From an uncultured Gammaproteobacteria bacterium (lineage in GTDB: Bacteria; Patescibacteriota; Microgenomatia; CAZETR01; Amesbacteraceae): a stretch of DNA of 64,000 nt. Below are positions 1 through 64,000 of the stretch, one piece after another. The notes below the pieces were generated by a model, which searched no databases, had not been told where the DNA came from, and saw only the letters and a program-made list of their open reading frames with translations. The position numbers were made by a program, and so were the translations under genes. The stretch is from the NCBI GenBank assembly GCA_964518565.1, contig CAZFGX010000001.1:267046-331045 (forward strand). The letters run 5' to 3'. How positions within the stretch are numbered: the first letter of the stretch is position 1; the number at the start of each line of letters is the position of its first letter.

Positions 1-605
1 TCGTTGTGGTTGGTTATAAGCGAAATCGAGGTAAGGGTAGTGCGGTCAGGTTTGGTATGTCAAAAGCGAATGGCTCAATTATTGCTTCCGTAGATGCTGG
101 TGATGATTTAAGTCCGGAAGGTTTGGATATGATGCTCGCCCACTTTTACTGGTATAAAGCAGACATCGTTGTTGGATCAAAACGCCACTCAGCATCAAAA
201 GTTACTTATCCTTGGCAAAGGCGAATAATGTCATTTGGATATCAATGGATAGTTCGGATTCTATTTGGTTTAAAAGTAAGAGATACACAAGTGGGTATGA
301 AAATTTACAAGAAGCAAGTGTTAGATGCTTTATTACCTAGACTATTAGTAAAACAGTATGCATTTGATATTGAAATGCTATCCGTCGCAAACTACCTAGG
401 ATTTAGTCGTATATATGAAGCACCAATAGAATTAAGACTAGATTTTAATAAATCTTCTTCGATAGTCTCGAAAGGATTTTTAAGAACGATTAGTAAAATG
501 CTAAAAGATACTTGCGCTGTATTTTATAGACTTAAAATTACCAAATATTATGACGAAAACAATATGATCAACTGGCACACTGATGTATATCCAGATGAGA
601 TATAA
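1..605 (+). CDS. GT2 family glycosyltransferase (dolichol-phosphate-mannose synthase-like), C-terminal part. The 5' end lies upstream of the window.
   Basis: The ORF runs into the left edge of the window. The DAGDD acidic motif and the downstream Q..V...K.Y pattern are typical of DPM1/ArnC-like GT2 enzymes. Confidence 0.65.
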   Translation, partial: VVVGYKRNRGKGSAVRFGMSKANGSIIASVDAGDDLSPEGLDMMLAHFYWYKADIVVGSKRHSASKVTYPWQRRIMSFGYQWIVRILFGLKVRDTQVGMKIYKKQVLDALLPRLLVKQYAFDIEMLSVANYLGFSRIYEAPIELRLDFNKSSSIVSKGFLRTISKMLKDTCAVFYRLKITKYYDENNMINWHTDVYPDEI

Positions 606-2451
606 AGCGGTTGTTATTTCAATATTTATTATTCTCTTAATAAGAGGATTAGGGAATGTAAGCGCAAATGATGAATACGTATCTATTGTAAATCCAGTAA
701 GAATAGCTCCATATACTAAAAACGTTGAAAACAACATTAAAGCTCAGTATTCAATTCTTAATCGTCTATCGCTGTCAGGAACCTGGCTTGTGACCTACGA
801 TGTTCTATTATCAAAATCAGCCGTATTAGAGTTAAAAAAAATTTCCAAAAATCAAGAATTGGGAATTTTTTTAGAGATTACACCTAAGCTTGCTGCTGAC
901 GCAAATATAAATTATCACAATTTAGGGTCTTGGCATTTTTCAAATAGCATCTTTTTGTCAGGCTATTCGCAGAAAGACAGACAAGAATATGTCGATCTAA
1001 TTTTTAAAGAATTTAAAAGTAAATTTGGTTATTACCCTAAATCAATTGGCTCATGGTGGACGGATTCGTTTTCCCTTGCATATATTAAACAAAAATATCC
1101 AAGTGTAATCGCAAATCTTGTGTGCTCAGATCAGCAGGATACAGATAATTACACAATAAGAGGTCAATATTGGTCAACCCCGTATTATCCTAGTAAATGG
1201 CATGCAGCAACTCCCGCTCAAACATTAGAAAACAAGTTAGACATTGTAAATATACAATGGGCATCCAGAGATCCTGGACATGGATTTGAAAACAGCCGAT
1301 ATAGTACTCAAGACTATTTTACAATAGACAAACTTTCTCAAAACTATTTTGAATATCTAGTTCAAACTTATACACAAAAAAAACAAAATCCATTTAGTCA
1401 TATAGTAGTTGGATTAGAGTCAGATTTTTCACCCGAGGTATACAGTAATCAATTTAAGAAACAAATGGAATATGTATCAAAAATAAAATCCAAAGACAAT
1501 ATAAAAGTAATTACTATGTCTGAATTTTCAAGTTGGTACAGAAAAAAGTTTCCAGATTTATCACCAAAACATGATATTTCGGCCTTAAACTATTTCGACT
1601 CAAAAGAAATACTTCACTGGGTAAACACAAAATACTATCGAGTTGGATATGTTATAAAAAATAGACAAATAAGTATTAGAAGTCTAATTGCATATTCTGA
1701 GAAAAACAGAGAACCATACTTCAGCTCCATTAATACAAATAAAAATCTCGATATCTATATTCCTTCAATAGTAGATGAAGTAAGAAACAAAGAAGAAAAA
1801 TGGACTCTTCCTATTGGTGCTGTATTATTTACCGGAGAAAGTGAAATTGCGATAGCGAATATTTCTGAAAAAGACATACCGAAAGCAATAAGCAATAATA
1901 ATCAAATAAAAATACAAAAGATTTCTACAGGATTTAAAATAGACTTTACTGGTAAATCAATTTATTCAGGAAACGGAAAAATAATTTCTGGGCTCTCAAG
2001 CGAGTCGAAACACTTCTTAAATCAGAAAAAGGCAATATTATTACTTTTAAATCCATCAAATTGGAAAATGTTAAATACGAAGGAATTTGTTGTATCCCAG
2101 GGTGAGATAGAAGCTCTCGAGTATTTAAAAAATAAGCAAAGAGGAAGAATTTTAGTTGAAAATAATGAATGTCTACAATGCGGTTGGTCAACTGGAATTC
2201 AACCTGCTGTTTTTGCAAACAACCGAGGATATATAAATGAAATCACGCATATGAAAGTAATAAAGGACAAAAAAATATTTGATTCAATAAATAGACAAGA
2301 GGCTAAAAAAGAATTAGAAACATTACAAATTAAATATATTTACTTAATTAAAACTGAAAATTATATTGAATCGCTTCCGTTTTCACCTGGAGATTTAGGT
2401 GTACGAAAAATATTTGAAAATGCAAATGCACAGATTTGGGAAAAAGAGTAA
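583..2451 (+). CDS. Hypothetical membrane-anchored or secreted protein with a large extracytoplasmic domain. Function unknown.
   Basis: 622-aa ORF with an N-terminal hydrophobic segment (VVISIFIILLIRGLG), followed by a long hydrophilic Trp/Tyr-rich domain. Its start overlaps the upstream GT2 gene. I recognise no family motif. Confidence 0.45.
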   Translation: MYIQMRYKAVVISIFIILLIRGLGNVSANDEYVSIVNPVRIAPYTKNVENNIKAQYSILNRLSLSGTWLVTYDVLLSKSAVLELKKISKNQELGIFLEITPKLAADANINYHNLGSWHFSNSIFLSGYSQKDRQEYVDLIFKEFKSKFGYYPKSIGSWWTDSFSLAYIKQKYPSVIANLVCSDQQDTDNYTIRGQYWSTPYYPSKWHAATPAQTLENKLDIVNIQWASRDPGHGFENSRYSTQDYFTIDKLSQNYFEYLVQTYTQKKQNPFSHIVVGLESDFSPEVYSNQFKKQMEYVSKIKSKDNIKVITMSEFSSWYRKKFPDLSPKHDISALNYFDSKEILHWVNTKYYRVGYVIKNRQISIRSLIAYSEKNREPYFSSINTNKNLDIYIPSIVDEVRNKEEKWTLPIGAVLFTGESEIAIANISEKDIPKAISNNNQIKIQKISTGFKIDFTGKSIYSGNGKIISGLSSESKHFLNQKKAILLLLNPSNWKMLNTKEFVVSQGEIEALEYLKNKQRGRILVENNECLQCGWSTGIQPAVFANNRGYINEITHMKVIKDKKIFDSINRQEAKKELETLQIKYIYLIKTENYIESLPFSPGDLGVRKIFENANAQIWEKE

Positions 2452-2461
2452 ACTCTTATTT

Positions 2462-3241
2462 ATGAAAAAAATTGCATTAATTACAGGATATTCATCAGAT
2501 ATTGGTCAAGAAGTTGCTGAGCTTTTATCTCAAAAAATTAAGGTCATTGCAACCAGTAGGAAAAAATTAATATGTAAAGAAAAACATAATATAGAAATAA
2601 TTAAATTAGATATAACGAATGAAATAAGTTGCAATAATTTAAAAAAATTTTTAAAAAAAAATAATTATCAAATTGATATATTAATTAACATAGTTGGTCA
2701 CTCAATTAGTGGTCCTTGTGATTTTTACGACTCAAAAACATTCAACAATCTTTTTAATGTTAATGTGTTAGGTGCATTTAGATTAATGCAGTTAGCTATT
2801 CCTGATATGAAATTAAACAATTCAGGCAGAATAATAAATATTGCCTCAATGAATTCATATTTTTTTAATCCTTATTACTCTATATACTGCGCAACTAAAG
2901 CAGCATTGTTAGCATATAGTTACGCCACAAGTGTAGAATTGCAAAAATTTAACATTCATATAACTACAATTCTCCCTGGTGCGTTGAGTTCGAATAAAAA
3001 TAATAAATCCACCATGACTCACAAATCAGCCCGTGAATCATTTTTTTTACTTAAATGGTTTTTACCACTGACTAATCCAAAAAAAATTGCCGAGAAAATT
3101 TTAGAATCTATTATGTCCAGCAAAATAAATCCAATAATAATTGTTGGTAGAGATGCCAAACTGGTATATTTATTGCAACGAATATTGCCAAACAAGATTT
3201 GGTTTAATATCCAAAAAACAATATGGTCTTCTCAAAAATAA
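2462..3241 (+). CDS. Short-chain dehydrogenase/reductase (SDR) family oxidoreductase.
   Basis: N-terminal Rossmann motif ITGYSSDIGQ and catalytic YxxxK motif (YCATKAAL). I moved the start to the internal ATG at 2462 (MKKIALITG), which sits after a gap from the upstream gene. The ORF track starts at 2399. Confidence 0.75.
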   Translation: MKKIALITGYSSDIGQEVAELLSQKIKVIATSRKKLICKEKHNIEIIKLDITNEISCNNLKKFLKKNNYQIDILINIVGHSISGPCDFYDSKTFNNLFNVNVLGAFRLMQLAIPDMKLNNSGRIINIASMNSYFFNPYYSIYCATKAALLAYSYATSVELQKFNIHITTILPGALSSNKNNKSTMTHKSARESFFLLKWFLPLTNPKKIAEKILESIMSSKINPIIIVGRDAKLVYLLQRILPNKIWFNIQKTIWSSQK

Positions 3242-4251
3242 ATCTTCCTACTATATCAGTTGTTATTCCTACATATGACGGTTCACTTGAAACGCTTGAA
3301 GATTGTCTTAAACGTCTACGACAGCAAGATTATCCTCAATCTAAAATCGAAGTAATCTTCGGCCATGGCGGCAAAAAACAAACAATTGAACCTATTGCAA
3401 AAAAATTTAATGCTAAATTTAAATTAATACCCCCAGCAATCCAAAATGCTGAATATAACCGTGGTGTAGCGTTTAATCAAGCCACTAAAGACTTAGTACT
3501 AATATTAGACCATGATAATCTTATGCCCACAAACAACTATTTAAATGAAATTGTTGAGCCTTTTTTAGAAATAAATGATTTGGTAGCAGTTGAAAGTTGT
3601 TATTTCCACTATAGTAAGCAATACTCTCCACTAGATAGATACTACGCCTTAATAGGCACTCTCGATCCTATACCATACTATTTGGGCAAGGCAGACAGAC
3701 TCTCTCAGAGTTCAAATAAATGGAACTTATTGGGATCTTCAATTGATAAAGGTAGGTATTATTTAGTTACATTTGAAAAAGATCCCAGAAAAATACCTAC
3801 TGTGGGAACAAACGGCTGTTTGATGAACAGAAAGTTAGTTTGCAAAAATGCAAACGTTACTCCAGAATTTCATTTCCCCATTGATGTAATGGTTGATGTA
3901 ATCGCCTCCGGACATAATAAATTTGCTTTTGTAAAAAACTCATTAATTCATCTTACTGGGTCACGAGGAGTTATTGAGTTTCTTCGTCGCAGATGGAAGT
4001 TTGTACAGAAATATCATTTCGAAGATGCTGGTAGACGTAGATATAGTGTTTTTATGCCTGGAGATGAGTTACAGCTCATAAAGTTTTCCATTTATAGTAT
4101 TACTCTGGTAAAACCATTGTTGGATAGCATAAAAGGATATCTATTAATAAAAGATTATGCCTGGTTTATACACCCAATCATGTGCTTAGGAATTTTTGTT
4201 ATTTATACGACTGGAACAACTAAAAACTTCATAAAAAGATGGATATTTTAA
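3223..4251 (+). CDS. GT2 family glycosyltransferase.
   Basis: ISVVIPTYDGS start, acidic DHD motif, and C-terminal hydrophobic segments. Overlaps the upstream stop codon. Confidence 0.8.
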   Translation: MVFSKINLPTISVVIPTYDGSLETLEDCLKRLRQQDYPQSKIEVIFGHGGKKQTIEPIAKKFNAKFKLIPPAIQNAEYNRGVAFNQATKDLVLILDHDNLMPTNNYLNEIVEPFLEINDLVAVESCYFHYSKQYSPLDRYYALIGTLDPIPYYLGKADRLSQSSNKWNLLGSSIDKGRYYLVTFEKDPRKIPTVGTNGCLMNRKLVCKNANVTPEFHFPIDVMVDVIASGHNKFAFVKNSLIHLTGSRGVIEFLRRRWKFVQKYHFEDAGRRRYSVFMPGDELQLIKFSIYSITLVKPLLDSIKGYLLIKDYAWFIHPIMCLGIFVIYTTGTTKNFIKRWIF

Positions 4252-5351
4252 TTCTAAATTGGAAAGATATTCATCATCCGCAAGTTGGGGGAGCTGAAAT
4301 TATTGTTTACGAGCTGGCTAAAAGACTAGTAAAAGATGGTCACAAAGTAACATGGTTTTGTAGAAATTTTGTGAATGGTCTAAATATCGAGACTATTGAG
4401 GGGATAAATATAGTAAGAAAGGGAAATTTGTTAACTACATATTTATTTGCACCTTTGTATTATTGGTCGTTAAAGAAAAAACCAGATCTAGTAATCGATA
4501 TCTCTAACACGGTATATTGGCAATCTCCTTTGTGGGCATGGAAATCGAAAAAAATCGCCTATTTAAACCAATTAGCAAAAAATGTTTTTTTCTATGAATA
4601 TCCAGTAATTATTTCCAGAATTGGAATTTTATTTGAGAAATTACAATATCTAAGTTACAAAAAAACAAAATTTATTTGTTATGCTGAAAGTGTTAAAAAT
4701 GACTTAATTTCGATTGGGATACAAAGTAAAAATATATCTGTATTTACCCTAGGATTAGATCACGCACGTTATGTACCAGGGAGAAAATCTGAATCTCCCA
4801 TGCTTATTTGTGTAAATAGGCTAGTCAAAATGAAAAGGACCGATCTGGTAATAAAAGCTGTGGCATATTTAATAAAAAAGGTACCCAATCTTAAATTATT
4901 TATTGTTGGAACGGGATATGAACGAAAAAATCTTCAAATTCTTACAAATAAATTATTACTTGAAAAAAATATCTTTTTTGTAGATGAACACACGTGGTTT
5001 TTTAATAATAATCCTAAAGATAAAAAAGTAAATTTAATGCAACAGGCATGGGCATTAATATTTCCATCAGTAAAAGAAGGATGGGGGATGACGGTCACAG
5101 AATGTGCTGCTTGTGGAACACCCGCCATAGTGACAAACGTATCAGGTCTTGTTGATTCAGTAAAAAACAATTACTCAGGATTAGTTCTTTCTGAACATCC
5201 CTCACCTCTAGAATTATCAGAATCAATATACCAACTAATATCAAACAAGAAAAAACGTTTAGAATTATCCAAAAACGCAATCTCTTGGTCAAAAAAATTT
5301 TCCTGGGAAAAGAGTTATTCACAATTCAAAAAAAATATTTTTAACATATGA
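4239..5351 (+). CDS. GT4 (GT-B fold) glycosyltransferase.
   Basis: N-terminal GGAE motif (HPQVGGAEI) and C-terminal EX7E motif (EGWGMTVTECAACGTPAIV). Confidence 0.8.
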   Translation: MDILILNWKDIHHPQVGGAEIIVYELAKRLVKDGHKVTWFCRNFVNGLNIETIEGINIVRKGNLLTTYLFAPLYYWSLKKKPDLVIDISNTVYWQSPLWAWKSKKIAYLNQLAKNVFFYEYPVIISRIGILFEKLQYLSYKKTKFICYAESVKNDLISIGIQSKNISVFTLGLDHARYVPGRKSESPMLICVNRLVKMKRTDLVIKAVAYLIKKVPNLKLFIVGTGYERKNLQILTNKLLLEKNIFFVDEHTWFFNNNPKDKKVNLMQQAWALIFPSVKEGWGMTVTECAACGTPAIVTNVSGLVDSVKNNYSGLVLSEHPSPLELSESIYQLISNKKKRLELSKNAISWSKKFSWEKSYSQFKKNIFNI

Positions 5352-6439
5352 GAGTATTAATTTTGTCTTGGAGAGGTCCAAGCCATCCCCTAGCTGGAGG
5401 AGCTGAACAGGCTACATGGACACATGCAAAATCGTGGACAAAGGCTGGGCATGACATAACAATTTTCACATCTTCATTCCCCAAGTCAAAAGAAACAGAA
5501 TTAATTGATGGTATTAAAATTCTGAGGAAGGGGGATCAGTATTTTGGGGTAAAAATTCAAGCATTCTTTTGGTATCTAAAACACAGATCTTATTTTGACT
5601 TGGTAGTTGATGAGTTTCACGGCATACCCTTTTTCACTCCTTTATATGTAAAAGTAAAAATATTGGCATTTATCCATGAAACTGGCACGCAAGTATGGGC
5701 ACTGAATTTTTGGCCATTCCCCTTAAATCTTTTACCTAAAATTTTTGGCCCATTGGTAGAAAATAGTACTTTTAAGTTTTTATATAGAAATATTCCCTTT
5801 ATGACGGTTTCAAAATCAACAAAATTAGATTTAATGAAATTTAATATTAATAACATTTCTGTAGTACCAAATGGAGTTACTGGTCCCAAAAAAATAAAGA
5901 AATTAACCAAATCAAAAATTTTTACAATTATATACTTATCAGCATTAGCCCAGGATAAGGGAACAGAAGATGCAATTAAAGCTTTTGAACTCATTCATGA
6001 TCAGATACCTACTATTCAATTTTGGATTGTAGGCAAATCAGAGCCTAAATATTTAGAATATTTAAAATCGCTTTCAAAATTACCAAAATATTTTGGTTAT
6101 GTAAGCGAACAGGAAAAATTTAATTTGTTAAGTCAATCAAGTATATTAATTTTTCCGTCGTTTCATGAAGGTTGGGGTTTAGTAAATATTGAAGCGAATA
6201 TATTTGGAGTTCCAGTAGTTGGCTATAACGTTTCAGGTACTAAAGACTCAGTTATAAATAACAAAACAGGAATATTATGCCCTAAGGGTGATGTCAATGG
6301 ATTGGCAAATTCATGCATAGAATTATATAAAGACAAAAAAAAGTACAATTTTCTAGCTAAAAATGCAAAAAAATGGGCAAATAAATTCAATTGGGAAAAC
6401 TCCACTAAAAAAAGTTTATTGCTTATTCAATCACTATAA
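5348..6439 (+). CDS. GT4 glycosyltransferase.
   Basis: HPLAGGAEQ N-terminal motif and FHEGWGLVNIEANIFGVPVV EX7E motif. ATGA overlap with the upstream gene. Confidence 0.8.
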   Translation: MRVLILSWRGPSHPLAGGAEQATWTHAKSWTKAGHDITIFTSSFPKSKETELIDGIKILRKGDQYFGVKIQAFFWYLKHRSYFDLVVDEFHGIPFFTPLYVKVKILAFIHETGTQVWALNFWPFPLNLLPKIFGPLVENSTFKFLYRNIPFMTVSKSTKLDLMKFNINNISVVPNGVTGPKKIKKLTKSKIFTIIYLSALAQDKGTEDAIKAFELIHDQIPTIQFWIVGKSEPKYLEYLKSLSKLPKYFGYVSEQEKFNLLSQSSILIFPSFHEGWGLVNIEANIFGVPVVGYNVSGTKDSVINNKTGILCPKGDVNGLANSCIELYKDKKKYNFLAKNAKKWANKFNWENSTKKSLLLIQSL

Positions 6440-7443
6440 TGTCTTCAAATGAAAGGTTGCAGGAAAATCGCTCTGTTCAAATTATAGAAAAAAAAGTTAA
6501 TCATGATGGCACAATAGAAATCTTGATTAGTCACGATCAAGCAACTTATCAACTTGTTTGGGAGAATTCATATACTGGTCAAGTATTAAATCCTGACTTG
6601 GATATAGAAGATTTTATAAAAGGTAATAAAAATCCAGAAATCAATCGGAACAAACGAAAACTCTTATTTGGTGTAAATGCAAATGGTAGATGTTCGTTCG
6701 AATGTATCGGATGTTCGTTTGCCAATACCCGAATGAGAAATGTGTATAAAACCGAAAATCAAGAAAGCATGAGACTAGCTAAGCCGGTTAGTCCAGATCT
6801 TCAGCTGAAACTTATGGAAAAAGCCGAAGAACTCGTATTGCATTCAAACATGGAAAACAAATTAAATCTCTATGGTTGCGGAGCTCTACTGTCTGGAGAT
6901 AGTGCTACACATCCGCAATTGGAAGAATTAATACTCACTGTTGCAACAAGAACCAATTGTATATCGTCCCGATGGTCTTCAATTGCTCCTGCTTCAACAA
7001 AGAATGTCTTGGCTAGATTTGCTACAGCAAGTGAAATAATAAAACAAAAAAATGTACAGCATACTGCTAGTTTTCAAATATCTTTACATAGTACAGATCC
7101 TTCTGAAAGGGCACGACATGTAGGAACTAATAAATTGATTGATATGGATACGATAAATTATCAGGCAAAAAATATTTATAGTATTTCACAACGTAAACTA
7201 ACGATAGCTTTTGTTACACATAGAAATAGTGTAATTGAACCTGAAGTTATTGCTAGTTATTTTAATCCAGTTCATACAATGATCTCGTTAAGACCTATGA
7301 TAAACACGAGCTGGGAAATGGAAAAAGAGCGTTTTCTACATCTTTACAGATCAATTAGGGAAAAAGGATTTGATGTGGTGTATATACCTGCAAGTCAAAG
7401 TGGGGCAGAATTAGACAATCTTCGGATGGTAAATCCCCAATAA
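6439..7443 (+). CDS. Radical SAM domain protein. Substrate unknown.
   Basis: Canonical CX3CX2C motif CSFECIGC preceded by NGR, and a downstream Gly-rich segment (LYGCGALLSGDS) resembling the GGEP SAM-binding motif. About 75 aa of unique N-terminal extension. TAATG junction with the upstream GT4 gene. Confidence 0.6.
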   Translation: MSSNERLQENRSVQIIEKKVNHDGTIEILISHDQATYQLVWENSYTGQVLNPDLDIEDFIKGNKNPEINRNKRKLLFGVNANGRCSFECIGCSFANTRMRNVYKTENQESMRLAKPVSPDLQLKLMEKAEELVLHSNMENKLNLYGCGALLSGDSATHPQLEELILTVATRTNCISSRWSSIAPASTKNVLARFATASEIIKQKNVQHTASFQISLHSTDPSERARHVGTNKLIDMDTINYQAKNIYSISQRKLTIAFVTHRNSVIEPEVIASYFNPVHTMISLRPMINTSWEMEKERFLHLYRSIREKGFDVVYIPASQSGAELDNLRMVNPQ

Positions 7444-8205
7444 GACTTTTGATGCGGTCCAAATAATATTCCAGTTCGCCTTAATGCCTAAAATTTTTGT
7501 CGGAACAGTCCCGGTAATGGGATAGCTTCTAATAGCAGGTATCTCAATAGTTTTATATCCCAGTTGAGTTGTTCTGACTGTAAGATAAAACAATAGTTCA
7601 TATCTAACAAATACATTTCTAAATAATAAAATATCTTGGTCAAAAAAAATTTGTCTAGAAAAAGCTCTAAAACCATTCGAAGTGTCTGTATACCACTTTC
7701 CTGCAGCTAAACTAAGTATGGGAGACAAAATAAATCGAATCCCAATTAAGCGAGCAAAAGGAGTGTTGACGGCTTTTCCTCCTTTGATAAATCTTGAAGC
7801 TTGTATGTAGTCAAATCCATTCGCTAAGTATGTAATAAATTTTGGAATTGTTTGTGGACTATCTTTACCATTTCCATCCATTGTAATAACACCTTGATAA
7901 TCTTGATCCATTGCATATGCAAACGCCATTCGGAGTTGTGTTCCCAACTTACCATTACTTGTCTTCGTCAAAAGTGTTCTTACTCCACATTTGCGCAGAA
8001 AAGATTTTTGAGTTGATCCATCTGAGCTACCACCGTCAGCAATAATAATGTCAACCAGAGACAAATATGGCTTTAAAGAAGCAAGTTGTTTTTTGAATTT
8101 TTCACCCTCATTAATGATCGGAATAATTAAACAGTATTTCCTTTTTTTCTTAAAAAATTCATGAATTGTAAAACTTGGAAGTTCTCTTGTAAGACGCATA
8201 AGCAA
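7411..8205 (-). CDS. GT2 family glycosyltransferase (DPM1/ArnC-like).
   Basis: IIIADGGSSDGS and VITMDGNGKDSP motifs, typical of polyprenyl-phosphate sugar synthases. Its 3' end overlaps the radical SAM gene convergently by about 30 nt. Confidence 0.8.
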   Translation of the reverse strand: MLMRLTRELPSFTIHEFFKKKRKYCLIIPIINEGEKFKKQLASLKPYLSLVDIIIADGGSSDGSTQKSFLRKCGVRTLLTKTSNGKLGTQLRMAFAYAMDQDYQGVITMDGNGKDSPQTIPKFITYLANGFDYIQASRFIKGGKAVNTPFARLIGIRFILSPILSLAAGKWYTDTSNGFRAFSRQIFFDQDILLFRNVFVRYELLFYLTVRTTQLGYKTIEIPAIRSYPITGTVPTKILGIKANWNIIWTASKVLLGIYHPKIV

Positions 8206-8255
8206 ATTATAATCTATAAAAAACTTTACATATGTTCAAATCGTGATATATAGTA

Positions 8256-9302
8256 ATGTTTATGAAAGTTTTAGTAACAGGCGGATGTGGTTTTGCCGGA
8301 ACGCATATTTGCGAACATTATAAAAAAAATGGCGCTACAGTTTATGCATATGATAATTTAACAAAATTTGAATTACGCCGAACCGGATACTCTACAGAAA
8401 AAGCTCGATTTCACAATGTAGATTACTTAAAACAAATTGGAGTAGAAATAATAAAAGAAGATATTTGTGACAAGCAAACGATTGAGCAATATATCCAAAA
8501 ATCAGATTACGTCATCCATACGGCTGCCCAGCCAGCAATGACCATTTCCTGGGAGGACCCAGAATTAGACTTCAATACAAACGTTGTCGGCACATTCAAT
8601 ATTTTAAATGCAGCTAGAAAGTTCAAAAAACCAACAGTGTCATGTGCCACAGTTCACATTTATGGAAATAAAATAAATGAAGAGGTTGAAGAAGGTGAGA
8701 CTCAATATATTCGAAAACCCGCAGCAATAGATGAAAACCATCAGTTAGTTGAAGGTACACTAACACCGCTCCATGCTTCAAAACATACGTTAGATTTATA
8801 CACTAGAGTATTTATTGACACATACAATTTACCAATTGCCTCGTTTAGACTTACGGGTTTATACGGATCCAGACAATTTGGTGGCGAAGATCATGGATGG
8901 GTGGCAAATTTTGCAATTCGATCCGTTATGGATTACCCATTAACTATTTTTGGGACAGGCAAGCAAGTGAGAGATATTTTACATATATCCGATTTGGTCA
9001 ATGCATTCGATTGCTTTTATAAAAACCAAGTTCCAGGTGTTTACAATATTGGAGGAGGCAAAAAAACTATGATCTCATTGATTGAATGTATTCAACTAAT
9101 CGAAAAAATTCTGGGTAAAAAATCAGAAATTAAATATCAACCATCTCGAATGGGGGATTTAATATATTTCGTCTGTAATACAAAAAAAGCTCAAATAAAT
9201 TTAAATTGGTCACCAAAAATTAATCCAGAAAAAGGTGTAACGGAATTGGTTAATTGGGTTAAAAATAATAAAAACCTGTTTGAAATTTTAGATGCAAAGT
9301 AG
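8256..9302 (+). CDS. NAD-dependent sugar-nucleotide epimerase/dehydratase (extended SDR).
   Basis: VLVTGGCGFAGTH glycine-rich NAD-binding motif. About 348 aa, the size of an extended SDR sugar-nucleotide enzyme. Confidence 0.8.
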   Translation: MFMKVLVTGGCGFAGTHICEHYKKNGATVYAYDNLTKFELRRTGYSTEKARFHNVDYLKQIGVEIIKEDICDKQTIEQYIQKSDYVIHTAAQPAMTISWEDPELDFNTNVVGTFNILNAARKFKKPTVSCATVHIYGNKINEEVEEGETQYIRKPAAIDENHQLVEGTLTPLHASKHTLDLYTRVFIDTYNLPIASFRLTGLYGSRQFGGEDHGWVANFAIRSVMDYPLTIFGTGKQVRDILHISDLVNAFDCFYKNQVPGVYNIGGGKKTMISLIECIQLIEKILGKKSEIKYQPSRMGDLIYFVCNTKKAQINLNWSPKINPEKGVTELVNWVKNNKNLFEILDAK

Positions 9303-10071
9303 GATACGTATTGGTGTAATTCCTGCTGCCGGATCTGGAAAGAGATTGGGATATTTGTCTGGCTTGCTACCAAAAACTCTATTCCCGGTCTATGATCGTC
9401 CAATCATCCACTATGTAGTTGATCAATTGCAATCAATGGGGGTAGAAGACATTTATATTATTGTAAATACATATAAAGAAAAAATAATTGAGTATTTCAA
9501 GCTTATTCAAATGGATCTCAGAGTCAATATCTACTTCATAGAACAAAAAACATTAAATGGTACTGGCGAAGCAATATTACTAGCAGAGAAATATATAAAA
9601 AAGGAACCATTTGTTGTTATGTACGGTGATGACTGTACAGTATCAGATTCACTTACCAGTATGGTAGATTCATTTTTTAAAAATAATCCGGTCGTTATGG
9701 AGGGAGTAGTAAAAGAAGAAGATCTCTCAATTCTTCGGCAAACATGTTCAGTAAAGCTTGGGAAAAATTTTAAAATGATCGAAATTGTCGAGAAGCCTGA
9801 GAATCCTCCATATCTAATGCGTGGATGCGGAGTATACATGTTCAGTTCACAAATTTTTACTGAAATTAGAAATACACCGGTGCACCCAATTAGAAAAGAG
9901 CGGGAAATAACATATACAATTAATCAACTTGCAAAATCAGGGCGAGCTTATGGTTTTGTAATAAATGGCAACAATATTAATATCAACAACTACGATGAAC
10001 TTTTAAAAGCAAGTCAACTTCTAAGGGAAAATAAGGCAAAAGCAAAAAAAGTTATCGAGGTATTATTTTAA
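9292..10071 (+). CDS. Sugar-1-phosphate nucleotidyltransferase (RmlA/GlmU N-terminal-like).
   Basis: GVIPAAGSGKRLG signature of NTP-transferase family enzymes. Overlaps the upstream epimerase stop codon. Confidence 0.75.
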   Translation: MQSRIRIGVIPAAGSGKRLGYLSGLLPKTLFPVYDRPIIHYVVDQLQSMGVEDIYIIVNTYKEKIIEYFKLIQMDLRVNIYFIEQKTLNGTGEAILLAEKYIKKEPFVVMYGDDCTVSDSLTSMVDSFFKNNPVVMEGVVKEEDLSILRQTCSVKLGKNFKMIEIVEKPENPPYLMRGCGVYMFSSQIFTEIRNTPVHPIRKEREITYTINQLAKSGRAYGFVINGNNININNYDELLKASQLLRENKAKAKKVIEVLF

Positions 10072-11746
10072 GCGATTCAAGTTTTTGGTTAGTTATATTT
10101 TCGAGATTATTTCCTGAAACACGAAATGCATATATATTTTTTAGAGGTACGATAACCGCCTTACCCCCAAAAAAACGTTTCATGCTCAAGCCATCAGTCG
10201 CTGCACTTACTACTTCATTCCAGTTATTAGTATATGCAATCCTAGAAAAATCAGTAAAGTTATATTGAAAAGACATTACTACTGGAAAACCAAATAAAAA
10301 TACATGATGTAAAATTTTTGGATCACCTTCGAAGTAAAACAAAGTATACTCAGTTGAGTGAAACTCTGGTACATCGGGTATTTGGTGTTGTAAAACAATG
10401 GTAGTTTTAGCCTCTCTATATGCTAAGAGATTATTTAAATAGTCAAAACTAGCTCTAGCGTGAACACTTATAAATATAAAAAACAGTACAAGAGAAAATT
10501 TTGATGAAAATTTGTAGAAATGGTGGAAAAGACTTGCAGAAAAAATCACCATTCCTACAGAACTTACAATAAGGTATCTGCCAGTTGATTCATAAATGAA
10601 ACCTGGGTTACGAAACCAGGGAACGATAAAGCCCAACAAAACGAGCAAATATCCACACACTAAGCCAAACTTCACAGATTGGCATATGTGTTTCGCTGTA
10701 ATGAACAAAATAAATACTATTGAAACCATCATTCCAGTCAAATAACCAAAAATTTCAAATGTTTGCAGTGGGTATTGAGCACCAAAAACAAATGATTTCC
10801 AAATAAATAACTCCCATAGACCAAAACAAATGACAGACAGAAATATCCATTTAATATCAAATCGCAATACTTTCTTTATCACAACAGCAAACAAAACATA
10901 CACAGAAAAGATTGGAACAAATATTCTACGAGGTGAAATTAATGTATCTGGAACAAAAATAGCACCTATTTGTCGAATTGGTGATAACAAAATTTTAAGA
11001 TTCTTTTGTTCGAAAACCTTAATAATTGAACCGTAGTTTTGTGTTACTGCATTAACGCCTCTTCCTCCGACCATTCCGCCAATATTGGTAACAGAGATTA
11101 TTATTAAAAATATCAATATAAAAAGTGGAAACCGAAAGATTTTTTTCCATAAGCTAATAGTAGGTAAATTAATAAAAAGTAAAAATAATTGAAGAAGAAA
11201 AACAAAAACAGGTAAGAAAATAAAGCGAATAGGTTGAATGATAATCGTAAAAATAAAAAGTATTCCAGACAATAAAAAAAATCGCATCTTTTTCTGTATA
11301 AAAAAATATAGAAAAAACATCATTGAAAAAATACCCAGATATGAAGGCATGTTGAATGACCAATCAGTGGTTTCAAGCCCTGTGGTAGATACAGCAAAAA
11401 AAATTGCAGAACAGAAAGATATAAACTGATTTCTGGTAACAGAAAACAAAAAAAATCCTATTGAAGCAGCTGCTAAAAGACGTAAAAAAAGTGAAATTAT
11501 ATAATAATATTTGGGATCAAAACCTACAAAAGAGTGAATCACAAAAGTAAAAATATCTTGAGGACCGTAATCATTAAAAAAATATGCAAAATACGTCGAA
11601 AATGTATGGGGACTATTTTGTATTGAGTTGTTCAACCGCCATAAGCCCAAATAGTCGTCTCCAGTAAGGCCCAAATTCAAACTAGGTTTTAAAACAAAAT
11701 ACGAAAAACAAAAGAACACTAGTACACCAATAAATACTTTACTCAT
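10052..11746 (-). CDS. Polytopic membrane protein, GT-C-like putative glycosyltransferase.
   Basis: 564 aa with more than 10 predicted hydrophobic helices. The first loop carries an acidic LTGDDYLGLW motif, like the DD/DE motif of ArnT/PMT-type GT-C enzymes. C-terminal soluble domain. Confidence 0.45.
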   Translation of the reverse strand: MSKVFIGVLVFFCFSYFVLKPSLNLGLTGDDYLGLWRLNNSIQNSPHTFSTYFAYFFNDYGPQDIFTFVIHSFVGFDPKYYYIISLFLRLLAAASIGFFLFSVTRNQFISFCSAIFFAVSTTGLETTDWSFNMPSYLGIFSMMFFLYFFIQKKMRFFLLSGILFIFTIIIQPIRFIFLPVFVFLLQLFLLFINLPTISLWKKIFRFPLFILIFLIIISVTNIGGMVGGRGVNAVTQNYGSIIKVFEQKNLKILLSPIRQIGAIFVPDTLISPRRIFVPIFSVYVLFAVVIKKVLRFDIKWIFLSVICFGLWELFIWKSFVFGAQYPLQTFEIFGYLTGMMVSIVFILFITAKHICQSVKFGLVCGYLLVLLGFIVPWFRNPGFIYESTGRYLIVSSVGMVIFSASLFHHFYKFSSKFSLVLFFIFISVHARASFDYLNNLLAYREAKTTIVLQHQIPDVPEFHSTEYTLFYFEGDPKILHHVFLFGFPVVMSFQYNFTDFSRIAYTNNWNEVVSAATDGLSMKRFFGGKAVIVPLKNIYAFRVSGNNLENITNQKLESLKIIPR

Positions 11747-11770
11747 AGTAAATATAATATAATAGTTTAT

Positions 11771-12601
11771 GTGAATAGTCCGTTAGTCTCTATAATTATA
11801 CCTGCATTTAATGAACAGGAAGTAATTGGTGACCTGCTGCAATCCATAAAAAAACAAACATACTCTAAAATAGAAACGTTGGTAATCGACGATGCGTCAA
11901 CAGACGATACAGTTGAAATATGTAAAAGGAATCAAGTAAAGGTTTTTAAACGCTCTCATCAAGAACGAAGTATTCAACGAAATTTTGGAGCCAAAATGGC
12001 TAGTGGCAAGTATTTATTATTTCTCGACGCAGACATGATCTTAGAACCTAATGTAATAGCAGATTGTGTAAAAACTATGACGAGAGACGCTTCAGTAGGA
12101 ATGATTATCATTCCAGAAATTCCAGTTGCTAGTACATTTTGGGAAAAGGCGAAGGCATTTGAAAGAAACATGTACAACGAATTTGGGGATAATACAACGG
12201 ACGCTGCAAGGTTTTTTTCAAAGACCGCATTTCTTAAATCTGGAGGATATGACACCAACATTACCGGGCCTGAAGATTGGGACTTACCAGAAACAATTTC
12301 AAAATTAGGTTTTTTATCAAAACGAATATCAAATAAAATATATCACCATGAACGGATTAGATCACCATTTCAAGTAGCGAAAAAGAAATATTATTACGCC
12401 TTGTCTTCTCATATTTATTTCAAAAAACATAATATTTCTATTATAGGGCCTAAAACAATATATTTTCTAAGACCTGTATTTTACAAAAATTGGAAGAAAT
12501 TTTTAAAACATCCAGTAGTAGGTATAGGTATGATATTTCTCGTAACATTAGAACAGATATTTGGTCTTGCTGGATATATCTTAGGTAAGTATAAAAAATG
12601 A
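11771..12601 (+). CDS. GT2 family glycosyltransferase.
   Basis: VSIIIPAFNEQ, VIDDASTDDT and LDADM (DXD) motifs. Confidence 0.8.
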   Translation: MNSPLVSIIIPAFNEQEVIGDLLQSIKKQTYSKIETLVIDDASTDDTVEICKRNQVKVFKRSHQERSIQRNFGAKMASGKYLLFLDADMILEPNVIADCVKTMTRDASVGMIIIPEIPVASTFWEKAKAFERNMYNEFGDNTTDAARFFSKTAFLKSGGYDTNITGPEDWDLPETISKLGFLSKRISNKIYHHERIRSPFQVAKKKYYYALSSHIYFKKHNISIIGPKTIYFLRPVFYKNWKKFLKHPVVGIGMIFLVTLEQIFGLAGYILGKYKK

Positions 12602-13713
12602 AAATACTACAAATTAGCGCACATTTTTATCCAAATATTGGCGGAGTGGAGACACATCTAATAGATTTGGTAGATGAATTGCTGTTGCAACAACACAAAT
12701 TAACTGTACTTACATACCGTCCTTTGATGAATGATGTATCTTGGAAATTGTTTGAGTCTCGAAATAACTTAAAAATATTCCGTATACCATGGATACGAGG
12801 CTTATTTAATAAGCTTCTAAAATATCCCATTCTCGAGTTTTTATACTTAGTTACCGGATTATTTTTTGTATTGCCTATATTTTTAATTTCTGAAAAATAC
12901 AATTGTATTCATGCGCACGGTTTAGCAAGTTCATTTGTATCTGTGATATGGGGAAAAATTTTTAATATTCGAGTAATAATATCAACTCATTCTGTCTATC
13001 AATTCCCCAAGTCTGGTTTTTATCGAAAAACCGTTACACAAATATTCAAAAATGCTAATAAAGTTCTATGTTTGTCTGAACAATCAAAAAAAGAGATAAT
13101 CGATCTAGGAGTTAAAAAGGATAGAGTTGAAAAATTTACGTATTGGATCGATTTACAAAAGTTTCACCCTATCAATAAAAGTAAGGCAAAAGATCGATTA
13201 AAATGGACGAATAAATTTATTGTTTTATATGTTGGACGCTTAGTACCTGAAAAAGGTCTGCCAGAACTACTAGAAGCCACAAAAAAAACTTCAGACCAAA
13301 TTACATTTGCAATAATTGGATCTGGGCAAATGTCAAACAAATTATCTCAGCTCTCACAAAAAAACATTAAATTTATAGGTCCAGTTTCACAGGATAATTT
13401 ACCTGTATATTATTCTGCTGCTGACCTATTAATTGTGCCTTCAACTCACGAAGAGGGATTCGGTCGAGTAATTATAGAATCACTTGCCTGTGGCACCCCT
13501 GTAATAGGTGCAAACCGAGGCGCAATACCAGAAGCAATGACTGAAGAAGTTGGCCGAATTATTGATATTACTGCTGAAAATATTTCAAAAACAATTCACT
13601 ACATATATAGGCATCCAAAAGTTTTATCTTCATTAGCAAGTCATACAAGAAAGTTTGCAGAGCGAAACTATAGTAGAAAAAATATTCATGCAATTACGAA
13701 TACATATGACTAA
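12598..13713 (+). CDS. GT4 glycosyltransferase.
   Basis: HFYPNIGGVETH N-terminal motif and EEGFGRVIIESLACGTPVI EX7E motif. ATGA overlap with the upstream gene. Confidence 0.8.
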   Translation: MKILQISAHFYPNIGGVETHLIDLVDELLLQQHKLTVLTYRPLMNDVSWKLFESRNNLKIFRIPWIRGLFNKLLKYPILEFLYLVTGLFFVLPIFLISEKYNCIHAHGLASSFVSVIWGKIFNIRVIISTHSVYQFPKSGFYRKTVTQIFKNANKVLCLSEQSKKEIIDLGVKKDRVEKFTYWIDLQKFHPINKSKAKDRLKWTNKFIVLYVGRLVPEKGLPELLEATKKTSDQITFAIIGSGQMSNKLSQLSQKNIKFIGPVSQDNLPVYYSAADLLIVPSTHEEGFGRVIIESLACGTPVIGANRGAIPEAMTEEVGRIIDITAENISKTIHYIYRHPKVLSSLASHTRKFAERNYSRKNIHAITNTYD

Positions 13714-14695
13714 AAAAATTTTACTTACAGGACCTGGATTTATAGGTAAGAAAATTTTAGAAGAGTTACTTACTTCTGGATCAAAAGCTTGTGATATTAC
13801 AGTAGTTGCTGCCCCTTGGGAGGATACAAAATGGCTAAAAGAAAAAAAATTTAATGTTATGGAGGGAGATATAAGAAATAAAATGTTTACAGAAAATCTG
13901 GCGAGAAACTGTAATATTGTCTACCATTTAGCTTCCAAAACAGGATTTGACGGTGGTAGTTATGAGTATTTTAAAGACACAATTGTCGATGGAACCATAA
14001 ACATTCTAAAAACATCAATTAAACATAAGGTAGAAAAGTTCATATTCTTTTCCAGTACGGCTGTTTATGGTCTTCCTGCAACAGCAGGAGATATTGTAAA
14101 TTTGAATGAGTCATCAAATATGAACTTCAGTGAGGGTTATGGTCAGGCGAAAGTAGAAGCAGAAATGAAAGTAAAACAGATGTGTGAAAAAGCACAAATC
14201 AAATTTCTTATTATTAGACCAACAACAGTATATGGTCCAGGAGACCGCGGTGGAATAAGCAGCTTAATAAGGCAAATACAAAATGGTGTGTTTTTCTTTA
14301 TTGGAAATGCAAAAAATAAAATAGATCTAATTTTTGTAAATGATCTAGCAAGAATAGTCGTAACATTAGAAAAAAAACTTAAAAAAAGTAACGACTATAT
14401 TGTTAACTCTGGTAAACCAGTGACACAGTACGAACTAGTCAAATCAATTTGTCTAATAGTTAAAAAAAATCCACCAACAATATTTATTCCTAAAAACATT
14501 GCACTAATTACTAGTTATGTCTCTAAGTATGTCTGGTTACTATTTAAAAAAAAACCTATACTTTTTCCTAATAGAGTCAAAGTGCTAACTTCTAGTTTTT
14601 ATTTCGACACTTCAAAAATACAAAAAACTCGAGAATTCGTAATTACACATTCACTGTTAGAAAGTTTACAAATGACAGTTGAACAATCGTCTTGA
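13706..14695 (+). CDS. NAD-dependent epimerase/dehydratase family protein.
   Basis: ILLTGPGFIGKK Rossmann motif. I chose the start at MTKKILLTG (ATG at 13706, ATGA overlap with the upstream stop) rather than the longer track ORF starting at 13655. Confidence 0.7.
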   Translation: MTKKILLTGPGFIGKKILEELLTSGSKACDITVVAAPWEDTKWLKEKKFNVMEGDIRNKMFTENLARNCNIVYHLASKTGFDGGSYEYFKDTIVDGTINILKTSIKHKVEKFIFFSSTAVYGLPATAGDIVNLNESSNMNFSEGYGQAKVEAEMKVKQMCEKAQIKFLIIRPTTVYGPGDRGGISSLIRQIQNGVFFFIGNAKNKIDLIFVNDLARIVVTLEKKLKKSNDYIVNSGKPVTQYELVKSICLIVKKNPPTIFIPKNIALITSYVSKYVWLLFKKKPILFPNRVKVLTSSFYFDTSKIQKTREFVITHSLLESLQMTVEQSS

Positions 14696-14731
14696 TTTAT
14701 TTAAATATAATAGAGTATAACCATTAACAAG

Positions 14732-15718
14732 GTGGCAATAAAAACAAAAAAAGCATTAGTAACAGGCGCAGGTGGGTTTATCGGTCATCATTTAGTCAAA
14801 TATCTCAAAACAAAAAACTATTGGGTTAGAGGTGTAGATATCAAATTACCAGAATACGAAACATCATTTGCAGACGAATTCGAATTATTAGATTTAAGAA
14901 GAAAGGATAACTGCCTACAGGCAACTCGTGAAGTTGACGAGGTCTATTCGCTCGCAGCAGATATGGGTGGAATGGGGTATATCTCAAAAAACGATGCAAC
15001 TATTTTTCATAACAATTTATTAATAAATATCAATACAATTGATGCTGCCAAAATTAATAACATCAAAAAATATCTTTTTTCATCTTCTGGATGTGTATAT
15101 CCTGCACATAGACAAGATGTTATTAATGTAGAGGCACTAAAAGAGGATTATGCCTATCCTGCAAATCCTGCTGACGGTGCATATAGTTGGGAAAAATTAA
15201 TTACTGAACGGCTATGTGAATACTATCACCATGATTATGGTTTAGATACAAAGCTGGTTAGATTTCATAATGTATATGGACCTCTTGGAACATGGACCGG
15301 AGGTAGAGAGAAAGTCCCGGCAGCATTATGTAGAAAAATTGCTGCGGCAAAATTGTCTAATCAAAATTCTATTGATGTATGGGGAGATGGAAGACAGACA
15401 CGATCATTTTGTTTTATAGATGATTGTGTAGAAGGCATTTATCGACTAATGCAAACCAAATTTAATAATCCAGTAAATTTAGGCCAAGACCGAATGATAA
15501 GTATTAACGATCTTGCAAAACTAATTGCAAAAATTGCAGGTGTTGAAATTACCTTGAATCATATTGATGGTCCTCAGGGTGTTAGGGGTAGAAATTCGGA
15601 TAACACCCTTTTAAAAAAAGTATTAAAATGGGAGCCTCAGGTAACTCTAGAATCTGGAATAGAAAAAACGTACCTCTGGATTGAAAATCAGGTGCTAGAA
15701 TCAAGCTCGAATGAATAG
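14732..15718 (+). CDS. NAD-dependent epimerase/dehydratase (GDP- or UDP-sugar epimerase-like).
   Basis: ALVTGAGGFIGHH Rossmann motif. Catalytic YxxxK region YSWEKLITERL. About 328 aa. Confidence 0.75.
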   Translation: MAIKTKKALVTGAGGFIGHHLVKYLKTKNYWVRGVDIKLPEYETSFADEFELLDLRRKDNCLQATREVDEVYSLAADMGGMGYISKNDATIFHNNLLININTIDAAKINNIKKYLFSSSGCVYPAHRQDVINVEALKEDYAYPANPADGAYSWEKLITERLCEYYHHDYGLDTKLVRFHNVYGPLGTWTGGREKVPAALCRKIAAAKLSNQNSIDVWGDGRQTRSFCFIDDCVEGIYRLMQTKFNNPVNLGQDRMISINDLAKLIAKIAGVEITLNHIDGPQGVRGRNSDNTLLKKVLKWEPQVTLESGIEKTYLWIENQVLESSSNE

Positions 15719-16859
15719 CAAAACAGTAATTTACATAAATTACTCTCCATACGAAAACTCTGGCCATATCCTTGATTATCTGAAGCAAAACTTCAAAAAT
15801 GTTTTTTTATTTTCTCTAGCGTTCCATAGTTTAAATGGCAGCAAACAACTAAATAAGCTAACTATTTTCCAAAACAATAAATTAGTAAGAGAGGAACTAT
15901 TATTCTATCTAAATGTCCCACAAAGTTTAGTGTTTTTCTTTATACCAATTCGATCAGTAATGAATTTAATTCAAATAGTTTGGAAGATAATTTATCTTAG
16001 ATATAAATATGGCCAAATAGATTATTTTTTTACCGTAAATGCTTTTACATCCTCAATTGGAAAAATCTTAAAAAAAATAAATTTAATTAAAAAAAATATC
16101 TTTTGGGTATGGGATTACTATCCTGTAAACCATCCAAAAATAACATTCAAAATTATGAGATGGTTATATTGGCAATTTGACAAATTTGCCACATACTCAG
16201 ATAGGGTTATATATCTAAATCATCGGTTGGCTGATGTAAGGAAAGATTTAGGAATTATTAAAAAAAATACTGAACCTATTATCATTCCAATAGGAACAGG
16301 CGAACTCCTCCCTCAAAAGAAAAAAAATTTAAAAAAAATAAAAATTGGTTTTATTGGTGTGTTAAAACAAAGCCAAGGAATAGATATGTTGTTAGATGCA
16401 CAAGAAGCTATCTCAAAAAATTTTAAGAATTTAAGTTTTGAAATCATCGGTTCAGGACCAGATGAAAAAATGTTTTCTTCTAGGGTTAAGCAAAAAAATA
16501 AAGACAAATTTAATTTTCACGGATTAGTTTCAGATGAGAGATTTAAAGAAATTTTATACGATTGCACAATTGGTATCGCTCCCTATGCACCAGGAGATGG
16601 AACAGTATCTAAATATACAGATCCAGGAAAACCAAAGCGATATATGGAGTTTAATCTACCTCAAATAACAACGAATGTAATAGAGCTCTCAAAAGAGATA
16701 GAAAAGAATAAAGCGGGTATAGTAATTAATTATGGAAACACAAATGAATTAATTATCGCCATAAAGAAAATTGTGGAAAAATACGACTACTATTCAAAAA
16801 ATGCTGCAAGTTTAAATAAAAAATATTACTACAAAAATATATACAAAAAAATGTTTTAA
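15711..16859 (+). CDS. Divergent GT-B (GT1/GT4-like) glycosyltransferase. Uncertain.
   Basis: Size and position within the GT cluster. Two-domain pattern with a C-terminal GIAPYAPGDG segment. Weak, no clean EX7E motif. Confidence 0.35.
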   Translation: MNSKTVIYINYSPYENSGHILDYLKQNFKNVFLFSLAFHSLNGSKQLNKLTIFQNNKLVREELLFYLNVPQSLVFFFIPIRSVMNLIQIVWKIIYLRYKYGQIDYFFTVNAFTSSIGKILKKINLIKKNIFWVWDYYPVNHPKITFKIMRWLYWQFDKFATYSDRVIYLNHRLADVRKDLGIIKKNTEPIIIPIGTGELLPQKKKNLKKIKIGFIGVLKQSQGIDMLLDAQEAISKNFKNLSFEIIGSGPDEKMFSSRVKQKNKDKFNFHGLVSDERFKEILYDCTIGIAPYAPGDGTVSKYTDPGKPKRYMEFNLPQITTNVIELSKEIEKNKAGIVINYGNTNELIIAIKKIVEKYDYYSKNAASLNKKYYYKNIYKKMF

Positions 16860-16869
16860 GATCTAAAAA

Positions 16870-17874
16870 TTAGTACTTTCCCGGATCAATTCGAATTCCT
16901 AGACAAAAAAGAATCAATTCTTTTAAAATGATAATAGATAATAATAGGCAAGCAGGCAAATGCCAAAATACTACTTTATCCCTATATATCTTATAAAGAA
17001 GAAGGCTATCAATCAGGGGAAAAATAATACTAAAAGAGTAAATAGGGAATAAGTATTGCCTAATTTTTCTTGAGGGGTTCAAATACCTCTGTCTATAAAC
17101 CAACCCCATCCCTTTCACTGATTGGTTTAAATTGTTTCGAATTCTCCAAGTATATTTATGAATAAATTGAGAAATGTCTTTAACATGGTAATGAAAGATA
17201 CCGCAACGAGGTACATGTGCTATAAACCCCCCTTCTGAAATTAATTTTATCCCAGACAATATGTCATCATTTTTCCCCATTGATTCCCTTTTAAAACTAG
17301 AAACTGTCCCAAACCCTTGAGAGAGTCCGAGTAAACCATAATTTTGAGATGTAAATTTGTAGATACTATATGCTGACGTTGATTTAACCGGTTTATACAT
17401 GTCTCCATATGTCCGTGGAACAGATGCCCAACGATAAATAAACCAGGTGAACGGATCTGTAGCCAAGTAACCCATATACCTGTCAAATGAATTCCAATCA
17501 TCAGGTGGAATAGTTTGCGGCAAAAAACCTTTCACGTATGGATTTTCAATATAGGGCTGTACCATATCTGTGATCCAGGTTCTAGATGACAAAATATTGT
17601 CTGCATCAGTAAAAAAAAATATCTCCCCTTTAGCTTTTTCTGAGGCCAATGCCTTGCCAGGTTCGTGTAATACTTCAGTATTATGGATAACCCGTGCGTT
17701 GTATTTTTTTGCTATTTTAATTGTAGAGTCAGTCGAACCTCCATCAGCAACAATAATTTCAACTTTGTTTCTCGGATAATTTTGATCTCGTATGGCTTTT
17801 AAACAACGTTCCAATATCCACGATGCATTTAGTGTTGGAATAATAAATGAAACCGATGGTGTTTGTCTAATCAT
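16870..17874 (-). CDS. GT2 family glycosyltransferase with C-terminal membrane segments.
   Basis: VSFIIPTLNAS, IIVADGGSTDST and FTDADN (DXD) motifs, with C-terminal hydrophobic helices. Confidence 0.8.
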   Translation of the reverse strand: MIRQTPSVSFIIPTLNASWILERCLKAIRDQNYPRNKVEIIVADGGSTDSTIKIAKKYNARVIHNTEVLHEPGKALASEKAKGEIFFFTDADNILSSRTWITDMVQPYIENPYVKGFLPQTIPPDDWNSFDRYMGYLATDPFTWFIYRWASVPRTYGDMYKPVKSTSAYSIYKFTSQNYGLLGLSQGFGTVSSFKRESMGKNDDILSGIKLISEGGFIAHVPRCGIFHYHVKDISQFIHKYTWRIRNNLNQSVKGMGLVYRQRYLNPSRKIRQYLFPIYSFSIIFPLIDSLLLYKIYRDKVVFWHLPACLLLSIIILKELILFCLGIRIDPGKY

Positions 17875-17900
17875 GGCCTATATAATATGTATATTAAATC

Positions 17901-19982
17901 ATGAGTTTAAAAATAAAAAAGTATCAGGGGATTCTTTGCATTATAAGCATAATAATAGTTAGTGTTTGGTTCGGAGAAAAAAAAATACTAGCTACTGCCG
18001 AGGAAGGAATACCGTATTACAACCCGATTCGCACTTTAAATCTTTTCTCCTCAAATTTTTACGATACAGGATTGGGTTATGATGGCGCCTATAATATTTC
18101 ACGGATACCGTTAGCGTGGTTAAACGCCGTACTATCTACAACAAGATTAGATACCTGGAAAATTCAAGCAATCGTGTTCTTTTTTCTTATTTTGACACCT
18201 CTTTTGTGCTTACAAAAATTAGCTATATACATTAATGACAATCCCGATGTTGGATTATTTGCAGCAATATTTTATTTATGCAACCTATTCGTTATGTCTC
18301 AAATATGGAACAGGTTTGTGTCATCGTTAATTTTTCTCTGGTCGTACCTGCCTATTTTTTTATTAATTTGGATTACATTACTAAAAACAAAAAAAATTAA
18401 ATATATATTTATCCTTTCGCTATCTTCCATAGTCTATTCGAACATGTTTATAACAATCTCACCTCTTATAACAATTTGGTTTTGTGGAGGAATATATTTT
18501 CTTTTTAATATTTATCAATCAAAAAAGAAAAAAAAAGATATTATTATAGGGTTTTTGTGTGGAGCAATTTTCTTGATATGTAATCTTTGGTGGATAATTC
18601 CAGTATTTTCATTGCAGAAAAATAGTACAGGGTCAAATTTAAATACAAAATCAAATATTCAAACTGTGAACGATGTAAGTAAATACTTTGATAACACAAA
18701 CATACTTACATTAACTCAAAAATATATGTTTGGTCCAAAAAGTCCATATCAAATTTTTTACTTACGCTCAAGCATAAAGCTTGTTTCGGTAATGGTGATA
18801 GGTATATTAACAATAGGTATATATTGCGCAGCTAGAGAAAAGAAAGCGAGGTGGATTTTATGTATGTTATTTTTTGGCTGGTTTATATCTAAGGGAGTGA
18901 ATCCACCATTAGGAAAAGAATTTTACAATTTTATTTTCGCTAATGTGCCATTCACGCAGGTTTATAGAAATCCCTACGAAAAATTTGGGGTTGTTTTTGT
19001 CTTGGCGTACTCATTGTTGTTTGCAATTGGATTAACGAAACTATTCGACACGACAAGTACGGTTAAAAAATATATTCTTATATTAACAGTGATTATTGTG
19101 AACGGGTATTTAGTAAGTCCAATTTGGCAAGGTACACTGTTTTCTTCAAGTAATTACGTTACTGTTCCAGAGGATTATAAAAAAATAAACGAAATAATTA
19201 ATAACGGTTCAAATGATCAAAATCGCATTTTCATGTTACCATTTTTGCACGGCTCTGAGATCAAATATACATGGGGATATTCGGGGGAGGAGGCTTCAGA
19301 ATTTTTGTTTGATCATTCATCTATATCAAGAATTTTTTCAAACCCTGAAGTAGATGAATTTTACTACCAACTTGGAAAATCAAATCTTTTTAGACAAAAT
19401 AAGAATTTTAACAAAATACTTACGACTGCTTTAGTTGATACAATTATTATCCATAAAGATATTGTCAAATCAACTTATCATCAAGAAAGTTATGAAGATA
19501 CGTTAAAGATTGTAGAAAATTGGAATGGATCTGAAAAAATAGCAGAAAATTCTACATTTAGTGTCTATAGAATTTCAGGTAAAAAAATCGCAACCCGTGC
19601 TTATATTGTAGACAAATTATATTTTGTTAATAATATAGAGGAATATTTTAATGAAGCTACAAAAAATGAATTTGATCCTACGACTGATGCAGGAATAATT
19701 CTATCTCAAAACAAATCAACCCCAATGGGTATAGGACTCTCATATAGTACTCCTGATTATCAGGTTATATCAGTCTCTAAAACAAAATATATGCTAAAAA
19801 TTAATCAGGCTCAAGGACCATTTGTGGTTATTTTGTCCAACAACTACAGTCCATATTGGAAATTATTTGTCAATGAAAACGAAAATTTAAACAAATTAAA
19901 AGTTAATGGTTTCGCAAATGGCTGGATAGTTGAGCAAAAAGGTAGTTATAATATTGATATAATTTATTCACTATGGAATTAA
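17901..19982 (+). CDS. Large polytopic membrane protein, paralog A of a four-member family. Putative GT-C-like glycosyltransferase.
   Basis: 693 aa, with an N-terminal multi-helix membrane domain and a C-terminal soluble domain. Shares KGxNPPLG...YRNPYEKF and C-terminal NYSPYWKL...NGFANGW motifs with ORFs 23622, 25520 and 28541. Confidence 0.5.
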   Translation: MSLKIKKYQGILCIISIIIVSVWFGEKKILATAEEGIPYYNPIRTLNLFSSNFYDTGLGYDGAYNISRIPLAWLNAVLSTTRLDTWKIQAIVFFFLILTPLLCLQKLAIYINDNPDVGLFAAIFYLCNLFVMSQIWNRFVSSLIFLWSYLPIFLLIWITLLKTKKIKYIFILSLSSIVYSNMFITISPLITIWFCGGIYFLFNIYQSKKKKKDIIIGFLCGAIFLICNLWWIIPVFSLQKNSTGSNLNTKSNIQTVNDVSKYFDNTNILTLTQKYMFGPKSPYQIFYLRSSIKLVSVMVIGILTIGIYCAAREKKARWILCMLFFGWFISKGVNPPLGKEFYNFIFANVPFTQVYRNPYEKFGVVFVLAYSLLFAIGLTKLFDTTSTVKKYILILTVIIVNGYLVSPIWQGTLFSSSNYVTVPEDYKKINEIINNGSNDQNRIFMLPFLHGSEIKYTWGYSGEEASEFLFDHSSISRIFSNPEVDEFYYQLGKSNLFRQNKNFNKILTTALVDTIIIHKDIVKSTYHQESYEDTLKIVENWNGSEKIAENSTFSVYRISGKKIATRAYIVDKLYFVNNIEEYFNEATKNEFDPTTDAGIILSQNKSTPMGIGLSYSTPDYQVISVSKTKYMLKINQAQGPFVVILSNNYSPYWKLFVNENENLNKLKVNGFANGWIVEQKGSYNIDIIYSLWN

Positions 19983-20800
19983 AATTAAAGGAACTTCTTG
20001 AAAATACAGGAGATATGGCTCTTAAAAGAAGAGCTCTAAATATCCTAAATTATTTAAATCCAAGAGTTGGAGACAGAGTCATAGATATTGGCTGTGGAGA
20101 CGGATATTATCTACATTTATTATCGAATTTAAAAATTAAAAATTTATCACTTTTTGGCACAGATTACGACCCGAGAGGATTAAAAAAGGCTGAAAAAAAT
20201 TTAAATCCCAACATTCCAATTTTAGAAGGCGATTTAATGAAAAAGTTACCCTTTGCAGACAGCTCATTTGATAAAGCCGTAATGTCTGAGGTTGCCGAAC
20301 ATTTACCAAACGATATTGTTGGATTAACTGAAGTGGCTAGAATTTTGAAAAAAAATGGGACGATTTGTTTGACAGTTCCTCATCAAAACTACCCATTTTT
20401 TTGGGATCCTTTAAATTGGTTAATCGAGCATATGACAGGTAGTCATATCAAATCTGGTTTTTTTGCCGGGATATGGAATCAGCATGAACGTTTGTATACT
20501 CCAGAGCAAATTAGACAGGTAATGGAAAAGAGTGGCTTTGTAGTGGAAGAAGTAAAGTCCTTAACGTGTTGGAGTCTACCTTTCAATCACTACATCATAA
20601 ATCTTGTTGCTAGATATTTGCATCAGCAATATCTTAAGGGACAATCAAATAAATCATTAAATAAATTTTCTACAAATTTCAAGCGATCGCCAATTTTAAA
20701 TTTAGCATTCTGGCTAGTAAACAAGATCGATAAATTAAACGATATATGGCAAATTCCTGAGACTGGGGTATCAGTTTTTGTATTGGCCCATAAAAAATGA
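19973..20800 (+). CDS. Class I SAM-dependent methyltransferase.
   Basis: VIDIGCGDGYY motif I, plus acidic motif II (LFGTDYD) and motif III. Confidence 0.75.
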   Translation: MELKLKELLENTGDMALKRRALNILNYLNPRVGDRVIDIGCGDGYYLHLLSNLKIKNLSLFGTDYDPRGLKKAEKNLNPNIPILEGDLMKKLPFADSSFDKAVMSEVAEHLPNDIVGLTEVARILKKNGTICLTVPHQNYPFFWDPLNWLIEHMTGSHIKSGFFAGIWNQHERLYTPEQIRQVMEKSGFVVEEVKSLTCWSLPFNHYIINLVARYLHQQYLKGQSNKSLNKFSTNFKRSPILNLAFWLVNKIDKLNDIWQIPETGVSVFVLAHKK

Positions 20801-21948
20801 GATTTATATTTTGGTCAATGGCCTCGCAGGGTGAAGGAATATCGGGTGGAGATAGAATATATATTGAATTTGCAAAAAATTGGTCTAAAAATTTCGAGAT
20901 AGATATTATAACTTGGAAAGAAGGTATAAATATGATGAAAAGAAATGATTTGCTTCCGAACAGAAAAATTCATATCCATACTTTAAATAACAATAAACAT
21001 ATGGAATATATACCTAGAATTATTCATTCAATAAAGTATGCAATAAATTTAAAACTAGATCCAACAGAAAAGATCTTTGTTTATATGTCGTCTGAATTTT
21101 GGATGGATTGCTTTGGGGGTGTGATTGTTAAATATAGATATCCTCAAATTTCACTAGTTGCCACATGGTATCAAACTGCCCCAAATCCCTTGAATGGATT
21201 TGGAAAGAACAGGTATAGATTCAAATCTATACCCTATTGGTTTGTGCAACAAATATCCAAACCCCTTATTAGAAAATATGCTGACATAGTTTTTGTAAAT
21301 AACGATTTAGAAAAAAAAGAATTTTTAGAAAAAAAAACTATATCAGTTTTAGGTGCAGTAAATATACCAAAAATAATTAGTGAAAAAAAAATGAAACCAT
21401 CTATTAAAAAATATGAGGCAGTTTTCCAAGGCAGATTTCACCCTCAAAAAGGAGTAGAAGAGTTAATTGATATTTGGTCAAGGGTAGTAAAAAGAATGCC
21501 AAACGCAAGGTTGTGCATGATAGGGGATGGGGAATTGAAAACAAGCGTAGTAAAAAAAATAAGGGAAAAAAAACTAGAAAATAACATAGAATTAAAAGGG
21601 TATGTTTTTGACGGTGATAAGAAAAATCAACTATTCTCGCAGAGTAAGTTAGTCTTACATCCTGCATATTACGATAGTGGAGGTATGGCCTCAGCAGAAG
21701 CAATGATTTTTGGATTGCCGTGTATCGCATTTGATCTACCTGCCTATGATATGTATTATCCAGTTGGAATGATAAAGATACCCACAGGTAATTTAGATGA
21801 GTTTGCAAATAAAGTATATGAATTACTAATGGATAAAAAAATAAGAAATAGAATTGGCAGACAGGGTGCTGAATATATTAAAAAACATTCCACATGGAAA
21901 ATTCGTTCAGAAGAGATATTAAAAAAAATGACTAACAATGAAGACTAA
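20797..21948 (+). CDS. GT4 glycosyltransferase.
   Basis: C-terminal SGGMASAEAMIFGLPCIAFD EX7E-like motif. ATGA overlap with the upstream gene. Confidence 0.7.
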   Translation: MRFIFWSMASQGEGISGGDRIYIEFAKNWSKNFEIDIITWKEGINMMKRNDLLPNRKIHIHTLNNNKHMEYIPRIIHSIKYAINLKLDPTEKIFVYMSSEFWMDCFGGVIVKYRYPQISLVATWYQTAPNPLNGFGKNRYRFKSIPYWFVQQISKPLIRKYADIVFVNNDLEKKEFLEKKTISVLGAVNIPKIISEKKMKPSIKKYEAVFQGRFHPQKGVEELIDIWSRVVKRMPNARLCMIGDGELKTSVVKKIREKKLENNIELKGYVFDGDKKNQLFSQSKLVLHPAYYDSGGMASAEAMIFGLPCIAFDLPAYDMYYPVGMIKIPTGNLDEFANKVYELLMDKKIRNRIGRQGAEYIKKHSTWKIRSEEILKKMTNNED

Positions 21949-22963
21949 ATTAGTTACTGTAATAATAGTTAATTTCAACGGAAAAGAGTGGTTGAAAGGG
22001 TTGTTACCAAACTTAACAAATCAAACATACAAAAATATTCAAATAATTATTGTAGACAATAACTCTTCCGACGAATCAACTAACTATGTCACAACATGTT
22101 ATAAAAGTATAAAGCTGATTTCTTGTAAAAAAAATGAAGGATTTGCTGCGGGGAACAATATGGGTATCGAAAAAGCAGATGGAGAATATATCATTTTGTT
22201 GAATAATGACACATGGGTACCGAAAGATTACGTAGAAAATTTTATTAGAGTGTTTGATAAATATCCAAACTGCGGGATTGCACAGTCAAAAATATTATTT
22301 ATGAATGAGTCAAAAAAAATAGATAGTTGCGGTTCATTTCTGACATCATGGGGGTTTCAATATTATATTGGCAACAATAAGTCATCAAACCTTAAGAAAT
22401 ATAACAAACCATTTAAAATATTTTCCGTTAAAGGGGCTTCGATGATATTTAAAAAATCAATTTTAATTAAAATAGATATGTTTAACACTGATTATTGGAG
22501 CTATTATGAAGAAACTGATCTTTGTCACCGTGCCCTTATGCAAAACTATGAAATAATGTATTGGCCTGAAACATATATATTACATGCTATTGGTGGAACA
22601 TCAACAAAATTTCCGAATAAAAAAATTCAATTTCATAATTATAAAAATAAAATGAATAGTCTAATCACAAATTTAGAAACATACACTTTATTCAAAATAC
22701 TACCAAAGTTTATTTTTCTAAATATTTTGATTAGTTTTGTTTGGATTTTAAGAGGTCAGTTTGGCAATTCGATGTCAATATATAAAGCATTTTTTTGGAT
22801 ATTAAATAATTTAAGAAAAATTTATTTACAACGTATTCGTATTCAATCAAATCGGAAGGTTAATGATGGAACACTATTTAAAGAATATATGAAATTTCCG
22901 TCAATTAAATACTATTATTATTTATTAAATAATAATTTAAATAAATATTCGGATCAAATATGA
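21938..22963 (+). CDS. GT2 family glycosyltransferase.
   Basis: VTVIIVNFNG, IIIVDNNSSDES and LNNDT (DXD) motifs, and a C-terminal TM segment. Confidence 0.8.
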   Translation: MKTKLVTVIIVNFNGKEWLKGLLPNLTNQTYKNIQIIIVDNNSSDESTNYVTTCYKSIKLISCKKNEGFAAGNNMGIEKADGEYIILLNNDTWVPKDYVENFIRVFDKYPNCGIAQSKILFMNESKKIDSCGSFLTSWGFQYYIGNNKSSNLKKYNKPFKIFSVKGASMIFKKSILIKIDMFNTDYWSYYEETDLCHRALMQNYEIMYWPETYILHAIGGTSTKFPNKKIQFHNYKNKMNSLITNLETYTLFKILPKFIFLNILISFVWILRGQFGNSMSIYKAFFWILNNLRKIYLQRIRIQSNRKVNDGTLFKEYMKFPSIKYYYYLLNNNLNKYSDQI

Positions 22964-23646
22964 AAAAATATAATATAAACTATTATAAAAGACATGTAAA
23001 AGGCCATTTAGAAATATTGTATTTAAAAATAATTTTTACATTAAGAAGGAAAGAAATCGAAAAATTTCTTTCTAATAAAACAAAAAAATTGATATTAGAT
23101 ATTGGATGCGGAGACGGAGGATTTTTATCAGTATTTAATAATCATGAATATGAGATTATGGGAATCGATCATTATTTGCCCAAGATAAATCAGAATTTTA
23201 AGACAATTAGAGGAGATTTTGCAAAATATAAATTTAATCAAAAATTTGACATAATAACTGCAAACCATGTAATTGAGCATGTCGATGATTCTAATAAATT
23301 TATTCGAAAAGTCTCAAATATAATAAAACCCGGAGGAATATTTGCAATTTCAACTCCTAATAGAAATAGCTTCGGCTCGCGAATTGGAAAAAAAGATTGG
23401 TATCATGCTGATACTAAATTTCACAAACATATATACACTCAAGCCGAACTTATTTCAGTTTTATGTTCAAACGGTTTTGTAATTCTTGAATCTCATGGTG
23501 AATTTCCAGGGTTTCCATTTGATATTTATCGCACATATCTTAAAAAGGGTATTTTGTGGATTTTTACATTGCCGCTATTTCAGATATTAAAATTTATTAA
23601 TCCAGAGACGTTCGTAATAATATGCAAAAAGCAATACGATTACTAA
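22960..23646 (+). CDS. Class I SAM-dependent methyltransferase.
   Basis: ILDIGCGDGGF motif I. ATGA overlap with the upstream gene. Confidence 0.75.
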   Translation: MKKYNINYYKRHVKGHLEILYLKIIFTLRRKEIEKFLSNKTKKLILDIGCGDGGFLSVFNNHEYEIMGIDHYLPKINQNFKTIRGDFAKYKFNQKFDIITANHVIEHVDDSNKFIRKVSNIIKPGGIFAISTPNRNSFGSRIGKKDWYHADTKFHKHIYTQAELISVLCSNGFVILESHGEFPGFPFDIYRTYLKKGILWIFTLPLFQILKFINPETFVIICKKQYDY

Positions 23647-25538
23647 TACCAGTCATCCTTTTAATATGCCCGCTTTTATTGTGGGGGAATAGATTTATAG
23701 TAGGGGGGGATGATTCTAAACTTTACTATGCATACCCAGAACTATATATAAAGAACTTTGCGTTAAATTTAGAGCAGAACAATACTTTATCAGGTGCCCA
23801 AACTGGTTATCAGCCTTTATCATATTTTATTCCCCTTTTGCTGGCAATTAAGTTTTTAAAATTTATACCTATTCTAAATCCTCAAATGATTCTATATGGA
23901 ATTAACCTATCTTTAGGATATTTAGGATTTTTGTCATTTCTGAAACAGTTAACTAAAAAATATCCACCAATAACATCAGGGCTACTATATATAACATCAT
24001 CTTTGCTAGGGCAAACTCTGTATGCACATCAATTACCATCAATTTATCTTGTTGGTACATGTCCGTGGATATTATTTTTTTTGTTAAAGTCAGTTGAATA
24101 TAACAAAAAACATTTTGCAATAATTTCAGCTGCCATTGCTTCTGTCGGAAGTAGTACGCTACTAACCCTGCCTTGGTCTATGGCGTTTATTGTAGGTTCA
24201 CTACCGCTGTTTATTTGGATGTTGGCTAAATATAAATTAATTTTATGTAAACATATCACAGTTTTTGTTTTTTCATTTTTGGTAATTAATACTTATTGGA
24301 TTGCTCCATATATTGATTCACAAATTTTTTCAAAAAAAAACGCTTTAATTAATTCATATTCCGGACAAAGTTTTATTAATGAAAATGTCAGAATAGTAGC
24401 TGGCGTTAGTAATTTATACCAACCAATAAATATTTTCTCTCAACAATTACAGCCGACATCTTCATACCTTTTAAAATTTATATTATCGGCCAGTGTATGT
24501 AGCATATTGATAATAAAAGGAATAAAAAAAAACAATTCAAAATTGGTATACATCTCATTTTTAGCTTTAATTTTAAATTTATTTTTAATTTCTCCAGGAG
24601 TGAGTTCATATGGAGTAAAAATATTCATTTGGTTAACAAAAAATATTCCATTTTGGGGTATGTTCAGAAATATGTATGATAAATTTTCTTTACCACTTAG
24701 TTTTTGGTTTGCAACATGTGCAGGAATTGCTATTCAATTTACAACAAACAAACTTAAAAAAGTATTTTTGACTATTTTATCCTGTCTGTCTGTACTATTT
24801 TCAATTAAGGACTATATACCTAATTTAAAGTTAATGAATGGATCGCGTGCATATTTCACTGGAAATTTCAGTTCTGACTTTGTTGATTTAGTAAGTTATT
24901 TATCTAAAAAAAATGATGGTAGAGTTATGTGGCTTCCTTTAAACTATCCGGCGTATTCATCAATTCAAGATAGCCAAGGAAATATATACTACGGTCCATC
25001 CCCTTTAAGAGAAATGGCAAATATTGATGACTTCACAGGAAGATTTAGTTTTCTTACATCAAATAACGTTGATTGGGGTAATAGGATAATTTCAGACATC
25101 CTTAAAAAAGATTATTCTTCATTAAAATCAGCAATTAATTTATTAAATATTAAGTACATTATTATTAATAATTTGGAGTTGAACAAAGAAATGTCGGAGT
25201 TTTTTTATGGTGGGGTAGAACAACAAATACTTTCAGCGCAGAATGGTGACTATATACAAAATATAGTAGGAGAAAAAATTACATCATTTGGAAATTTTGA
25301 TGTATATAAAGTATCAAAAGAAATCGAAAATAAAAATCCAAATTTTGTTTCCATTGCCTACTCTTCACACTGGATAAGTAGTAAATCAGGTGAACAGCTC
25401 TTACCGAGAAAAACATTCGGTATGATTTCAGAAAACAAAGATATCAAATTCAAATTGCCTGTTGTTATACCGTTCATTACGATCATATCCTTATTACTAT
25501 TTATACCTGGGTTTGTAATATGCTACCAAAAAAAATAG
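23622..25538 (+). CDS. Large polytopic membrane protein, paralog B. Putative GT-C-like glycosyltransferase.
   Basis: 638 aa and multi-helix. Shares the FRNMYDKFSLPL motif with paralog C. Confidence 0.5.
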   Translation: MQKAIRLLIPVILLICPLLLWGNRFIVGGDDSKLYYAYPELYIKNFALNLEQNNTLSGAQTGYQPLSYFIPLLLAIKFLKFIPILNPQMILYGINLSLGYLGFLSFLKQLTKKYPPITSGLLYITSSLLGQTLYAHQLPSIYLVGTCPWILFFLLKSVEYNKKHFAIISAAIASVGSSTLLTLPWSMAFIVGSLPLFIWMLAKYKLILCKHITVFVFSFLVINTYWIAPYIDSQIFSKKNALINSYSGQSFINENVRIVAGVSNLYQPINIFSQQLQPTSSYLLKFILSASVCSILIIKGIKKNNSKLVYISFLALILNLFLISPGVSSYGVKIFIWLTKNIPFWGMFRNMYDKFSLPLSFWFATCAGIAIQFTTNKLKKVFLTILSCLSVLFSIKDYIPNLKLMNGSRAYFTGNFSSDFVDLVSYLSKKNDGRVMWLPLNYPAYSSIQDSQGNIYYGPSPLREMANIDDFTGRFSFLTSNNVDWGNRIISDILKKDYSSLKSAINLLNIKYIIINNLELNKEMSEFFYGGVEQQILSAQNGDYIQNIVGEKITSFGNFDVYKVSKEIENKNPNFVSIAYSSHWISSKSGEQLLPRKTFGMISENKDIKFKLPVVIPFITIISLLLFIPGFVICYQKK

Positions 25539-28402
25539 CGTTTATAGGGGTTATTTTTCTGTACTCCTTGGTAATAAATTTGTCTATATACAATCCTGGT
25601 ATTTTTATCCTATCAAGACATATACTGTCATATCGTGAATCAAAAATTATTAACATACAGAAATATGAATCAGGTATAGAATTTTCTTTACCGGTATCAA
25701 GACCTTATTTGGGAATCATAGAGTTAGAGGTTCCGAAGGTTAAAGATCCAAATAGTGAAATAATTTTCACCTTTGAAAACGAAGATAAATCAATTTTAGC
25801 TCAGTCAAAATTTCAATATTTTCAAATAAAAGATACAAATCCGTACCCGTTAGGTATTCCGGTTAAAAATAACTCTGAAAATAAAAAACTCACGATTAAA
25901 ATTTCCTTTAACACTGTTCAAAATGGGGGTTACGACAAAAATCAAATTCAAACTTCTTTAACATATATCTATCCCAAATCGATACTTTTACATCCTAAAT
26001 ATTTACTAGACACGATAAAAACGAATTTTGAAATTATATTCCCTTCAAGCGGTTCGGTTGCTTTATTAATTGTAAGCGCAATTGTTGCGGTTTATATCGC
26101 AGTTTACGGATCAAAACATAGTGATATATTGCCAATTGTAGTACTAGTAGCCGTTGGAATTTGTTCTGTCTTAAAAGAAAAAAATATAGCTGATAAATTA
26201 TTGATATATTTTTATATTTCAATAATTGCTTCAATATCGTTAAAAATTTTTAAAGAATTTATTAATAAATACAAAATTAAATCAGCAAATAAATCGGTAA
26301 TTATATCAACTATTACAATATTTATTGTGCTAATTTCATTTAGTTCGTGGTATTTTTTAGGGGGTGATGAAACAAGAATTTATTATTTATATCCAGAAAA
26401 ATATTTGTCAAATTATGTATCAAACATTATTGAAAATACAACCCCAAGCAATATTTCAATGTATGTTCCAGTAAATGCGCTTAGACTATTCGTTTTGTGC
26501 ATTAAAATTCAAAAATTTATTTTACCGTTTGTTAACACACAAATATTTTTATTTTGCATAAACTTGCTAATAGCGTTAATTGCATTCTACAAAATGTGTA
26601 GTTTGTACATCAAACGCTCGTCTTATAGCATGATATTGTGTGGTTCAGGGGCATTTTTATATGTTTTTTCTATATTTAATGCATATACAATATTTAATTC
26701 CCAAAACTATTCGCAATATTTACTATCAATTTTTCCAGTCACGTTTATTCTTCTACGAAAATTTTTAGACACAAAAAAATATATTTATATCGGAATAATT
26801 ACAGCAATATATTTTATTATTCCGATATACCCACTGATTCCAATATTAGGGGCATTAATAATTGGATTTTTACCAGTGTTTATTCAGTGGATATATTTGT
26901 ATAAAAAAACTTTCTTCACTACAGTATTTTTACTGTCAATAACGATAACTGCTACAAATATTCACTGGTTGGGCCATTTAATAATTCAGCAAACAAATAG
27001 AAATTTAATTCAAACGAACAATACAATCTTCAATATAGGAGACAAAAAGCAGAACAGCGACGCTATAATTTCAACATCCAAACAGTTAAACCCTATCTAT
27101 CCATTTTTACATTTATATCCATATGATGTACAAAAAAATTTAAACTGGCCACAATTATCGGTATATGAATCGTGGTACTTAAATATAGCTCCATTTAATT
27201 TCATATTTATAGTAATAATACTTGTAGGTTTATACGAAAATATACGCCTAAGAAAAAATCTGAGCATCTATATCTCATTTGTTTTTGTGATCTTTTATTT
27301 TTGTGGAAATCTTGGATTTATCAAACCAAACTTTTTTGCAGGTCTTGTTACTAGTCATACTGTTTTGCTGATGTTTAGAAATATGTATGACAAGTTTGCC
27401 CTCCCTTTGGCTTTAATCTATGCATTATGTTTGACTATTTCATTGGATGTTATTCTGAGGAAATATTCAAGTATTCAGATTCAAAAAACCATAATATGTA
27501 CTATTTGTATCCTTATTTTCTTGAATATTTTTCCTGTTATTGATGGAAGGTTCCAATCTTTGCCAATATGGGGTACTTCATCATCGTATTCATACATATC
27601 AAAATTTAATCGAGACTACATAAATTTGGCAAAAGAAGTCGAATCCCTACCTTTAAAAACAAAAATAATCACTCTACCTTTAAGTGAAGGTAATTTAGCA
27701 GTAATTGATGATGATTTTGTTAAAAAGCATTATTACGTTGGAGTCTCCCCAATGCTAATTCTGTCAGGAAAAAATGATGTATCCGGTTTTTTAAGTTTTG
27801 GAGTTAATAAAAACCTGGCTGAAAATCTTATTGAGTCAAAACAATTCAAAGAGTTCGGATATTTGCTTAAACAGCTAGGGATTACTCATATAGTAATGTT
27901 CAATAACCTTCCCAAAGAAATTAAATATAGCAATATTTTTACTCCTAAACATTTGTCATCAACAGACATGTTGTTTAATACATTAGTGGGCAAAAAAATT
28001 AAATCATTTGGAAATCGTTACTCATTATATGAGATAAAAGATGAATTTAAAGGCAGTTTTTTTACTGTAGACGGTAACCCAGTTGAATTTAATCAAATTG
28101 CAAAATCCAAATATTTATTAGAGGTGCCAATTACTTCAAAATCAGTAAAACTATCAGAATATATAAACCCATTTTGGACACTTGAAATAGATAAAAAAAG
28201 ACTTAGGCCAGAAGCAGATAATACATTTGGTATGAATTGGACCCTGCCTACATCAATAAAAAATAAAACTATAGTGGTGAATTTTTTACCTCAAATGAGC
28301 GTTCTTCCATTTTGGATGATGTCTTTCGTTGGCTGGATAACTATAATCATCATATATATTTATTATGAAAAAAAATATAAAAAAAACCGTACCACTAATT
28401 GA
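25520..28402 (+). CDS. Large polytopic membrane protein, paralog C. Putative GT-C-like glycosyltransferase.
   Basis: 960 aa. FRNMYDKFALPL motif and C-terminal YINPFWTLE motif, matching the other paralogs. Confidence 0.5.
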   Translation: MLPKKIAFIGVIFLYSLVINLSIYNPGIFILSRHILSYRESKIINIQKYESGIEFSLPVSRPYLGIIELEVPKVKDPNSEIIFTFENEDKSILAQSKFQYFQIKDTNPYPLGIPVKNNSENKKLTIKISFNTVQNGGYDKNQIQTSLTYIYPKSILLHPKYLLDTIKTNFEIIFPSSGSVALLIVSAIVAVYIAVYGSKHSDILPIVVLVAVGICSVLKEKNIADKLLIYFYISIIASISLKIFKEFINKYKIKSANKSVIISTITIFIVLISFSSWYFLGGDETRIYYLYPEKYLSNYVSNIIENTTPSNISMYVPVNALRLFVLCIKIQKFILPFVNTQIFLFCINLLIALIAFYKMCSLYIKRSSYSMILCGSGAFLYVFSIFNAYTIFNSQNYSQYLLSIFPVTFILLRKFLDTKKYIYIGIITAIYFIIPIYPLIPILGALIIGFLPVFIQWIYLYKKTFFTTVFLLSITITATNIHWLGHLIIQQTNRNLIQTNNTIFNIGDKKQNSDAIISTSKQLNPIYPFLHLYPYDVQKNLNWPQLSVYESWYLNIAPFNFIFIVIILVGLYENIRLRKNLSIYISFVFVIFYFCGNLGFIKPNFFAGLVTSHTVLLMFRNMYDKFALPLALIYALCLTISLDVILRKYSSIQIQKTIICTICILIFLNIFPVIDGRFQSLPIWGTSSSYSYISKFNRDYINLAKEVESLPLKTKIITLPLSEGNLAVIDDDFVKKHYYVGVSPMLILSGKNDVSGFLSFGVNKNLAENLIESKQFKEFGYLLKQLGITHIVMFNNLPKEIKYSNIFTPKHLSSTDMLFNTLVGKKIKSFGNRYSLYEIKDEFKGSFFTVDGNPVEFNQIAKSKYLLEVPITSKSVKLSEYINPFWTLEIDKKRLRPEADNTFGMNWTLPTSIKNKTIVVNFLPQMSVLPFWMMSFVGWITIIIIYIYYEKKYKKNRTTN

Positions 28403-28540
28403 ATATATATGTTTTGTTATCTGTCTATGTGGTTTGGTATTAGCAACAAACTTTAAAAAAAACTACACAATATATTTTGAATTTTTAATTATTGCATGCC
28501 TTGTCATTCTATTAGTCAGATATAGAAAAAAATAATAAAT

Positions 28541-31069
28541 ATGTTTGGCGCTCACGATTTGCCATATTTATACCCCGAGCAGGTAAAATCTTTTTTCCAA
28601 TTACCCATGATCTGGTCAGAAAAAAATCATGAGGCATTTGGTTTATACAATGTATCCATTTTATGGAATTGGCCAATTGAGTTTTTGTATGGATTGGGTG
28701 GCCGTATAGGAATTGACTATAATTTATTAATAATTCTATTTGGTTTGTTACCCTTTGTTGTATTCGGTTCAACGGGTCTTTATAGATTATTATCAGAATA
28801 TAAACTTAGTAAAAAAACTATAACAGTTACGATTATATTTTTTTTGCTAAATCCATTTACTCTATTGTTAATCGATGGCGGCCAATTAAACTTAGCAGTT
28901 GCATATGCACTTTTGCCATTAGCATTTAGTTATAGAAAAAATCTTAAAAATTTCTTGTGGACTTGTGTTGCAATTTCCATCTTTGATTTAAGAATCATTC
29001 TTTTTCTTGAGATGTTGCTCGGCGCAAGAGCTATTTTATCACCGTCAGAAATTAAACCAATTTTTAAAAATGTATTTTTATCTTTAATAGTTCTATTCAT
29101 CTGTCATTTATACTGGATACTGCCTGCAGCTATTGTTAAGTTACCCTCCCTTCCCGAGTCATATACTGAATCTTCACAAATCGACACATTAAGTTTTGCA
29201 AAGTTATCTGATTCAATAATCTTTTACCAACCACATTGGCCAAAAAATATTTTTGGTCAATTGACGACTCCTGCAATTGGTCTGATTGTTTTGCCTGTCA
29301 TAGTTTTTTTTGCTCTATTAACAAAAAAAGATAATAACGCTATATCTTATTGGTGTTTCGTTTCAATACTTGGAGTTTTTTTATCAAAAGGCTCAAATCC
29401 TCCACTAATAAATATTTATAAATACTTATTCATAAATATTCCCGGGTTTAATTTATTCAGGGATCCAATTAAGTTTTATATGTTTATTGGATTAGGTTAT
29501 TCAATACTTTTAGCTTTTTCAATTGAGTATATACAACAAAGAAAAAATAAAATTTTCTACTTCCTTGTTGTAATGTATTTATTATTTATATGTGCACCTA
29601 TTATTAAAAATGAATTTACGGGTTTGTTATCGTTGCCACGAAGCATGCAGGGTTATATCTCACTAGCAAATAGTTTGAGCAAATCCTCTCCAGGAAAAAT
29701 AGTATGGATACCCTCTAAGCCTTCTATTGGATATTCAGATGTCAAACACCCTTCGTCTGACGCACTTACCTTTTTAGATAAGCAACCGATAGAGGTAAAT
29801 ATAAAAGGCACGTACGAAACATTAAACTATTTAAGAGAGCCAACAGAAATTGGAAAAGTTTTCCCTGCAATAGGTATTAAATACTTAGCCATAAGTGCAA
29901 TTGACTCGAAAAGAGATAGTACCAAGCCAGAAGATATAAGATATCACCAGTTTTTAATAAATGAAATTATAAAGAATGATTGGACCGAAAAATCTGAATT
30001 ATTTAATGATGTAAATCTTATTCAAGTCAAAACACCTGAAGATTTTTTTTCATTAAAAAGTCAAGTTATTTTTGTAAGTGGATCTCAATATATCTATAAA
30101 TCATTCTCTAGTCTAAAACATACAGGTATAGTTTTTACTGATTTAATACCAGAACTGTCGTTACGGTTAGCAGAATACCCTAGTGCTATCATGTCACATG
30201 AGCATGGCTCAATATCTAATAAAATATCTGGATATATACCTTCTAAAAATTTAATTAAATTAACAGATTTACTAAACGAAACTCCAGATAAAACTGGATG
30301 GTGGAAAAGAAATTCGTCTGAGATTGTTTGGTGGAGGGATTTTCTAAAAAATAAATATAATATTGAAAACTCCGACTTTGATCCAAACCAAGGATGGTCA
30401 ATCTCAGAAGGCGCTCATAAATTAGATTTTAAAACCAAAAATTGTTCGGATTGTTATCTATTTATAAAGGTTTTACAAAGTACTGCCGGTGGTGATATTA
30501 AAATTTATCAAAACAATAAAGAACTAATTAAGCTAAATACAAAAGATGACTCAAACTCCTTTAATTGGTTTAATGTTAGACTAGAATCTGACAAAGATAA
30601 AATAACTCTATCTACTGATGGTGACTTAAATGTCGTAAATACTATAGCAACAATCTCTCAAACACAATTAACTAATTTTAGTGAATATTACCAATCTGCC
30701 ACTATAAATAGTCGAAAAATTTCTCCTCAGACATCTCAGATAAAACTTTTATCAAAGAAAATAAATCCTACATTGTATAAAATAAAAATATCCGGTATTA
30801 AAAATCCCATTATGTTGACCATGTCTCAAAACTATGATTCAAATTGGAGACTATCAGGTCAAAAATCGCTACCTGTTTATGGATTAATTAATGGATTTTC
30901 AATTACAAAAGATGGCGAGTATACTATCGAGTATTATCCTCAAAAATATGTGTATTCAGGGCTAATTATTAGTTTAGTTACCGGAATAATGGTTAGTTCA
31001 CTTAAATTATTTAGAACCTTATGGAAAAGAAAAACTACGATAATTACTTCAAAAAGCATTACAAACTGA
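28541..31069 (+). CDS. Large polytopic membrane protein, paralog D. Putative GT-C-like glycosyltransferase.
   Basis: 842 aa. KGSNPPLIN...FRDPIKF motif and C-terminal NYDSNWRLSG...INGFS motif. Preceded by the only sizeable intergenic gap (28403..28540) in this part of the locus. Confidence 0.5.
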   Translation: MFGAHDLPYLYPEQVKSFFQLPMIWSEKNHEAFGLYNVSILWNWPIEFLYGLGGRIGIDYNLLIILFGLLPFVVFGSTGLYRLLSEYKLSKKTITVTIIFFLLNPFTLLLIDGGQLNLAVAYALLPLAFSYRKNLKNFLWTCVAISIFDLRIILFLEMLLGARAILSPSEIKPIFKNVFLSLIVLFICHLYWILPAAIVKLPSLPESYTESSQIDTLSFAKLSDSIIFYQPHWPKNIFGQLTTPAIGLIVLPVIVFFALLTKKDNNAISYWCFVSILGVFLSKGSNPPLINIYKYLFINIPGFNLFRDPIKFYMFIGLGYSILLAFSIEYIQQRKNKIFYFLVVMYLLFICAPIIKNEFTGLLSLPRSMQGYISLANSLSKSSPGKIVWIPSKPSIGYSDVKHPSSDALTFLDKQPIEVNIKGTYETLNYLREPTEIGKVFPAIGIKYLAISAIDSKRDSTKPEDIRYHQFLINEIIKNDWTEKSELFNDVNLIQVKTPEDFFSLKSQVIFVSGSQYIYKSFSSLKHTGIVFTDLIPELSLRLAEYPSAIMSHEHGSISNKISGYIPSKNLIKLTDLLNETPDKTGWWKRNSSEIVWWRDFLKNKYNIENSDFDPNQGWSISEGAHKLDFKTKNCSDCYLFIKVLQSTAGGDIKIYQNNKELIKLNTKDDSNSFNWFNVRLESDKDKITLSTDGDLNVVNTIATISQTQLTNFSEYYQSATINSRKISPQTSQIKLLSKKINPTLYKIKISGIKNPIMLTMSQNYDSNWRLSGQKSLPVYGLINGFSITKDGEYTIEYYPQKYVYSGLIISLVTGIMVSSLKLFRTLWKRKTTIITSKSITN

Positions 31070-31686
31070 CATTTTCTCCTCAGGATCTAAAAAAGTCGTC
31101 AAATTGGCTTTATCCCCAATGGTCATTTATATCAAAAAAAGTCTCATTAAGCGACAAAACTCATATTCTGGAAATAGGTTCTGGATATGGCGGTTTTCTA
31201 AATTATTTATTGCCACATATTGATAAAAACAAATATGTAGGGCTAGATTTAGATTCACAGGTTGTAAAATTTACAAATAAAACATTTGACATGAGATCGT
31301 GTAAAAATACTTCGATTGAAGAGTTTAATACAAACAAAAAATTTGATTATATTTTTGCATTTGAAGTGCTCGAACATGTTGAAAATCCCTTAGAAGTTAT
31401 AAAAAAAATCCATAAATTGCTAAAACCTGAGACTGGGATATTTATTGGAACAAGTCCATACCCCTATACGAAAAATGTAATTGCTGACAAAACACATATG
31501 CATGTTTTGCATCCCAAAACTTGGGAAAAATTTTTTCTACTATCAAAATTTACATCAGTGGATACATATCCTATGACATTTATTCCATATTTATGGCGTA
31601 TATCTAAATTTTTAAACCCCCGTATTCCAATATATCTTCCTCAAAAACACATCATATCTACATCGCTTATAATAGCCAAAGTATGA
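31021..31686 (+). CDS. Class I SAM-dependent methyltransferase.
   Basis: ILEIGSGYGGF motif I and downstream FAFEVLEHV motif. Confidence 0.7.
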   Translation: MEKKNYDNYFKKHYKLTFSPQDLKKSSNWLYPQWSFISKKVSLSDKTHILEIGSGYGGFLNYLLPHIDKNKYVGLDLDSQVVKFTNKTFDMRSCKNTSIEEFNTNKKFDYIFAFEVLEHVENPLEVIKKIHKLLKPETGIFIGTSPYPYTKNVIADKTHMHVLHPKTWEKFFLLSKFTSVDTYPMTFIPYLWRISKFLNPRIPIYLPQKHIISTSLIIAKV

Positions 31687-32954
31687 AAATTGCTATTATT
31701 GGCGCAGGATTCACAGGGCTAGCTGCAGCACATCAATTAGGTAAAGATCACAATATTACAGTATTTGAAAAAAACTTAAACCCTGGTGGACTGGCACAGG
31801 GTTTTAAACAGTCTAATTGGGACTGGAGTTTAGAAGATCATTATCATCATATTTTTACTTCAGACAAAAATATTTATGATTTAGCTTTGAAAGTTAGACA
31901 TCCAATAGACTTTTATCAGCCAAAAACCAGCACATGGATAGATAACCATATATATCAACTTGATTCCGTGGCTTCTCTAATGAGATTTACTCCCTTATCA
32001 ATGATCTCTAGAATCAGAACCGGAATAGGTATGGCATCTTTAAAATTAAATCCATTTTGGAAACCTTATGAATATTTTACTGCCAAAAAGATGATTCAAT
32101 CCATGATGGGCAATGAATCTTGGGAAAAACTTTGGTCACCACTTTTTTTTGGTAAATTCCACTCATATGCCGAACAAATATCAGCCGCATGGTTTTGGTC
32201 CAGGATATATAAAAGAAGCCAGTCGTTAGGATATCCCCGTAAAGGATTTTTATCATTGGCTAAAACTATTGAATCAAATATTATATCCAATAAGGCAAAA
32301 TTTATTTATGGTACAACAGTCGAAAGAATTAAGTCAGTAAAGGGTGGAATAGAAATAAGAGCAGATGGCAAAAGCCAAATATTTGACCGAGTGGTCTGTA
32401 CATTACCTACAGCATATTTTTGTAAAATAACACCAGAGATCGAAGCAGATTTTGTACGAAAATACACAAAAATTGAGGGTTTGGGAGCTATAAATTTAAT
32501 TCTGTCTTTAAAAAATAATTTCTTCTCGGATGGAACCTACTGGTTAAACATCAACGATAAAAAAATACCCTTCCTTGCCGTAGTTGAACATACCAATTTT
32601 ATCTCTGAAAAATTTTATCATAATGAACATTTAATTTATGTAGGGTTATATGCTCCATCCTCTGATCAACGATTTAGCTATTCAGAAAAAGAACTTCTTT
32701 CATTGTATTTACCACATTTACAAAAAATTAACCCGAATTTTTCTGAAAAACAAATTAATAATATTTGGCTTAAAAAAGCAGCCTTTGCCCAACCTATAAT
32801 CCCTATACACTATTCTAAAAGCATCCCACCCATACGTACCTCAATGAAAAATGTATTTCTAGCAAATATGCAACAAGTATATCCCTGGGACAGGGGAACC
32901 AATTATGCAGTAAAATTAGGAATGGAGGTAGCCAAAGAATGCACCACAAATTAA
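31683..32954 (+). CDS. FAD/NAD(P)-binding oxidoreductase (amine-oxidase / protoporphyrinogen-oxidase / UDP-galactopyranose-mutase-like superfamily).
   Basis: KIAIIGAGFTGLAAAH...VFEKNLNPGG dinucleotide-binding fingerprint at the N-terminus. ATGA overlap with the upstream gene. Confidence 0.65.
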   Translation: MKIAIIGAGFTGLAAAHQLGKDHNITVFEKNLNPGGLAQGFKQSNWDWSLEDHYHHIFTSDKNIYDLALKVRHPIDFYQPKTSTWIDNHIYQLDSVASLMRFTPLSMISRIRTGIGMASLKLNPFWKPYEYFTAKKMIQSMMGNESWEKLWSPLFFGKFHSYAEQISAAWFWSRIYKRSQSLGYPRKGFLSLAKTIESNIISNKAKFIYGTTVERIKSVKGGIEIRADGKSQIFDRVVCTLPTAYFCKITPEIEADFVRKYTKIEGLGAINLILSLKNNFFSDGTYWLNINDKKIPFLAVVEHTNFISEKFYHNEHLIYVGLYAPSSDQRFSYSEKELLSLYLPHLQKINPNFSEKQINNIWLKKAAFAQPIIPIHYSKSIPPIRTSMKNVFLANMQQVYPWDRGTNYAVKLGMEVAKECTTN

Positions 32955-34198
32955 AGCAAGTTACATCGTCGAGTACGTTTCAGCAATCAGCTATTACTTC
33001 AATATCAACCTTCCTCTCAGCTGGATTTGGGGCAATATACTATCTTATCTTGGCTAAAATAATTGGGGTAAGAGAGTATGGCCTATTCTCTTTAGGATTA
33101 AGTATTTTACTGGCTGGAAGTTCACTTGCAGACTTAGGCATGGGACCAAGTATCGTCAGATTTGTTAGCGGCCACAAGCAGGAAAATACCTATGCTCCGT
33201 ATGCAAATGTTGCACTCAGAACAAAGCTTGTTACATCTACAGTCGCAATTCTTATTTTTACTATTTTTGCATCTTTTATAGCAAATAATATACTGCATCA
33301 GCCAGAAGTGGCGGATTTACTTCCCTGGGTTGGTTTTAGTATCGCTAGTTTTGTATTATTTTCATTCTCTGCTTCTATGTTTCAAGGTCTCCAAGAGTTT
33401 TGGTGGTGGGGTGGTATTCAAGTTGGTGCAAATATATTTCGCTTAATCATCATGGGACTATTTATAATCTTAGGCATTCTAAGCGCAAAAGTCGCCTTAA
33501 TTCTTTTTGGAGCAGCACTATTATCAGCATTTATTGTTTCATTCTTCAAATTAGATAAAAAAATTTTGACAACTCGCCCCGATACATCGCATGCATTAAA
33601 ATTTTGGGAATTCAATAAATGGACAGCAATTTTTACAATTTCTGCCTCGATTGTTGGTCGATTGGACACAATACTCGCAGCTCGCTATGTTTCCATATCG
33701 CAAGTGGGGATTTACTCTCTTGCGTTAACAATGACCTCATTTTTGCCGCAGTTGTCAGGCGCGCTGGGAGCAGTAACAGGACCAAAATTTGCTGGTTTCT
33801 CAAACAGTAAGGAAGCCAAGCAGTATCTGCGTAAGGCGTTATTCTTCTCTTCATCAATCGCTTTAGTTTGTTGCATTCTAATGATTCCAGCAGCAGCATT
33901 TGTAATTTGGTTTACAGGTAAGGATTATTCAGATGCATTCATTCCGTTTCTTATTCTATTGCTGGCGGTTGGCTTATTTACTGCTACAAATCCAGTACGA
34001 GATATTATTTTGTACGGATATAAAAAACCAAAATTTTTCTTCTTTTCAAGTCTTATTCAAGCAGTAGTAGTATGTCTGATTGGCGCAACTATTATTCCTC
34101 GGATTGGTATTGTAGGGGCATCGATATCGATGCTAATAAGCCAATTAGTATTAATTGTATTAAGTATTTTTTATTATTCAAAATTAAAGATGAAATGA
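32939..34198 (+). CDS. Polysaccharide biosynthesis protein / oligosaccharide flippase (Wzx-like, MOP superfamily).
   Basis: 419 aa with about 12 hydrophobic helices. Conserved R/K residues between helices are typical of PST-family flippases. Confidence 0.65.
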   Translation: MHHKLKQVTSSSTFQQSAITSISTFLSAGFGAIYYLILAKIIGVREYGLFSLGLSILLAGSSLADLGMGPSIVRFVSGHKQENTYAPYANVALRTKLVTSTVAILIFTIFASFIANNILHQPEVADLLPWVGFSIASFVLFSFSASMFQGLQEFWWWGGIQVGANIFRLIIMGLFIILGILSAKVALILFGAALLSAFIVSFFKLDKKILTTRPDTSHALKFWEFNKWTAIFTISASIVGRLDTILAARYVSISQVGIYSLALTMTSFLPQLSGALGAVTGPKFAGFSNSKEAKQYLRKALFFSSSIALVCCILMIPAAAFVIWFTGKDYSDAFIPFLILLLAVGLFTATNPVRDIILYGYKKPKFFFFSSLIQAVVVCLIGATIIPRIGIVGASISMLISQLVLIVLSIFYYSKLKMK

Positions 34199-35001
34199 CG
34201 GTTTCTGCACACTGCATGGTAAAAAATGACGATCAGTGGATATGGTATGCAATACAGTCTATTTTACCAGTCGTTGATACCATACATGTCTATGATACAG
34301 GATCAACCGACAATACACTGAAAATTGTCAGATCAATTAATAGTAATAAAATACAAATAAAGGAATTTTTAACAAATACAGCAGAGGAGATTACGTTATG
34401 TAGACAAAAAATGATGGATGTAGAAAAAAATGACTGGGTACTTTTTCTTGATGGTGATGAAATTTGGCCAGACTTGGCACTCAAAAAAAGCGTTGAATCT
34501 ATTCAAAAAAACCCTTCAATTGATTATTTAATTAGTTCGTATCGTAATCTTTTGGGAGATGTATATCATTACCAGGAAAACTCAGCGGGAAAATATAAAA
34601 TAAAAGACAAAGAAGGTCATATAACTATTCGATGGATAAACAGAAAAAAACTAGCACCATTAATGTTTAGGTCTAACTACCCATATGAGGAACTTTGTCT
34701 TAAAAATGGAATGGCTCTTCAAAAGGATACAAAATTATCTTCTATATTTATTGATGAGCCGTATCTTCATGCTACACATTTAGTTCGGTCATCAAATGAG
34801 GAAGCTACTTTCAATAGAAAATATAAAATTAAATACGAATTTGGACATAAAAACAGTGAAAGCTTTATATATCCGACATCGTTTTATTTCCCTCACGGAA
34901 ACTTGATTCCTTCTGCATGGACAGAACGTAAAATAAAATATAATTTTTTTGCATCTATACAAACTCCGATAAAAAAACTGAAGAGAAAACTCTTGATATG
35001 A
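34195..35001 (+). CDS. Putative GT2-like glycosyltransferase.
   Basis: CMVKNDD...VYDTGSTDNT and LDGDE (DXD) motifs. I chose the start at the ATG at 34195 (MTVSAH), which gives an ATGA overlap with the flippase stop. The track ORF begins at 34072, inside the flippase gene. Confidence 0.55.
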   Translation: MTVSAHCMVKNDDQWIWYAIQSILPVVDTIHVYDTGSTDNTLKIVRSINSNKIQIKEFLTNTAEEITLCRQKMMDVEKNDWVLFLDGDEIWPDLALKKSVESIQKNPSIDYLISSYRNLLGDVYHYQENSAGKYKIKDKEGHITIRWINRKKLAPLMFRSNYPYEELCLKNGMALQKDTKLSSIFIDEPYLHATHLVRSSNEEATFNRKYKIKYEFGHKNSESFIYPTSFYFPHGNLIPSAWTERKIKYNFFASIQTPIKKLKRKLLI

Positions 35002-35990
35002 AAATTGCGTTTTTAAGCTACTACTCAGGAAAAATATTTAGAGGCGCTGAAAAGTATGTGCATGAATTGGCGAATGGGTTAGTAAAGCTTGGACACGATG
35101 TTTCGGTATATCAATCCGGTGATAAAACTATTGGAAATTATTATCAAATAAAACCTTACAACGCCAAAGAGAATATACCAAAAGAAATGGTTAATTATGA
35201 TTGTGTAATCCCAGTAAATGGTAAATTTCAAGCGATAAATGCGAGTTTATGGGCAAAATTTAATCATAAAAAAATTATCATCGCAGGTCAATCGGGGTTA
35301 GGGTTAGACGACAAAATTAATCTATTAGTCTTCCCAGACATTTTTGTTTCATTATCTGAATATCAAAAACAATGGGCAGGCAGAGTTAATCCATTTGTTA
35401 AAATTAAAAAAATACCCAATGGAGTAAATTTGCAAGAATTCAATCCAAACACTCGCCCTTTTTTAAAAAAAACAAATCAGAAAACAATTCTGTCTGTGGG
35501 AGCTTTAACAAAAGCAAAAAGGCATGATTTACTGATTCAGGCAGTATCAAAAATTCCAAATTCTAAATTAATCATTGTTGGTACAGGGGATGAAAAAAAT
35601 TTCTTGCATGCTTTAGGAAAAAAATTAATCCCAGGTAGGCTTCAAATATTATCTTTGTCATACGAAGACATGCCCGGAATATATACAAGCGCAGATGTTT
35701 TTGCGTTTCCATCAGTCCCTTGGGAATCCTTTGGAATTGTGTTACTTGAAGCCATGGCAAGTGGGTTGCCCATTGTTACAACAGATGATCCAATCCGTAG
35801 AGAAATTGTTGGCCCAGCAGGAATATTTGTTAAACCCGAAAATATTGATGAATTTGTAGCCGCTCTTTCGACAGCGATACATAAAAAATGGGCTAACGTG
35901 GCAGTGAATCAAGCTTCGGGCTACTCTTGGGACATTGTTGCAAAAAAATATTCAGAAGTTATAAAGGATATATGCCAAAAATCTCATTAG
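34998..35990 (+). CDS. GT4 glycosyltransferase.
   Basis: GAEKYVHELA N-terminal motif and WESFGIVLLEAMASGLPIV EX7E motif. Confidence 0.8.
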   Translation: MKIAFLSYYSGKIFRGAEKYVHELANGLVKLGHDVSVYQSGDKTIGNYYQIKPYNAKENIPKEMVNYDCVIPVNGKFQAINASLWAKFNHKKIIIAGQSGLGLDDKINLLVFPDIFVSLSEYQKQWAGRVNPFVKIKKIPNGVNLQEFNPNTRPFLKKTNQKTILSVGALTKAKRHDLLIQAVSKIPNSKLIIVGTGDEKNFLHALGKKLIPGRLQILSLSYEDMPGIYTSADVFAFPSVPWESFGIVLLEAMASGLPIVTTDDPIRREIVGPAGIFVKPENIDEFVAALSTAIHKKWANVAVNQASGYSWDIVAKKYSEVIKDICQKSH

Positions 35991-36685
35991 TTGTAGTTAG
36001 TTACAACGAGGCTACAAAGCTAGAAAAGTGCTTAGAGTCAGCGGTAAAAAAAGTAGATGAAATAGTATTGGTTGATATGGGCTCAACAGACAATTCGATA
36101 AATATTGCTAAATCTTTTAATGCTGAAGTATTTACCCACACTCATGTACAAGTAGTCGAACAAATAAGAAATTTTGCAATTTCGAAAGCGAAGAACGACT
36201 GGGTACTAGTATTAGATCCTGATGAGCAAATTACTGAAAATCTAATAAAAGTGCTCAAAGAAACGGTTCAAAATAAAAGCATATCTGCAGTAAATATTCC
36301 AAGAAAAAATATTTTTTTTAACAAATGGATTCGTCACTCAAATTTCTGGCCTGACCATCAGATAAGATTCTTCAAAAAACAGTCGATAGTCTGGGATGAA
36401 AAAATTCACTCCTACCCGAAAATTTCAGGAGAAATAGTCAAACTTGATGAAAATCCAGAGAATGCAATAATTCATTACGGATACGACTCGATTGAAAATT
36501 TTATTACCAGACTTAATCGTTATACTTCAAAAGAAAAAAATTCAAAAAATCCAATTATAGAGTTTGGCAAAAGGTATTTCTGGCACGCAGGATTTCTTGA
36601 TGGCATGCATGGATTAGTTGTGTGTACACTTATGTGTATATATTATATTTCGGTTTGGGTAAAAATATGGGAAAAGAAAAAATAA
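35972..36685 (+). CDS. GT2 family glycosyltransferase.
   Basis: ISLVVVSYNE, LVDMGSTDNS and LDPDE (DXD) motifs. I chose the start at the ATG at 35972 (MPKISLVVV). Confidence 0.75.
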   Translation: MPKISLVVVSYNEATKLEKCLESAVKKVDEIVLVDMGSTDNSINIAKSFNAEVFTHTHVQVVEQIRNFAISKAKNDWVLVLDPDEQITENLIKVLKETVQNKSISAVNIPRKNIFFNKWIRHSNFWPDHQIRFFKKQSIVWDEKIHSYPKISGEIVKLDENPENAIIHYGYDSIENFITRLNRYTSKEKNSKNPIIEFGKRYFWHAGFLDGMHGLVVCTLMCIYYISVWVKIWEKKK

Positions 36686-38037
36686 TTTTTGTTACGATCG
36701 TAATAGTTTCATTGTTTTTAAGAACAATTCATATCGACCAAAGTTTGTGGCTAGATGAGGGTGCGCAAGCAGTATTATCAAATAATTCAATACACTCAAT
36801 TTGGTTCGAACGTCGTGCAGATTTTCATCCACCACTATTTTATATTGTCACACATTTCTGGCAGGCAATAAGCAAAAACGATTCATGGTTAAGAGTTCTT
36901 CCAATTATGTTCGGAATGGCAAATGTCATTATTATGTTTCCGATTGGCAAGGCAATTTACCCCAATTCAAAATACGCTGGACATATATCGGCTGGATTAT
37001 TATCTTTAGCACCCTTTCATGTGTATTACTCTCAGGAATATAGATCGTATTCATTGCTCTGCTTGCTATGTTCAATTTCTTTATTTTTCACAATTAAAAA
37101 AAAGTTTCTGTTACTAGGTTTTGTAAACGCCTTAATACTTTATACACATTATTCTGGAATATTTTTTATTTTAGCTGAGGTGATATATATATTTGCATAT
37201 CAATATCAAACCAAAAATAAGTATTTGGCATCCCTCGCGATAAGTTTATTTTTATTCTTACCTTGGCTACCAATGTTTATTGAACAATTAAAGTCTGGTG
37301 TAAATATTAATGAATATTTACCAGGCTGGTCGAATGTTCTTAGTATTAGCCCAGTAAAAGCGTTACCAATATTATTATTTAAATTAATTGCAGGAAGAAT
37401 AAATCTTCTTTCAAAAATTATATATGGGATATATGCCACATTAACAATTGGGATCATATTTTCCACTTTTCTATTTCAATCAAAACATAGAAATTTGCTC
37501 ACTATTTTTACATTCATCCCAATTGGATCAATCATACTACTGTCATTAGTTTTACCTCAAACACAGCCATTTAGAATAATCTTCGTTTTACCCATACTTA
37601 TACTTTGGTTTACAAATGCAGTATTAAAATATCCTAAGTTATTTTTAACTTTATTTATTTATATTTCTATTTTTGGAAATGCAATGTACTTCACTCGAAT
37701 ACGACTTCAAAGAGAGCAATGGCGTCAAACGGGAGAATTTTTAGCTCTCAAGCCCATGCCAGTAATAGTAAAATTTCCTACGAGTTTTGCTCCCTTAATT
37801 TGGTATCAACCGGATTTACCTGTCATAGGTGTGGTACCAACATTTCCAGCAAAAGTTGACGAAGTTGCAAAGCACCTGTCTGAAACTGAAGAAAAACAAG
37901 TCTATTTACTAGATTATTTAACTGATTTGACCGATCCCCAGCGAGTAGTAAATCAAGAATTAATTAAAAGAGGATATACAGAAACAAAAATTATTGATTT
38001 TCCAGGTGTTGGCTTTGTTAGAGAGTACAAGAAATAA
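36667..38037 (+). CDS. GT-C fold glycosyltransferase (PMT/ArnT, GT39/GT83-like).
   Basis: About 12 hydrophobic helices. The first extracytoplasmic loop carries WLDEG, an acidic DE motif, as in PMT/ArnT-type GT-C enzymes. I chose the start at the ATG at 36667 (MGKEKIIF). Confidence 0.6.
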   Translation: MGKEKIIFVTIVIVSLFLRTIHIDQSLWLDEGAQAVLSNNSIHSIWFERRADFHPPLFYIVTHFWQAISKNDSWLRVLPIMFGMANVIIMFPIGKAIYPNSKYAGHISAGLLSLAPFHVYYSQEYRSYSLLCLLCSISLFFTIKKKFLLLGFVNALILYTHYSGIFFILAEVIYIFAYQYQTKNKYLASLAISLFLFLPWLPMFIEQLKSGVNINEYLPGWSNVLSISPVKALPILLFKLIAGRINLLSKIIYGIYATLTIGIIFSTFLFQSKHRNLLTIFTFIPIGSIILLSLVLPQTQPFRIIFVLPILILWFTNAVLKYPKLFLTLFIYISIFGNAMYFTRIRLQREQWRQTGEFLALKPMPVIVKFPTSFAPLIWYQPDLPVIGVVPTFPAKVDEVAKHLSETEEKQVYLLDYLTDLTDPQRVVNQELIKRGYTETKIIDFPGVGFVREYKK

Positions 38038-38040
38038 GCA

Positions 38041-39312
38041 ATGTTGGGAGTATTACTTCAATTAATTCACGCAGGAATATTATTTTTTAGGCCCTATACA
38101 GTGTTTCCGGAGTTTTATATATTTCCATATTTATCTACAGCTGGATTGGTCCCATACCTTCAAATTATCGATCAACATAGTCCAGGTTTATTTTTATTAC
38201 CAGTAAACTTTTTTTCATTAGGATTTAAAAATACTGAATCCTTTAGAATTTTAAATATTGTGCTGGTTTTGTTTCAATCAGCGCTAGTTAAAAAAATTTC
38301 ACCTTACAAAAAAACCTCAATATTAGTTTATACCATCTTACAGGTATCGATTGCTGGAGATGCAATTTGGTTTGACTCATTAATTCCACTTTTTACACTA
38401 CCAGCATTATATTTTTTACAAAAAAAAAGATTGGGTAAAGCGGGACTATTATTAGGATTAGCGATTTGTTTTAAACAGACAGCAATTATTTTAGTAATTG
38501 GGATATTAATATTTTATTTCAAAAGCTCAATTAAAAATCTTACAAAATTTATTTTAGGAACGAGTGTATTTCCAGCAATGCTCGTCGCATATCTAATCTC
38601 AAAAAATAGTTTGTTTGATTTTTTTCAACAAGTGATTTTATTTAATTTTAAAATTTATCCAAAATTAGCACTTGTAAGACCTGAATGGTACGCGGTAATT
38701 GTAGGTTTATTATTGCTGACACTATGTCTCGTATATATTTTTTCTCACTCATCGCAGAAAAGTTATTTGATTTTTATTTTTGCAGTAGGCTCAAGTATTG
38801 TTGGTCTAACTCGATTTGATTTATACCATTTACATGCATCAATACCTTTTGTATCCATTATTATTTCAATAATCATCTATCAAAAAAATAAACTTGGAAA
38901 AATACTCGTTTTAGTCTGCGCGGTAAAAATGACACTATTATTTTTTTCGTACCATACATTCAATTATGATAATTATCAGACACGAGAAATTGCAAAGACT
39001 ATTATGAAATATGTAAGACCAAAAGAAAAAATATATTTATTTGGAGTTCAACCCCATGTTTATTCAATGTCCAACACTCTTCCTTCAGGAAATTTTTTTA
39101 TGTTCCAATTACCATGGTATTTACAAACATATGAAAACCAACAAATACAAGCATTAAAATCAGATATGCCTAAGTTGGTAGTTGTAGATGAATCCAGTTC
39201 TGTTGATGGAAAAATGACTGCTTTATCAGCACCTAATATAGAAGAATTTATCTCATCTTATTACCATGAAGTTGAAAGAAAAGACACAATAGTATTTCTT
39301 GCCCCAAATTAA
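38041..39312 (+). CDS. Polytopic membrane protein of unknown function. Possibly a GT-C-like mannosyltransferase.
   Basis: 423 aa and highly hydrophobic, with more than 10 predicted helices. It sits between membrane glycosyltransferase genes. No recognisable motif. Confidence 0.35.
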   Translation: MLGVLLQLIHAGILFFRPYTVFPEFYIFPYLSTAGLVPYLQIIDQHSPGLFLLPVNFFSLGFKNTESFRILNIVLVLFQSALVKKISPYKKTSILVYTILQVSIAGDAIWFDSLIPLFTLPALYFLQKKRLGKAGLLLGLAICFKQTAIILVIGILIFYFKSSIKNLTKFILGTSVFPAMLVAYLISKNSLFDFFQQVILFNFKIYPKLALVRPEWYAVIVGLLLLTLCLVYIFSHSSQKSYLIFIFAVGSSIVGLTRFDLYHLHASIPFVSIIISIIIYQKNKLGKILVLVCAVKMTLLFFSYHTFNYDNYQTREIAKTIMKYVRPKEKIYLFGVQPHVYSMSNTLPSGNFFMFQLPWYLQTYENQQIQALKSDMPKLVVVDESSSVDGKMTALSAPNIEEFISSYYHEVERKDTIVFLAPN

Positions 39313-39350
39313 AATTTTATTATGTAGATTCTTAATTTATAATAATATAT

Positions 39351-40382
39351 ATGAAAGTTGGATTTGATGTATCGCAAGTAGTGTTTGGCAGTGGTGTATC
39401 AGACTACACACAAAATATAGTAGATGAACTGCCTAAAAAAATAATTACTTCAGTAGGTTTTTCCTTAAATCAAACATCGTTACTCAAAAAAAATATCCCC
39501 GGGGTAAAGAGTTACCGAATTCCATTGGGCATAATTGAGCAATTGTGGAATAAACTCCATATTATTAAATTTGAGAAATTTTCAGGGAATATAGATATTT
39601 ATCATGCATCTGACTGGACCCAAGCACCTTCAGATGCAAAAAAAGTAACCACTATTCATGATTTATCGCCCTTTTTGTATCCACAGGAAGTTCATAAAGA
39701 TATTGTAGAGGTTCATAAAAGAAAGATGTATTGGGCAGAAAAAGAATGTGATGCCTTCATATGTGTCTCAGAGAATACTGCAAAGGACCTAAAAAGAGTC
39801 TTTTCTGTTTCTGTGTCAAAAATATTTATTGTTCCCGAAGCCTTGCCAAAAAGATTTATGCTCAACCCAAAAAAATCAAAATATTCAGAATACATAGTAA
39901 CAATCGGCTCACGCCAGCCAAGAAAAAATATTCAAAAATTAATAGATGCATATGAAAAAAATAACATTGCCAAAAAGTTAGGTTTAAAGCTTGTAGTTAT
40001 AGGTGAAAATGACCTAACAACAAAAAACGACAACATTATCTTTACGGGATATGTATCTGAACAAGAATTGGTAGATATTGTTGCTAGTGCAGAAGTATGC
40101 GTATATCCGTCATTATATGAAGGGTTTGGTTTGCCGGCGTTGGTTAGTTTTTATCATCAAACACCATTTGTTTGTTCAAACAATTCATCACTTCCAGAAG
40201 TTGTAAGCGATGCAGGAGTATTGGTTGACACAAACTCCGAATCAGAAATAATTGATGGTATATATCAAGCCATAAAAAATAGGACAAAATTAATCAAGGC
40301 TGGAACGCAAAGACAAAAACAATTTTCGTGGAGGTCTGCCGCAGAAAAAACGTATGAAATTTATTCATCACTTATAAAATAA
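39351..40382 (+). CDS. GT4 glycosyltransferase.
   Basis: YEGFGLPALVSFYHQTPFV EX7E motif. Confidence 0.75.
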   Translation: MKVGFDVSQVVFGSGVSDYTQNIVDELPKKIITSVGFSLNQTSLLKKNIPGVKSYRIPLGIIEQLWNKLHIIKFEKFSGNIDIYHASDWTQAPSDAKKVTTIHDLSPFLYPQEVHKDIVEVHKRKMYWAEKECDAFICVSENTAKDLKRVFSVSVSKIFIVPEALPKRFMLNPKKSKYSEYIVTIGSRQPRKNIQKLIDAYEKNNIAKKLGLKLVVIGENDLTTKNDNIIFTGYVSEQELVDIVASAEVCVYPSLYEGFGLPALVSFYHQTPFVCSNNSSLPEVVSDAGVLVDTNSESEIIDGIYQAIKNRTKLIKAGTQRQKQFSWRSAAEKTYEIYSSLIK

Positions 40383-40383
40383 T

Positions 40384-41490
40384 ATGTTAATCGGCATAGA
40401 CGCAAATGAAGCTAACCTGACTCAAAAAAGAGTTGGAATAAATCAGTATGCATTTGATCTTCTTCATGCCTTGTATGCAAATCCTCAAAACCATCAGTTC
40501 GTGATTTATCTCAAAAATCCTCCGCTCTCAGATCTGCCGCAGTCACGATATGGATGGGATTATCGAGTGATTCCATTTCCAAAATTTTGGACTCAAACGC
40601 GTTTACCATTTGACCTATTCACTCACAAACCAAGACCAGACGTTTTTTTTAGTATGACTCATTACGCCCCTCGTTGGTGCCCTATTCCGAGTGTAGTCGC
40701 AATTATGGATATAGGTTTCTTAAGAAATCCAGAACAGTTTACAACTAAAGATTTTACCCAGCTAAAAAACTGGACTAAATACTCTATTATGAAAGCTAAA
40801 AAGATCATTACGATTTCAAATTATACAAAAGAGGACATAGCAAACACTTACCACAAAACGTCACAAGAAATTATAGTGACTTACCCAAGTTACGACGAAA
40901 GTTTATTCAAGCCAACAAAAAATCTCACCGTTTTAAAAAAATATAAGATTAAAGATCCGTACATACTTTTTCTTAGTAGTTTAAAACCTAGTAAAAATGT
41001 TGAAGGACTAATTCGAGCGTTTAAAATTGTCTCAGAAAAAAACAAGCAATTAACATTAGTGATTTCAGGGAAAAAAGCTTGGCAATATGAGCGTATTTTT
41101 TCTCTTACCCAAGAATTAAATCTAGAAAAGAGAGTGATATTCACAGGCTTTGTTAATGAAAATGAAGTACCTGTCCTCATGAGTATGTCAAAAGCATTTA
41201 TTCTGCCTAGCTTTTTTGAAGGATTCGGCATTCCTGTATTAGAAGCTATGGCATGTCACGTCCCAGTTGTGATCTCGCAAGTAGCAAGTTTGCCTGAGGT
41301 TGCAGGTGAGGCTGGTATCTATATCGATCCAAAAGACCCAACTTCGATTGCTAGGGGTATCGATATCGCAATATCGGAAAAATCAAAAAAATTTGTATCT
41401 GAGGGTATAAACAGAGTAAAATTATTTAGCTGGAAGAAAACAGCACAACAAACACTAATATGTTTAGAGACCGCAATGGAAAAAAATTAA
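40384..41490 (+). CDS. GT4 glycosyltransferase.
   Basis: FEGFGIPVLEAMACHVPVVIS EX7E motif. Confidence 0.8.
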   Translation: MLIGIDANEANLTQKRVGINQYAFDLLHALYANPQNHQFVIYLKNPPLSDLPQSRYGWDYRVIPFPKFWTQTRLPFDLFTHKPRPDVFFSMTHYAPRWCPIPSVVAIMDIGFLRNPEQFTTKDFTQLKNWTKYSIMKAKKIITISNYTKEDIANTYHKTSQEIIVTYPSYDESLFKPTKNLTVLKKYKIKDPYILFLSSLKPSKNVEGLIRAFKIVSEKNKQLTLVISGKKAWQYERIFSLTQELNLEKRVIFTGFVNENEVPVLMSMSKAFILPSFFEGFGIPVLEAMACHVPVVISQVASLPEVAGEAGIYIDPKDPTSIARGIDIAISEKSKKFVSEGINRVKLFSWKKTAQQTLICLETAMEKN

Positions 41491-42050
41491 CCTTAGATCA
41501 AGTTTTAAATAAAGGTCTGAATAGGTTGCAAAACATTCTACTGGATTTAGAGCTCTATTTACTTTATGTCGTTGGATATATTCCCAGTCATATAATAAGA
41601 AATGCATTTTACAAACTAGCTGGTATGAATATTAATGGAACTGTCCACATGTGGGCCAGGTTCTATAACCCAAAAAATATTTCAATTGGCAAGGATTCTA
41701 TAATTGGTGACCACGCTTTTCTTGATGGTAGAGATGTGCTGAAAATAGGGGATCATGTAGACATTGCTTCAGAGGTAAGAATCTATAATGCCGAACACGA
41801 CATCCATTCCTCAGACTTTAAAGCAGCGAATGCTCCAGTATATATAGAAGACTATGTTTTTATTGGTCCAAGAGTCACCATATTGCCAGGGGTCCAAATA
41901 AAAAAGGGTGCAATAGTCGCAGCGGGAGCAGTTGTTACAAAAACTGTGGATGAGTTTGCTATTGTAGGCGGAGTACCAGCAAAAGTGATCGGTGAACGAG
42001 GTAATAAAAATCCTAGCTATAAGTTAGGAAGAGCGAGGCTTTTCCAGTAA
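41460..42050 (+). CDS. Left-handed beta-helix (hexapeptide-repeat) O-acetyltransferase (WcaF/WbbJ-like).
   Basis: Repeated [LIV]-G-x-x-x-x hexapeptides: IGDHAFLDGRDVLKIGDHVDIASEVRI and FIGPRVTILPGVQIKKGAIVAAGAVV. Confidence 0.75.
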   Translation: MFRDRNGKKLTLDQVLNKGLNRLQNILLDLELYLLYVVGYIPSHIIRNAFYKLAGMNINGTVHMWARFYNPKNISIGKDSIIGDHAFLDGRDVLKIGDHVDIASEVRIYNAEHDIHSSDFKAANAPVYIEDYVFIGPRVTILPGVQIKKGAIVAAGAVVTKTVDEFAIVGGVPAKVIGERGNKNPSYKLGRARLFQ

Positions 42051-42538
42051 TGAAATATTTAAATACATTATTTATTGGATTTTTTTTAATCGGAATAATA
42101 TATATTTTATATCCCGCATCTTCTTTTCCTCCACCACCAATAAATACGATTGTTTCAACGGAACCATCGGATACGGAAAGTATATATCGAAAGAGTTTTT
42201 TTACAAATTTATCCCGTGAAGAAATAATGGCATATTACAAACAAAGCTTTCCTCAGTCACAACGATTAAATCACCCTCCAGAGGACGCATTTATGTTAAT
42301 AAGAGACCAAACACGCAGCTCGTGGCTTGAAGAATTATCTAGACCATTTAAAAATACGCTATATATAAATGGTTTTTATCCAACAAAAGCGACAGAACAA
42401 ATATATCGCAACGGCAACCATTACAATGCAAAAATTACTATCAGATACATTCCCTACAACGTAGTAACGTCTATGACTGTATGGTGTTTAGCAGTATTAG
42501 CTACATACTTACTTATAAAAGAATATGTTAAAAAATAA
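42050..42538 (+). CDS. Hypothetical small membrane protein.
   Basis: 162 aa with N- and C-terminal hydrophobic segments. TAATG junction. Function unknown. Confidence 0.4.
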   Translation: MKYLNTLFIGFFLIGIIYILYPASSFPPPPINTIVSTEPSDTESIYRKSFFTNLSREEIMAYYKQSFPQSQRLNHPPEDAFMLIRDQTRSSWLEELSRPFKNTLYINGFYPTKATEQIYRNGNHYNAKITIRYIPYNVVTSMTVWCLAVLATYLLIKEYVKK

Positions 42539-43829
42539 ATCATATTTATTTATTGTCCTGGTGTTGATTGTTGTAATCTTGTATCCAAAATTTCCCTTAC
42601 TCGCAGTAAGTGGCAGCTTTGTTGCTATTAGATTAGAAGATATTTTAATCGCGTTAATAAGTATTTTTTGGTTAGTGGGGTCGAGAAAAAAAATAGCAGA
42701 AATCAAAAATCTACCCTTACACAGAACAATAATTTTATTTCTTATGATTGGTGCAATAGCTACCTTTGGGGGGATATTTCTTTCAAAAACCGTCGTACTT
42801 AGTCAAGGAATTCTCCATTGGACAAGAAGAATCGAGTATTTGATTGGCTTTTTTATTGCGTATGACGTGCTTAAAAATCAATCTCAACTTGTCATGTTAA
42901 TAAAAACTCTACTAGTTTCAAGTTTTTTTGTTTCAATTTATGGAATTGGTCAAAAATTTTTTAACTTTCCGTTAATATCCACAACAAACAGCGAATTTGC
43001 TAAAGGACTGGCGTTAACACTCGGTCCTGGTGCGCGTATAAACTCTACATTTGCAGGACACTACGATCTTGCTGCCTTTGCAATTATCCCAATAATAATT
43101 TCAGTGGGGCTGTTGACACTAAAGATAAAAAATAAATGGCTTTTAATAATAAATATGGCAATGATTTATTGGACCATGCTATTGTCAGCCTCACGAATTA
43201 CATTCGCTTCATTATTTGTATCTGTAGGAATATTATTGTTCTTAACAAAAAAATATACCTGGATGGTATGTCTGGTTGTTATTGCAATAATTAGTATTAT
43301 TGGTACTCCTCAACTTGCGGGCAGATATCGGGAATTAATTGTTAGTCACCTTATCTCAATAGTTCCTACTGTTTCTGCCCAAGAAGAGTCTAAAGCTGTA
43401 GACAGTGAAGTACCTGATGCATTAAAGCCTGCTGCAACTCCTGAAGACAGATCACTAAATATACGCTTAAAAGCCGAATGGCCAAAAGCTTTATTGGCAT
43501 TCAAAAAAAATCCCTTATTAGGGTCTGGATATTCTTCTGTTGGTCTGGCGGTAGATAATGACTATTTAAGAATCATGGCTGAAACTGGATTATTAGGTTT
43601 TTTTGCATTTATATTAATTCTCGTAAGAATCTATAGAAACTTTTTTGAAATAGTAAAACAGCCAAGCTCAATCTCAAGTATCTTTGTTATAAGTATTAGT
43701 TTAGGACTTTTATCCACATTAATTACTGGATTATTTATTGATATATTCGAAGCATCTAAAATTGCGATTATTATATGGATATGTCTGGGATTATCCGAAA
43801 AAGTAAAAACATGGGAATTAAAAAAATAG
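42525..43829 (+). CDS. O-antigen ligase / polymerase-like (Wzy_C family) membrane protein.
   Basis: Multi-helix protein with a large periplasmic loop. The loop carries PLLGSGYSSVGLAVDNDYLRIMAETG, which resembles the GxG...HN.YL signature of WaaL/Wzy-type proteins. Confidence 0.6.
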   Translation: MLKNKSYLFIVLVLIVVILYPKFPLLAVSGSFVAIRLEDILIALISIFWLVGSRKKIAEIKNLPLHRTIILFLMIGAIATFGGIFLSKTVVLSQGILHWTRRIEYLIGFFIAYDVLKNQSQLVMLIKTLLVSSFFVSIYGIGQKFFNFPLISTTNSEFAKGLALTLGPGARINSTFAGHYDLAAFAIIPIIISVGLLTLKIKNKWLLIINMAMIYWTMLLSASRITFASLFVSVGILLFLTKKYTWMVCLVVIAIISIIGTPQLAGRYRELIVSHLISIVPTVSAQEESKAVDSEVPDALKPAATPEDRSLNIRLKAEWPKALLAFKKNPLLGSGYSSVGLAVDNDYLRIMAETGLLGFFAFILILVRIYRNFFEIVKQPSSISSIFVISISLGLLSTLITGLFIDIFEASKIAIIIWICLGLSEKVKTWELKK

Positions 43830-45259
43830 TCAAAATTATTTTGTTGGTGGTAATACTAATTTTGGGATTTACTTTACGTTTATATAAAGTTTCAAATCCC
43901 ATTGCCGATTGGCATTCCTGGCGTCAAGCTGACACCTCAGCAGTGACAAGAAATTTCGAAAAATATGGGATTAATCTACTGTATCCCAAATTTGATGATT
44001 TTTCAGATGTATCTGGTAGCGGTAGATTCAACCCTAATGGATACAGATTTGTTGAATTTCCATTGTTTAATTTGCTTCATCTTTTAATACATCAAATACT
44101 TCCTGGTGAAAATATTGAGTTTTCGGGACGAATCACATCCAACCTTGCGGCTACTACATCAGGATTACTTTTATTTTTCTTAATGAGAAGAAAGTCTAAT
44201 TACACTGTAGGAATTCTCTCAGCATTTTTATATCTTACAATTCCATATAATATATATTTCACCCGCGTAATTCTTCCTGATCCGTTGATGGTCACCTTGT
44301 TTTTGCTGACCTTAAATATATATGACATTTTTTTACAAAAAAAGCACAGAAGATATTTGTGGTTAACTGGAATAGTTGGAGCTTGTGCCGTACTAGTTAA
44401 ACCAGTTGCTCTATTTTTTCTTCTACCGATCACAGTAATGCAGTACAAAAAACTTGGTAAAAAAATTTTCAGCTCGAGTGAGTTTTATATATTTTATACA
44501 ATACTACTTCTACCTTTTAGTATTTGGAGATTGTGGTCATATTTCCATCCAGAAGGCGTACCAGCTAGTAAATGGTTGCTCAATGGAAACGGGATAAGAT
44601 TTAAACCATCATTCTTTCAATGGATTTTTGGCGTGAGAATTGGCACCTTAATTTTGGGCAAATGGGGTGTGTGGCCATTTCTTGTTGGTGTCACAGAAAG
44701 TTCTGGATACATACTGGCCATGCTTACAGGCTCCTTATTGTACCTTATAGTTTTTGCGACAGGTAATGTTCAACATGATTATTATCAGTTACCAATTATT
44801 CCATCTATTGCGGCAGCAATGGCTTTTGGAATCTGGAAGGTGTGGCATAGTCAAAAAATTTTTTGGAGAAAGTTATTGTCTAGAACAATTTTAATTTTTT
44901 CTATCGGCTGTATGTTGGGATTTGGATGGTACGATATTCGTGGCATGTACCAAATCAATAATTGGTCGATAGTAAAAGCAGGACAGGAGCTAGATAGAAT
45001 TGCTCCCAAAGATGCCATTGTGATTGCTCCCTACCAAGGCGATACTGCATTTTTATACCAAACAAATAGGGCAGGATTTGCATATTTATATAAACCTATT
45101 AAAGACATGATTGATAGATTTCATGCATCATATTACATCTCAGTAAATTATGATGATGATACAAATGAATTAATGAAAAAATACACAATCGTAGAAAAAA
45201 ACCCTGAGTTTGTTATTTTAAAGTTAGAAGAACAAATAAAGCTCCTTCCTCCACAATGA
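43811..45259 (+). CDS. GT-C fold glycosyltransferase (ArnT/PMT-like).
   Basis: Polytopic. The first loop carries WHSWRQADTSAV. I chose the start at the ATG at 43811 (MGIKKIV). Confidence 0.5.
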   Translation: MGIKKIVKIILLVVILILGFTLRLYKVSNPIADWHSWRQADTSAVTRNFEKYGINLLYPKFDDFSDVSGSGRFNPNGYRFVEFPLFNLLHLLIHQILPGENIEFSGRITSNLAATTSGLLLFFLMRRKSNYTVGILSAFLYLTIPYNIYFTRVILPDPLMVTLFLLTLNIYDIFLQKKHRRYLWLTGIVGACAVLVKPVALFFLLPITVMQYKKLGKKIFSSSEFYIFYTILLLPFSIWRLWSYFHPEGVPASKWLLNGNGIRFKPSFFQWIFGVRIGTLILGKWGVWPFLVGVTESSGYILAMLTGSLLYLIVFATGNVQHDYYQLPIIPSIAAAMAFGIWKVWHSQKIFWRKLLSRTILIFSIGCMLGFGWYDIRGMYQINNWSIVKAGQELDRIAPKDAIVIAPYQGDTAFLYQTNRAGFAYLYKPIKDMIDRFHASYYISVNYDDDTNELMKKYTIVEKNPEFVILKLEEQIKLLPPQ

Positions 45260-46452
45260 AAATATTAATGCTAACGCCATATTTGCCTTACCCATTATTG
45301 TCTGGTGGACAAATACGTACATATAATTTACTAAAAAATTTAAGCAAACAGCATCAAATAACCCTTTTCTCGCTAATTAAAGATGAAAAAGAAAAAGCCT
45401 ATCTAAGTGAGTTAAAAAAATTTTGTACAAATATCCAGGTTTTTAAGCGAACAAACTCCCCATGGCATCCCAAAAATATTCTTAGAGCCGGTTTTACTCT
45501 TTACCCATTTTTGGTTACTAGAAATTTAGTAGACGGGACGAAAAAAGCTGTCGAACAAGAGATCGCCAACAATCATTACGACTTAATTCACGCCGAAACT
45601 TTTTATATGATGCCAAATATTCCAAAGACTGAAATACCTGTAATATTGGTCGAACAGACGATTGAATATCTTGGTTATCAAAGTTATGCCTCCAAAAGCA
45701 AACTTTGGCCGATAAGACCGTTGTTGTTGCTCGATATTTTAAAAATAAAATACTGGGAAAAGTATTACTGGCAATCGTGTAATCATTTAATTACCATGAG
45801 CGAAGACGACATGGAATTTATTAAATCAATTGCTCCATCTGTTAAAAATATTGATGTTGTAGCTAATGGAGTGGATACGTCGTGGTTTAATCAAGTTCAA
45901 AAAAAACTTCCAGAAAATCCTACAATTCTTTCAGTGGGAACATTTAAGTGGTTACCAAATTTAGAAGCCGTTGAATTCTTAGTTGAAAAAGTGTGGCCGC
46001 TTGTAAAGAAAAGCTTGCCTAAGGCAAAACTTTGGATCGTGGGTAACGCCCCTACGGCAAAAATTTATGGGTACGAAAAAAAAGATTCATCAATTAAAGT
46101 CACAGGAGGAATACCTGATATTAGAGACGCATATGCAAGCGCACATATCTTGCTTGCACCTGTATTTAGTGGAAAAGGTACCAGATATAAAATACTAGAA
46201 GCATTTGCTACTGGTACACCAGCTGTCGCTACAACAATTGCCGTGGAAGGATTGGGAATAACACCTGGCAAGCATGCTATCGTTGCAAATACTGCAAAAG
46301 ATATGGCGGAATCCGTAGTAAATTTACTAGCAAATAAAAAACAGCAAACTGAATTAGCAAAACAGGGAAAGGAATTTGTTGCTAAAAACTATGATTGGCA
46401 AAATATTTCAGAAAAATTGAACAAAATTTATCTGACAGTTGGCAAAAAATGA
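45256..46452 (+). CDS. GT4 glycosyltransferase.
   Basis: LSGGQIRTYNL N-terminal motif and C-terminal GKGTRYKILEAFATGTPAV motif. Confidence 0.8.
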   Translation: MKILMLTPYLPYPLLSGGQIRTYNLLKNLSKQHQITLFSLIKDEKEKAYLSELKKFCTNIQVFKRTNSPWHPKNILRAGFTLYPFLVTRNLVDGTKKAVEQEIANNHYDLIHAETFYMMPNIPKTEIPVILVEQTIEYLGYQSYASKSKLWPIRPLLLLDILKIKYWEKYYWQSCNHLITMSEDDMEFIKSIAPSVKNIDVVANGVDTSWFNQVQKKLPENPTILSVGTFKWLPNLEAVEFLVEKVWPLVKKSLPKAKLWIVGNAPTAKIYGYEKKDSSIKVTGGIPDIRDAYASAHILLAPVFSGKGTRYKILEAFATGTPAVATTIAVEGLGITPGKHAIVANTAKDMAESVVNLLANKKQQTELAKQGKEFVAKNYDWQNISEKLNKIYLTVGKK

Positions 46453-47282
46453 CCAAAATTTTATCGATAGTAATATTAAGTTTTAACGGAAAAAAAATCT
46501 TATTCGACTGTTTAAGATCTATCCCCAAAAGCCCCAAATGGCAAATATTCGTAGCAGACAACGGTTCAAATGACGGAACATTAGAAATGATCCGTACAAA
46601 TTTTCCAGAAATTATTTTAATAGAAAATAAAAGTAATATCGGATTTGCAGCGGGAAACAACATTGTCTTAAAAAAAATAGAAACCGAATTCGTGCTTTTA
46701 TTAAATCCAGACACAATTGTCTATCCGAACAGTATTGAAACAGTTTTAAAATATATGCAAGAGAATCCTTTAGTTGGTGCCGCTACATGTAGAGTGGAAT
46801 TACCTAGTGGCGAATTAGATTATTCTTGCCATAGGGGATTCCCAGATCCAATAAATTCGTTGCTTCATTTTGTTGGCCTCAAAAAATTCTCGTCATATAC
46901 TGCTCAAAATATCCCTAGTACTGTTCATGAAATCGACTCACTAACTGGTGCGTTCGCCTTAATTAGAACTTCAGTTGGCAAACAGGTAAATTGGCTAGAT
47001 GAAGAATATTTTTGGAACGGCGAAGACATAGATTTTTGTTACAAAGTTAAAGAAAAAGGCTGGAAAATAATGTATTTACCTGATGTCAAAATCACTCACT
47101 TGAAGGGGTATGCGTCAAAAGCCAGTAAAGATAGACGGCTCGCGTGGGCAAAAAATTCTACTGAGGTTATGCGACTTTTTTATAAAAAGCATTTAGCGAA
47201 AAAATACCCAATTATTGTTAACATTGCTGTATATATTGGTATTTATGCGCTAAAAATAATTAGAACTGCGAAAAATATATGA
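46449..47282 (+). CDS. GT2 family glycosyltransferase.
   Basis: LSIVILSFNG, FVADNGSNDGT and LNPDT (DXD) motifs. Start at the ATG at 46449 (ATGA overlap). Confidence 0.8.
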   Translation: MTKILSIVILSFNGKKILFDCLRSIPKSPKWQIFVADNGSNDGTLEMIRTNFPEIILIENKSNIGFAAGNNIVLKKIETEFVLLLNPDTIVYPNSIETVLKYMQENPLVGAATCRVELPSGELDYSCHRGFPDPINSLLHFVGLKKFSSYTAQNIPSTVHEIDSLTGAFALIRTSVGKQVNWLDEEYFWNGEDIDFCYKVKEKGWKIMYLPDVKITHLKGYASKASKDRRLAWAKNSTEVMRLFYKKHLAKKYPIIVNIAVYIGIYALKIIRTAKNI

Positions 47283-48312
47283 AAACAATTTGTATAGATG
47301 CTAGATTCTTTGGAGTAAAACACACAGGAATAGGTCGCTATGTAGAAGAATTAATCAAAAACCTACCTACTTCAGAATCTATGCAAGTAGTTTTAATAAT
47401 AAATGAGTCAGATAAAAATAATCCAATACTAAAAAAATTTAAAGTTCATTTTGCTAATAGACACCCATACTCAGTTGCATCCCAAATAGAAATGACACGA
47501 TTGTTGTACAAGATTCACCCCGATTTGTTACATGTACCTCATTTTACAATTCCAATCCTATGGTTCGGAAAAACTATTGTTACAATTCATGATTTGATTA
47601 AACACATCTCAGTTGGAACATCAACGACTACATTAAATCCAATTGTATATATACTGAAACTTTTTGGATATCGATTTATTGTTTGGCTATCAATTAGCCG
47701 CGCTTATAAAATTATTACACCAACACTTTACTGGAAAAAAGAACTACAAAACTACTACCAAATAAACGAAAAAAAAATAGTTGTTACATATGAAGGAGTG
47801 ACCCAGTTATGACATCATTTCTTGTTTACACTGGAAATTTGTATCCTCATAAAAATGTTAATATCGCAATTGAGGCGGCTGAAAAGTTAGAAATTCCAAT
47901 TAAAATTATTTGTGCAAGATCCATTTTCCAAAATCGTTTAAAAAAATCAAAGTATGTAGAATTTTTAAATAACGTCTCCGATTCTCAAATAAAAACTTTA
48001 TACCAAAAAGCTATTGCGTTTATATTTCCTTCTCGTATTGAAGGCTTTGGACTCCCGGGCTTGGAAGCTATGTCCGTAGGCTTGCCTGTGATTGCAGCAA
48101 ATAGCTCATGTTTACCAGAAGTTTACGGCCAATCAGCATTATTTTTCGATCCAGACGATGTACAAGATTTAATAAAAAAAATTTCGTTGATTATGAATGA
48201 TAGTAGTCTGCGCAAAGACATGATTGAAAAAGGGTATAGACAAGCAAAAAAATACTCGTGGGCTAAAATGGCACAACAAACATGGGAAATATACCAAAAC
48301 GCATTGCAATAA
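47279..48312 (+). pseudogene. GT4 glycosyltransferase disrupted by a -1 frameshift near 47798-47800. The two halves correspond to track ORFs 47279..47812 and 47809..48312.
   Basis: The first ORF encodes only a GT4 N-terminal domain and ends ...VVTYEGVTQL*. The second encodes only the C-terminal domain (LYPHKNV...EGFGLPGLEAMSVGLPVIA). Inserting a single G (GGAGTG-G-ACCCAG) restores ...YEGVDPVMTSFLVYTGNLYPHKN..., a canonical continuous GT4 protein. Confidence 0.6.
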
Positions 48313-49391
48313 TTTATGATCGTGTAAATAAATGGGGAGGAGCGGAACAAGTGTTGTTGGCCTTGCAAGAATTATTCCCTACCGCTGAACTTTTTACATC
48401 TGTTTATGATGCAAAATCAGCTTCCTGGTCAAAAGTATTTTCAAAAATTCATACATCCTTTTTACAGAAAATACCCTTTTTAATACACCATCACGAGTTG
48501 TTTCCTTGGTTAATGCCACTTGCGTTTGAGTCGCATGATTTAAAGAATTTTGATGTAATTATTTCCGTAACATCAGCCGAATGTAAAGGCGTACAAACAC
48601 TGCCTGGACAGCTACATTTGTGTTACTGTCTAACCCCTACGAGATATTTGTGGAGCCATGAAAAATTTTATATGAATACTCAATCTATGTTTAAAAAATT
48701 TTTATCAATTCCTTTACTACGTTATTTAAAAAAATGGGAACAGGTAAGTAAATATCGGCCAGATACATACATTGCAATTTCTAATGTGGTGAAACAAAGA
48801 ATTGCAACATATTACAACCAGGATGCAGAAATAGTCTATCCGCCTGTGGAAACAAAAAGAAAATTCACCGCTCAAAAAGGCGAATATTTTGTATGGATTG
48901 GCCGACTGGTTGCTTATAAACATCCAGAAAAAGTCATAAAGCTATTTAACAAGATAAACCTACCATTAGTAATTGTTGGTGATGGGTCAGAAAAAAGGAA
49001 ACTGCAAAAAATAGCTAAAAAAAACATCCAATTTGTAGGATTTGTAGATGATAAAACACTTAGACAAACCTTAGTAAATTCGCTAGCCTTTATTTCTATG
49101 CACGAAGAAGATTTTGGAATTTCGTATGTAGAAGCACAGGCTGCAGGTAAACCTATATTAGGTCTAAAAGTAGGTGCAGTAGCTGAAATTATTATTTCAA
49201 ATAAAACCGGAACATTATTTAAAACAGAAGAAGAACTGAAAGATGGAATTTTAAATTTTAGACCTGAGAAATTCTCCAGCAGTGAGTGTATCAAGAATGC
49301 CCAAAGGTTTTCCAAGGAGCGTTTTTTAAAAAATTTTGCTAAAGTATATACAAAAGCATGGAAAAAATATCGAACCACGTATATGTATTAA
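48282..49391 (+). CDS. GT4 glycosyltransferase.
   Basis: WGGAEQV N-terminal motif and EDFGISYVEAQAAGKPILG EX7E motif. Confidence 0.7.
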   Translation: MGNIPKRIAIIYDRVNKWGGAEQVLLALQELFPTAELFTSVYDAKSASWSKVFSKIHTSFLQKIPFLIHHHELFPWLMPLAFESHDLKNFDVIISVTSAECKGVQTLPGQLHLCYCLTPTRYLWSHEKFYMNTQSMFKKFLSIPLLRYLKKWEQVSKYRPDTYIAISNVVKQRIATYYNQDAEIVYPPVETKRKFTAQKGEYFVWIGRLVAYKHPEKVIKLFNKINLPLVIVGDGSEKRKLQKIAKKNIQFVGFVDDKTLRQTLVNSLAFISMHEEDFGISYVEAQAAGKPILGLKVGAVAEIIISNKTGTLFKTEEELKDGILNFRPEKFSSSECIKNAQRFSKERFLKNFAKVYTKAWKKYRTTYMY

Positions 49392-50455
49392 TACTCGCGG
49401 GGGGAGGCGGAACCCGTCTTTGGCCAAAATCCCGAGATGCAAACCCCAAACAATTTCTTAAGCTTTTTGAAGGCAAGTCGTTGTTTGAATTAACACTTGA
49501 GCGAGCCCTAAAACTAACTGAAGCCAAAAATATATTTATTAGCACGAATGAAAAATATAGAGCTGAAGTAAAAAAACAATGTGGTCAGATACCTCTGGAA
49601 AATATAATCGCAGAACCTATACGACGAGACACGGCTCTTGCCCACGGAGTTGGTGCAGCATATATCTATCGTAAAGATCCTGAGGCAATTATCTGTAACT
49701 TCGCTTCAGACCATATAATTTCTCCTCTGTCTGTTTTTGTGAAACAATTTAACAAAGTCATAAAGCTGGCAGGCGAAAGAAATGAGGTTGTTACCGTCGG
49801 TATTCCACCAAAATTTCCTCACACGGGAATGGGGCATATCCGAGCACGTAAACCCGTAAATTCTGACGATGAGGAAGTATTGTGGGGTGAGAAATTTGTA
49901 GAAAAGCCTCCTCTTGAAATTGCAGAAAAATATACAGAAAGTGGGGAATACTATTGGAATGCTAATTTGTATACTTACAAAGCTAAATTATTCCTAGATT
50001 TATTGAAAATTCATGCACCTAAGACATATGTCCTACTACCAAAATTAATCGAGGCAATCGGCACAGAAAAGGAAAACGAAATACTGCAACAAACATTTCA
50101 GATGGCTCCTTCAATCTCCATCGACTATGCTGTTGCTGAAAATCTAAAAAGATTCGTATGTATACCTGCCAAATTTGATTGGTCAGATGTTGGCGATTGG
50201 TCTGAAATGTGGAAACAGCTTTCAAAAGACGCACAGGGCAACGTCGTTTTGGGAACAAAATCGAAATATATAAATTTTGAATCTGAAAACAATATGATTA
50301 TTTTAGATAAAAAACTCATTGCAACGAGTAACATAAAAAACATGATTATCATTGATACACCAGATGCATTATTGATTTGTTCTAAAAAAGATTCACAATC
50401 GGTTAAAAAAATTGTAGAACTTCTGAAAGAAAAAGAAATGAAAAACTTTTTATAA
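49358..50455 (+). CDS. Mannose-1-phosphate guanylyltransferase (ManC/GMP family, no isomerase domain).
   Basis: VLILAGGGGTRLWPKSR signature and downstream motifs characteristic of GDP-mannose pyrophosphorylases. Confidence 0.7.
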   Translation: MEKISNHVYVLILAGGGGTRLWPKSRDANPKQFLKLFEGKSLFELTLERALKLTEAKNIFISTNEKYRAEVKKQCGQIPLENIIAEPIRRDTALAHGVGAAYIYRKDPEAIICNFASDHIISPLSVFVKQFNKVIKLAGERNEVVTVGIPPKFPHTGMGHIRARKPVNSDDEEVLWGEKFVEKPPLEIAEKYTESGEYYWNANLYTYKAKLFLDLLKIHAPKTYVLLPKLIEAIGTEKENEILQQTFQMAPSISIDYAVAENLKRFVCIPAKFDWSDVGDWSEMWKQLSKDAQGNVVLGTKSKYINFESENNMIILDKKLIATSNIKNMIIIDTPDALLICSKKDSQSVKKIVELLKEKEMKNFL

Positions 50456-51106
50456 TTGTGCATGAACTACGAAATCCTCAAACGAATCATTGATATAGGT
50501 TTAGGAACATGTTTTATTATTTTCTTTCTTCCGATATGTATCATGGTCGCTATCGCAATAAAACTAGAATCACCGAACGGCCCGGTATTTGCAGATACGC
50601 CGCCGCGCGTAGGTAAAAACGGTAAATTGTTTTACACATATAAATTTAGATCGATGATTCCCAATGCTTATGAACTTCTTAAAACTGATCCAAGATTTAA
50701 AAAAGCCTATGAAGAACAGCAAAAAGGTGGAAACTATAAAATCATGCACGACCCAAGAGTGACAAAAGTAGGCAGATTTATTCGAAAGTATTCACTTGAT
50801 GAGGTGCCCCAATTTATAAATATTGTAAAAGGCGAAATGAGTCTTGTTGGCCCTAGGCCTTATTACGCTGAAGAATTAGAGAAACAGCAACAAAACTATC
50901 CAGATACAAAAGAATTGGTCAAAGAGACATTATCTATTAGACCTGGACTAACAGGAATTTGGCAAGTTTCTGGTCGAAGTAATGTAAATTTTGAGAAAAG
51001 AATCCAGCTTGATGCTCAATATGCTCGTACATTGTCATTGTGGTATGATTTAATTATTCTGGCAAAAACCCCGTTCGCCATGATCTCCGCCAAAGGTGCA
51101 GTATGA
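50456..51106 (+). CDS. Initiating phosphoglycosyltransferase (bacterial sugar transferase, PglC/WbaP C-terminal domain type).
   Basis: Single N-terminal TM helix followed by PNGPVF...YKFRSM...DEVPQFINIVKGEMSLVGPRP, the hallmark of polyprenyl-phosphate hexose-1-phosphate transferases. Confidence 0.8.
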   Translation: MCMNYEILKRIIDIGLGTCFIIFFLPICIMVAIAIKLESPNGPVFADTPPRVGKNGKLFYTYKFRSMIPNAYELLKTDPRFKKAYEEQQKGGNYKIMHDPRVTKVGRFIRKYSLDEVPQFINIVKGEMSLVGPRPYYAEELEKQQQNYPDTKELVKETLSIRPGLTGIWQVSGRSNVNFEKRIQLDAQYARTLSLWYDLIILAKTPFAMISAKGAV

Positions 51107-53085
51107 AAAATCAATCAAACATAGTTAGATCATTTGACAGCGATCTGTCAGAAACTAGCAATAATATAAATACAAATAATAGCCGTGCAATGGGTAAATT
51201 TTTATTAAAACTATCACTAATAACATTAAGTGTAATCGTAGTATTAGCTCTCATAGGTTATATGGTAGTAGTTCGTCCAGGCCGAGTTCTTATGGCCTCG
51301 GTAAGAGAATTGGAAGCTAATACTAAAGCAGTGGCGCCGTATGCTAAAACACAAGATCTTGGAGGAGTCAAAAACCAGTTAGAAAAGGTAAAGGGTTCAC
51401 TCACAAACGTCGAGACAAATCTGCATACCTTTAAGTGGTCGTCACACATTCCATTCGCAAAAAATTATTACAATGATGGCCAATCGGGTATTTCAGCTGG
51501 ATATGAATTAATAGCGGCAGCAGAGATTGGGATCGATGCCATTGCACCTTATGCCGATGTAATTGGCTTAAAGGGTTTGGCCACTTCAGGAGATGGAGGT
51601 AAGACAGCTCAGGATCGAATCACATTTATAGTAAATACCTTAGACAAAATTCATCCACAACTCGATAAAATTGGCGAAAAACTTAGCAATGCCCAAAAGT
51701 TTTTAGCCAATATTGATCCAAATAGATATCCTGAAGAAATAAAAGGTATAAAAATTAGATCACAACTTGCTAGTGGGCTTGAAACAATCGATCAAGCATC
51801 TACTGTCATAAATGATGCTAAACCAATTTTAGAATCAGCGCCATATCTGTTGGGTAACCAGTCACCAAGAAAATATTTGGTACTATTCCAAAACGATGCA
51901 GAAATAAGAGGCACCGGAGGCTTCCTAACAGGATATGCAATTATTAATGTAACCAACGGAAAAGTTCAATCACTAGAGTCAGATGACATTTACAAATTAG
52001 ACGAAAAATTTACGAAGCGAATACCAGCTCCTGAGCCTATACTCAAATATTTACCACTAGTCCCTTATTGGTATTTGCGAGATCAAAACCTGTCTCCTGA
52101 TTTCAAGTCGTCAATGGAAACATTTATGAGTAATTATAAATTGACAAAATCTCCTGAAGTAGACGGAGTCATTGCTGTAGATACACAGCTACTTGTAGAT
52201 TTATTAAAAGTAACAGGTCCAATTGGAGTCTCAGGACTTGGAACATTTACTGCAGACCAGGATCCAAGGTGTAATTGTCCTCAAGTGTTTTACGAGCTTC
52301 AAGTGCTGGCTGGCGGCGAAGAGCCTGTGGTGTGGGACTCAGTTTCTGGAAAAATCGTCAAGGCTCCTGCAAATTATGGAAATCGTAAAGCTTTTCTTGG
52401 ACCGCTGATGTATTCCGTCTTGGCAAACGTTATGGCGCAACCGAAAAGCAAGTTCCCTCTTTTGTTCAACACAGCTATGGCCAATATTCAAGGTAAGCAT
52501 ATCATGGCATATTTTAATGACCCAAAAGCACAAATGGCTGTAGAAAGCTTTAATATGGCGGGTCGAGTACGTGAATCCGACTCAGATTATTTGCTTATTG
52601 TCGATACGAATTTTGCAGGGGCAAAAACAAACATCTGGGTGAATTACAAAGTTGACCAAAAAGTTGATATTGACTCGAGTGGAAATATTACCAAAACAGT
52701 TACGCTTACCTATGCCAACCCTCAACAAACTGCGGTAAAAATTACTCAAGCAAGAAACCTAAATGGCGCATTTCGGGATTGGCTCAGAGTCTATGTACCC
52801 AAGGGAAGTCAGCTAATTGAAGCAAAAGGTTTCGAATCTGGACAAACAACTAGTGAAGATCTAGGTAAAACAGTATTTGATGGCTTTTTCACTTTAACTC
52901 CTGGTAACACTCGTCAAATTTCCTTCAAATATAAGCTCCCGACCAAAGCCCAAAATAACACATATAAAATACTCATACAAAAACAGGGCGGAATTAAAAC
53001 ATTTCCCTATACCATGACTATAAATGGAAAATCAAAACTTGAGACACTTGTAGATCAAGACAAAGAACTATCGTATCCATACTAA
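51103..53085 (+). CDS. Membrane-anchored protein, DUF4012-like. Function unknown.
   Basis: 660 aa with one N-terminal TM helix and a long coiled region. It carries a conserved-looking NDAEIRGTGGFLTGYAI motif, which I associate with the DUF4012 family found beside sugar transferases. That family assignment is from memory. Confidence 0.45.
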   Translation: MKNQSNIVRSFDSDLSETSNNINTNNSRAMGKFLLKLSLITLSVIVVLALIGYMVVVRPGRVLMASVRELEANTKAVAPYAKTQDLGGVKNQLEKVKGSLTNVETNLHTFKWSSHIPFAKNYYNDGQSGISAGYELIAAAEIGIDAIAPYADVIGLKGLATSGDGGKTAQDRITFIVNTLDKIHPQLDKIGEKLSNAQKFLANIDPNRYPEEIKGIKIRSQLASGLETIDQASTVINDAKPILESAPYLLGNQSPRKYLVLFQNDAEIRGTGGFLTGYAIINVTNGKVQSLESDDIYKLDEKFTKRIPAPEPILKYLPLVPYWYLRDQNLSPDFKSSMETFMSNYKLTKSPEVDGVIAVDTQLLVDLLKVTGPIGVSGLGTFTADQDPRCNCPQVFYELQVLAGGEEPVVWDSVSGKIVKAPANYGNRKAFLGPLMYSVLANVMAQPKSKFPLLFNTAMANIQGKHIMAYFNDPKAQMAVESFNMAGRVRESDSDYLLIVDTNFAGAKTNIWVNYKVDQKVDIDSSGNITKTVTLTYANPQQTAVKITQARNLNGAFRDWLRVYVPKGSQLIEAKGFESGQTTSEDLGKTVFDGFFTLTPGNTRQISFKYKLPTKAQNNTYKILIQKQGGIKTFPYTMTINGKSKLETLVDQDKELSYPY

Positions 53086-53630
53086 TGCGCAGTTATTCCG
53101 ATGAGGGTATAGTAGTAAAACGGTCAGACTACTCCGAAACTGATAAGCTAATTACTATCTTCACTGCCAATAATGGAAAAGTTACATATTTAGCTAAGGG
53201 AATCAGAAAAGTAACTTCAAGAAGAAGCGGCAGTTTAGAACTTTTTAATTATATAAAATTTTCCGCGATAAAATCGTTAAATCATGTTGAAATAATTTCA
53301 GAAGTACAATTATTAAACTCTTTTAATAATTGGCGAAATCAACTTGGTCGAATTACACTAGCGTATCAAATAGCGGAGACTATCGATAAATTAACTCCCG
53401 ATAATGAGCCACACGATGATATATTTAGACTACTAAAACAAAATTTAACTGATATTGGCCGTTTGGGACATAATTGGCAAACAGAAACCGAAAAATGGCT
53501 AATTAACATAGTGAAAGTTCTTGGATATTGGTCAGAGGAAGATTTTAATGGCGATATATATAAATATATCGAAGAAATATCTGCCAAAAATTTGCACTCA
53601 GTTAAATTATTAAACAGATTACGTTCATGA
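53085..53630 (+). CDS. recO: DNA repair protein RecO (short form, no Cys-rich zinc motif).
   Basis: The N-terminal OB-fold region GIVVKRSDYSETDKLITIFTANNGKVTYLAKGIRK matches the RecO family. Only 181 aa, and it contains no Cys. Confidence 0.65.
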   Translation: MRSYSDEGIVVKRSDYSETDKLITIFTANNGKVTYLAKGIRKVTSRRSGSLELFNYIKFSAIKSLNHVEIISEVQLLNSFNNWRNQLGRITLAYQIAETIDKLTPDNEPHDDIFRLLKQNLTDIGRLGHNWQTETEKWLINIVKVLGYWSEEDFNGDIYKYIEEISAKNLHSVKLLNRLRS

Positions 53631-54439
53631 AAAATAATTTTATTAACCAAGCAAAAAACAAATATCAAATTGTTTGTTCAACTGATGTAGTAGGGTTTTT
53701 AGGAAATCCTATGAATGCATATAAATTTTGGCGCTCAATAATCCCTTCAGATATAACATTCGGCTTAGAGGTAATTAGTTTTTATCATCACGTTCCTCTG
53801 CTAACAAAAATCCCAAACATAATCGGCTACCACGTACGATGCGATAGTTCATATATTCCCCGAAATTTAGATATCCCTATGTGGATAGTAAATTATCTAA
53901 TGGCAACGCCGCAAGATATTTTGCGTTTGATAGATTCTAAAAAAGATTTTTATATTAATAGTCATAATTTATATGTCTCTCAAATGAAAAAAATAATTTT
54001 TCCCGAAAACATTTATATGTTTTGTGAAAATGATAATGAACCCAATTCATATAAACAATCACTGGAACTCGGTAGAGCATATGATGGAACAATTTTCGAT
54101 ATCGTACACTACTGTGTTGAAAAAAAAGGTAAAATTGGCTGGGAAGTAGCTATAGATGAAGCGATAGAGAAGATATATGAAATTGGTCAATGTTTAGTCC
54201 ATATTTCATGGGGTTGGAATAAAAAAGACGCTTTACCTGAAGATATAAGTGACGGAACTCTAAAAAAGATATCCAAGGCTATTGAGGATACGTCAAGTAT
54301 GCCGGTGTTGGAATTTCAGTGGGGTAATAAAGATGGTTCAATTGGTTGTGATCCGACAAAAGACCCTCAAAAAGTAAAAAACGCCCAAATGAAAATTCAA
54401 AAATTAATCGAAACCGAAATAATAAAAAAAACGGAGTAG
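53627..54439 (+). CDS. Hypothetical protein. Possibly a xylose-isomerase-like TIM-barrel fold. Weak.
   Basis: 270 aa and soluble. A spaced acidic/His pattern (FCENDNEP, FDIVHYC, VHISWGW) loosely recalls sugar-phosphate isomerase/epimerase family motifs. ATGA overlap with recO. Confidence 0.3.
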   Translation: MKNNFINQAKNKYQIVCSTDVVGFLGNPMNAYKFWRSIIPSDITFGLEVISFYHHVPLLTKIPNIIGYHVRCDSSYIPRNLDIPMWIVNYLMATPQDILRLIDSKKDFYINSHNLYVSQMKKIIFPENIYMFCENDNEPNSYKQSLELGRAYDGTIFDIVHYCVEKKGKIGWEVAIDEAIEKIYEIGQCLVHISWGWNKKDALPEDISDGTLKKISKAIEDTSSMPVLEFQWGNKDGSIGCDPTKDPQKVKNAQMKIQKLIETEIIKKTE

Positions 54440-54460
54440 AAATTTTTTATTTCTACTCCG
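54432..54460. terminator. Bidirectional intrinsic-terminator-like hairpin between convergent genes.
   Basis: Perfect 11-12 bp inverted repeat CGGAGTAGAAA(T)/(A)TTTCTACTCCG with a T-rich loop. It is preceded by an A9 run (T-run on the minus strand), and it overlaps the stop codon of the gene that ends at 54439. Confidence 0.5.
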
Positions 54461-54467
54461 TACTCAA

Positions 54468-54740
54468 TTAATCAGAAACAGTTAGTGTTCCAGATTCAAC
54501 ACATATGACTTTGGGATCTTGGTCCATTTCTACGAGTGCCTCATACGTACATATTGCAGTATAAATATCTCCTATCTGGCAATTAATTTTTACACCTTGA
54601 GGGGGTTCCCATTTATCAGTCGCTCTTATGAGAACTGAAAATCGAGGAAAATCTTGATTGCTTTCTTGAAGTTTAAGTATCTGGAAGATTAAGTATGCGT
54701 CAATTCTGCCGCTAACTGTAAAATCATATTTGTCGCTCAT
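54468..54740 (-). CDS. Small hypothetical protein (90 aa), a lone minus-strand gene.
   Basis: Complete ORF with its own upstream intergenic region (54741..54871) and a terminator hairpin downstream. I recognise no family. Confidence 0.4.
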   Translation of the reverse strand: MSDKYDFTVSGRIDAYLIFQILKLQESNQDFPRFSVLIRATDKWEPPQGVKINCQIGDIYTAICTYEALVEMDQDPKVICVESGTLTVSD

Positions 54741-54871
54741 GTCGATCTCCTTCTGAATTAATTTTGTAAAGAACTAAATAGAGAGTAAAAATCAGCTTTT
54801 GATTTGGTCTCTAAGTTTATGTATTTTATCCCCATAGGCCAAACAGTCAATAAATTTGCTAAAATAGGCAT

Positions 54872-56254
54872 ATGGACTTAATGGAAAAAGTTGTAAGTTT
54901 GGCCAAACGTCGAGGTTTTGTGTATCCAGGGTCCGAGATTTATGGTGGCTTAGCAAATACATACGACTACGGTCCACTAGGTGCTCAACTATTAAAAAAT
55001 ATCAAGGATTTATGGTGGAAAAAATTTGTGACCCAGAGAACTGACATTTACGGTCTTGATAGTAATATCCTCATGAGCCCTAAAGTTTGGGAAGCTTCTG
55101 GCCATACGGCAAACTTTACTGATACGCTTGTTGACTGTAAAAATTGCCAATTTAGAAAACGTGCAGATCATTTAATAGAAGAATTCTTTGAATCAAGGGG
55201 ACAAGAAAAAAAAGTTGAGGGGCTAACAGAGAAACAACAAGACGAAATAATTTCCTCTGAAAAAATCCCTTGTCCCAACTGTGGTAAACATAACTGGACT
55301 TCAGTGCGTAAATTCAATGTTTTATTTGAAACTCACTTAGGCATTGTTTCAGGGGAAAAATCCTTAGCATATCTAAGAGGTGAAATTGCTCAGGGCATGT
55401 TTGTAAATTTTAAAAACATTCTAGACTCTTTCTCACCAAAAATGCCTTTTGGAATAGCTCAGATGGGTTCAGCATTCAGAAATGAAATCACTCCAGGAAA
55501 ATTCATACATCGTACCCTATCCTTCAATTTATCAGAATTTGAATATTTTTTTGATCCAGAATTAGTTTCTTGGGAAGAGCTTTATAAATACTGGGAGACG
55601 CAGATGTGGGAATGGACAACTAAAGATCTGGGTTTGCCTGGAGAAAGTTTACGATGGCGTGAACATCCCGAACAAGAGCGCTCCCACTATTCTAAAATGA
55701 CTAAAGATATTGAATATAAATACCCTTGGGGATTTAAAGAATTATATGGTTTGGCTTATCGCACGGATTTTGATCTTAAAAATCATACCGACAAATCTGG
55801 TACAGACCTCAGCTATACCGATCCTCAGTCCGGTAAAAAATATATCCCACATGTGATCGAACCTACATTTGGCATGGACCGAACACTTTTATCTATTTTG
55901 CTATCGGGATACTCTGAAATCGAAGATCGAAAAGTTTTAAAAATTGTCCCCAAACTCGCTCCATATAAAGTTGCAATTTTTCCTCTCGTTAGAAATAAAG
56001 AACCTATCGTTCAAAAAGCTCAGGAGCTATATTTATATCTAAAAAAACAAGATATTCAATCAGTCTGGGATGACCGAGGAAACATTGGTAAAAGATATTA
56101 TGCGCAAGACGAAATAGGCACTCCTTGGTGTGTAACAATTGATTATCAGACACTAGAAGACGAAACTGTTACTGTTCGCGATAGAGACACGGCAAATCAA
56201 ATTCGTATTAGCACTGATCAACTTGACACATACTTTAAAGACCAATTAAAGTAA
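54872..56254 (+). CDS. glyQS: Glycine--tRNA ligase, alpha2 (eukaryotic/archaeal-like) type.
   Basis: N-terminal RRGFVYPGSEIYGGLANTYDYGPLGAQL is the highly conserved GlyRS motif, and class II motifs follow. Confidence 0.9.
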   Translation: MDLMEKVVSLAKRRGFVYPGSEIYGGLANTYDYGPLGAQLLKNIKDLWWKKFVTQRTDIYGLDSNILMSPKVWEASGHTANFTDTLVDCKNCQFRKRADHLIEEFFESRGQEKKVEGLTEKQQDEIISSEKIPCPNCGKHNWTSVRKFNVLFETHLGIVSGEKSLAYLRGEIAQGMFVNFKNILDSFSPKMPFGIAQMGSAFRNEITPGKFIHRTLSFNLSEFEYFFDPELVSWEELYKYWETQMWEWTTKDLGLPGESLRWREHPEQERSHYSKMTKDIEYKYPWGFKELYGLAYRTDFDLKNHTDKSGTDLSYTDPQSGKKYIPHVIEPTFGMDRTLLSILLSGYSEIEDRKVLKIVPKLAPYKVAIFPLVRNKEPIVQKAQELYLYLKKQDIQSVWDDRGNIGKRYYAQDEIGTPWCVTIDYQTLEDETVTVRDRDTANQIRISTDQLDTYFKDQLK

Positions 56255-56259
56255 TAAAT

Positions 56260-56766
56260 ATGAAATACGCCATAATTGTAGTAGTATTTCTCGCTGTATT
56301 GGGAGTGGGAGGGTTTATTTTTGCCAAAAATCAAATATCGTCTGCTACAAAAATTACACCTACACCCACCGAAACACCTCTACAAATGCTTTCAGAAAAT
56401 CAGTACCCCAAAGTTTCCTTGTCTTTCAAGCCTGATGGTCACTATGTAACCGTGATGATAAATAATCTACACGCCGAGTCTGTGGAATATGATTTAGTGT
56501 ACGATGCAAAAATAAAACGAAATGGGATAACTAGTCAAGTAAATACCGGAATTAATGCCTCAGAAAAAATAAGTGGAAAAAATTCATATAGCAAAGAACA
56601 GCTTCTAGGAAGTGAAAGTAGTGGCCACTTAACCTTTCATGAAAACATTCAAAACGCCTCACTCCATCTCACTCTTCGAGACGGCTCAAATAGATCAATC
56701 TACTCAACCACCTACCCATTCAGTATCTCACTAGGAAAGACTGTCGAGCTTCAATCCTCAAATTAA
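56260..56766 (+). CDS. Hypothetical secreted or membrane-anchored protein.
   Basis: N-terminal hydrophobic helix (IIVVVFLAVLGVGGFIF), then a Thr/Pro-rich linker and a beta-rich domain. Confidence 0.4.
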   Translation: MKYAIIVVVFLAVLGVGGFIFAKNQISSATKITPTPTETPLQMLSENQYPKVSLSFKPDGHYVTVMINNLHAESVEYDLVYDAKIKRNGITSQVNTGINASEKISGKNSYSKEQLLGSESSGHLTFHENIQNASLHLTLRDGSNRSIYSTTYPFSISLGKTVELQSSN

Positions 56767-56837
56767 TCTTCGTTAGTTATTCCCAGAAATCATCTTCGGC
56801 TTAAATTTGTCTTGACACGTCCGTGAAAATAGATCAT

Positions 56838-56867
56838 AGTGGTACACAGTGGTAAAAAGTGGTAAAT
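56838..56867 (+). promoter_or_regulatory. Three direct AGTGGTA repeats with 10-bp periodicity. Candidate MraZ operator in the mraZ promoter region.
   Basis: agtggtacac / agtggtaaaa / agtggtaaat is directly visible at 56838-56867. A TTGACA hexamer lies at 56812-56817 and TATAAT at 56867-56872. MraZ-family repressors are known to bind tandem GTGG-type repeats upstream of their own gene. Confidence 0.5.
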
Positions 56868-56874
56868 ATAATAT

Positions 56875-57300
56875 ATGTTCATTGGTCAATATGATCATCA
56901 ACTCGAATCAAAAGGTAGAGTCTCAATACCAAAAAAATTTCGTTCTCAATTAGAATCCGGGGCAATATTAAGCCAAGGATTAGACGGATGTCTATTTTTA
57001 TATCCGAAGAATGTTTGGGAACAGCTCATTAATAAAGTGTCCCAGTTACCACTTACACGCTCTGATGCTCGCTCGTTTACTCGAGCACTTAGTTTCGGCG
57101 CAACTGAAGTGGATATAGACCAACTTGGTCGTATTTTGATACCTGAATATTTGAAAAATTTTGCAAATATCCAAACAGAATGCGTAATCGCTGGTGCAAT
57201 AGACCGAGTTGAAATTTGGGACAAACATAAGTTTATTAGCTACGAAAACTCACTTAATTCCAATCGTGAATCGATAGCTGAAAAACTTGATTTACCATAA
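56875..57300 (+). CDS. mraZ: Transcriptional regulator MraZ.
   Basis: MFIGQYDHQLESKGRVSIPKKFR and the duplicated DxxxR-type MraZ domains. First gene of the dcw cluster. Confidence 0.85.
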   Translation: MFIGQYDHQLESKGRVSIPKKFRSQLESGAILSQGLDGCLFLYPKNVWEQLINKVSQLPLTRSDARSFTRALSFGATEVDIDQLGRILIPEYLKNFANIQTECVIAGAIDRVEIWDKHKFISYENSLNSNRESIAEKLDLP

Positions 57301-58126
57301 TCCAGTACTTTTACAAGCAACAGTCAAACTTTTAGATGTCGAACCAGGCGGCAAATATATAGATGCTACGCTTGGTGGCGGCGGACATACTCAAGAAATT
57401 TTAAATAATGGCGGATATGTTTTAGGCCTTGATCAAGATCAGGATGCCATTGATTTTTGTTCCAAAAAGTTTAGTCAATCAATAATCGAAAACAAACTTC
57501 GGATCATAAAATCAAACTTTATCAATATAAAACAGATTACAAATGATACAGATTGGAAACCAATCAAAGGAATAATTTTTGATTTGGGAATCTCTAGTCA
57601 TCAGATTGACACTCCCATGCGCGGGTTCTCTTTTCAAAATAATGGCCCTCTTGATATGCGGATGGATAAACAAATAACAGTTTCAGCACGAGAAATAATC
57701 AATAATTGGCCAGAAAAAGCAATTTCACAAATCTTAAAAAATTTTGGTGAGTTGCAAAACGCAAACCAGTTAGCAAAAAAAATAATCTCTGCTAGACCTC
57801 TAGACACTACGCATCAATTGTCCCAAGTCGTTCAGTCGGATCAGCGTCAAGTGTTTCAGGCCTTGCGCATCGCAATAAATGATGAATTGAGTAGCCTGTC
57901 CATGGCACTTGACCAATCAATTATGCTCGTAGCAAGTGGAGGAAAAATTTGTGTTATTACTTTCCATTCACTAGAAGACCGAATTGTAAAAACTGTATTT
58001 CAAGCCTGGGAGGACCAGAAAATTGGTGTAGTTCTTACCAGGTCACCAATAACACCAGATGATTGGGAACAATCAGAAAACAGTCGATCTAAAAGTGCAA
58101 AGTTGCGTGTATTTAAAAAATTATGA
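57287..58126 (+). CDS. rsmH: 16S rRNA (cytosine1402-N4)-methyltransferase RsmH (MraW).
   Basis: HNPVLL...YIDATLGGGGHT motif and a conserved C-terminal region. Confidence 0.9.
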   Translation: MIYHNPVLLQATVKLLDVEPGGKYIDATLGGGGHTQEILNNGGYVLGLDQDQDAIDFCSKKFSQSIIENKLRIIKSNFINIKQITNDTDWKPIKGIIFDLGISSHQIDTPMRGFSFQNNGPLDMRMDKQITVSAREIINNWPEKAISQILKNFGELQNANQLAKKIISARPLDTTHQLSQVVQSDQRQVFQALRIAINDELSSLSMALDQSIMLVASGGKICVITFHSLEDRIVKTVFQAWEDQKIGVVLTRSPITPDDWEQSENSRSKSAKLRVFKKL

Positions 58127-58407
58127 AAAAAATTACCATCATCATTCTCACAATCAATGCATTATGTGTAATGGGGCAATTAATCCTATCAACATTCCGA
58201 TCAAGTGGGGGAGTAGAGTTAGCTACTTTACGTTCTCAAACAGAACGGCTAACAAGAGAAAATAGTCAATTACAATCAATTATTTCAGAAAAATCTTCGT
58301 TAGCAGCAATTCAAATTGCTGCATCAAATGCAGGATATAAACCAATAAAAACAATTTCCTTACCCCCTCTGACCGTGGCTCAAGTAAGTGAAATAAGCCA
58401 TCCATGA
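58123..58407 (+). CDS. ftsL: Cell division protein FtsL-like (small bitopic membrane protein).
   Basis: 94 aa with one TM helix followed by a coiled-coil segment. It sits between rsmH and ftsI. ATGA overlaps on both sides. Confidence 0.55.
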   Translation: MKKITIIILTINALCVMGQLILSTFRSSGGVELATLRSQTERLTRENSQLQSIISEKSSLAAIQIAASNAGYKPIKTISLPPLTVAQVSEISHP

Positions 58408-60068
58408 AATCTAGGATTCGAGTAATACAAATTATCTTTGGCATCTGGTCATTTGTGCTACTCAGTCGACTTTTCTACTGGCAAATCGTCCAATCAGCCT
58501 CGCTCCGTGAACAGGGTAGAATACAGATTGGCAGGAGTGAAATATTGAGTGCGAGTAGAGGACAAATACTTGCTCAAGATGGTTATCCATTGGCTACGAA
58601 TATAGAAAAATATCGGTTATTTATCAATCCAAAAATTTTACCTAAAGATTTATCAAAGTTAGAAAAAATCTTAGAAACTATACCAGCCTCTGAAAGTGCC
58701 AAAGAAAATTTATCAAAAGCGAGAAACTCCGATGCTTCATGGTTTAGTATCGTCTCCGGTCTGAGTATTTCCACAAAAGAAGCCATTGATAATCTTGAAA
58801 TCGCTGGCGCTGGATTTGACCCTCAACCCGAGCGGGTATATCCAGAAGGCACCCCTAGCGCATATTTAACTGGATTTATTGGTAAAGATAAAGATGGACA
58901 AGATGTAGGTTATTTTGGAATCGAAGGTTATTTTGATCGACAGCTAAAAGGTATACCAGGAAAAAGAACTAATCAAGCAGATGCAATGGGCTTACCCATT
59001 CTTTTGGGGGAAATATCCTACATACCTCCACAAAATGGCAAGAATATCCAAACATCGATTGATCGAGTAGTACAACATGTTGCATTTGAAAAGCTTCAAG
59101 AAGGTTTGACAAAGTACCAAGCAGAAAGTGGTACTGTAACCATTCTCGATTCAAGATCTGGCCAAGTTTTGGCGATGTCTAGTTTGCCAGGCTACGACCA
59201 AAAAAATTACAATCAAGTAGAGTCGAGTAAACTAAAAAATCCTATCGTCTCTGTGAGTTATGAACCAGGATCAACATTTAAAACAATTATTATGTCTTCG
59301 GGTTTAGATGCTCAAGCTGTCAATCCAAACAGTATTTGTACGGCTTGCTCAGGGCCGTTAAAAATTGGTGATTATTTCATAAGAAACTATGATGATAAAT
59401 ATACAACCAATACAAATATGTTCGATATAATTTTACATTCAGACAATGTGGGTATGGTATTTGTTGGCAAACAAATAGGGCAAAAAAGGATGATTGAATA
59501 TTTGAAAAAATTTGGATTTGGCAAACTCACTGGGATTGAATTACAAGAAGAATCAATTTCAGAATTAAGACCTGAAAATGATTGGCATGAAATTGATTAT
59601 GCCACTACATCATTTGGACAAGGTATCGCTGTGACACCGCTTCAATTAACAGCTGCAGTAAATGTAATTGCCAATAAAGGGATATATCAACCCCCCAGAA
59701 TTGTTTTAGATACCCCAGGAAAAAATTCGACTAGGATTATTTCAGAAGTCGCGGCTAAATATACAACAGATATGATGGTTAATGGTGTCAAAAATGGAGC
59801 AGTGAACATTCATAGGCCAAAAGGATTTTTAGTTGCAGGAAAAACTGGAACAGCCCAAGTACCGATCGAAGGCCATTATGATGCAAATAAAACAATTGCT
59901 TCATTTGTAGGTTTTGCTCCGGCAAACAATCCAAAGTTCACCATGTTAGTCACTATTTCAGATCCTAAATCCTCGCCATGGGGCAGTACAACAGCTGCTC
60001 CTGTATGGTTTGCTATAGCCAAAGAGTTGTTTAGATACTACAAAATTCCAGAACAAACAGGCCTGTAA
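58404..60068 (+). CDS. ftsI: Penicillin-binding protein (class B transpeptidase, FtsI/PBP2-like).
   Basis: N-terminal TM anchor. Active-site motifs STFK (SxxK), SDN (HSDNVG) and KTGTA are all present. Confidence 0.85.
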   Translation: MKSRIRVIQIIFGIWSFVLLSRLFYWQIVQSASLREQGRIQIGRSEILSASRGQILAQDGYPLATNIEKYRLFINPKILPKDLSKLEKILETIPASESAKENLSKARNSDASWFSIVSGLSISTKEAIDNLEIAGAGFDPQPERVYPEGTPSAYLTGFIGKDKDGQDVGYFGIEGYFDRQLKGIPGKRTNQADAMGLPILLGEISYIPPQNGKNIQTSIDRVVQHVAFEKLQEGLTKYQAESGTVTILDSRSGQVLAMSSLPGYDQKNYNQVESSKLKNPIVSVSYEPGSTFKTIIMSSGLDAQAVNPNSICTACSGPLKIGDYFIRNYDDKYTTNTNMFDIILHSDNVGMVFVGKQIGQKRMIEYLKKFGFGKLTGIELQEESISELRPENDWHEIDYATTSFGQGIAVTPLQLTAAVNVIANKGIYQPPRIVLDTPGKNSTRIISEVAAKYTTDMMVNGVKNGAVNIHRPKGFLVAGKTGTAQVPIEGHYDANKTIASFVGFAPANNPKFTMLVTISDPKSSPWGSTTAAPVWFAIAKELFRYYKIPEQTGL

Positions 60069-60093
60069 ATCATAAATTGTATATAATGAATCT

Positions 60094-60447
60094 ATGAAAA
60101 AAATTCATACCATATCATTCAAACATGCATTTGAAGGGTTGTGGTATGCCTGTAAGTCTCAACCAAATTTTCGTATTCATATTGTACTATCATCTTTAGC
60201 GATTGTATTAGGAGTATTGCTTCATATAACACAAATTCAATGGACTATTCTAACTATGACTATCACGTTGGGTCTTGTAATTGAGACGATAAATACATCA
60301 ATTGAATCTGTAGTAGATTTAGTGACCCAAGAATGGCGTATAAACGCTAAAAGAGCGAAAGACACTGCCGCAGCAGCAATGTTAATCTATGCGATTGGAG
60401 CCATTGGGGTAGCTGGTTGGTTATTTTTACCCAAAATATTTTTTTGA
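60094..60447 (+). CDS. dgkA: Diacylglycerol kinase / undecaprenol kinase (DgkA family).
   Basis: 117 aa with 3 TM helices and the E..NT.IE..VD......A..AKD signature (ETINTSIESVVD...AKRAKD). Confidence 0.75.
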   Translation: MKKIHTISFKHAFEGLWYACKSQPNFRIHIVLSSLAIVLGVLLHITQIQWTILTMTITLGLVIETINTSIESVVDLVTQEWRINAKRAKDTAAAAMLIYAIGAIGVAGWLFLPKIFF

Positions 60448-60448
60448 T

Positions 60449-61372
60449 ATGCCCACAATAGCGTTGTACCTTGGAATACTACTTTTTTCGTTTCTTGTTA
60501 CGAGTATTGCCATCGTCCCGGCCATAGATTTGTTATATCGTATCCAATTTATTAAAAAGGAAGTTGGAACACCAGCCGGTGGAGGGGTGCTATTGTTAAT
60601 CATTGTCACTAGTTTATTTGCCTTACTCTTTCCACTGGCATCCAGGTTTGGTGTATATGTGACTTCACATTTTCCGATAAGGTATGAAATCAATAGCTTT
60701 TTTTTTACGTTTGTTTCTTTTGGGTTGCTCGGACTGTATGAAGACTTGCATCAAATATTAAAAATGCCCAAAGCCAATATTCCGTTTTGGCTACTTAAAA
60801 TAGTGCTTTCCTGTTGTTCGTCACTCTTTTTATTTTTTAGCTTACACATAAATATTGTAAATTTACCTGGTTTCGGTGTTGTTCACCTGGGTGCCTGGTT
60901 CATACCGTTAATGACTATGTTTATTTATATCTTTATTGAAGGATTCGAAGCTTTAAAAGATTTAAATGGATTAGCTGGAGGAATTTTGCTCATTGTTTTA
61001 CTGGCATTGTGGTCAATTTCTTTTGGATCTGTCGATACACCATTATCTATATTGATTGCTATATGGATTGGAACATTGATAGCATTTTTGTATTTCAATA
61101 TTTATCCAGCCCGTATACTGCTTGGATCTGCCGGTAGTCTAGCATTTGGAGCAACATTGCCGGTAACAGGAACCCTTATAGGACGACCAGTAGCAGTCGT
61201 AGTTATCGGCGGGCTATTTGTGTTAGCGGCGTTATACAAACTCATTGCCCCAAAAAAAACACCAATAATTTTCTTACAAAAAAATGGCTGGAGTGAACCA
61301 AAAATTGTCTTCAGATCCTGGATTGTTGCTATTGTATTGGCAATAGGAGGCTTGTGGTTAGGAGGAATATAA
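60449..61372 (+). CDS. MraY-family phospho-N-acetylmuramoyl-pentapeptide transferase homolog, divergent at catalytic motifs.
   Basis: Clear similarity to MraY (TPAGGGVLL, FLYFNIYPARILLGSAGSLAFG, PIIFLQKNGWSEPKIVFRSWI) and position in the dcw cluster. The GDVGS Asp reads GSAGS and the PIHHH motif reads PIIFL. Confidence 0.55.
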   Translation: MPTIALYLGILLFSFLVTSIAIVPAIDLLYRIQFIKKEVGTPAGGGVLLLIIVTSLFALLFPLASRFGVYVTSHFPIRYEINSFFFTFVSFGLLGLYEDLHQILKMPKANIPFWLLKIVLSCCSSLFLFFSLHINIVNLPGFGVVHLGAWFIPLMTMFIYIFIEGFEALKDLNGLAGGILLIVLLALWSISFGSVDTPLSILIAIWIGTLIAFLYFNIYPARILLGSAGSLAFGATLPVTGTLIGRPVAVVVIGGLFVLAALYKLIAPKKTPIIFLQKNGWSEPKIVFRSWIVAIVLAIGGLWLGGI

Positions 61373-62446
61373 GTGATGACTGGAAAAAGTACAGCCCAGT
61401 ATTTATTTGTTCTTACGGTAATTTTGACATTGTTTGGCGTACTAATGGTAGGAAACGCTTCTGTCGTAACCGCAGCAAAAACCTTTGGAGATAAATGGTA
61501 CTTCTTAAAACTTCAAGGGGGTTTAGCTATTTTTGGCATAGTTGGATGCCTTGTTGCAAGCAAAATTCCTCTAAAAAAACTAGAAAAATTTGCTACTCCT
61601 TTTTTCTTGATTTCTATCGCTTTGTTGCTATTAGTCTTAATTCCTGGAATTGGTACGAAAGTTTTAGGCGCGAGAAGATGGCTAAACTTTGGGCCATTGT
61701 CCTTTCAACCATCAGAAATTGCCAAATTGGCGACCTCAATATATTTAGCCAAGCTGTTTAAAACAAAACCGAGTTTTACACATCTGTGTGTTGTTCTTGG
61801 TTTACTGGGTTTCTTAATCATGGCGGAGCCTGATATGGGCACACTGCTAGTGCTGACCGGAATGAGCGTCGGTGTATATTTTGGGTCTGGAGGAAAAATA
61901 TCCAGACTTGCCATGGCGCTACCTATTGTGGCAATAATTGGTGTAGTCGTTATTATTTTGTCACCATATAGAGCCAGTAGAATAAAAACATATTTTGACA
62001 TTTCGCACGATCCTCTCGGTGCATCCTATCAAATAAGACAGGCATTAATCGGTCTAGGATCAGGTGGATTTACAGGAGTAGGTTTAGGTGAATCACGTCA
62101 AAAATTCGATTTTTTGCCTGAGGCGACCACTGATTCAATTTTTGCCGTAATTGGCGAGGAAACTGGTTTTATTGGCTCAGCATTATTACTATTTGCTTTT
62201 ATCACACTCGGTGCACTGTGTTTAAAAGTAACTCAGAAAACATCCGATCGGTTTTCTCAAAATTTAGGCGTAGCAATTAGCTGTTGGTTATTATTACAAG
62301 TTTTTATAAATATTTCGGCAATTCTAGCGTTGTTGCCTTTTACTGGTATACCTTTAACGTTTATATCTTATGGTCGAACTGCCTTGCTAAGTTCGCTATT
62401 TGCCATGGGTATTATGATTAATATAGCTAAATCGGAAAAATCATGA
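61373..62446 (+). CDS. ftsW: SEDS family peptidoglycan glycosyltransferase FtsW/RodA.
   Basis: About 10 TM helices, with conserved LPE/GxGxG-like loop motifs (FDFLPEATTDSIFAVIGEETGFIG). Confidence 0.8.
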   Translation: MMTGKSTAQYLFVLTVILTLFGVLMVGNASVVTAAKTFGDKWYFLKLQGGLAIFGIVGCLVASKIPLKKLEKFATPFFLISIALLLLVLIPGIGTKVLGARRWLNFGPLSFQPSEIAKLATSIYLAKLFKTKPSFTHLCVVLGLLGFLIMAEPDMGTLLVLTGMSVGVYFGSGGKISRLAMALPIVAIIGVVVIILSPYRASRIKTYFDISHDPLGASYQIRQALIGLGSGGFTGVGLGESRQKFDFLPEATTDSIFAVIGEETGFIGSALLLFAFITLGALCLKVTQKTSDRFSQNLGVAISCWLLLQVFINISAILALLPFTGIPLTFISYGRTALLSSLFAMGIMINIAKSEKS

Positions 62447-63525
62447 ATCAAAAATATAAAATAGTATTCACAGGTGGGCATCACACAAGTGCCTTGGTAG
62501 TAGCTCGGGCTTGTAAAGAAAAAGGATATGATGTTGTTTGGTTTGGACATAGACATAGTATGTGGGGCGATGTATCAGATTCTGCCGAGTATCTAGATGT
62601 CACTGCAGCAAAAATTGAGTTCCATAACCTAGTAGCTGGAAAGGGTTATCGAACGTACAATCCATATAAATTGCTTCGTGTTCCGTTGGGATTTTTTCAT
62701 GCTTGGCATTTGCTTAAAAAAATGAAGCCAGATTGTATCGTCTCTAGTGGTGGATATTTAGCAGTTCCTACAGTAATAATTGGATATATATTGGGCATAC
62801 CATCATTGACTCATGAGCAGACCGTGACCACTGGTTGGGCAGCAAAAATAGTCGAAGTATTTGCGAAAAAAATTGCTGTCTCATGGCCTGAAAGTTTAAA
62901 ATATCACAATCCAAAAAAAACAACTCTTACTGGCTTGCCATTGCGGCCTGAAATAATAAAAATAAAGAGTGGCAAGAAAAACGAAAATAAAAAGCCAGTC
63001 CTTTACATTACTGGCGGGAAACAAGGTTCTCATAGAATTAATCAAGAAATATTTAAAATAATTCCCAAACTTGAAAAAACCTTTAAAATCATTCATCAAA
63101 CAGGAACTTCAACAGTTGTAAAAGATTTCGAACAATCGAAGAAATTTCACTCAGATTCATACGAATCCTTTGGATATAGTTCAGAAAAAGCTATATTGGC
63201 ACTCACAAGCTCAGATATGATAATTTGTCGGTCGGGTGCACACATGTGTTATGAAATCGGCTATCTGGGAAAAAAAGCCATTCTTATCCCTTTAGCTTAC
63301 GCATCGCACAATGAGCAAAAAGAAAATGCTTTGGTGCTGCAAGAAGCAGGGCTTGCCACTATTATCGAGGAAAATGATCTGAGCGAAAAAACAATATTTC
63401 AAGCGATTAATGAAATAATTGGAAAAAGCGTTCAGCCACTGAATTTGCCCGAAGATGCTACAAAATCTATGGTTCATTTAATTGAACAAATATGCAAAGA
63501 TCACGTAAGTCAATCCACATACTAA
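62443..63525 (+). CDS. murG: Undecaprenyldiphospho-muramoylpentapeptide beta-N-acetylglucosaminyltransferase MurG.
   Basis: GT28 two-domain pattern with an N-terminal Gly-rich loop (FTGGHHTSAL) and C-terminal ICRSGA...E..........IP motif. ATGA overlap with ftsW. Confidence 0.75.
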   Translation: MNQKYKIVFTGGHHTSALVVARACKEKGYDVVWFGHRHSMWGDVSDSAEYLDVTAAKIEFHNLVAGKGYRTYNPYKLLRVPLGFFHAWHLLKKMKPDCIVSSGGYLAVPTVIIGYILGIPSLTHEQTVTTGWAAKIVEVFAKKIAVSWPESLKYHNPKKTTLTGLPLRPEIIKIKSGKKNENKKPVLYITGGKQGSHRINQEIFKIIPKLEKTFKIIHQTGTSTVVKDFEQSKKFHSDSYESFGYSSEKAILALTSSDMIICRSGAHMCYEIGYLGKKAILIPLAYASHNEQKENALVLQEAGLATIIEENDLSEKTIFQAINEIIGKSVQPLNLPEDATKSMVHLIEQICKDHVSQSTY

Positions 63526-64000
63526 TATTATTAATCATAACGATTATTACGATATTTGGAATTTATCAGAACACAAAGATCGAAAATATCACTTGTGAAA
63601 CTCAATATGGTATATGTAGTGAAATATATACAAACAAACTTGTTTGGTTAAAAGGCATTTCGTTGTTCAAAAAAATTGATGAGCAAAAAATAACCAGCCA
63701 ACTAAAAGACTATAAAGAAATTCAAACTATAAAAATAAAAAAGCAGTGGCCAGATAAGGTGAATATTTCAATCAGTTTAAGAACAGTTGTAGGTGCAATT
63801 TCAAATTCATTAGATAGTAAACAGATAGGACTTATAGACAACGACGGAGTTGTCAGTTCGGTTGTAGAGAAAACCAATTTAGCCCAGCTTTTGATTCCAG
63901 AATGGCAGACATCTATAGGAAATGTCGCTCCAATTCATGTAAACTCCTCTAAAATTCTTCAACAAGTTCAAAATATACTTCATGAAGAAGTAATTGGTCG
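63492..64000 (+). CDS. FtsQ/DivIB-like cell division protein, N-terminal part. It continues beyond the window.
   Basis: An open frame starts at the ATG at 63492, with a basic N-terminus, one TM helix (ILILLIITIITIFGIY) and then a POTRA-like region. It overlaps the murG 3' end. It is absent from the ORF track because it is unterminated within the window. Confidence 0.4.
   Translation, partial: MQRSRKSIHILILLIITIITIFGIYQNTKIENITCETQYGICSEIYTNKLVWLKGISLFKKIDEQKITSQLKDYKEIQTIKIKKQWPDKVNISISLRTVVGAISNSLDSKQIGLIDNDGVVSSVVEKTNLAQLLIPEWQTSIGNVAPIHVNSSKILQQVQNILHEEVIG

Follow-up and report, generated by a model that had tools for sequence, protein, structure and literature searches.

Extent, assembly and conservation of the locus

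We analysed a 64,000-nucleotide stretch (the window) from a Microgenomates (Patescibacteria/CPR) bacterium whose genome is ~1 Mb, and found that it holds the right-hand ~53 kb of a glycan-biosynthesis locus that spans 62.5 kb or more and has ~55 genes. The first-pass annotation had placed the locus at 583-53085. The right end stands at 53085, with RecO next, while the left end is no boundary: the window edge cuts the locus, which is therefore larger than 53 kb and goes on for at least 9.4 kb upstream of position 1, where it carries five more polytopic proteins. The locus takes up at least 6.2% of the 1,001,365-bp NCBI contig holding these proteins. The earlier guess at a CPR-type organism was right: homologues of the lineage-specific proteins are named Amesbacteria, Woesebacteria, Daviesbacteria and Microgenomates group. 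Since the locus abuts a dcw/peptidoglycan cluster, the organism has a cell wall.

A chimeric assembly had been named as a possible refutation. However, an independent Logan assembly of SRR16481187 was 100% identical and collinear over the parts compared (window 1-14251 and 41103-63085), and one contig carries the two ends 47,880 bp apart, precisely as expected, so the locus is not chimeric. Nor is it an island in a strain-specific sense: it is vertically conserved and syntenic in relatives. The order of genes from 3223 to 41460 is common to the Patescibacteria genome GCA_038055335.1 (identities 25-79%), related locus L004 has it partly in common, and a compact core (AftD-like, GT4, acetyltransferase, GT2, Wzy_C, PMT_2 and GT4; "core" below) turns up again in MAGs of Gottesman-, Levy-, Woese- and Amesbacteria. 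Together, core recurrence and conserved gene order argue for a housekeeping envelope polymer.

A Pfam profile search covered all 58 window ORFs of at least 100 aa, and profile or structure methods reproduced every family assignment made at first pass, the radical SAM enzyme transitively only. At least nine GT2 and eleven GT4 genes had been claimed, and we counted nine by PF00535, including one cut by the window edge, and eleven by PF00534/PF13692/PF13439, one of them split over two ORFs.

6..605, +, GT2 truncated at its 5' end by the window edge (PF00535; 260 aa in the full contig, L002/L005)
3223..4251, +, GT2 (PF00535, 47.8 bits)
4239..5351, +, GT4 (PF00534, 124 bits; 64% identity with the GCA_038055335.1 counterpart)
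5348..6439, +, GT4 (PF00534, 109 bits)
7411..8205, -, GT2 of polyprenyl-phosphate-sugar synthase type, DPM1/AglJ/PpgS-like (PF00535)
11771..12601, +, GT2 with C-terminal hydrophobic helix (PF00535, 108 bits; hydropathy)
12598..13713, +, GT4 (PF00534, 107 bits)
15711..16859, +, GT4 (PF13692/PF00534)
16870..17874, -, GT2 with two C-terminal TM helices (PF00535, 75.6 bits; hydropathy)
20797..21948, +, GT4 (PF00534, 88.8 bits)
21938..22963, +, GT2 (PF00535, 91 bits)
34072..35001, +, GT2 (PF00535, 39 bits)
34998..35990, +, GT4 (PF00534, 110 bits)
35927..36685, +, GT2 with C-terminal helix (PF00535, 80.7 bits)
39351..40382, +, GT4 (PF00534, 81 bits)
40384..41490, +, GT4 in the Microgenomates-wide core (PF00534, 130 bits)
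45256..46452, +, GT4, core (PF13692, 82 bits)
46395..47282, +, GT2, core (PF13641, 79 bits; PF00535)
47279..47812, +, GT4 N-terminal Rossmann domain, own ORF (PF13439 only)
47809..48312, +, GT4 C-terminal domain, own ORF (PF00534, 98 bits)
48282..49391, +, GT4 (PF00534, 88.7 bits)

The two half-GT4 ORFs overlap by 4 nt (ATGA), and the Logan contig has the identical split. GT4s of the 40384 type adjoin an AftD-like gene in 20+ loci. The GT2 at 7411 is a candidate maker of a lipid-P-sugar donor: in NCBIfam it scored best against AglJ, PpgS, Dol-P-hexose transferase and PgfS, though far under cutoff in each case, and its 56% homologue in GCA_038055335.1 adjoins a GtrA_DPMS_TM gene. The other GT2s with C-terminal helices resemble generic GT2s, and PDB and NCBIfam searches with 16870 returned generic GT2 matches only.

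Membrane glycosyltransferases and proteins of predicted initiation and export

Besides Wzx and Wzy, hydropathy revealed eight polytopic proteins. For seven of them, Pfam, profile-profile comparison, or AlphaFold2 with Foldseek (AftD; STT3/PglB/ArnT) supports a GT-C assignment, in keeping with the six to eight first proposed.

10052..11746, -, GT-C-fold glycosyltransferase, Patescibacteria-specific family (AlphaFold2 pLDDT 93, pTM 0.93)
17901..19982, +, AftD-like GT-C, ~10 TM helices, paralogue of 28541 (PF11847 GT-C_AftD, 29.4 bits, cutoff 26)
23622..25538, +, AftD-like GT-C paralogue (BLASTP: 25520, E 2e-28; 28541, E 9e-6)
25520..28402, +, AftD-like GT-C paralogue with ~250-aa N-terminal extension, ~14 hydrophobic segments (BLASTP to 23622)
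28541..31069, +, AftD-like GT-C with extracytoplasmic beta-sandwich (CBM-like) region and C-terminal TM helix (AlphaFold2 pLDDT 89.3, pTM 0.88)
36622..38037, +, PMT_2-superfamily GT-C (hhalign; LWLDEGAQ motif after TM1)
38041..39312, +, polytopic membrane protein, weak candidate GT-C (GT87, 18.5 bits, under cutoff; hhalign 47% to the PMT_2-like family)
43775..45259, +, PMT_2 GT-C, core (PF13231, 48.9 bits; PF02366)

The Foldseek top 20 for 10052 were GT-C throughout (STT3/PglB, ArnT, DPY19, ALG12 and ALG6); its family, which has no Pfam model, keeps an invariant GDD at residues 29-31, straight after TM1. For 28541, the best Foldseek match was AftD (6w98, E 5.8e-11, TMq 0.53), and CBM/beta-sandwich matches to the soluble region ranked after it; NCBIfam gave MmpA at 37 bits, and the family comprises ~50 Patescibacteria proteins. 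The protein at 23622 had no match in the Pfam search and has a GGDD motif in common with its paralogues (alignment A1), while 25520 is very rare, with two homologues only in a word search of 5.8 billion proteins. There was no direct Pfam match for 36622, which hhalign joined to the upstream PMT_2-like family at 98.9% (E 1.7e-17) and to the 43775 family at 96.9%, against <1.3% for the negative control Wzx. The upstream trio of 518, 532 and 536 aa is PMT_2-like with a W/A-DE motif; only the 536-aa member passed the Pfam cutoff, the others scoring 25.0 and 20.8 bits. Window and upstream extension thus hold ten supported GT-Cs (four AftD-like and six PMT_2-/OST-like) and three weaker candidates. 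In the wall-polymer glycosylation systems of Gram-positive bacteria, too, GT-C enzymes are identified by structural matches to AftD, ArnT, STT3 and PglB (PMC8035078).

The Wzx-like flippase, Wzy/WaaL-like protein and PglC-type initiating transferase of the first-pass annotation were borne out by PF01943, Wzy_C and Bac_transf matches, and two small membrane proteins accompany them.

32939..34198, +, Wzx-type MOP flippase (PF01943, 70.9 bits; PF13440)
42525..43829, +, Wzy_C-domain protein (polymerase, ligase or O-oligosaccharyltransferase family), core, ~11 TM helices (PF04932, 46.8 bits, cutoff 31.7)
50456..51106, +, small monotopic phosphoglycosyltransferase, PglC/WbaP catalytic-domain type (PF02397 Bac_transf, 198 bits; TIGR03025, 246 bits, catalytic domain only)
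28365..28535, +, 56-aa two-TM micro-protein gene upstream of an AftD-like GT-C (ORF; positional homologues in 13 related loci, the L004 copy 31% identical)
42050..42538, +, 162-aa membrane protein, two hydrophobic segments (no match in Pfam and NCBIfam family searches)

Since Pfam found no GtrA-type flippase, Wzz/PCP or LCP-type ligase to peptidoglycan among the window ORFs of at least 100 aa, the model proposed below does not account for export control and anchoring, which counts against it.

Predicted precursor-supply and tailoring enzymes

Profiles verified the three NAD-dependent epimerase/dehydratases, SDR, two nucleotidyltransferases, three methyltransferases, acetyltransferase and FAD oxidoreductase claimed earlier.

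583..2451 (gene-caller start 595), +, N-terminally anchored extracytoplasmic protein, one N-terminal TM helix (weak DUF3863 match, 20 bits, under cutoff; PDB 3lm3 at E 0.002)
2399..3241, +, short-chain dehydrogenase/reductase (PF00106, 121 bits; NCBIfam, generic SDR families only)
6439..7443, +, divergent radical-SAM-like protein, rare family
8256..9302, +, NDP-hexose 4,6-dehydratase-like SDR (PF01370/PF16363; TIGR01181, 149 bits, under cutoff)
9292..10071, +, sugar-1-phosphate nucleotidylyltransferase (PF00483; RmlA-long/GalU/archaeal GlmU N-domain-like)
13655..14695, +, NAD-dependent epimerase/reductase, 3-beta-HSD/HpnA-like (PF01370, PF01073; NCBIfam)
14732..15718, +, GDP-fucose-synthase-like 4-keto-6-deoxyhexose epimerase/reductase (PF01370, 159 bits; NF047922, 151 bits, under cutoff)
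19973..20800, +, SAM-dependent methyltransferase (PF08241 and related models)
22960..23646, +, SAM-dependent methyltransferase (PF13489, 85 bits)
31021..31686, +, SAM-dependent methyltransferase (PF08242 and related models; relatives 54-60% identical, position kept)
31683..32954, +, FAD-dependent oxidoreductase, amine-oxidase fold (PF01593; NF005560, 398 bits, cutoff 252; 54-55% homologues in L010/L011, position kept)
41460..42050, +, WcaF-like hexapeptide O-acetyltransferase, core (PF00132; NF007797, 82 bits; 47-69% identity in relatives)
49358..50455, +, mannose-1-phosphate guanylyltransferase, ManC-like, without PMI domain (PF00483, PF22640; TIGR01479, 283 bits)
51103..53085, +, DUF4012 membrane-anchored protein, last locus gene, one N-terminal TM helix (PF13196, 95 bits)

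The radical SAM assignment of 6439 holds by transitive homology, with 8 of 17 family members matching PF04055, but the protein itself matches no Pfam or NCBIfam model, even at E<=5. Its family, with 25 representatives only among 1.84 billion proteins, has invariant C85/C89/C92 (CxxxCxxC) and SGD(P) and QxSxHST motifs.

Proposed pathway and product

Judged from these families, it is reasonably likely that the locus makes a complex cell-envelope glycopolymer, a Wzx/Wzy-type, PglC-primed, O-methylated and O-acetylated heteropolysaccharide elaborated by GT-C enzymes. At family level, ManC would supply GDP-mannose, and the nucleotidylyltransferase, 4,6-dehydratase-like and Fcl-like epimerase/reductase enzymes an NDP-6-deoxyhexose. 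The phosphoglycosyltransferase at 50456 would prime its predicted substrate, polyprenyl phosphate, and ~20 GT2/GT4 enzymes would then lengthen the lipid-linked oligosaccharide in the cytoplasm, with tailoring by the three methyltransferases, acetyltransferase, FAD oxidoreductase, SDR and radical-SAM-like enzyme. Wzx would flip the unit and the Wzy_C protein would polymerise or ligate it. Outside the membrane, the 10-13 GT-Cs, ten of them with the fold supported, may branch or extend the polymer from lipid-linked donors, such as a polyprenyl-monophosphate sugar predicted to come from 7411, while the CBM-like domains of the AftD-like enzymes would hold the acceptor glycan. That 7411 is the only candidate polyprenyl-P-sugar synthase for 10-13 GT-Cs counts against this model.

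Protein glycosylation, of an S-layer or pilin as first suggested, is a live rival to a surface heteropolysaccharide. The closest Foldseek matches of 10052 are oligosaccharyltransferases, the Wzy_C family takes in O-antigen ligases and protein O-oligosaccharyltransferases too, and PMT-type enzymes can glycosylate proteins, so part of the locus may target proteins. However, the conserved Wzx, Wzy_C and phosphoglycosyltransferase, along with AftD-like enzymes bearing carbohydrate-binding-type domains, favour a polysaccharide. Since initiating enzymes are of two kinds, the locus may also yield more than one product.

As a heteropolysaccharide pathway, the locus would join the flippase-polymerase logic of the Wzx/Wzy pathway to multi-component transmembrane glycosylation, as it serves Gram-positive wall polysaccharides and mycobacterial arabinogalactan/LAM. 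Because the set of membrane enzymes adding sugars outside the cell is unusually large, the product is probably the main surface glycan of these bacteria.

Gene content, extent and assembly of the glycan locus

The window contains 58 non-nested ORFs with a length of 100 aa or more, densely packed and nearly all on the plus strand, and a Pfam search of these reproduced the gene list of the first-pass annotation nearly item by item. The at least nine GT2 genes claimed there were recovered as nine ORFs matching PF00535 at 37.6 to 108 bits (cutoff, 23.3), and the at least 11 GT4 genes as 10 intact ORFs plus one that is split into N-domain and C-domain ORFs (PF00534/PF13692 with PF13439). The Wzx-like flippase and the PglC-type initiating transferase were likewise found, as were the three NAD-dependent epimerase/dehydratases, the SDR, the two nucleotidyltransferases, the three SAM methyltransferases, the acetyltransferase and the FAD oxidoreductase. 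The protein described as Wzy/WaaL-like does carry a Wzy_C domain above cutoff, a domain that is compatible with a polymerase, a ligase or an O-OTase alike.

Table. Genes for glycan assembly, sugar supply and tailoring in the window (start coordinates or ranges; minus strand marked (-), all others plus)
GT2, nine ORFs (PF00535): 6-605 (truncated at the window edge), 3223, 7411(-), 11771, 16870(-), 21938, 34072, 35927, 46395
GT4, 11 genes: 4239, 5348, 12598, 15711, 20797, 34998, 39351, 40384, 45256, 48282, split 47279-47812 + 47809-48312
Wzx-like flippase: 32939 (MOP family, PF01943, 70.9 bits)
Wzy_C protein: 42525
PglC-type initiating transferase (PGT): 50456 (216 aa, Bac_transf PF02397, 198 bits)
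NAD-dependent epimerase/dehydratases: 8256, 13655, 14732
SDR: 2399
Nucleotidyltransferases: 9292, 49358
SAM methyltransferases: 19973, 22960, 31021
Acetyltransferase (hexapeptide): 41460
FAD oxidoreductase: 31683
DUF4012 protein: 51103-53085 (660 aa, one N-terminal TM helix)

The two ORFs of the split GT4 (47279-47812 and 47809-48312, plus strand) overlap by ATGA and are read in different frames, and the break falls exactly between the two Rossmann domains. The identical split is found in an independent assembly (Logan), and the pair might either function as a split enzyme or be a pseudogene created by a frameshift.

The locus had been placed at 583-53085 (~53 kb), of which the right end holds and the left end does not. 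On the right, the last gene of the locus is that of the DUF4012 protein, immediately after the PGT gene. Beyond it lie genes for RecO, a class II aminoacyl-tRNA synthetase and the dcw cluster (MraZ, RsmH, FtsI-type PBP, DAG kinase, MraY, FtsW, and MurG), and since RecO and the dcw genes stand downstream, we consider the boundary at 53085 to be real. Two features of the dcw cluster were observed in passing:
56875-63525, plus strand: dcw cluster in which the FtsI-type PBP and MraY are separated by a gene for a prokaryotic diacylglycerol kinase (60094-60447)
58123-58407: 94-aa ORF occupying the expected FtsL position

On the left, the contig carries more locus genes. These are the GT2 truncated at 6-605, which is complete on the contig, a 368-aa protein that has eight TM helices and falls in no Pfam family, a GT4 and another GT2. 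Still further upstream are three PMT_2-like GT-C paralogues (536, 532, and 518 aa; 31-34% mutual identity; the upstream trio) and a 519-aa polytopic protein. The upstream stretch seen is L005 1-9232 (window -9405 to -174), and the 519-aa protein runs off its end. The locus spans at least window -9405 to 53085, which is at least 62.5 kb and ~55 genes. It occupies at least 6.2% of the 1,001,365-bp contig, in agreement with the first-pass suggestion that it would take up a large share of coding capacity in a CPR-like organism.

A chimeric assembly had been named as a finding that would overturn the locus. We found that an independent 130,693-bp Logan contig (SRR16481187) is 100% identical to and collinear with the window wherever compared, with the locus ends 47,880 bp apart, exactly as in the window, which excludes a chimera. 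The GC content of the locus is 0.322 versus 0.361 in the dcw flank, and falls to 0.27-0.30 between 22 and 32 kb, over genes for very hydrophobic AftD-like proteins. No Rfam RNA families and no tRNAs were found in the window. When the upstream 532-aa protein was scanned against the contigs of one genome per GTDB species, there was no match, which indicates that the species is absent from the GTDB representatives. In addition, each of 10 tested proteins (FtsW, PBP, and RsmH among them) clusters at 90% identity with no other of 15 billion proteins, and the lineage therefore lacks close sequenced relatives.

GT-C enzymes, possible donor synthesis and associated proteins

A hydropathy scan revealed eight polytopic proteins beyond Wzx and Wzy: 10052(-), 17901, 23622, 25520, 28541, 36622, 38041, and 43775. 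The first-pass annotation had counted six to eight GT-C-like proteins; seven of the eight are supported as GT-C, and 38041 is a candidate. Over the whole locus, including the upstream part, there are 10 supported GT-C genes and three candidates. Two of these proteins have Pfam families above cutoff, 17901 matching GT-C_AftD (PF11847; 29.4 bits, cutoff 26) and 43775 matching PMT_2 (PF13231). Searches of Pfam and NCBIfam with 23622, 25520, and 28541 returned no family; together with 17901 they are mutually distant paralogues that share a GGDD-type motif after the first helix. All paralogues in the locus are less than 35% identical, which indicates that there were no recent duplications.

For 28541, an AlphaFold2 model built from a 48-homologue alignment (pLDDT 89.3, pTM 0.88) has as its best PDB match by Foldseek mycobacterial AftD (6w98; E 5.8e-11, probability 1.0, TMq 0.53), at a sequence identity of ~9%. 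The model consists of a helical membrane domain (residues 1 to ~380), soluble domains rich in beta structure (386-798) that match carbohydrate-binding and beta-sandwich domains (CBM6/GH2), and a TM helix at 801-841. The family has an invariant D6 within an HD.PY motif. The Pfam-less 10052 was modeled from 54 homologues (pLDDT 93.1, pTM 0.93), and its best 20 PDB matches by Foldseek are all GT-C enzymes (STT3, PglB, ArnT, DPY19, and ALG12, these with probability 1.0, and ALG6), STT3/PglB being on top. Its family has an invariant GDD at residues 29-31, directly after TM1, and no WWD/WWDYG-type motif among its invariant residues. By hhalign, 36622 aligned to PMT_2-like families with 98.9% and 96.9% probability, while the negative control (the Wzx family) stayed below 1.3% against everything. 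An acidic first-loop motif is also present in 36622 (LDE) and in the upstream trio (W/A-DE), and its catalytic role is a prediction. The three candidates are 38041 (GT87 at 18.5 bits, below cutoff; hhalign 47% to a PMT_2-like family), the upstream 519-aa protein (hhalign 49% to the AftD-like family; PMT_2 at 18.8 bits), and the upstream 368-aa protein. We infer that polyprenyl-phosphate-linked sugars are the donors of the locus GT-C enzymes.

A small ORF adjoins the 28541 gene:
28365-28535, plus strand: 56-aa micro-protein ORF with two TM helices, overlapping the end of 25520 and stopping 6 nt before 28541

In 13 related loci (L004, L006/L021, L011-L013, L017, L018, and L022-L026), a two-TM ORF of 52-58 aa is found at this same place ahead of the AftD-like GT-C, and many of these loci have a second ORF (95-115 aa, three to four TM helices) that is missing in the window. 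Here and in the closest relatives, the AftD-like GT-C begins at the invariant HD.PY motif, without the first TM helix. Since a GT-C without TM1 adjoins a two-TM ORF, the micro-protein may be a subunit of the AftD-like enzyme.

With respect to donor synthesis, 7411(-) is the only GT2 in the window that resembles a polyprenyl-phosphate-sugar synthase, and it does so weakly: its best NCBIfam families (AglJ, PpgS, Dol-P-hexose transferase, and PgfS) score 27-47 bits, far below equivalog cutoffs. We also considered the GT2s with a C-terminal helix (11771, 16870, 21938, 35927, and 46395) as lipid-P-sugar synthases paired with an adjacent GT-C, and rejected them after NCBIfam and PDB comparisons showed generic GT2s (EpsD, TuaG, WcaA, and TarS-like). 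The match of the 50456 PGT to WbaP/EPS-type enzymes is confined to their catalytic domain, which identifies this PGT as a small PglC-like form. At the family level, sugar supply is represented by ManC (283 bits), a sugar-1-P nucleotidylyltransferase, a 4,6-dehydratase-like SDR, and a GDP-fucose-synthase-like epimerase/reductase; ManC and the dehydratase/epimerase families suggest mannose and a 6-deoxyhexose as the precursors. Among the tailoring enzymes, 41460 is a WcaF-like O-acetyltransferase, and 31683 falls above cutoff in NF005560, with an amine-oxidase fold (PF01593) unlike the DprE1 type.

Several families were sought in the window and not found, namely a GtrA-type flippase gene, Wzz/PCP (PF02706), LCP (PF03816), Wza, UbiA-type and DprE1-type families, and pilin or S-layer genes. 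With Wzz/PCP and LCP missing, the DUF4012 protein 51103 becomes a candidate for one of these roles, which is speculation. PDB sequence searches with 6439, 583, 51103, and 31683 returned nothing informative.

The radical SAM enzyme claimed in the first-pass annotation has fared less evenly. The 6439 protein has no profile match of its own even at E<=5, but eight of the 17 members of its family match PF04055 (best E, 2.4e-6), and CxxxCxxC, SGD(P), and QxSxHST are invariant in all 17. By this transitive evidence, 6439 is probably a divergent radical-SAM-like protein. Its family is small (25 representatives among 1.84 billion proteins), and matches to YydG and HydG in a PDB profile search were non-significant. 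A separate observation concerns its N terminus:
6439-7443, plus strand, residues 10-50: ~40 residues matching a unit repeated 9-12 times in two giant proteins of the representative protein library (P0178, 3145 aa; P0183, 2862 aa)

Conservation of the locus across Microgenomates

Comparison of the architecture with related genomes, a check suggested in the first-pass annotation, uncovered the same gene order in relatives. A word search detected only two homologues of 25520, one of them on the 14.9-kb metagenomic contig L004, where the order from 23622 to 36622 is repeated at 33-60% identity. On a 111-kb contig of GCA_038055335.1, a Patescibacteria group bacterium from Hainich groundwater, the locus recurs over 46 kb or more, with the order of genes 3223 to 41460 preserved and amino acid identities of 25-79%. 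In this relative, a GtrA_DPMS_TM gene (L008 14440-14796, minus strand), missing in the window, adjoins the 7411 homologue; methyltransferases stand in place of the FAD gene 31683; and there are further genes with no counterpart in the window, including heptose-pathway-type genes (SIS and a GHMP kinase-nucleotidyltransferase fusion; L008 1-1877 among them) and more methyltransferases. These additional genes indicate that a shared scaffold varies by lineage.

A scan of the 28541 family over one genome per GTDB species returned 39 loci. Where titles are informative, they name either Microgenomates-type lineages (Amesbacteria, Woesebacteria, Gottesmanbacteria, Levybacteria, Shapirobacteria, and the Microgenomates group) or unclassified "Patescibacteria group" MAGs; outside of these, there is one Saccharimonadales MAG. 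The expanded arrangement is common to close lineages, while distant ones carry a compact core.

Table. Compact core of the locus, by window start coordinate
28541: AftD-like GT-C
40384: GT4
41460: acetyltransferase
46395: GT2
42525: Wzy_C protein
43775: PMT_2 protein
45256: GT4

Together, the synteny and the class-wide compact core indicate that the window holds an expanded form of an ancestral envelope-glycan locus. The term "island" in the first-pass annotation is therefore not appropriate in the sense of a mobile element.

Two side observations emerged from these genomes. The core Wzy_C protein is ~1000 aa in several distant Microgenomates (L032, L033, L035, L038, L041, L043, and L045), with a ~500-aa C-terminal extension that has no match in the window; we considered fusion with the PMT_2 gene and rejected it. 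Many MAG records with Microgenomates-type loci (L010, L013, L016, L017, L021, and others) are titled "uncultured Gammaproteobacteria bacterium," which appears to be a placeholder or mislabel.

Proposed pathway, alternatives and significance

From the families, folds, clustering, and conservation found here, we infer the following steps. GDP-mannose and an NDP-6-deoxyhexose would be produced locally, and the PglC-type PGT would prime polyprenyl phosphate, on which ~20 GT2/GT4 enzymes would assemble a lipid-linked oligosaccharide subject to O-methylation, O-acetylation, and other tailoring. Wzx would export the oligosaccharide and the Wzy_C protein would then polymerize or ligate it, while 7411 would produce a polyprenyl-monophosphate sugar, with a GtrA-type partner helping where present. 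The GT-C battery would extend or branch the polymer outside the membrane from lipid-linked donors, and the AftD-like enzymes would grip the acceptor via their beta-sandwich domains. The weak points of this model are the single candidate donor synthase for many GT-Cs and a window without GtrA, Wzz, and LCP. In its broadest form, which we put forward tentatively and with clearly less than even confidence, the principal wall glycopolymer of Microgenomates would be built largely outside the membrane by at least 10 polyprenyl-P-sugar-dependent GT-Cs. This would make it an independently evolved AG/LAM counterpart in a ~1 Mb genome, including a lineage-specific AftD-like family with a two-TM subunit and radical-SAM sugar tailoring, and the methylated/acetylated branched glycan would be the main surface that these episymbionts present to hosts and phages.

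[quoted passage not shown] The GT-Cs of the locus have the same neighbors as those of CsbB/GtcA/YfhO, GacI/GacK/GacL, lactococcal Csd, and Rha-CWPS/PSP WpsA-WpsB. Further similarities would be a candidate GT-A (GT2) enzyme of the lipid-P-sugar-synthase type (7411), its putative GtrA-family partner in the syntenic relative, and a Wzx-type flippase, which some of these systems use. The proposed logic of the locus also resembles the lactococcal pellicle pathway, in which PSP is assembled on C55-P and attached extracellularly (PMC10821137). However, those systems have one GT-A and one GT-C per sugar and Firmicute hosts, whereas the locus has 10-13 GT-C candidates, one candidate lipid-P-sugar synthase and no GtrA in the window, and belongs to a ~1 Mb CPR bacterium.

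Mycobacterial AG/LAM synthesis (AftA-D and EmbA-C) resembles the locus in its several large GT-Cs, which bear C-terminal TM helices and, on the extracytoplasmic side, domains of a carbohydrate-binding type, in the AftD matches of 28541 (structure 6w98) and 17901 (PF11847), and in its heavy reliance on extracytoplasmic polymer construction. On the other hand, identity is ~9%, the locus proteins are 638-960 aa versus ~1,300-1,400, the window lacks decaprenyl-P-arabinose genes (UbiA and DprE1/2), a conserved two-TM micro-protein gene precedes the CPR enzyme, and the Wzx/Wzy_C/PGT module is not used by the mycobacterial AG pathway. That module recalls Wzx/Wzy O-antigen, capsule, and EPS loci, with their clustered, co-oriented Bac_transf PGT, MOP flippase, Wzy_C, GT2/GT4 sets, nucleotide-sugar genes, and WcaF-like acetyltransferase. 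Such loci typically measure 10-30 kb and are hypervariable between strains, whereas this one is several times larger (at least 62.5 kb, with ~34 glycosyl-transfer genes), is conserved across a class, and shows no Wzz/PCP, Wza, or LCP genes. We propose that the locus may combine multi-component transmembrane glycosylation logic with a Wzx/Wzy module, scaled towards mycobacterial AG/LAM.

The main rival to this model is that the locus serves mainly general protein glycosylation of S-layer, pilins, or other surface proteins, which we regard as unlikely. The GT2/GT4-built oligosaccharide would be flipped by Wzx and transferred en bloc by the Wzy_C protein (PglL/PilO-type) and/or 10052, and the PMT_2 enzymes would O-mannosylate proteins; we consider this route equally doubtful. 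Like the Campylobacter (PglB/PglC) and Neisseria (PglL) pgl loci, this one has a small PglC-type PGT, a flippase, and a Wzy_C-family protein, and the Wzy_C domain of 42525 is common to PglL/PilO O-OTases. The nearest solved folds of 10052 are the oligosaccharyltransferases PglB/STT3, but no WWDYG-type motif is found among its family invariants, and UDP-diNAcBac genes are lacking. PMT/PMT_2 matches of 43775 and the upstream trio would fit O-mannosylation, but PMT_2 proteins are the usual wall-polymer GT-Cs of Gram-positive bacteria (PMC8035078). While pilin glycosylation in Patescibacteria is suspected and unexplored (bioRxiv 10.1101/2024.11.25.624915), the window has no pilin or S-layer gene. 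Also counting against this rival are the four AftD-like enzymes, whose CBM-like beta-sandwich regions are typical of glycan acceptors. The transferases far exceed what short glycans need, and to our knowledge, ~34 glycosyl-transfer genes are far more than any protein-glycosylation locus requires.

It is also possible, though short of probable, that at least two independent glycan pathways lie side by side, a reading that overlaps with the main model and is compatible with the data. One conceivable arrangement, to which we give similarly limited credence, is a PGT/Wzx/Wzy heteropolysaccharide (~32.9-53 kb) beside an AftD-/PMT_2-built lipoglycan or wall polymer (upstream to ~31 kb). Two kinds of initiating enzyme (the PGT 50456 and the lipid-P-sugar-synthase-like 7411), three strand switches (at 7411, 10052, and 16870), and distant relatives with only the core (28541 + 40384-46395), which would make the left part an add-on, are consistent with two pathways. 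However, the window has one Wzx and one Wzy_C, the AftD-like gene itself sits in the compact core beside Wzy_C and PMT_2, and both halves are kept as one ordered block in GCA_038055335.1. A mycobacterial-type arabinan made from polyprenyl-phospho-arabinofuranose, with a DprE1/DprE2-like pair of FAD oxidase and SDR, is very improbable. In its favor are AftD, to which 28541 is structurally closest and whose Pfam family includes 17901, and the occurrence of both an FAD oxidoreductase (31683) and an SDR (2399), but the absence of UbiA and DprE1 from the window makes the pathway unlikely. No UbiA-type phosphoribosyltransferase or phosphatase is found there, 31683 has the amine-oxidase fold rather than the DprE1 FAD_binding_4 type, methyltransferases replace it in the syntenic relative, and identity to AftD is ~9%. 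Finally, an assembly chimera or a recently acquired, strain-variable capsule-type island is contradicted by the data, and we give it next to no credence: the low GC of the locus would fit, but its dip falls on genes for very hydrophobic proteins, the Logan assembly is identical and collinear, the paralogues show no recent duplications, and synteny extends to a different species, with the core found across Microgenomates.

None of the enzyme classes in the locus is new, and it is classed among polysaccharide biosynthesis clusters. What is unusual is its size relative to the genome, the 10-13 GT-C genes in one locus, the conservation across Microgenomates, and the lineage-specific families without a profile model (the 28541/25520/23622 AftD-like group, the 10052 GT-C, and the radical-SAM-like 6439); a full-text literature search found no description of this locus type in Patescibacteria/Microgenomates. 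Several protein families without Pfam or NCBIfam models can now be annotated as GT-C glycosyltransferases, and the AftD-like family with its micro-protein, the 10052 family, the putative 7411 synthase, and the cryptic radical-SAM-like protein are targets for expression, structure, and glycan analysis. The envelope composition of CPR/Patescibacteria is essentially obscure, and these bacteria are thought to be cell-attached and heavily preyed upon by phages. With over 6% of a 1 Mb genome given to the locus and its ~34 glycosyl-transfer enzymes, 10-13 of them GT-C, the surface glycan represents a major investment for this organism.

Follow-up and report, generated by a model that had tools for sequence, protein, structure and literature searches.

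The only function known to us for class A radical SAM enzymes (RlmN and Cfr) is RNA methylation. Their chemistry requires two cysteines, namely a methyl-carrying residue (C355 in RlmN, C338 in Cfr) and a resolving residue (C118 in RlmN, C105 in Cfr) located seven residues ahead of the cluster motif. A relative in which the cluster and the SAM site persist but both cysteines are missing must use the 5'-deoxyadenosyl radical otherwise. Methyl-independent, radical-initiated dehydration of sugar or ribose diols is performed by AprD4/AprD3 and viperin, and DesII is a TDP-4-amino-4,6-dideoxy-D-glucose deaminase/dehydrogenase. The Gtr (GtrA/GtrB/GtrC) and ArnC/ArnT modules serve lipid-linked glycosylation; we know of no such system that includes a radical SAM enzyme. 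The surface glycans of ultra-small uncultured bacteria are, as far as we are aware, essentially uncharacterised. Among the sugar-active enzymes, DesII is a single-cluster radical SAM enzyme that acts on TDP-sugars and is encoded in a sugar-biosynthesis cluster (PMC11434129), and AprD4 is a diol dehydratase working with an NAD(P)H-dependent reductase, AprD3 (PMC5461906).

Here we compare these systems with a locus found in a 64-kb window (the whole stretch of DNA analysed). A sequence-only reading of the window had proposed that one gene, hereafter gene X, encodes a radical SAM enzyme within a set of glycosyltransferase genes. The explanation we favour overall, and regard as reasonably likely, is that the product is an RlmN/Cfr-derived, single-cluster radical SAM enzyme that carries out a methyl-independent sugar modification in a glycan locus. 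The genes and the junction concerned are as follows.

6439-7443, plus strand: gene X, an ATG-to-TAA open reading frame of 334 aa, from an unannotated RlmN/Cfr-related radical SAM family.
4239-5351 and 5348-6439, plus strand: two GT4 glycosyltransferase genes directly upstream of gene X (Pfam Glycos_transf_1 and Glyco_transf_4).
6437-6441, plus strand: TAATG, in which the stop of the upstream GT4 gene overlaps the start of gene X, read directly from the sequence.
7411-8205, minus strand: convergent GT2 gene (Pfam Glycos_transf_2), resembling polyprenyl-phosphate hexosyltransferases of the AglJ/PpgS/DPM1 type.
8256-9302, plus strand: extended SDR, closest to CDP-tyvelose 2-epimerase (PDB 9rl0_E 3e-52, 1orr 2e-44).
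9292-10071, plus strand: sugar-1-phosphate nucleotidyltransferase (Pfam NTP_transferase 9e-27).
10052-11746, minus strand: 564-aa polytopic membrane protein, conserved in the locus.

A search of curated HMMs, one of the checks that had been suggested, returned nothing of use. Gene X has no relevant Pfam or NCBIfam match even at E<=10 (zero NCBIfam matches at this threshold), with neither the curated radical SAM model PF04055 nor the NCBIfam equivalog models TIGR00048 and TIGR04432 matching. The four homologs nearest to it likewise had no relevant Pfam match, and whatever these scans did return was noise (Peptidase_M55, DUF2387, and the like). As neither Pfam nor NCBIfam detects the family, it is currently annotated as hypothetical. 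Sequence searches of the PDB using gene X, a 5-sequence profile, and a 23-sequence profile gave noise or matches restricted to the cluster motif (YydG, HydG, BioB; E 0.03-1), and a tblastn search of the 64-kb window with E. coli RlmN gave no match, gene X included. Given that no curated HMM recognises gene X, its assignment rests on profile and fold evidence. The invariant cysteine triad and GGE-type motif, the RlmN/Cfr structures as best fold matches, and the profile-profile homology to the RlmN clan leave us highly confident that gene X encodes a radical SAM enzyme, as the sequence-only reading had claimed.

Structure prediction, a further check suggested earlier, gave a confident AF2 model (pLDDT 91, pTM 0.90) with a radical SAM fold, in which strands and helices alternate over residues 68-315 as a partial (beta/alpha)6 TIM-barrel core. 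Foldseek placed RlmN and Cfr on top (RlmN E 4e-12, TM 0.60-0.65; Sphaerobacter RlmN 6fz6 4.6e-11; Cfr 6.7e-8), followed by DesII (7.5e-4) and viperin (4e-3); all matches at E<=1e-3 are radical SAM enzymes, and a first AF2 model yielded the same picture. Across the RlmN/Cfr structures 3RFA, 5HR6, 6FZ6, and 9P0P, TM values were 0.52-0.65 over 320-353 aligned columns. Alignment of the family profile to E. coli RlmN using hhalign gave a probability of 91.7% (E 7.6e-7) with the cluster cysteines, GGE, and SLH motifs in register, and the E value fell to 9.3e-37 against RlmN combined with 17 short RlmN-like proteins, for which the NCBIfam RlmN/Cfr models give E values between 1e-9 and 1e-17. Remote relatives of gene X reach 19-28 bits with PF04055 (cut-off 29.5), and the remote member P0085 has a precomputed PF04055 match. 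The elements that gene X shares in register with RlmN/Cfr comprise CX3CX2C, G-E/D, the S-T strand, SLH...R, and the (N/S)L(I/R)P strand. The regions of gene X discussed below are the following.

6439-6663, plus strand: N-terminal region, aa 1-75, with three beta-strands (14-20, 26-32, 35-45), a short helix, and a conserved N51-P52 loop.
6691-6714, plus strand: C85-x3-C89-x2-C92 (CSFECIGC), predicted [4Fe-4S] cluster-binding triad, invariant in 23/23 sequences.
6892-6900, plus strand: S152-G153-D154, predicted GGE-type SAM-binding motif, aligned with RlmN G179-E180.
7075-7119, plus strand: Q213-x-S215-L216-H217-S218-T219-D220...R224..H227, the 'SLH' strand, common to RlmN (ISLHAPNDEIR).
7408-7419, plus strand: C-terminal tail E324-L-D-N327, containing no Cys, at the site where RlmN has its loop with the methyl-cysteine C355.

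Conservation was assessed over 23 homologous sequences with identity down to 18%. The CX3CX2C motif preceded by NGR (N82-G83-R84) is present as previously described, and its three cysteines, whose conservation had been named as a check, are invariant in the entire set, which is far beyond chance. Only one CX3CX2C occurs among the 74 stop-to-stop segments of at least 100 aa in the six frames of the window (23,423 aa), and hhalign aligns C85/C89/C92 with RlmN C125/C129/C132. In the core subfamily, a Gly precedes the third Cys where an aromatic residue is usual, and a conserved F94 follows the triad. The glycine-rich SAM motif, previously only putative, proved real and corresponds to L150-L151-S152-G153-D154, aligned with RlmN M-G-E-P; G153 is invariant, position 154 is D or E in 22/23 sequences, and remote members carry GGD, GGE, or SGE. 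Also invariant are Q213, S215, and R224, the last two aligned with RlmN S233 and R242 (both invariant in the RlmN-like set A3), as well as S180 and R285. In the tail, E324 and N327 are invariant in the 15 core sequences.

The first 75 residues had been described as a unique N-terminal extension, a description that did not hold. The region is present in all 23 homologs, with M1 invariant and the N51-P52 motif and G62 conserved, and is modelled at pLDDT 87-97. It is probably the counterpart of the beta-strand lead-in of RlmN (RlmN 81-113), as suggested by the length of the Foldseek alignments (331-353 columns against RlmN, compared to ~255-270 for core-only radical SAM matches); hhalign pairs gene X 14-41 with RlmN 81-108, as does alignment by eye, but only at P=0.076. 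The helical N-terminal lobe of RlmN/Cfr is, however, absent from gene X, whose beta-strands start at residue 14, and RlmN residues 1-75 have no counterpart in the family (alignment A3). Unlike RlmN/Cfr, gene X also has 20 inserted residues that include a conserved NP(D) loop, and its genomic context is glycan synthesis rather than translation.

Neither of the two catalytic cysteines of RlmN/Cfr has an equivalent in gene X. The position of RlmN C118 is occupied by L76 (hhalign) or G78 (ungapped) and is a Cys in no member, the gene X/RlmN alignment ends at X319/RlmN347, the C-terminal tails of the 23 family sequences contain no Cys, and four members (P0004, P0007, P0010, and P0014) possess exactly three Cys each. 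Given that C118 and C355 lack equivalents and that these four members retain only the cluster cysteines, gene X is very probably not a class A methylase. The three-Cys members rule out auxiliary clusters and cysteine hydrogen donors, and since a methyl-carrying or resolving Cys, a second cluster, and a cobalamin domain are all lacking, RlmN-type methylation is impossible. Among the chemistries listed in the sequence-only reading, C-methylation by known radical SAM methylase classes and epimerisation using a cysteine hydrogen donor are disfavoured by the three-Cys members and by the lack of a cobalamin or extra domain.

A locus search using a 5-sequence alignment recovered 2 GTDB loci and 4 metagenome loci, two of which were duplicates. 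The earlier placement of gene X in a glycosyltransferase operon is supported, and the gene is a fixed component of its glycosyltransferase and nucleotide-sugar locus: the same glycan genes (convergent GT2, TyvE-like SDR, and nucleotidyltransferase) surround it in 11/11 distinct subfamily loci at gene X identities of 27-50%. The GT2 homolog abuts or overlaps the 3' end of gene X in 8/8 loci whose contig continues (33 bp of overlap here), and GT4 homologs lie upstream in 10 loci. The reported TAATG junction with the GT4 gene is present, with the GT4 stop codon TAA (6437-6439) and the gene X ATG (6439-6441) sharing one base, but it is not kept in other loci, where the two genes lie 39-151 bp apart or are separated by an inserted gene for an FkbM methyltransferase. 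Gene X is full-length in every locus and is the fastest-evolving gene, with 32-40% identity compared to 53-81% for its neighbours, which could reflect a looser or accessory role. Whether homologs always adjoin nucleotide-sugar enzymes had been suggested as a check; they do in the 11 subfamily loci but not in two remote branches: P0083 (26% identity) is stop-start coupled after an RsmE-like Methyltrans_RNA gene near dnaA, and another branch is found on an archaeal contig that has no glycan genes. A link to glycan loci thus does not extend to the whole family.

The neighbouring genes, with a nucleotidyltransferase, sugar-modifying enzymes, a polyprenyl-phosphate-type GT2, and a large polytopic membrane protein, follow a logic similar to that of the Gtr and Arn modules, from which they differ in that the GT2 and the membrane protein reach no curated family threshold. 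The GT2 matches the NCBIfam models AglJ (2e-12) and PpgS (7e-8) below their curated cut-offs, and the nucleotidyltransferase (65-76% identity across loci) has only sub-threshold, non-specific NCBIfam matches. The TyvE-like SDR is 71-81% identical across loci; its match 9RL0 is TaTyvE, an enzyme that forms CDP-mannose from CDP-glucose (PMC13098431). The 564-aa membrane protein, with homologs in L001, L007, L008, L011, L012, and L018, has no Pfam, NCBIfam, or PDB match, and is possibly an extracytoplasmic GT-C-like transferase, judging by its hydrophobic sequence and a GDDY loop after the first helix. An additional GtrA-like gene in L018 recalls the GtrA/GtrB/GtrC modules, and some versions of the locus include FkbM-type or other methyltransferase genes.

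Because gene X always occurs in the same cell-surface sugar-building cluster in the subfamily loci (11/11), it probably alters a sugar, and we consider it likely that it works in the glycan pathway. A non-standard sugar in the locus product, also anticipated by the sequence-only reading, may reasonably be inferred. Beyond the fold, clan membership, conserved cluster and SAM motifs, lack of further cysteines, and conserved synteny, we infer cluster binding, SAM cleavage, the sugar substrate, and the chemistry type along the following lines. Gene X would descend from the RlmN/Cfr class A lineage with loss of the helical N-terminal RNA-binding domain and of both mechanistic cysteines. Its C85/C89/C92 triad would hold one [4Fe-4S] cluster, SAM would be bound via the SGD and SLH strands, and reductive SAM cleavage would generate a 5'-deoxyadenosyl radical that takes a hydrogen atom from the substrate. 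The reaction would most likely be methyl-independent at a sugar C-H (elimination/dehydration or oxidation, as in DesII, viperin, and AprD4, which each have a single cluster), although a lyase or oxidase type chemistry on sugar is, as a specific assignment, tentative and on the doubtful side. The hexose that the adjacent nucleotidyltransferase activates and the TyvE-like 2-epimerase processes would be the most likely substrate, with gene X acting before or after the convergent GT2 loads the hexose onto polyprenyl phosphate; the membrane transferase may then add the modified hexose to a cell-surface glycan, following Gtr/Arn-like logic.

The likeness to DesII, viperin, and AprD4 is a 'works like' analogy only. 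DesII, the best non-RlmN fold match (7.5e-4), shares with gene X a generic radical SAM similarity (TM 0.31), is ~480 aa in length with other accessory elements compared to 334 aa for gene X, and showed no detectable sequence similarity in the PDB sequence searches. Viperin is likewise similar only as a generic radical SAM enzyme (Foldseek 4e-3), and AprD4 is likened to gene X by description.

The full proposal, in which the RlmN/Cfr scaffold was recruited from RNA methylation into the cell-surface glycan synthesis of Candidate Phyla Radiation (CPR) bacteria for a non-methylating radical change of a nucleotide- or lipid-linked hexose, using one Fe-S cluster and no catalytic Cys, is put forward as close to evenly balanced, leaning slightly against. 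If true, the class A fold would have its first function outside both RNA and methylation, and it would follow that the envelopes of CPR organisms contain a sugar not yet described. The constant glycan-locus placement makes the alternative use of the radical testable; once identified, the reaction would be a new activity for a well-studied fold and would hint at an unusual CPR envelope sugar.

Counting against a sugar role, the closest characterised relatives of gene X act on RNA. Gene X could accordingly still modify tRNA or rRNA as RlmN/Cfr do, its position in a glycan locus saying nothing on function, and both the best structural and profile matches (RNA methyltransferases) and the coupling of the remote P0083 to an RsmE-like gene are consistent with this. 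Both class A catalytic cysteines are nevertheless absent and some members have only three Cys, the helical N-terminal lobe is missing, family pI values range from 5.5 to 9 rather than being uniformly basic, and the glycan neighbourhood is kept in 11/11 loci despite divergence of gene X to 27-40% identity, such that we regard an RNA-modifying function as improbable. Slightly less so, yet still unlikely, is action after the convergent GT2 on a lipid-linked sugar, polyprenyl carrier, or glycoprotein instead of a nucleotide sugar, for which DprE1/E2, acting on decaprenyl-phosphoryl-ribose, provide a model. The polyprenyl-phosphate-type GT2 is the most constant neighbour (at the gene X 3' end in 8/8 loci), and the conserved polytopic membrane protein and the GtrA-like gene of L018 point in the same direction; against this, neither a membrane segment nor an amphipathic anchor is predicted in gene X, which is modelled as a fully soluble alpha/beta protein, the GT2 assignment falls below curated thresholds, and we know of no characterised radical SAM enzyme that acts on polyprenyl-phosphate sugars.

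Descent from class A methylases would also be compatible with methyl transfer by a route undescribed for this fold, such as a methyl carrier other than cysteine or transfer straight from a second SAM, and methylated sugars are plausible locus products given that methyltransferase genes, FkbM-type or other, accompany gene X in some loci. Such a role is very improbable: gene X has no C118 or C355 equivalent, the RlmN-like fold accounts for all 334 aa leaving no cobalamin-binding, HemN-like, or other extra domain, and conventional methyltransferases are already encoded nearby. Equally remote is the notion of a degenerate or non-catalytic remnant with a structural or regulatory role. Gene X does evolve fastest in its locus, lacks the aromatic residue of CX3CXphiC, and escapes all curated HMMs, but no variation occurs at the triad, the GGE glycine, S180, Q213, S215, R224, or R285 over 23 sequences that share 18-50% identity; moreover, AF2 models the protein with confidence, and the gene is full-length in every locus.

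Several other enzyme classes were considered and rejected. SPASM/twitch enzymes (BtrN-type sugar dehydrogenases, anSME) do not fit a family in which the triad cysteines are the only conserved ones and some members have only three Cys, and a class B (cobalamin-dependent) methyltransferase was discounted given the lack of a B12-binding Pfam match and an N-terminus consisting of a ~45-aa, 3-strand beta unit. A glycyl-radical activase or a protein maturase was likewise set aside, as a partner gene and SPASM cysteines are both missing. A classical SDR, which could serve as the reductase partner, lies five genes upstream of gene X in several loci; in L007 and L008, the 8 kb preceding gene X contain no such gene, which argues against a constant AprD4/AprD3-like pairing.

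No description of the family was found in literature on RlmN-like proteins, radical SAM enzymes with nucleotide-sugar clusters, or CPR S-layers. A cluster look-up, otherwise without useful names, labelled one remote family cluster 'YodC/DUF2158', which is clearly wrong. The family is rare: a search across 1.84 billion representatives yields 16 clusters at E<1e-30. It appears confined mainly to uncultured, ultra-small bacteria.

Gene X (6439-7443, + strand) encodes a 334-aa protein in which C85-x3-C89-x2-C92 reads CSFECIGC (nt 6691-6714) directly after N-G-R, and the CX3CX2C motif described in the sequence-only reading is thus present, with all three cysteines invariant in a 23-sequence alignment. 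It is the single such occurrence among the 74 stop-to-stop segments of at least 100 aa in the 64-kb window. The TAATG junction reported in the same reading was also found, the TAA of the upstream GT4 gene (6437-6439) sharing a base with the ATG of X (6439-6441), and at its 3' end X runs 33 bp into a convergent GT2 gene. Window G+C content is 33%; over positions 1-64000 the + strand holds nearly all long ORFs, stop/start codon overlaps are frequent, and no tRNA genes were found by ARAGORN. The genes surrounding X, including members of glycosyltransferase families GT2 and GT4, are as follows.

6-605, + strand, GT2 (partial)
583-2451, + strand, 622-aa protein, weakly DUF3863-like (E 3e-4, below cut-off)
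2399-3241, + strand, classical SDR
3223-4251, + strand, GT2
4239-5351, + strand, GT4
5348-6439, + strand, GT4
6439-7443, + strand, X, 334 aa
7411-8205, - strand, convergent GT2
8256-9302, + strand, SDR, TyvE-like
9292-10071, + strand, nucleotidyltransferase
10052-11746, - strand, 564-aa polytopic membrane protein
11771-12601, + strand, GT2
12598-13713, + strand, GT4

More epimerases, glycosyltransferases, methyltransferases and a GT-C_AftD-like protein lie downstream of 13713. The SDR at 8256-9302 is nearest to CDP-tyvelose 2-epimerases (9rl0_E, 3e-52; 1orr, 2e-44), 9RL0 being TaTyvE, an enzyme that turns CDP-glucose into CDP-mannose (PMC13098431), and the convergent GT2 resembles polyprenyl-phosphate hexosyltransferases at scores below curated thresholds (AglJ, 2e-12; PpgS, 7e-8). 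The highly hydrophobic 10052-11746 protein, conserved in homologous loci L001, L007, L008, L011, L012 and L018, had no Pfam, NCBIfam or PDB sequence match; it may be a GT-C-type transferase, given the GDDY loop after its first helix. The island has a second candidate for an extracytoplasmic glycosyltransferase in the 693-aa membrane protein at 17901-19982 (+ strand), whose match to Pfam GT-C_AftD (arabinofuranosyltransferase-like; 2.7e-7) scores 29.4 bits, the cut-off being 26. The 583-2451 protein has an N-terminal hydrophobic segment and stands, at 40-45% identity, at the locus head in L001, L007, L008 and L011. Two large adjacent ORFs at 23622-28402 (+ strand; 638 and 960 aa) had no Pfam match at E<=1e-3.

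The X family is unannotated and rare. A word-indexed search of 5.8 billion proteins returned four homologs only (32-50% identity), all without a name, and a profile search run exhaustively over 1.84 billion cluster representatives returned 73 proteins at E<=1e-3, of which 16 reached E<=1e-30. The curated HMM comparison suggested earlier, run through Pfam and NCBIfam at E<=10, gave no meaningful match for X or its closest homologs, and assignment of X therefore needed other evidence; PDB sequence searches with X or family profiles gave noise or short cluster-motif matches only (YydG, HydG and BioB, E 0.03-1).

Across the 23 aligned sequences (down to 18% identity), C85, C89, C92, G153, S180, Q213, S215, R224 and R285 are invariant. 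A core subset of 15 sequences also keeps, in at least 14 of 15 each, N51-P52, L76, F94, P116, L150, D154, R178, H217, S218, H227, F258-V259, Y303, E324 and N327. The glycine-rich SAM motif anticipated previously corresponds to G153-D154 within L-L-S-G-D, which becomes GGD, GGE or SGE in remote members and is, by its sequence, a GGE-type SAM motif. Radical SAM enzymes usually have an aromatic residue before the third cysteine; the core subfamily has Gly (or Glu, Asp, Asn) there and conserves F94 two residues past that cysteine, and remote branches retain CxFC. M1 and the N-terminal region can be aligned in every member. The start codon of X is therefore correct, and what was previously taken for a unique 75-aa N-terminal extension belongs to the whole family.

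The AF2 model of X built from 23 sequences (pLDDT 91, pTM 0.90; pLDDT 80 from 5 sequences) comprises N-terminal strands 14-20, 26-32 and 35-45, a short helix, and strand-helix alternation over 68-315. Foldseek against the PDB placed E. coli RlmN (E 4e-12, TM 0.60-0.65, 331-353 columns), Sphaerobacter RlmN (6fz6; E 4.6e-11, rmsd 3.7) and Cfr (E 6.7e-8) ahead of DesII (E 7.5e-4, a four-log gap behind the RlmN/Cfr matches) and of OxsB, lysine 2,3-aminomutase, BioB, LipA and viperin (E about 1e-3 to 4e-3), with the same outcome for the first, 5-sequence model. By hhalign, the X family aligned with E. coli RlmN (query identical to 3rf9_A over residues 1-384) at 91.7% probability and E 7.6e-7 (X 72-319, RlmN 114-347), with the Cys triad, G-D/G-E and SLH...R in register. 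Weaker matches of the X profile were short RlmN-like proteins, which hit the NCBIfam models for RlmN and Cfr at 1e-9 to 1e-17 and fall well short of the equivalog cut-offs; an alignment of these proteins with RlmN matched the X family at 99.9% probability (E 9.3e-37), the triad, G153/G179, S215/S233 and R224/R242 being invariant in both. Fold matches, profile homology and shared motifs therefore indicate that X is a radical SAM protein within the RlmN/Cfr clan.

The short RlmN-like proteins (P0033-P0075) form a large uncharacterised set of about 300-330 aa without the N-terminal helical lobe, and share an SLHSTDE..R motif with the X family. Some carry a C-terminal (S/A)xCGQ like that of RlmN C355 but no Cys where RlmN has C118; in others, neither is present.

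X differs from RlmN and Cfr in lacking their helical N-terminal lobe, and neither Pfam nor the AF2 model revealed a cobalamin-binding or other extra domain. Its N-terminal strands probably correspond to RlmN 81-113, the lead-in to the core: hhalign weakly pairs X 14-41 with RlmN 81-108 (P=0.076), and Foldseek aligns X with RlmN over 60-90 more columns than with core-only radical SAM enzymes. The resolving cysteine C118 of RlmN was reportedly found to be required by Grove et al. and Boal et al. in 2011; no X family member has a Cys at the equivalent position (X L76 or G78). The methyl-carrying Cys (RlmN C355, Cfr C338) is essential (bioRxiv 10.1101/2025.09.18.677109), and no family member has a Cys in the C-terminal tail, which in X is E324-L-D-N327. 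Exactly three Cys in total occur in homologs P0004, P0007, P0010 and P0014. Cysteine H-atom donors are used by several radical epimerases.

As some members have no Cys beyond the triad, class A ping-pong chemistry, auxiliary clusters and cysteine H-donors are excluded. Class A METHYLTRANSFERASE was rejected for X for want of C118 and C355 equivalents, auxiliary Fe-S clusters (as in SPASM/twitch dehydrogenases and methylthiotransferases) for want of further Cys, and a cysteine H-atom donor on account of the three-Cys members. C-methylation and epimerisation, both proposed earlier, consequently hold up poorly. X is very probably a radical SAM enzyme that is no class A methylase, and methylation by an undescribed route is highly improbable.

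Loci with X homologs (27-50% identical) were gathered by tblastn with window proteins and from precomputed gene calls, giving 11 distinct loci (window/L006, L001, L002, L003-5, L007/17, L008/15, L011, L012, L014, L016 and L018). A shared set of glycan genes surrounds X in all 11. By tblastn, the X 3' end meets or runs into a homolog of the convergent GT2 gene in 8 of 8 loci whose contig continues; in L018 this place is taken instead by a convergent gene of 257 aa without a Pfam match, and that locus also has an additional GtrA-like gene. The TyvE-like SDR and nucleotidyltransferase come next in seven loci where the contig permits. No other gene of the locus diverges nearly as fast as X: in comparisons of window 3223-13713 with L001, L007, L008, L011 and L012, it shows 32-40% identity, whereas the SDR keeps 71-81%, the nucleotidyltransferase 65-76% and the convergent GT2 53-63%. 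Either relaxed constraint or a diversifying substrate could account for this; that X is a degenerate protein is most improbable in a family with an invariant triad.

The invariant triad, RlmN-like fold and 11 glycan loci bear out a radical SAM gene in a glycan operon, and the earlier assignment stands because the cysteines are conserved in homologs and the neighbours are nucleotide-sugar enzymes. The check proposed earlier, whether homologs always adjoin such enzymes, comes out positive at these loci and negative for two remote branches. P0022 (20% identity; L009 8001-9017, GCA_053532155.1, JAIYPN010000025.1), on an archaeal-looking contig with RNA_pol_L, RNA_pol_N, L18e, L13 and S9, is flanked by Fic, PIN/RHH and Mrr/SNF2 genes and has no glycan gene in its vicinity. 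P0083, a 381-aa protein of 26% identity, gives a weak PF04055 match; its gene overlaps the stop codon of one for an RsmE-like RNA methyltransferase (Methyltrans_RNA, PF04452). The two genes (L013 7333-9146, GCA_964483665.1, CAZACP010000008.1) come right after dnaA-dnaN-recF, and RNA may still be the substrate of this branch. For X, with its fixed membership in the glycan locus, a function directed at RNA is improbable and a role in the glycan pathway likely.

The locus logic resembles Gtr/Arn-type lipid-linked side-branch glycosylation. X would cleave SAM to a 5'-deoxyadenosyl radical. It would then take hydrogen from the hexose that the adjacent nucleotidyltransferase and TyvE-like SDR produce, or from the polyprenyl-phosphate form of that hexose, and convert the sugar without methyl transfer, presumably to an unusual product. 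A variant of this glycan model, with a lipid-linked or protein substrate, is rather unlikely. For an enzyme with one cluster and no Cys to donate an H atom, the nearest functional precedents are lyase/oxidase reactions, of which viperin provides a third example. The others are DesII, a deaminase/dehydrogenase on TDP-sugars (PMC11434129), and AprD4, a diol dehydratase partnered by the reductase AprD3 (PMC5461906); by analogy, such chemistry is tentatively suggested for X. The X family, an offshoot of the RlmN/Cfr lineage with few cysteines, is bound to a conserved glycan locus of the Candidate Phyla Radiation (CPR). Its moderate interest lies in offering a new activity of a well-studied fold that can be tested directly.

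One X locus (L007) lies in a genome of Candidatus Amesbacteria (Microgenomates, CPR). L008 (CAYHNU010000001.1) is collinear with it, both share 76-81% identity with the window TyvE-like SDR and nucleotidyltransferase, and the 'uncultured Gammaproteobacteria' label of L008 looks doubtful.

Follow-up and report, generated by a model that had tools for sequence, protein, structure and literature searches.

Four compact relatives of the mycobacterial transferase AftD in a Microgenomates-type surface-glycan gene cluster

Introduction

The mycobacterial arabinofuranosyltransferase D (AftD; PDB 6W98, 6WBX and 6WBY) serves here as the reference for Pfam family PF11847 (GT-C_AftD, formerly DUF3367). 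AftD is a protein of about 1400 aa with three CBMs behind its catalytic domain and a C-terminal five-helix bundle that binds an acyl carrier protein. Residues K39, D41, E251, K361 and D474 were found to be essential, and homologues were reported in Actinobacteria only (bioRxiv 10.1101/2019.12.22.885152). In recent preprints, AftD itself appears in a partner role with the acyltransferase TmaT. A second AftD-like polytopic membrane protein, MmpA of Corynebacterineae (NCgl2761/Rv0226c), is homologous to the N-terminal domain of AftD, but is shorter (about 470-540 aa) and lacks sandwich modules. It is genetically linked to, and functionally dependent on, the putative class I methyltransferase MtrP, and acts with MtrP and an acyltransferase in lipid export, its known role being the acetylation and export of trehalose mycolates (PMC8698533).

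Other described systems share parts of this architecture. In three-component systems of the GtrA/GtrB/GtrC type, including the GT136 enzyme ORF12 of Citrobacter youngae, a GT-C protein with a C-terminal CBM-like domain acts on the outer side of the membrane upon a glycan that is complete or still being extended, and its partner is a cytoplasmic enzyme that loads polyprenyl phosphate; WbdD is mentioned in the same work (PMC11127046). The oligosaccharyltransferases PglB, AglB and STT3 belong to GT-C class A. [quoted passage not shown]

Results

Four large membrane proteins in an overlapping gene cluster

The window, i.e., the whole 64,000-nucleotide stretch of DNA that was analysed, comes from a Microgenomates-type bacterium of the candidate phyla radiation with a genome of about 1 Mb. 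Four genes for AftD-like GT-C proteins, termed A to D, lie on the plus strand exactly where the original prediction had placed them: A at 17901-19982 (693 aa), B at 23622-25538 (638 aa), C at 25520-28402 (960 aa) and D at 28541-31069 (842 aa). They had been described as tandem and giant. The tandem arrangement holds for B, C and D, whereas A is set apart by four intervening genes (a methyltransferase, a GT4, a GT2 and a second methyltransferase), and the term giant overstates proteins of 640-960 aa, which are large.

The four proteins vary around a common layout. In A, a polytopic GT-C core at the N-terminus is followed by an alpha/beta domain in the periplasm and by a C-terminal beta-sandwich; a TM helix at the C-terminus is lacking. 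In B the C-terminal sandwich is shortened and one TM helix closes the protein. C carries about 270 additional N-terminal residues, in which the TM scan shows a first TM helix, then a beta-rich segment outside the cytoplasm and then more TM helices; C, too, ends in a TM helix. D has a bigger soluble part with two beta-sandwich (CBM-like) modules followed by a C-terminal TM helix; it lacks TM1 and begins right at the acidic EL1 motif. The missing helix may be supplied by a 56-aa ORF between C and D (28365-28535, plus strand), whose translation contains two hydrophobic helices. This ORF is predicted as a gene in the Logan copy of the locus, and the closest relative (L108) has an ORF of the same size at the same spot, with no detectable sequence identity.

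The loop motif proposed to be common to all four proteins was located in each of them: KGVNPPLG (331-338) and YRNPYEKF (355-362) in A, FRNMYDKF in B (348-355) and C (619-626), and KGSNPPL (283-289) and FRDPIKF (306-312) in D. The C-terminal motif attributed to three proteins is likewise present as NNYSPYWKL in A (647-655), INPFWTL in C (882-888) and QNYDSNWRL in D (763-771), with a degenerate YSSHW within the shortened C-terminal module of B.

Three old subfamilies

BLASTP with SEG filtering and composition correction recovered the pairs B-C (5e-24), A-D (5e-11), B-D (1.5e-7), A-B (8e-6) and A-C (2e-3), and returned no match for C-D. By profile-profile comparison (hhalign), the A family aligned with the D family over 633 columns (E=7.8e-49) and with the B family over 669 columns (E=6.9e-54), and the B-family HMM scored C at 461 bits. 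The similarity among the four proteins therefore exceeds chance and hydrophobic composition. Pairwise identity among them is only 14-26%, whereas each subfamily has orthologues in other Microgenomates at 33-45% identity with conserved gene order. The four proteins form three old subfamilies (A; B with C; D), and neither these identities nor the gene order shared with other genomes supports the proposal of a lineage-specific expansion. The B family comprised 397 cluster representatives at E<=1e-3 and the D family 365 relatives in metagenome contigs; a word-index search with C returned, aside from the exact match, two homologues only.

Homology to AftD, fold and active-site residues

A passes the gathering cutoff of PF11847 (29.4 bits against 26), while B, C and D have no match to it at E<=0.1; B and D are without any Pfam match. 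Among 40 B-family members, a single one matched PF11847 (E=5e-4), and the D-family members carry no PF11847 annotation. Profile searches nevertheless matched AftD (6W98) with the A family (E=2e-8), the B family (E=4.7e-7) and, most strongly, the combined profile (E=3.9e-23), which spans AftD residues 41-546 and 1199-1279. The D profile on its own found no PDB match and is tied to AftD through its alignment with the A family.

Structure prediction led to the same relative. AF2 models of A and D (pLDDT 89.7 for both; pTM 0.88 and 0.87, respectively) show a GT-C class A fold with a TM core and a periplasmic alpha/beta domain, AftD being the nearest structure. For the D model, Foldseek placed AftD at the top (E=2e-10), followed by CBM-type sandwiches. 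PglB, AglB and STT3 scored lower than AftD and were unmatched by the sequence profiles, and their WWDxG motif is absent among the conserved columns. A transporter fold was not seen (MFS matches had TM-scores of about 0.1). The original prediction had left open whether these GT-C-like proteins were YfhO-like, AftD-like or something else; profile matches and fold bear out AftD, and the YfhO model PF09586 was unmatched by all four proteins at E<=0.1.

Acidic residues immediately after TM1 are conserved in each subfamily (AEEG, GGDD/GGDE and AHD; GGDD at 28-31 in B, GGDE at 281-284 in C), and across 62 sequences one Lys is invariant and one Arg nearly so. In sequence alignments, the post-TM1 acid falls near AftD D41, and the FRNxYxKF loop aligns with LRNVHK of AftD, its Lys being equivalent to the essential K361 and invariant in all subfamilies. 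In the same alignments, the combined profile shows no conservation at the E251 position, and an acid at the D474/E475 position is kept in the A family only (G-E-E-P/S) and is absent in B/C and D.

Methyltransferases and cytoplasmic glycosyltransferases

Class I SAM methyltransferases were confirmed next to A, B and D, all on the plus strand, by matches to Pfam Methyltransf_11/12/23/25/31 (E 1e-10 to 1e-24 over these models; 1e-17 to 1e-24 for the assignment of the three ORFs) and an intact motif I. M1 (19973-20800, 275 aa; Methyltransf_11/23/25/31; DIGCGDG at 38-44) shares its first 10 nt with the end of A. M2 (22960-23646, 228 aa; Methyltransf_23, E=4.5e-24; DIGCGDG at 47-53) shares 4 nt with the preceding GT2 gene and 25 nt with B, and M3 (31021-31686, 221 aa; Methyltransf_12/23/11; EIGSGYG at 51-57) shares 49 nt with the end of D. 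M1 has orthologues of 300-400 bits in many related loci; its nearest PDB matches are generic, with RebM-type and D-glucose O-methyltransferases among them.

Between M1 and M2 lie GT4c (20797-21948, plus strand), a cytoplasmic GT-B enzyme of family 4 (Glycos_transf_1, E=4e-25) with an orthologue in 20 of 26 A-centred loci at 340-440 bits (125 bits in L025), and GT2c (21938-22963, plus strand), a family 2 enzyme (Glycos_transf_2, E=9e-26) with a single C-terminal hydrophobic helix and a weak match to the rhamnosyltransferase model TIGR01556. A further family 2 enzyme, GT2b (16870-17874, minus strand; Glycos_transf_2), is transcribed divergently from A and has two C-terminal TM helices (275-293 and 309-327), a GtrB-like topology that makes it a candidate polyprenyl-phosphate-sugar synthase. 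In about ten related loci GT2b is the best window match of the gene just upstream of the A-family gene, strongly in L003 (527 bits) and at 58-140 bits in the others. None of the GT2 enzymes of the window, GT2b included, matched a specific polyprenyl-phosphate-sugar synthase model (ArnC, GtrB or PpgS) above noise.

Gene fusions in related loci center on GT2c, which is tied to both the methyltransferases and the A-type GT-C. A GT2 domain is fused to an A-type GT-C in P0033 and P0057, with GT2c as its closest window match (E 1e-29 to 1e-34). At least 13 related loci, with some duplicate contigs among them, have a GT2c-type enzyme fused to a methyltransferase domain, in either order; M2 is the best match to that domain in most of these fusions. 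In L018, an M1-type methyltransferase is joined to a GT4a-type glycosyltransferase. The fusion partners of the methyltransferases are thus cytoplasmic GT2c-type or GT4a-type enzymes, not GT-C proteins.

Surroundings of the locus

Downstream of M3 follow an FAD-dependent oxidoreductase of the PRK07233 family (31683-32954, plus strand; Pfam Amino_oxidase; NF005560 at 398 bits against a cutoff of 252), which adjoins a D-family gene in three metagenome loci, and a Wzx-type MOP flippase (32939-34198, plus strand; Pfam Polysacc_synt and the NCBIfam MOP flippase model). Wzx is the usual, conserved downstream neighbour of D-family genes: among 80 metagenome loci, 68 have a visible downstream gene, and in 42 of these Wzx lies directly 3' of the D-family gene. 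The whole belongs to a surface-sugar cluster of about 50 kb (window positions 6-53085) with epimerases/dehydratases, nucleotidyltransferases, more than 20 GT2/GT4 enzymes, Wzx, a Wzy_C protein (42525-43829), a PMT_2 GT-C and a Bac_transf initiating transferase. Other Microgenomates keep the order GT2a-GT4a-epimerases-GT4b-GT2b-A-M1-GT4c-GT2c-M2-B-M3.

Discussion

Altogether, A to D are distant, compact relatives of AftD, a useful annotation rather than a new kind of system. They share with it the post-TM1 acid, the RNxxxK loop and CBM-like sandwiches behind the catalytic domain, and differ in being about half its size (638-960 aa), in having one or two sandwiches instead of three and in having, where AftD has its five-helix bundle, at most one C-terminal TM helix, so that the complete AftD architecture is not found in any of them. 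Further differences are the acidic positions lost as described, the scores of B, C and D below the Pfam threshold, and the host, which is a candidate-phyla-radiation bacterium and not an actinobacterium. Genes for the synthesis of decaprenyl-phospho-arabinose were not seen in the window; since its Pfam-scanned ORFs include neither a UbiA-type nor a DprE-type gene, an arabinofuranose donor is not indicated.

The extracytoplasmic arrangement resembles that of Gtr-type systems, and the GT2/GT-C fusions in relatives fit the pairing of a GT-C protein with a loading enzyme. Of the Gtr-type components, the GT-C is present and GT2b is GtrB-like by topology alone. A small GtrA-type flippase gene was not detected, the tightly packed operon leaving no space for one of that size, and four AftD-like paralogues plus a PMT_2 GT-C share one cluster instead of a single modifying enzyme. 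By domain layout, the GT2c-methyltransferase fusions recall WsaE and WbdD, with the difference that neither an ABC transporter nor a coiled-coil ruler was seen here and that the pathway has a Wzx flippase.

It is probable that A to D are compact AftD-like members of the GT-C superfamily, membrane-embedded and dependent on lipid-phosphate sugars, encoded in one operon of overlapping ORFs within a Microgenomates-type surface-glycan cluster. Their most likely function is extracytoplasmic glycosyl transfer from polyprenyl-phosphate donors to a probably O-methylated surface glycan. Points that weigh against this reading are the AftD acidic positions that are not kept, the lack of a specific synthase match among the GT2 enzymes and of a GtrA-type gene, the partner role of AftD with TmaT, and the case of MmpA, an AftD-like protein for which transferase activity is not demonstrated (PMC8698533).

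An unlikely alternative is that some paralogues, D especially, move or polymerise whole lipid-linked oligosaccharides after Wzx flipping. They would then be oligosaccharyltransferases, ligases or polymerases, and their target would be protein (S-layer, pili), peptidoglycan or a lipid anchor. The position of Wzx directly behind D-family genes favours this, and flipped undecaprenyl-diphosphate-linked units are expected because the cluster holds both Bac_transf and Wzx. However, AftD, a single-sugar transferase with a monophosphate donor, is closest on every measure, a WWDxG-type motif is absent from the aligned motif windows as well as the conserved columns, and the Wzy_C protein of the window could serve as ligase or polymerase. 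Less probable still is that A to D are non-catalytic scaffolds or transport accessories like MmpA, with methyltransferase neighbours that reflect an ancient AftD-like/methyltransferase/GT4 module and not sugar methylation. The only NCBIfam match of D is indeed the MmpA model NF053599 (E=1.6e-9, in the KGxNPP...FRDPIKF region), B/C and D do not keep two of the active-site positions of AftD, and many loci link an A-type protein with a class I methyltransferase and a GT4. The mycobacterial Rv0224c-Rv0226c locus presumably has the same content of methyltransferase, glycosyltransferase and AftD-like genes. Yet the MmpA model gives D 36.9 bits, far short of its curated cutoff of 210, and B 12.5 bits, with no match for A and C; M1-M3 show no specific match to an MtrP model. 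The trehalose-mycolate pathway is absent here, no acyltransferase_3 or MmpL-type genes were found among the scanned ORFs, and the methyltransferases, unlike MtrP, associate by fusion with GT2/GT4 enzymes and not with AftD-like proteins. Strict conservation of the EL1 acid and of the Arg/Lys loop indicates catalysis, and the CBM-like sandwiches and dense sugar-nucleotide and glycosyltransferase surroundings suit glycan synthesis.

The reading on which the locus was first singled out, when taken as a recent lineage-specific tandem expansion in which each GT-C forms a dedicated pair with its own methyltransferase and each pair adds its own methylated sugar, is the least probable, its "recent" component being already contradicted by the identities given above. 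For the pairing itself the evidence is divided. In the window each of A, B and D is overlapped or adjoined by its methyltransferase (M1, M2 and M3, respectively), the M2-B order recurs in L002, L003, L006 and L009, and in A-centred genome loci a methyltransferase adjoins 24 of 46 GT-C genes against 15.2 +/- 3.0 expected (reached in 16 of 5000 shuffles). On the other hand, C has no adjoining methyltransferase, M1 adjoins GT4a and not A in many loci, and adjacency is depleted in D-family loci (7 of 80 against 16.7 expected). Related clusters as such are rich in methyltransferases, which account for 13-14% of their genes across 106 loci. The D-methyltransferase order is kept in the closest relative, L108, and is rare across the D family, and the fusions lead to GT2c and GT4a types. 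One-to-one pairing is thus a local feature and not a general one.

Homology, fold, conserved motifs, synteny, gene fusions and cluster content are shown by the data above. For the preferred reading, glycosyl transfer by AftD-like enzymes, we infer catalysis, donor, acceptor and sugar methylation along the following lines. Bac_transf would start the pathway, and cytoplasmic GT2/GT4 enzymes would build lipid-linked intermediates and also load sugars onto polyprenyl phosphate. The class I methyltransferases would O-methylate sugars at the cytoplasmic face together with GT2c-type and GT4a-type transferases, a plausible step with indirect support, and Wzx would export the intermediates. Outside the membrane, each GT-C paralogue would take a sugar from its polyprenyl-phosphate donor and add it to the glycan under construction, using an active site formed by the first-external-loop acid and the conserved Arg/Lys loop, with the C-terminal beta-sandwich modules gripping the acceptor as the CBMs of AftD do; the paralogues would differ in the linkage made or the sugar added.

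A broader and speculative possibility, which we regard as doubtful, is that Microgenomates carry a conserved, undescribed load-methylate-flip-transfer unit, in which compact AftD-like GT-C proteins, GT2c-type enzymes and membrane-peripheral methyltransferases act on polyprenyl-linked sugars to yield an O-methylated surface polymer, and that this linkage of AftD-like, methyltransferase and GT4 genes is ancestral to the mycobacterial MmpA-MtrP-Rv0225 locus. If this were true, an essential and mechanistically unexplained module of the mycobacterial envelope would be linked to an origin in glycosylation.

Gene organization of the AftD-like array

Four large membrane proteins are encoded on the plus strand of the window, namely A (17901-19982, 693 aa), B (23622-25538, 638 aa), C (25520-28402, 960 aa) and D (28541-31069, 842 aa). 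The original prediction had described these ORFs together with a shared loop motif, and both were recovered: the motif reads KGVNPPLG...YRNPYEKF in A, FRNMYDKF in B and C, and KGSNPPL...FRDPIKF in D. The C-terminal (N)YxxxW(K/T/R)L motif is likewise present in three of the proteins (A, C and D), the C-terminal module of B being shortened. B, C and D were also considered as pieces of one gene, which was ruled out as each carries a complete motif set of its own.

The gene order is A, the class I SAM methyltransferase M1 (19973-20800), the family 4 glycosyltransferase GT4c (20797-21948), the family 2 glycosyltransferase GT2c (21938-22963), the methyltransferase M2 (22960-23646), B, C, a 56-aa ORF (28365-28535, plus strand), D, the methyltransferase M3 (31021-31686), an FAD oxidoreductase and the flippase Wzx (32939-34198). 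Because successive ORFs from A to past 34198 overlap by 4-49 nt or nearly abut, the genes from A to Wzx form one operon-like array. Of the four copies proposed to be in tandem, only B, C and D are so, since four genes separate A from B. Similarly, the suggestion that each copy has a methyltransferase beside it is borne out for A (M1), B (M2) and D (M3) and fails for C, which has no such neighbour. All three methyltransferases have an intact motif I. The FAD-dependent oxidoreductase between M3 and Wzx (31683-32954, plus strand) belongs to the PRK07233 family (398 bits), and a homologue directly follows a D-family gene in three metagenome loci.

Family identity and fold

A passes the Pfam threshold for PF11847 (GT-C_AftD; 29.4 bits, cutoff 26). 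B, C and D, like their many metagenomic relatives, match no Pfam family, and in NCBIfam only a weak, sub-threshold match to the MmpA model is found (for D, 36.9 bits against a cutoff of 210). Single-sequence phmmer searches of A and D against the PDB returned nothing, so profiles were required for PDB matches. With family profiles, the AftD cryo-EM structures 6W98 and 6WBX were matched by A (E = 2e-8) and B (E = 4.7e-7); the D-family profile alone found no relative in the PDB. A 62-sequence profile of all subfamilies matched AftD with E = 3.9e-23, covering residues 41-546, which is the entire GT-C super-domain, and 1199-1279, the last sandwich with a TM helix.

Structure prediction gave confident AlphaFold2 models with a pLDDT of 89.7 for both A and D and pTM values of 0.88 (A) and 0.87 (D). 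In Foldseek searches of the PDB, AftD was the top match for A (1.5e-14) and for D (2e-10), followed for A by PglB, STT3, DPY19, AftA and ArnT, and for D by CBM-type beta-sandwiches. Both models thus have a GT-C fold of the AftD type. A transporter fold was rejected, MFS matches having TM-scores near 0.1 and poor E-values. Of the candidate families named in the original prediction, the AftD-like one holds and the YfhO-like one does not. In Pfam, the four proteins matched neither YfhO nor the other GT-C families. A is a Pfam-level member of the AftD family, and B/C and D are remote, unannotated subfamilies of reduced architecture.

Similarity among the four proteins is significant in pairwise alignment. 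BLASTP with SEG and composition correction gave 5e-24 for B-C, 5e-11 for A-D, 1.5e-7 for B-D, 8e-6 for A-B and 2e-3 for A-C, with no direct match for C-D. In addition, profile-profile comparison linked the A family to the D family (E = 7.8e-49, 633 columns) and the B family to the A family (E = 6.9e-54, 669 columns), and the B-family HMM scores C at 461 bits. As judged from these comparisons, the resemblance does not stem from hydrophobic composition. Given this similarity and the non-transporter fold, the proposed GT-C relationship stands.

Domain architecture and candidate active-site residues

The four proteins differ in the modules that accompany the GT-C core. A combines the core with a periplasmic alpha/beta domain and one beta-sandwich and is without a C-terminal helix, in B the sandwich is reduced and a single TM helix lies at the C-terminus, and D has two sandwiches followed by one long C-terminal helix. 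C carries about 270 extra N-terminal residues (25520-26330), in which a TM helix is followed by an extracytoplasmic, beta-rich stretch of some 140 aa and then by more TM helices ahead of the core, and has one TM helix at its end. A similar N-terminal extension occurs in the C homologue P0102, and some B-family members are extended by about 320 aa that match nothing in Pfam. Compared with AftD, A-D are half the size, and none contains its three CBMs or its acyl-carrier-protein-binding five-helix C-terminal bundle (bioRxiv 10.1101/2019.12.22.885152).

In the all-subfamily alignment, an acidic motif lies right behind TM1 (AEEG 33-36 in A, GGDD 28-31 in B, GGDE 281-284 in C and AHD 4-6 in D), and an N..W(W)..P helix end is conserved. 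The acids of external loop 1 are E34/E35 in A, D30/D31 in B, D283/E284 in C and D6 in D. D and its nearest orthologues begin at the acidic motif; in remoter D-family members TM1 precedes it. The 56-aa ORF between C and D encodes two hydrophobic helices and ends 5 nt before the ATG of D. In the closest related contig (L108), an equally long ORF (3356-3526) holds the corresponding position, with no detectable sequence identity between the two. As a guess, the 56-aa protein might replace the missing TM1 of D in trans.

Five residues are essential in AftD, namely K39, D41, E251, K361 and D474 (bioRxiv 10.1101/2019.12.22.885152); AftD chain numbering equals the numbering of that paper plus 3, as checked on the TKLD segment containing K39 and D41. 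In the KGxNPPxG...(F/Y)R(N/D)xx(D/E)KF loop, one Lys is the same in all 62 sequences and the Arg is almost invariant (K361 and R356 in A). Profile alignment pairs this loop with AftD LRNVHK, so that the loop Lys would correspond to K361 in this sequence-based mapping. In the A family, G-x-E-P-S is aligned with the AftD D474/E475-P476 segment, and no acid is found there in B/C (Y-x-G-x-S-P) or D (R-P-F). The E251 position is not conserved in the subfamilies. By alignment, all subfamilies keep two hallmark elements, the acid of external loop 1 and basic residues expected to bind phosphate, whereas two AftD-specific acids are not kept throughout. This pattern favours catalytic competence, without amounting to proof.

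Age of the copies and conserved gene order

The original prediction of a lineage-specific expansion is contradicted by the comparative data. A, B, C and D are only 14-26% identical to one another, they have closer orthologues in other genomes, and the gene order is conserved elsewhere; recent tandem duplication is ruled out by the low identity between copies and the closer orthologues. For A, about 100 homologues were detected (up to 41% identity), mostly annotated PF11847, the named ones coming from Microgenomates, Woesebacteria and Patescibacteria. For B, a cutoff of E<=1e-3 gave 397 representatives of clusters at 50% identity. For D, 69 word-index homologues were found besides the exact match (up to 44% identity), and metagenomes contain relatives of the D family at 365 sites, many of them from groundwater. 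For C, the rarest of the four, two homologues turned up in addition to the exact match. No functional name is attached to any of the named relatives.

Proteins identical to those of the window are encoded on a 1,001,365-bp NCBI contig and in a Logan assembly, and the best related locus among the GTDB representatives scanned is 41% identical. The Levyibacteriota locus L003 has nearly the window's gene order: a 564-aa membrane protein (minus strand), GT2a, GT4a, epimerases 2 and 3, GT4b, GT2b (minus strand) and A, then a methyltransferase, M1, GT4c, a GT2a-like GT2, an epimerase-like ORF, GT2c, M2, B and M3. Loci L002, L005, L006 and L009 are similar. The closest related contig shares the order B, C, 56-aa ORF, D and methyltransferase.

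Methyltransferases and their probable partners

In a typical bacterial genome, class I methyltransferases account for no more than a few percent of the genes. In clusters related to the window they reach 13-14%, with 61 of 456 ORFs in the A-centred genome loci (window included) and 86 of 627 in the metagenome set, which comprises 80 D-centred loci. Immediate adjacency to GT-C genes gives no uniform result. It is enriched in A-centred loci, in which a methyltransferase adjoins 24 of 46 GT-C genes against 15.2 +/- 3.0 expected from within-locus shuffles (16 of 5000 reach 24). D-centred loci are instead depleted (7 of 80 vs 16.7 expected), and for the D family a strict pairing is rejected. What is conserved next to D is the Wzx flippase, directly downstream in 42 of 68 loci with a visible downstream gene, and then a GT2d-type GT2.

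Domain fusions point to other partners. Fusions of GT2c-type with methyltransferase domains occur, in either order, in no fewer than 13 related loci, which include duplicate contigs, and a GT4a-type domain is joined to an orthologue of M1 (300 bits). Methyltransferase fusions with GT4a-type or GT2c-type domains include L018 5720-7720, L008 18419-20266, L017 14152-15708 and L042 1061-3037, among others. Because of these fusions, and because M2 directly follows GT2c in the window, which is the order of most fusions, the methyltransferases are read as partners of the cytoplasmic transferases. Furthermore, proteins of about 1000 aa (P0033, P0057; L008 8900-11899) carry a GT2c-like domain N-terminal to an A-type GT-C; in P0033 and P0057 the GT2 part matches GT2c with E-values of 1e-29 to 1e-34. 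The position of methyltransferases beside GT-C genes would then result from the compactness of the operon, and GT2c would form the connection to the GT-C step.

Sequence comparison did not fix the substrates of M1-M3. The nearest PDB matches of M1 are unspecific, RebM-type and D-glucose O-methyltransferases being among them. UbiG is nearest for M2 and M3; its substrates are membrane-bound isoprenoids.

The surrounding glycan cluster

The array lies within a single glycan supercluster that spans nearly the whole window (6-53085). It contains several NAD-dependent epimerases/dehydratases, two nucleotidyltransferases, one of them ManC-like (49358-50455), more than 20 GT2 and GT4 genes, one hexapeptide acyltransferase and one Wzx flippase, as well as a Wzy_C protein (42525-43829), a PMT_2-type GT-C (43775-45259), a Bac_transf initiating transferase (50456-51106) and a DUF4012 protein (51103-53085), after which RecO follows (53085-53630). 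A family 4 glycosyltransferase is split into overlapping plus-strand ORFs for the Glyco_transf_4 N-half (47279-47812) and the Glycos_transf_1 C-half (47809-48312), which may reflect a frameshift, a pseudogene or a gene that is truly split.

Large ORFs without a Pfam or NCBIfam family lie at 583-2451 (plus), 10052-11746 (minus), 36622-38037 (plus) and 38041-39312 (plus), the latter three being polytopic; they may be further unclassified glycan-assembly proteins. In many Microgenomates loci, the gene for the 564-aa protein (10052-11746) shares synteny with the A-type cluster, and the ORFs at 36622-39312 recur downstream of D-family clusters. Scans of the 64-kb window for tRNAs and Rfam families found nothing. 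Many GTDB representative contigs with Microgenomates-type clusters bear the record title "uncultured Gammaproteobacteria bacterium" (L002, L004, L007, L008, L012-L014, L017-L020 and L022), which looks like a placeholder or mislabel.

Proposed mechanism and alternatives

The observations do not describe a new type of system; this is an extracytoplasmic GT-C step within a conventional lipid-linked glycan pathway. The AftD-like GT-C fold and homology, the conserved active-site-type residues, the glycan context, the fusions and the conserved synteny are shown by the data, and the steps below are inferred from what is established for other GT-C enzymes (AftD, Emb, ArnT, PglB and Gtr-type systems). 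The backbone and the lipid-linked donors would be synthesized, and probably O-methylated, at the cytoplasmic face by GT2, GT4 and methyltransferase enzymes, and Wzx would then export them. At the outer face of the membrane, each paralogue would take a polyprenyl-phosphate-linked sugar and move it onto a glycan held by its sandwich modules. Candidate donor synthases are GT2b (16870-17874, minus strand), which has two C-terminal TM helices, and GT2c, which is the partner in the fusions; neither matched a specific synthase model.

Other readings of the same genes carry less weight. The enzymes, D above all, might instead perform en-bloc transfer or polymerization, for which the location of D next to Wzx speaks, yet this is considered unlikely. 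A non-catalytic, MmpA-like role together with an MtrP-like methyltransferase is rather improbable. Dedicated GT-C/methyltransferase pairs arising from a recent expansion, a reading based on the original prediction, agree with the adjacency in A-centred loci and are nevertheless highly improbable in view of the D-centred loci and the divergence of the copies. Sugar transfer by AftD-like GT-C enzymes remains the preferred reading.

Implications

Altogether, a family and a probable job can now be assigned to proteins that are mostly blank in the domain libraries searched; the family question raised by the original prediction is answered, and its ideas of expansion and strict pairing are corrected. 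AftD homologues have been reported only from Actinobacteria (bioRxiv 10.1101/2019.12.22.885152), and literature searches returned no account of the B/C or D subfamilies or of GT-C enzymes in Patescibacteria. The present comparisons show the AftD branch to be widespread, in compact form, in bacteria of the candidate phyla radiation. A connection of methyltransferases with GT2c-type transferases and AftD-like GT-C enzymes is left as a testable proposal. Furthermore, a genome of about 1 Mb devotes about 5% of its length to a single surface-glycan cluster that is unusually rich in methyltransferases, and this cluster bears on how episymbiotic cells make the surface with which they contact their hosts.
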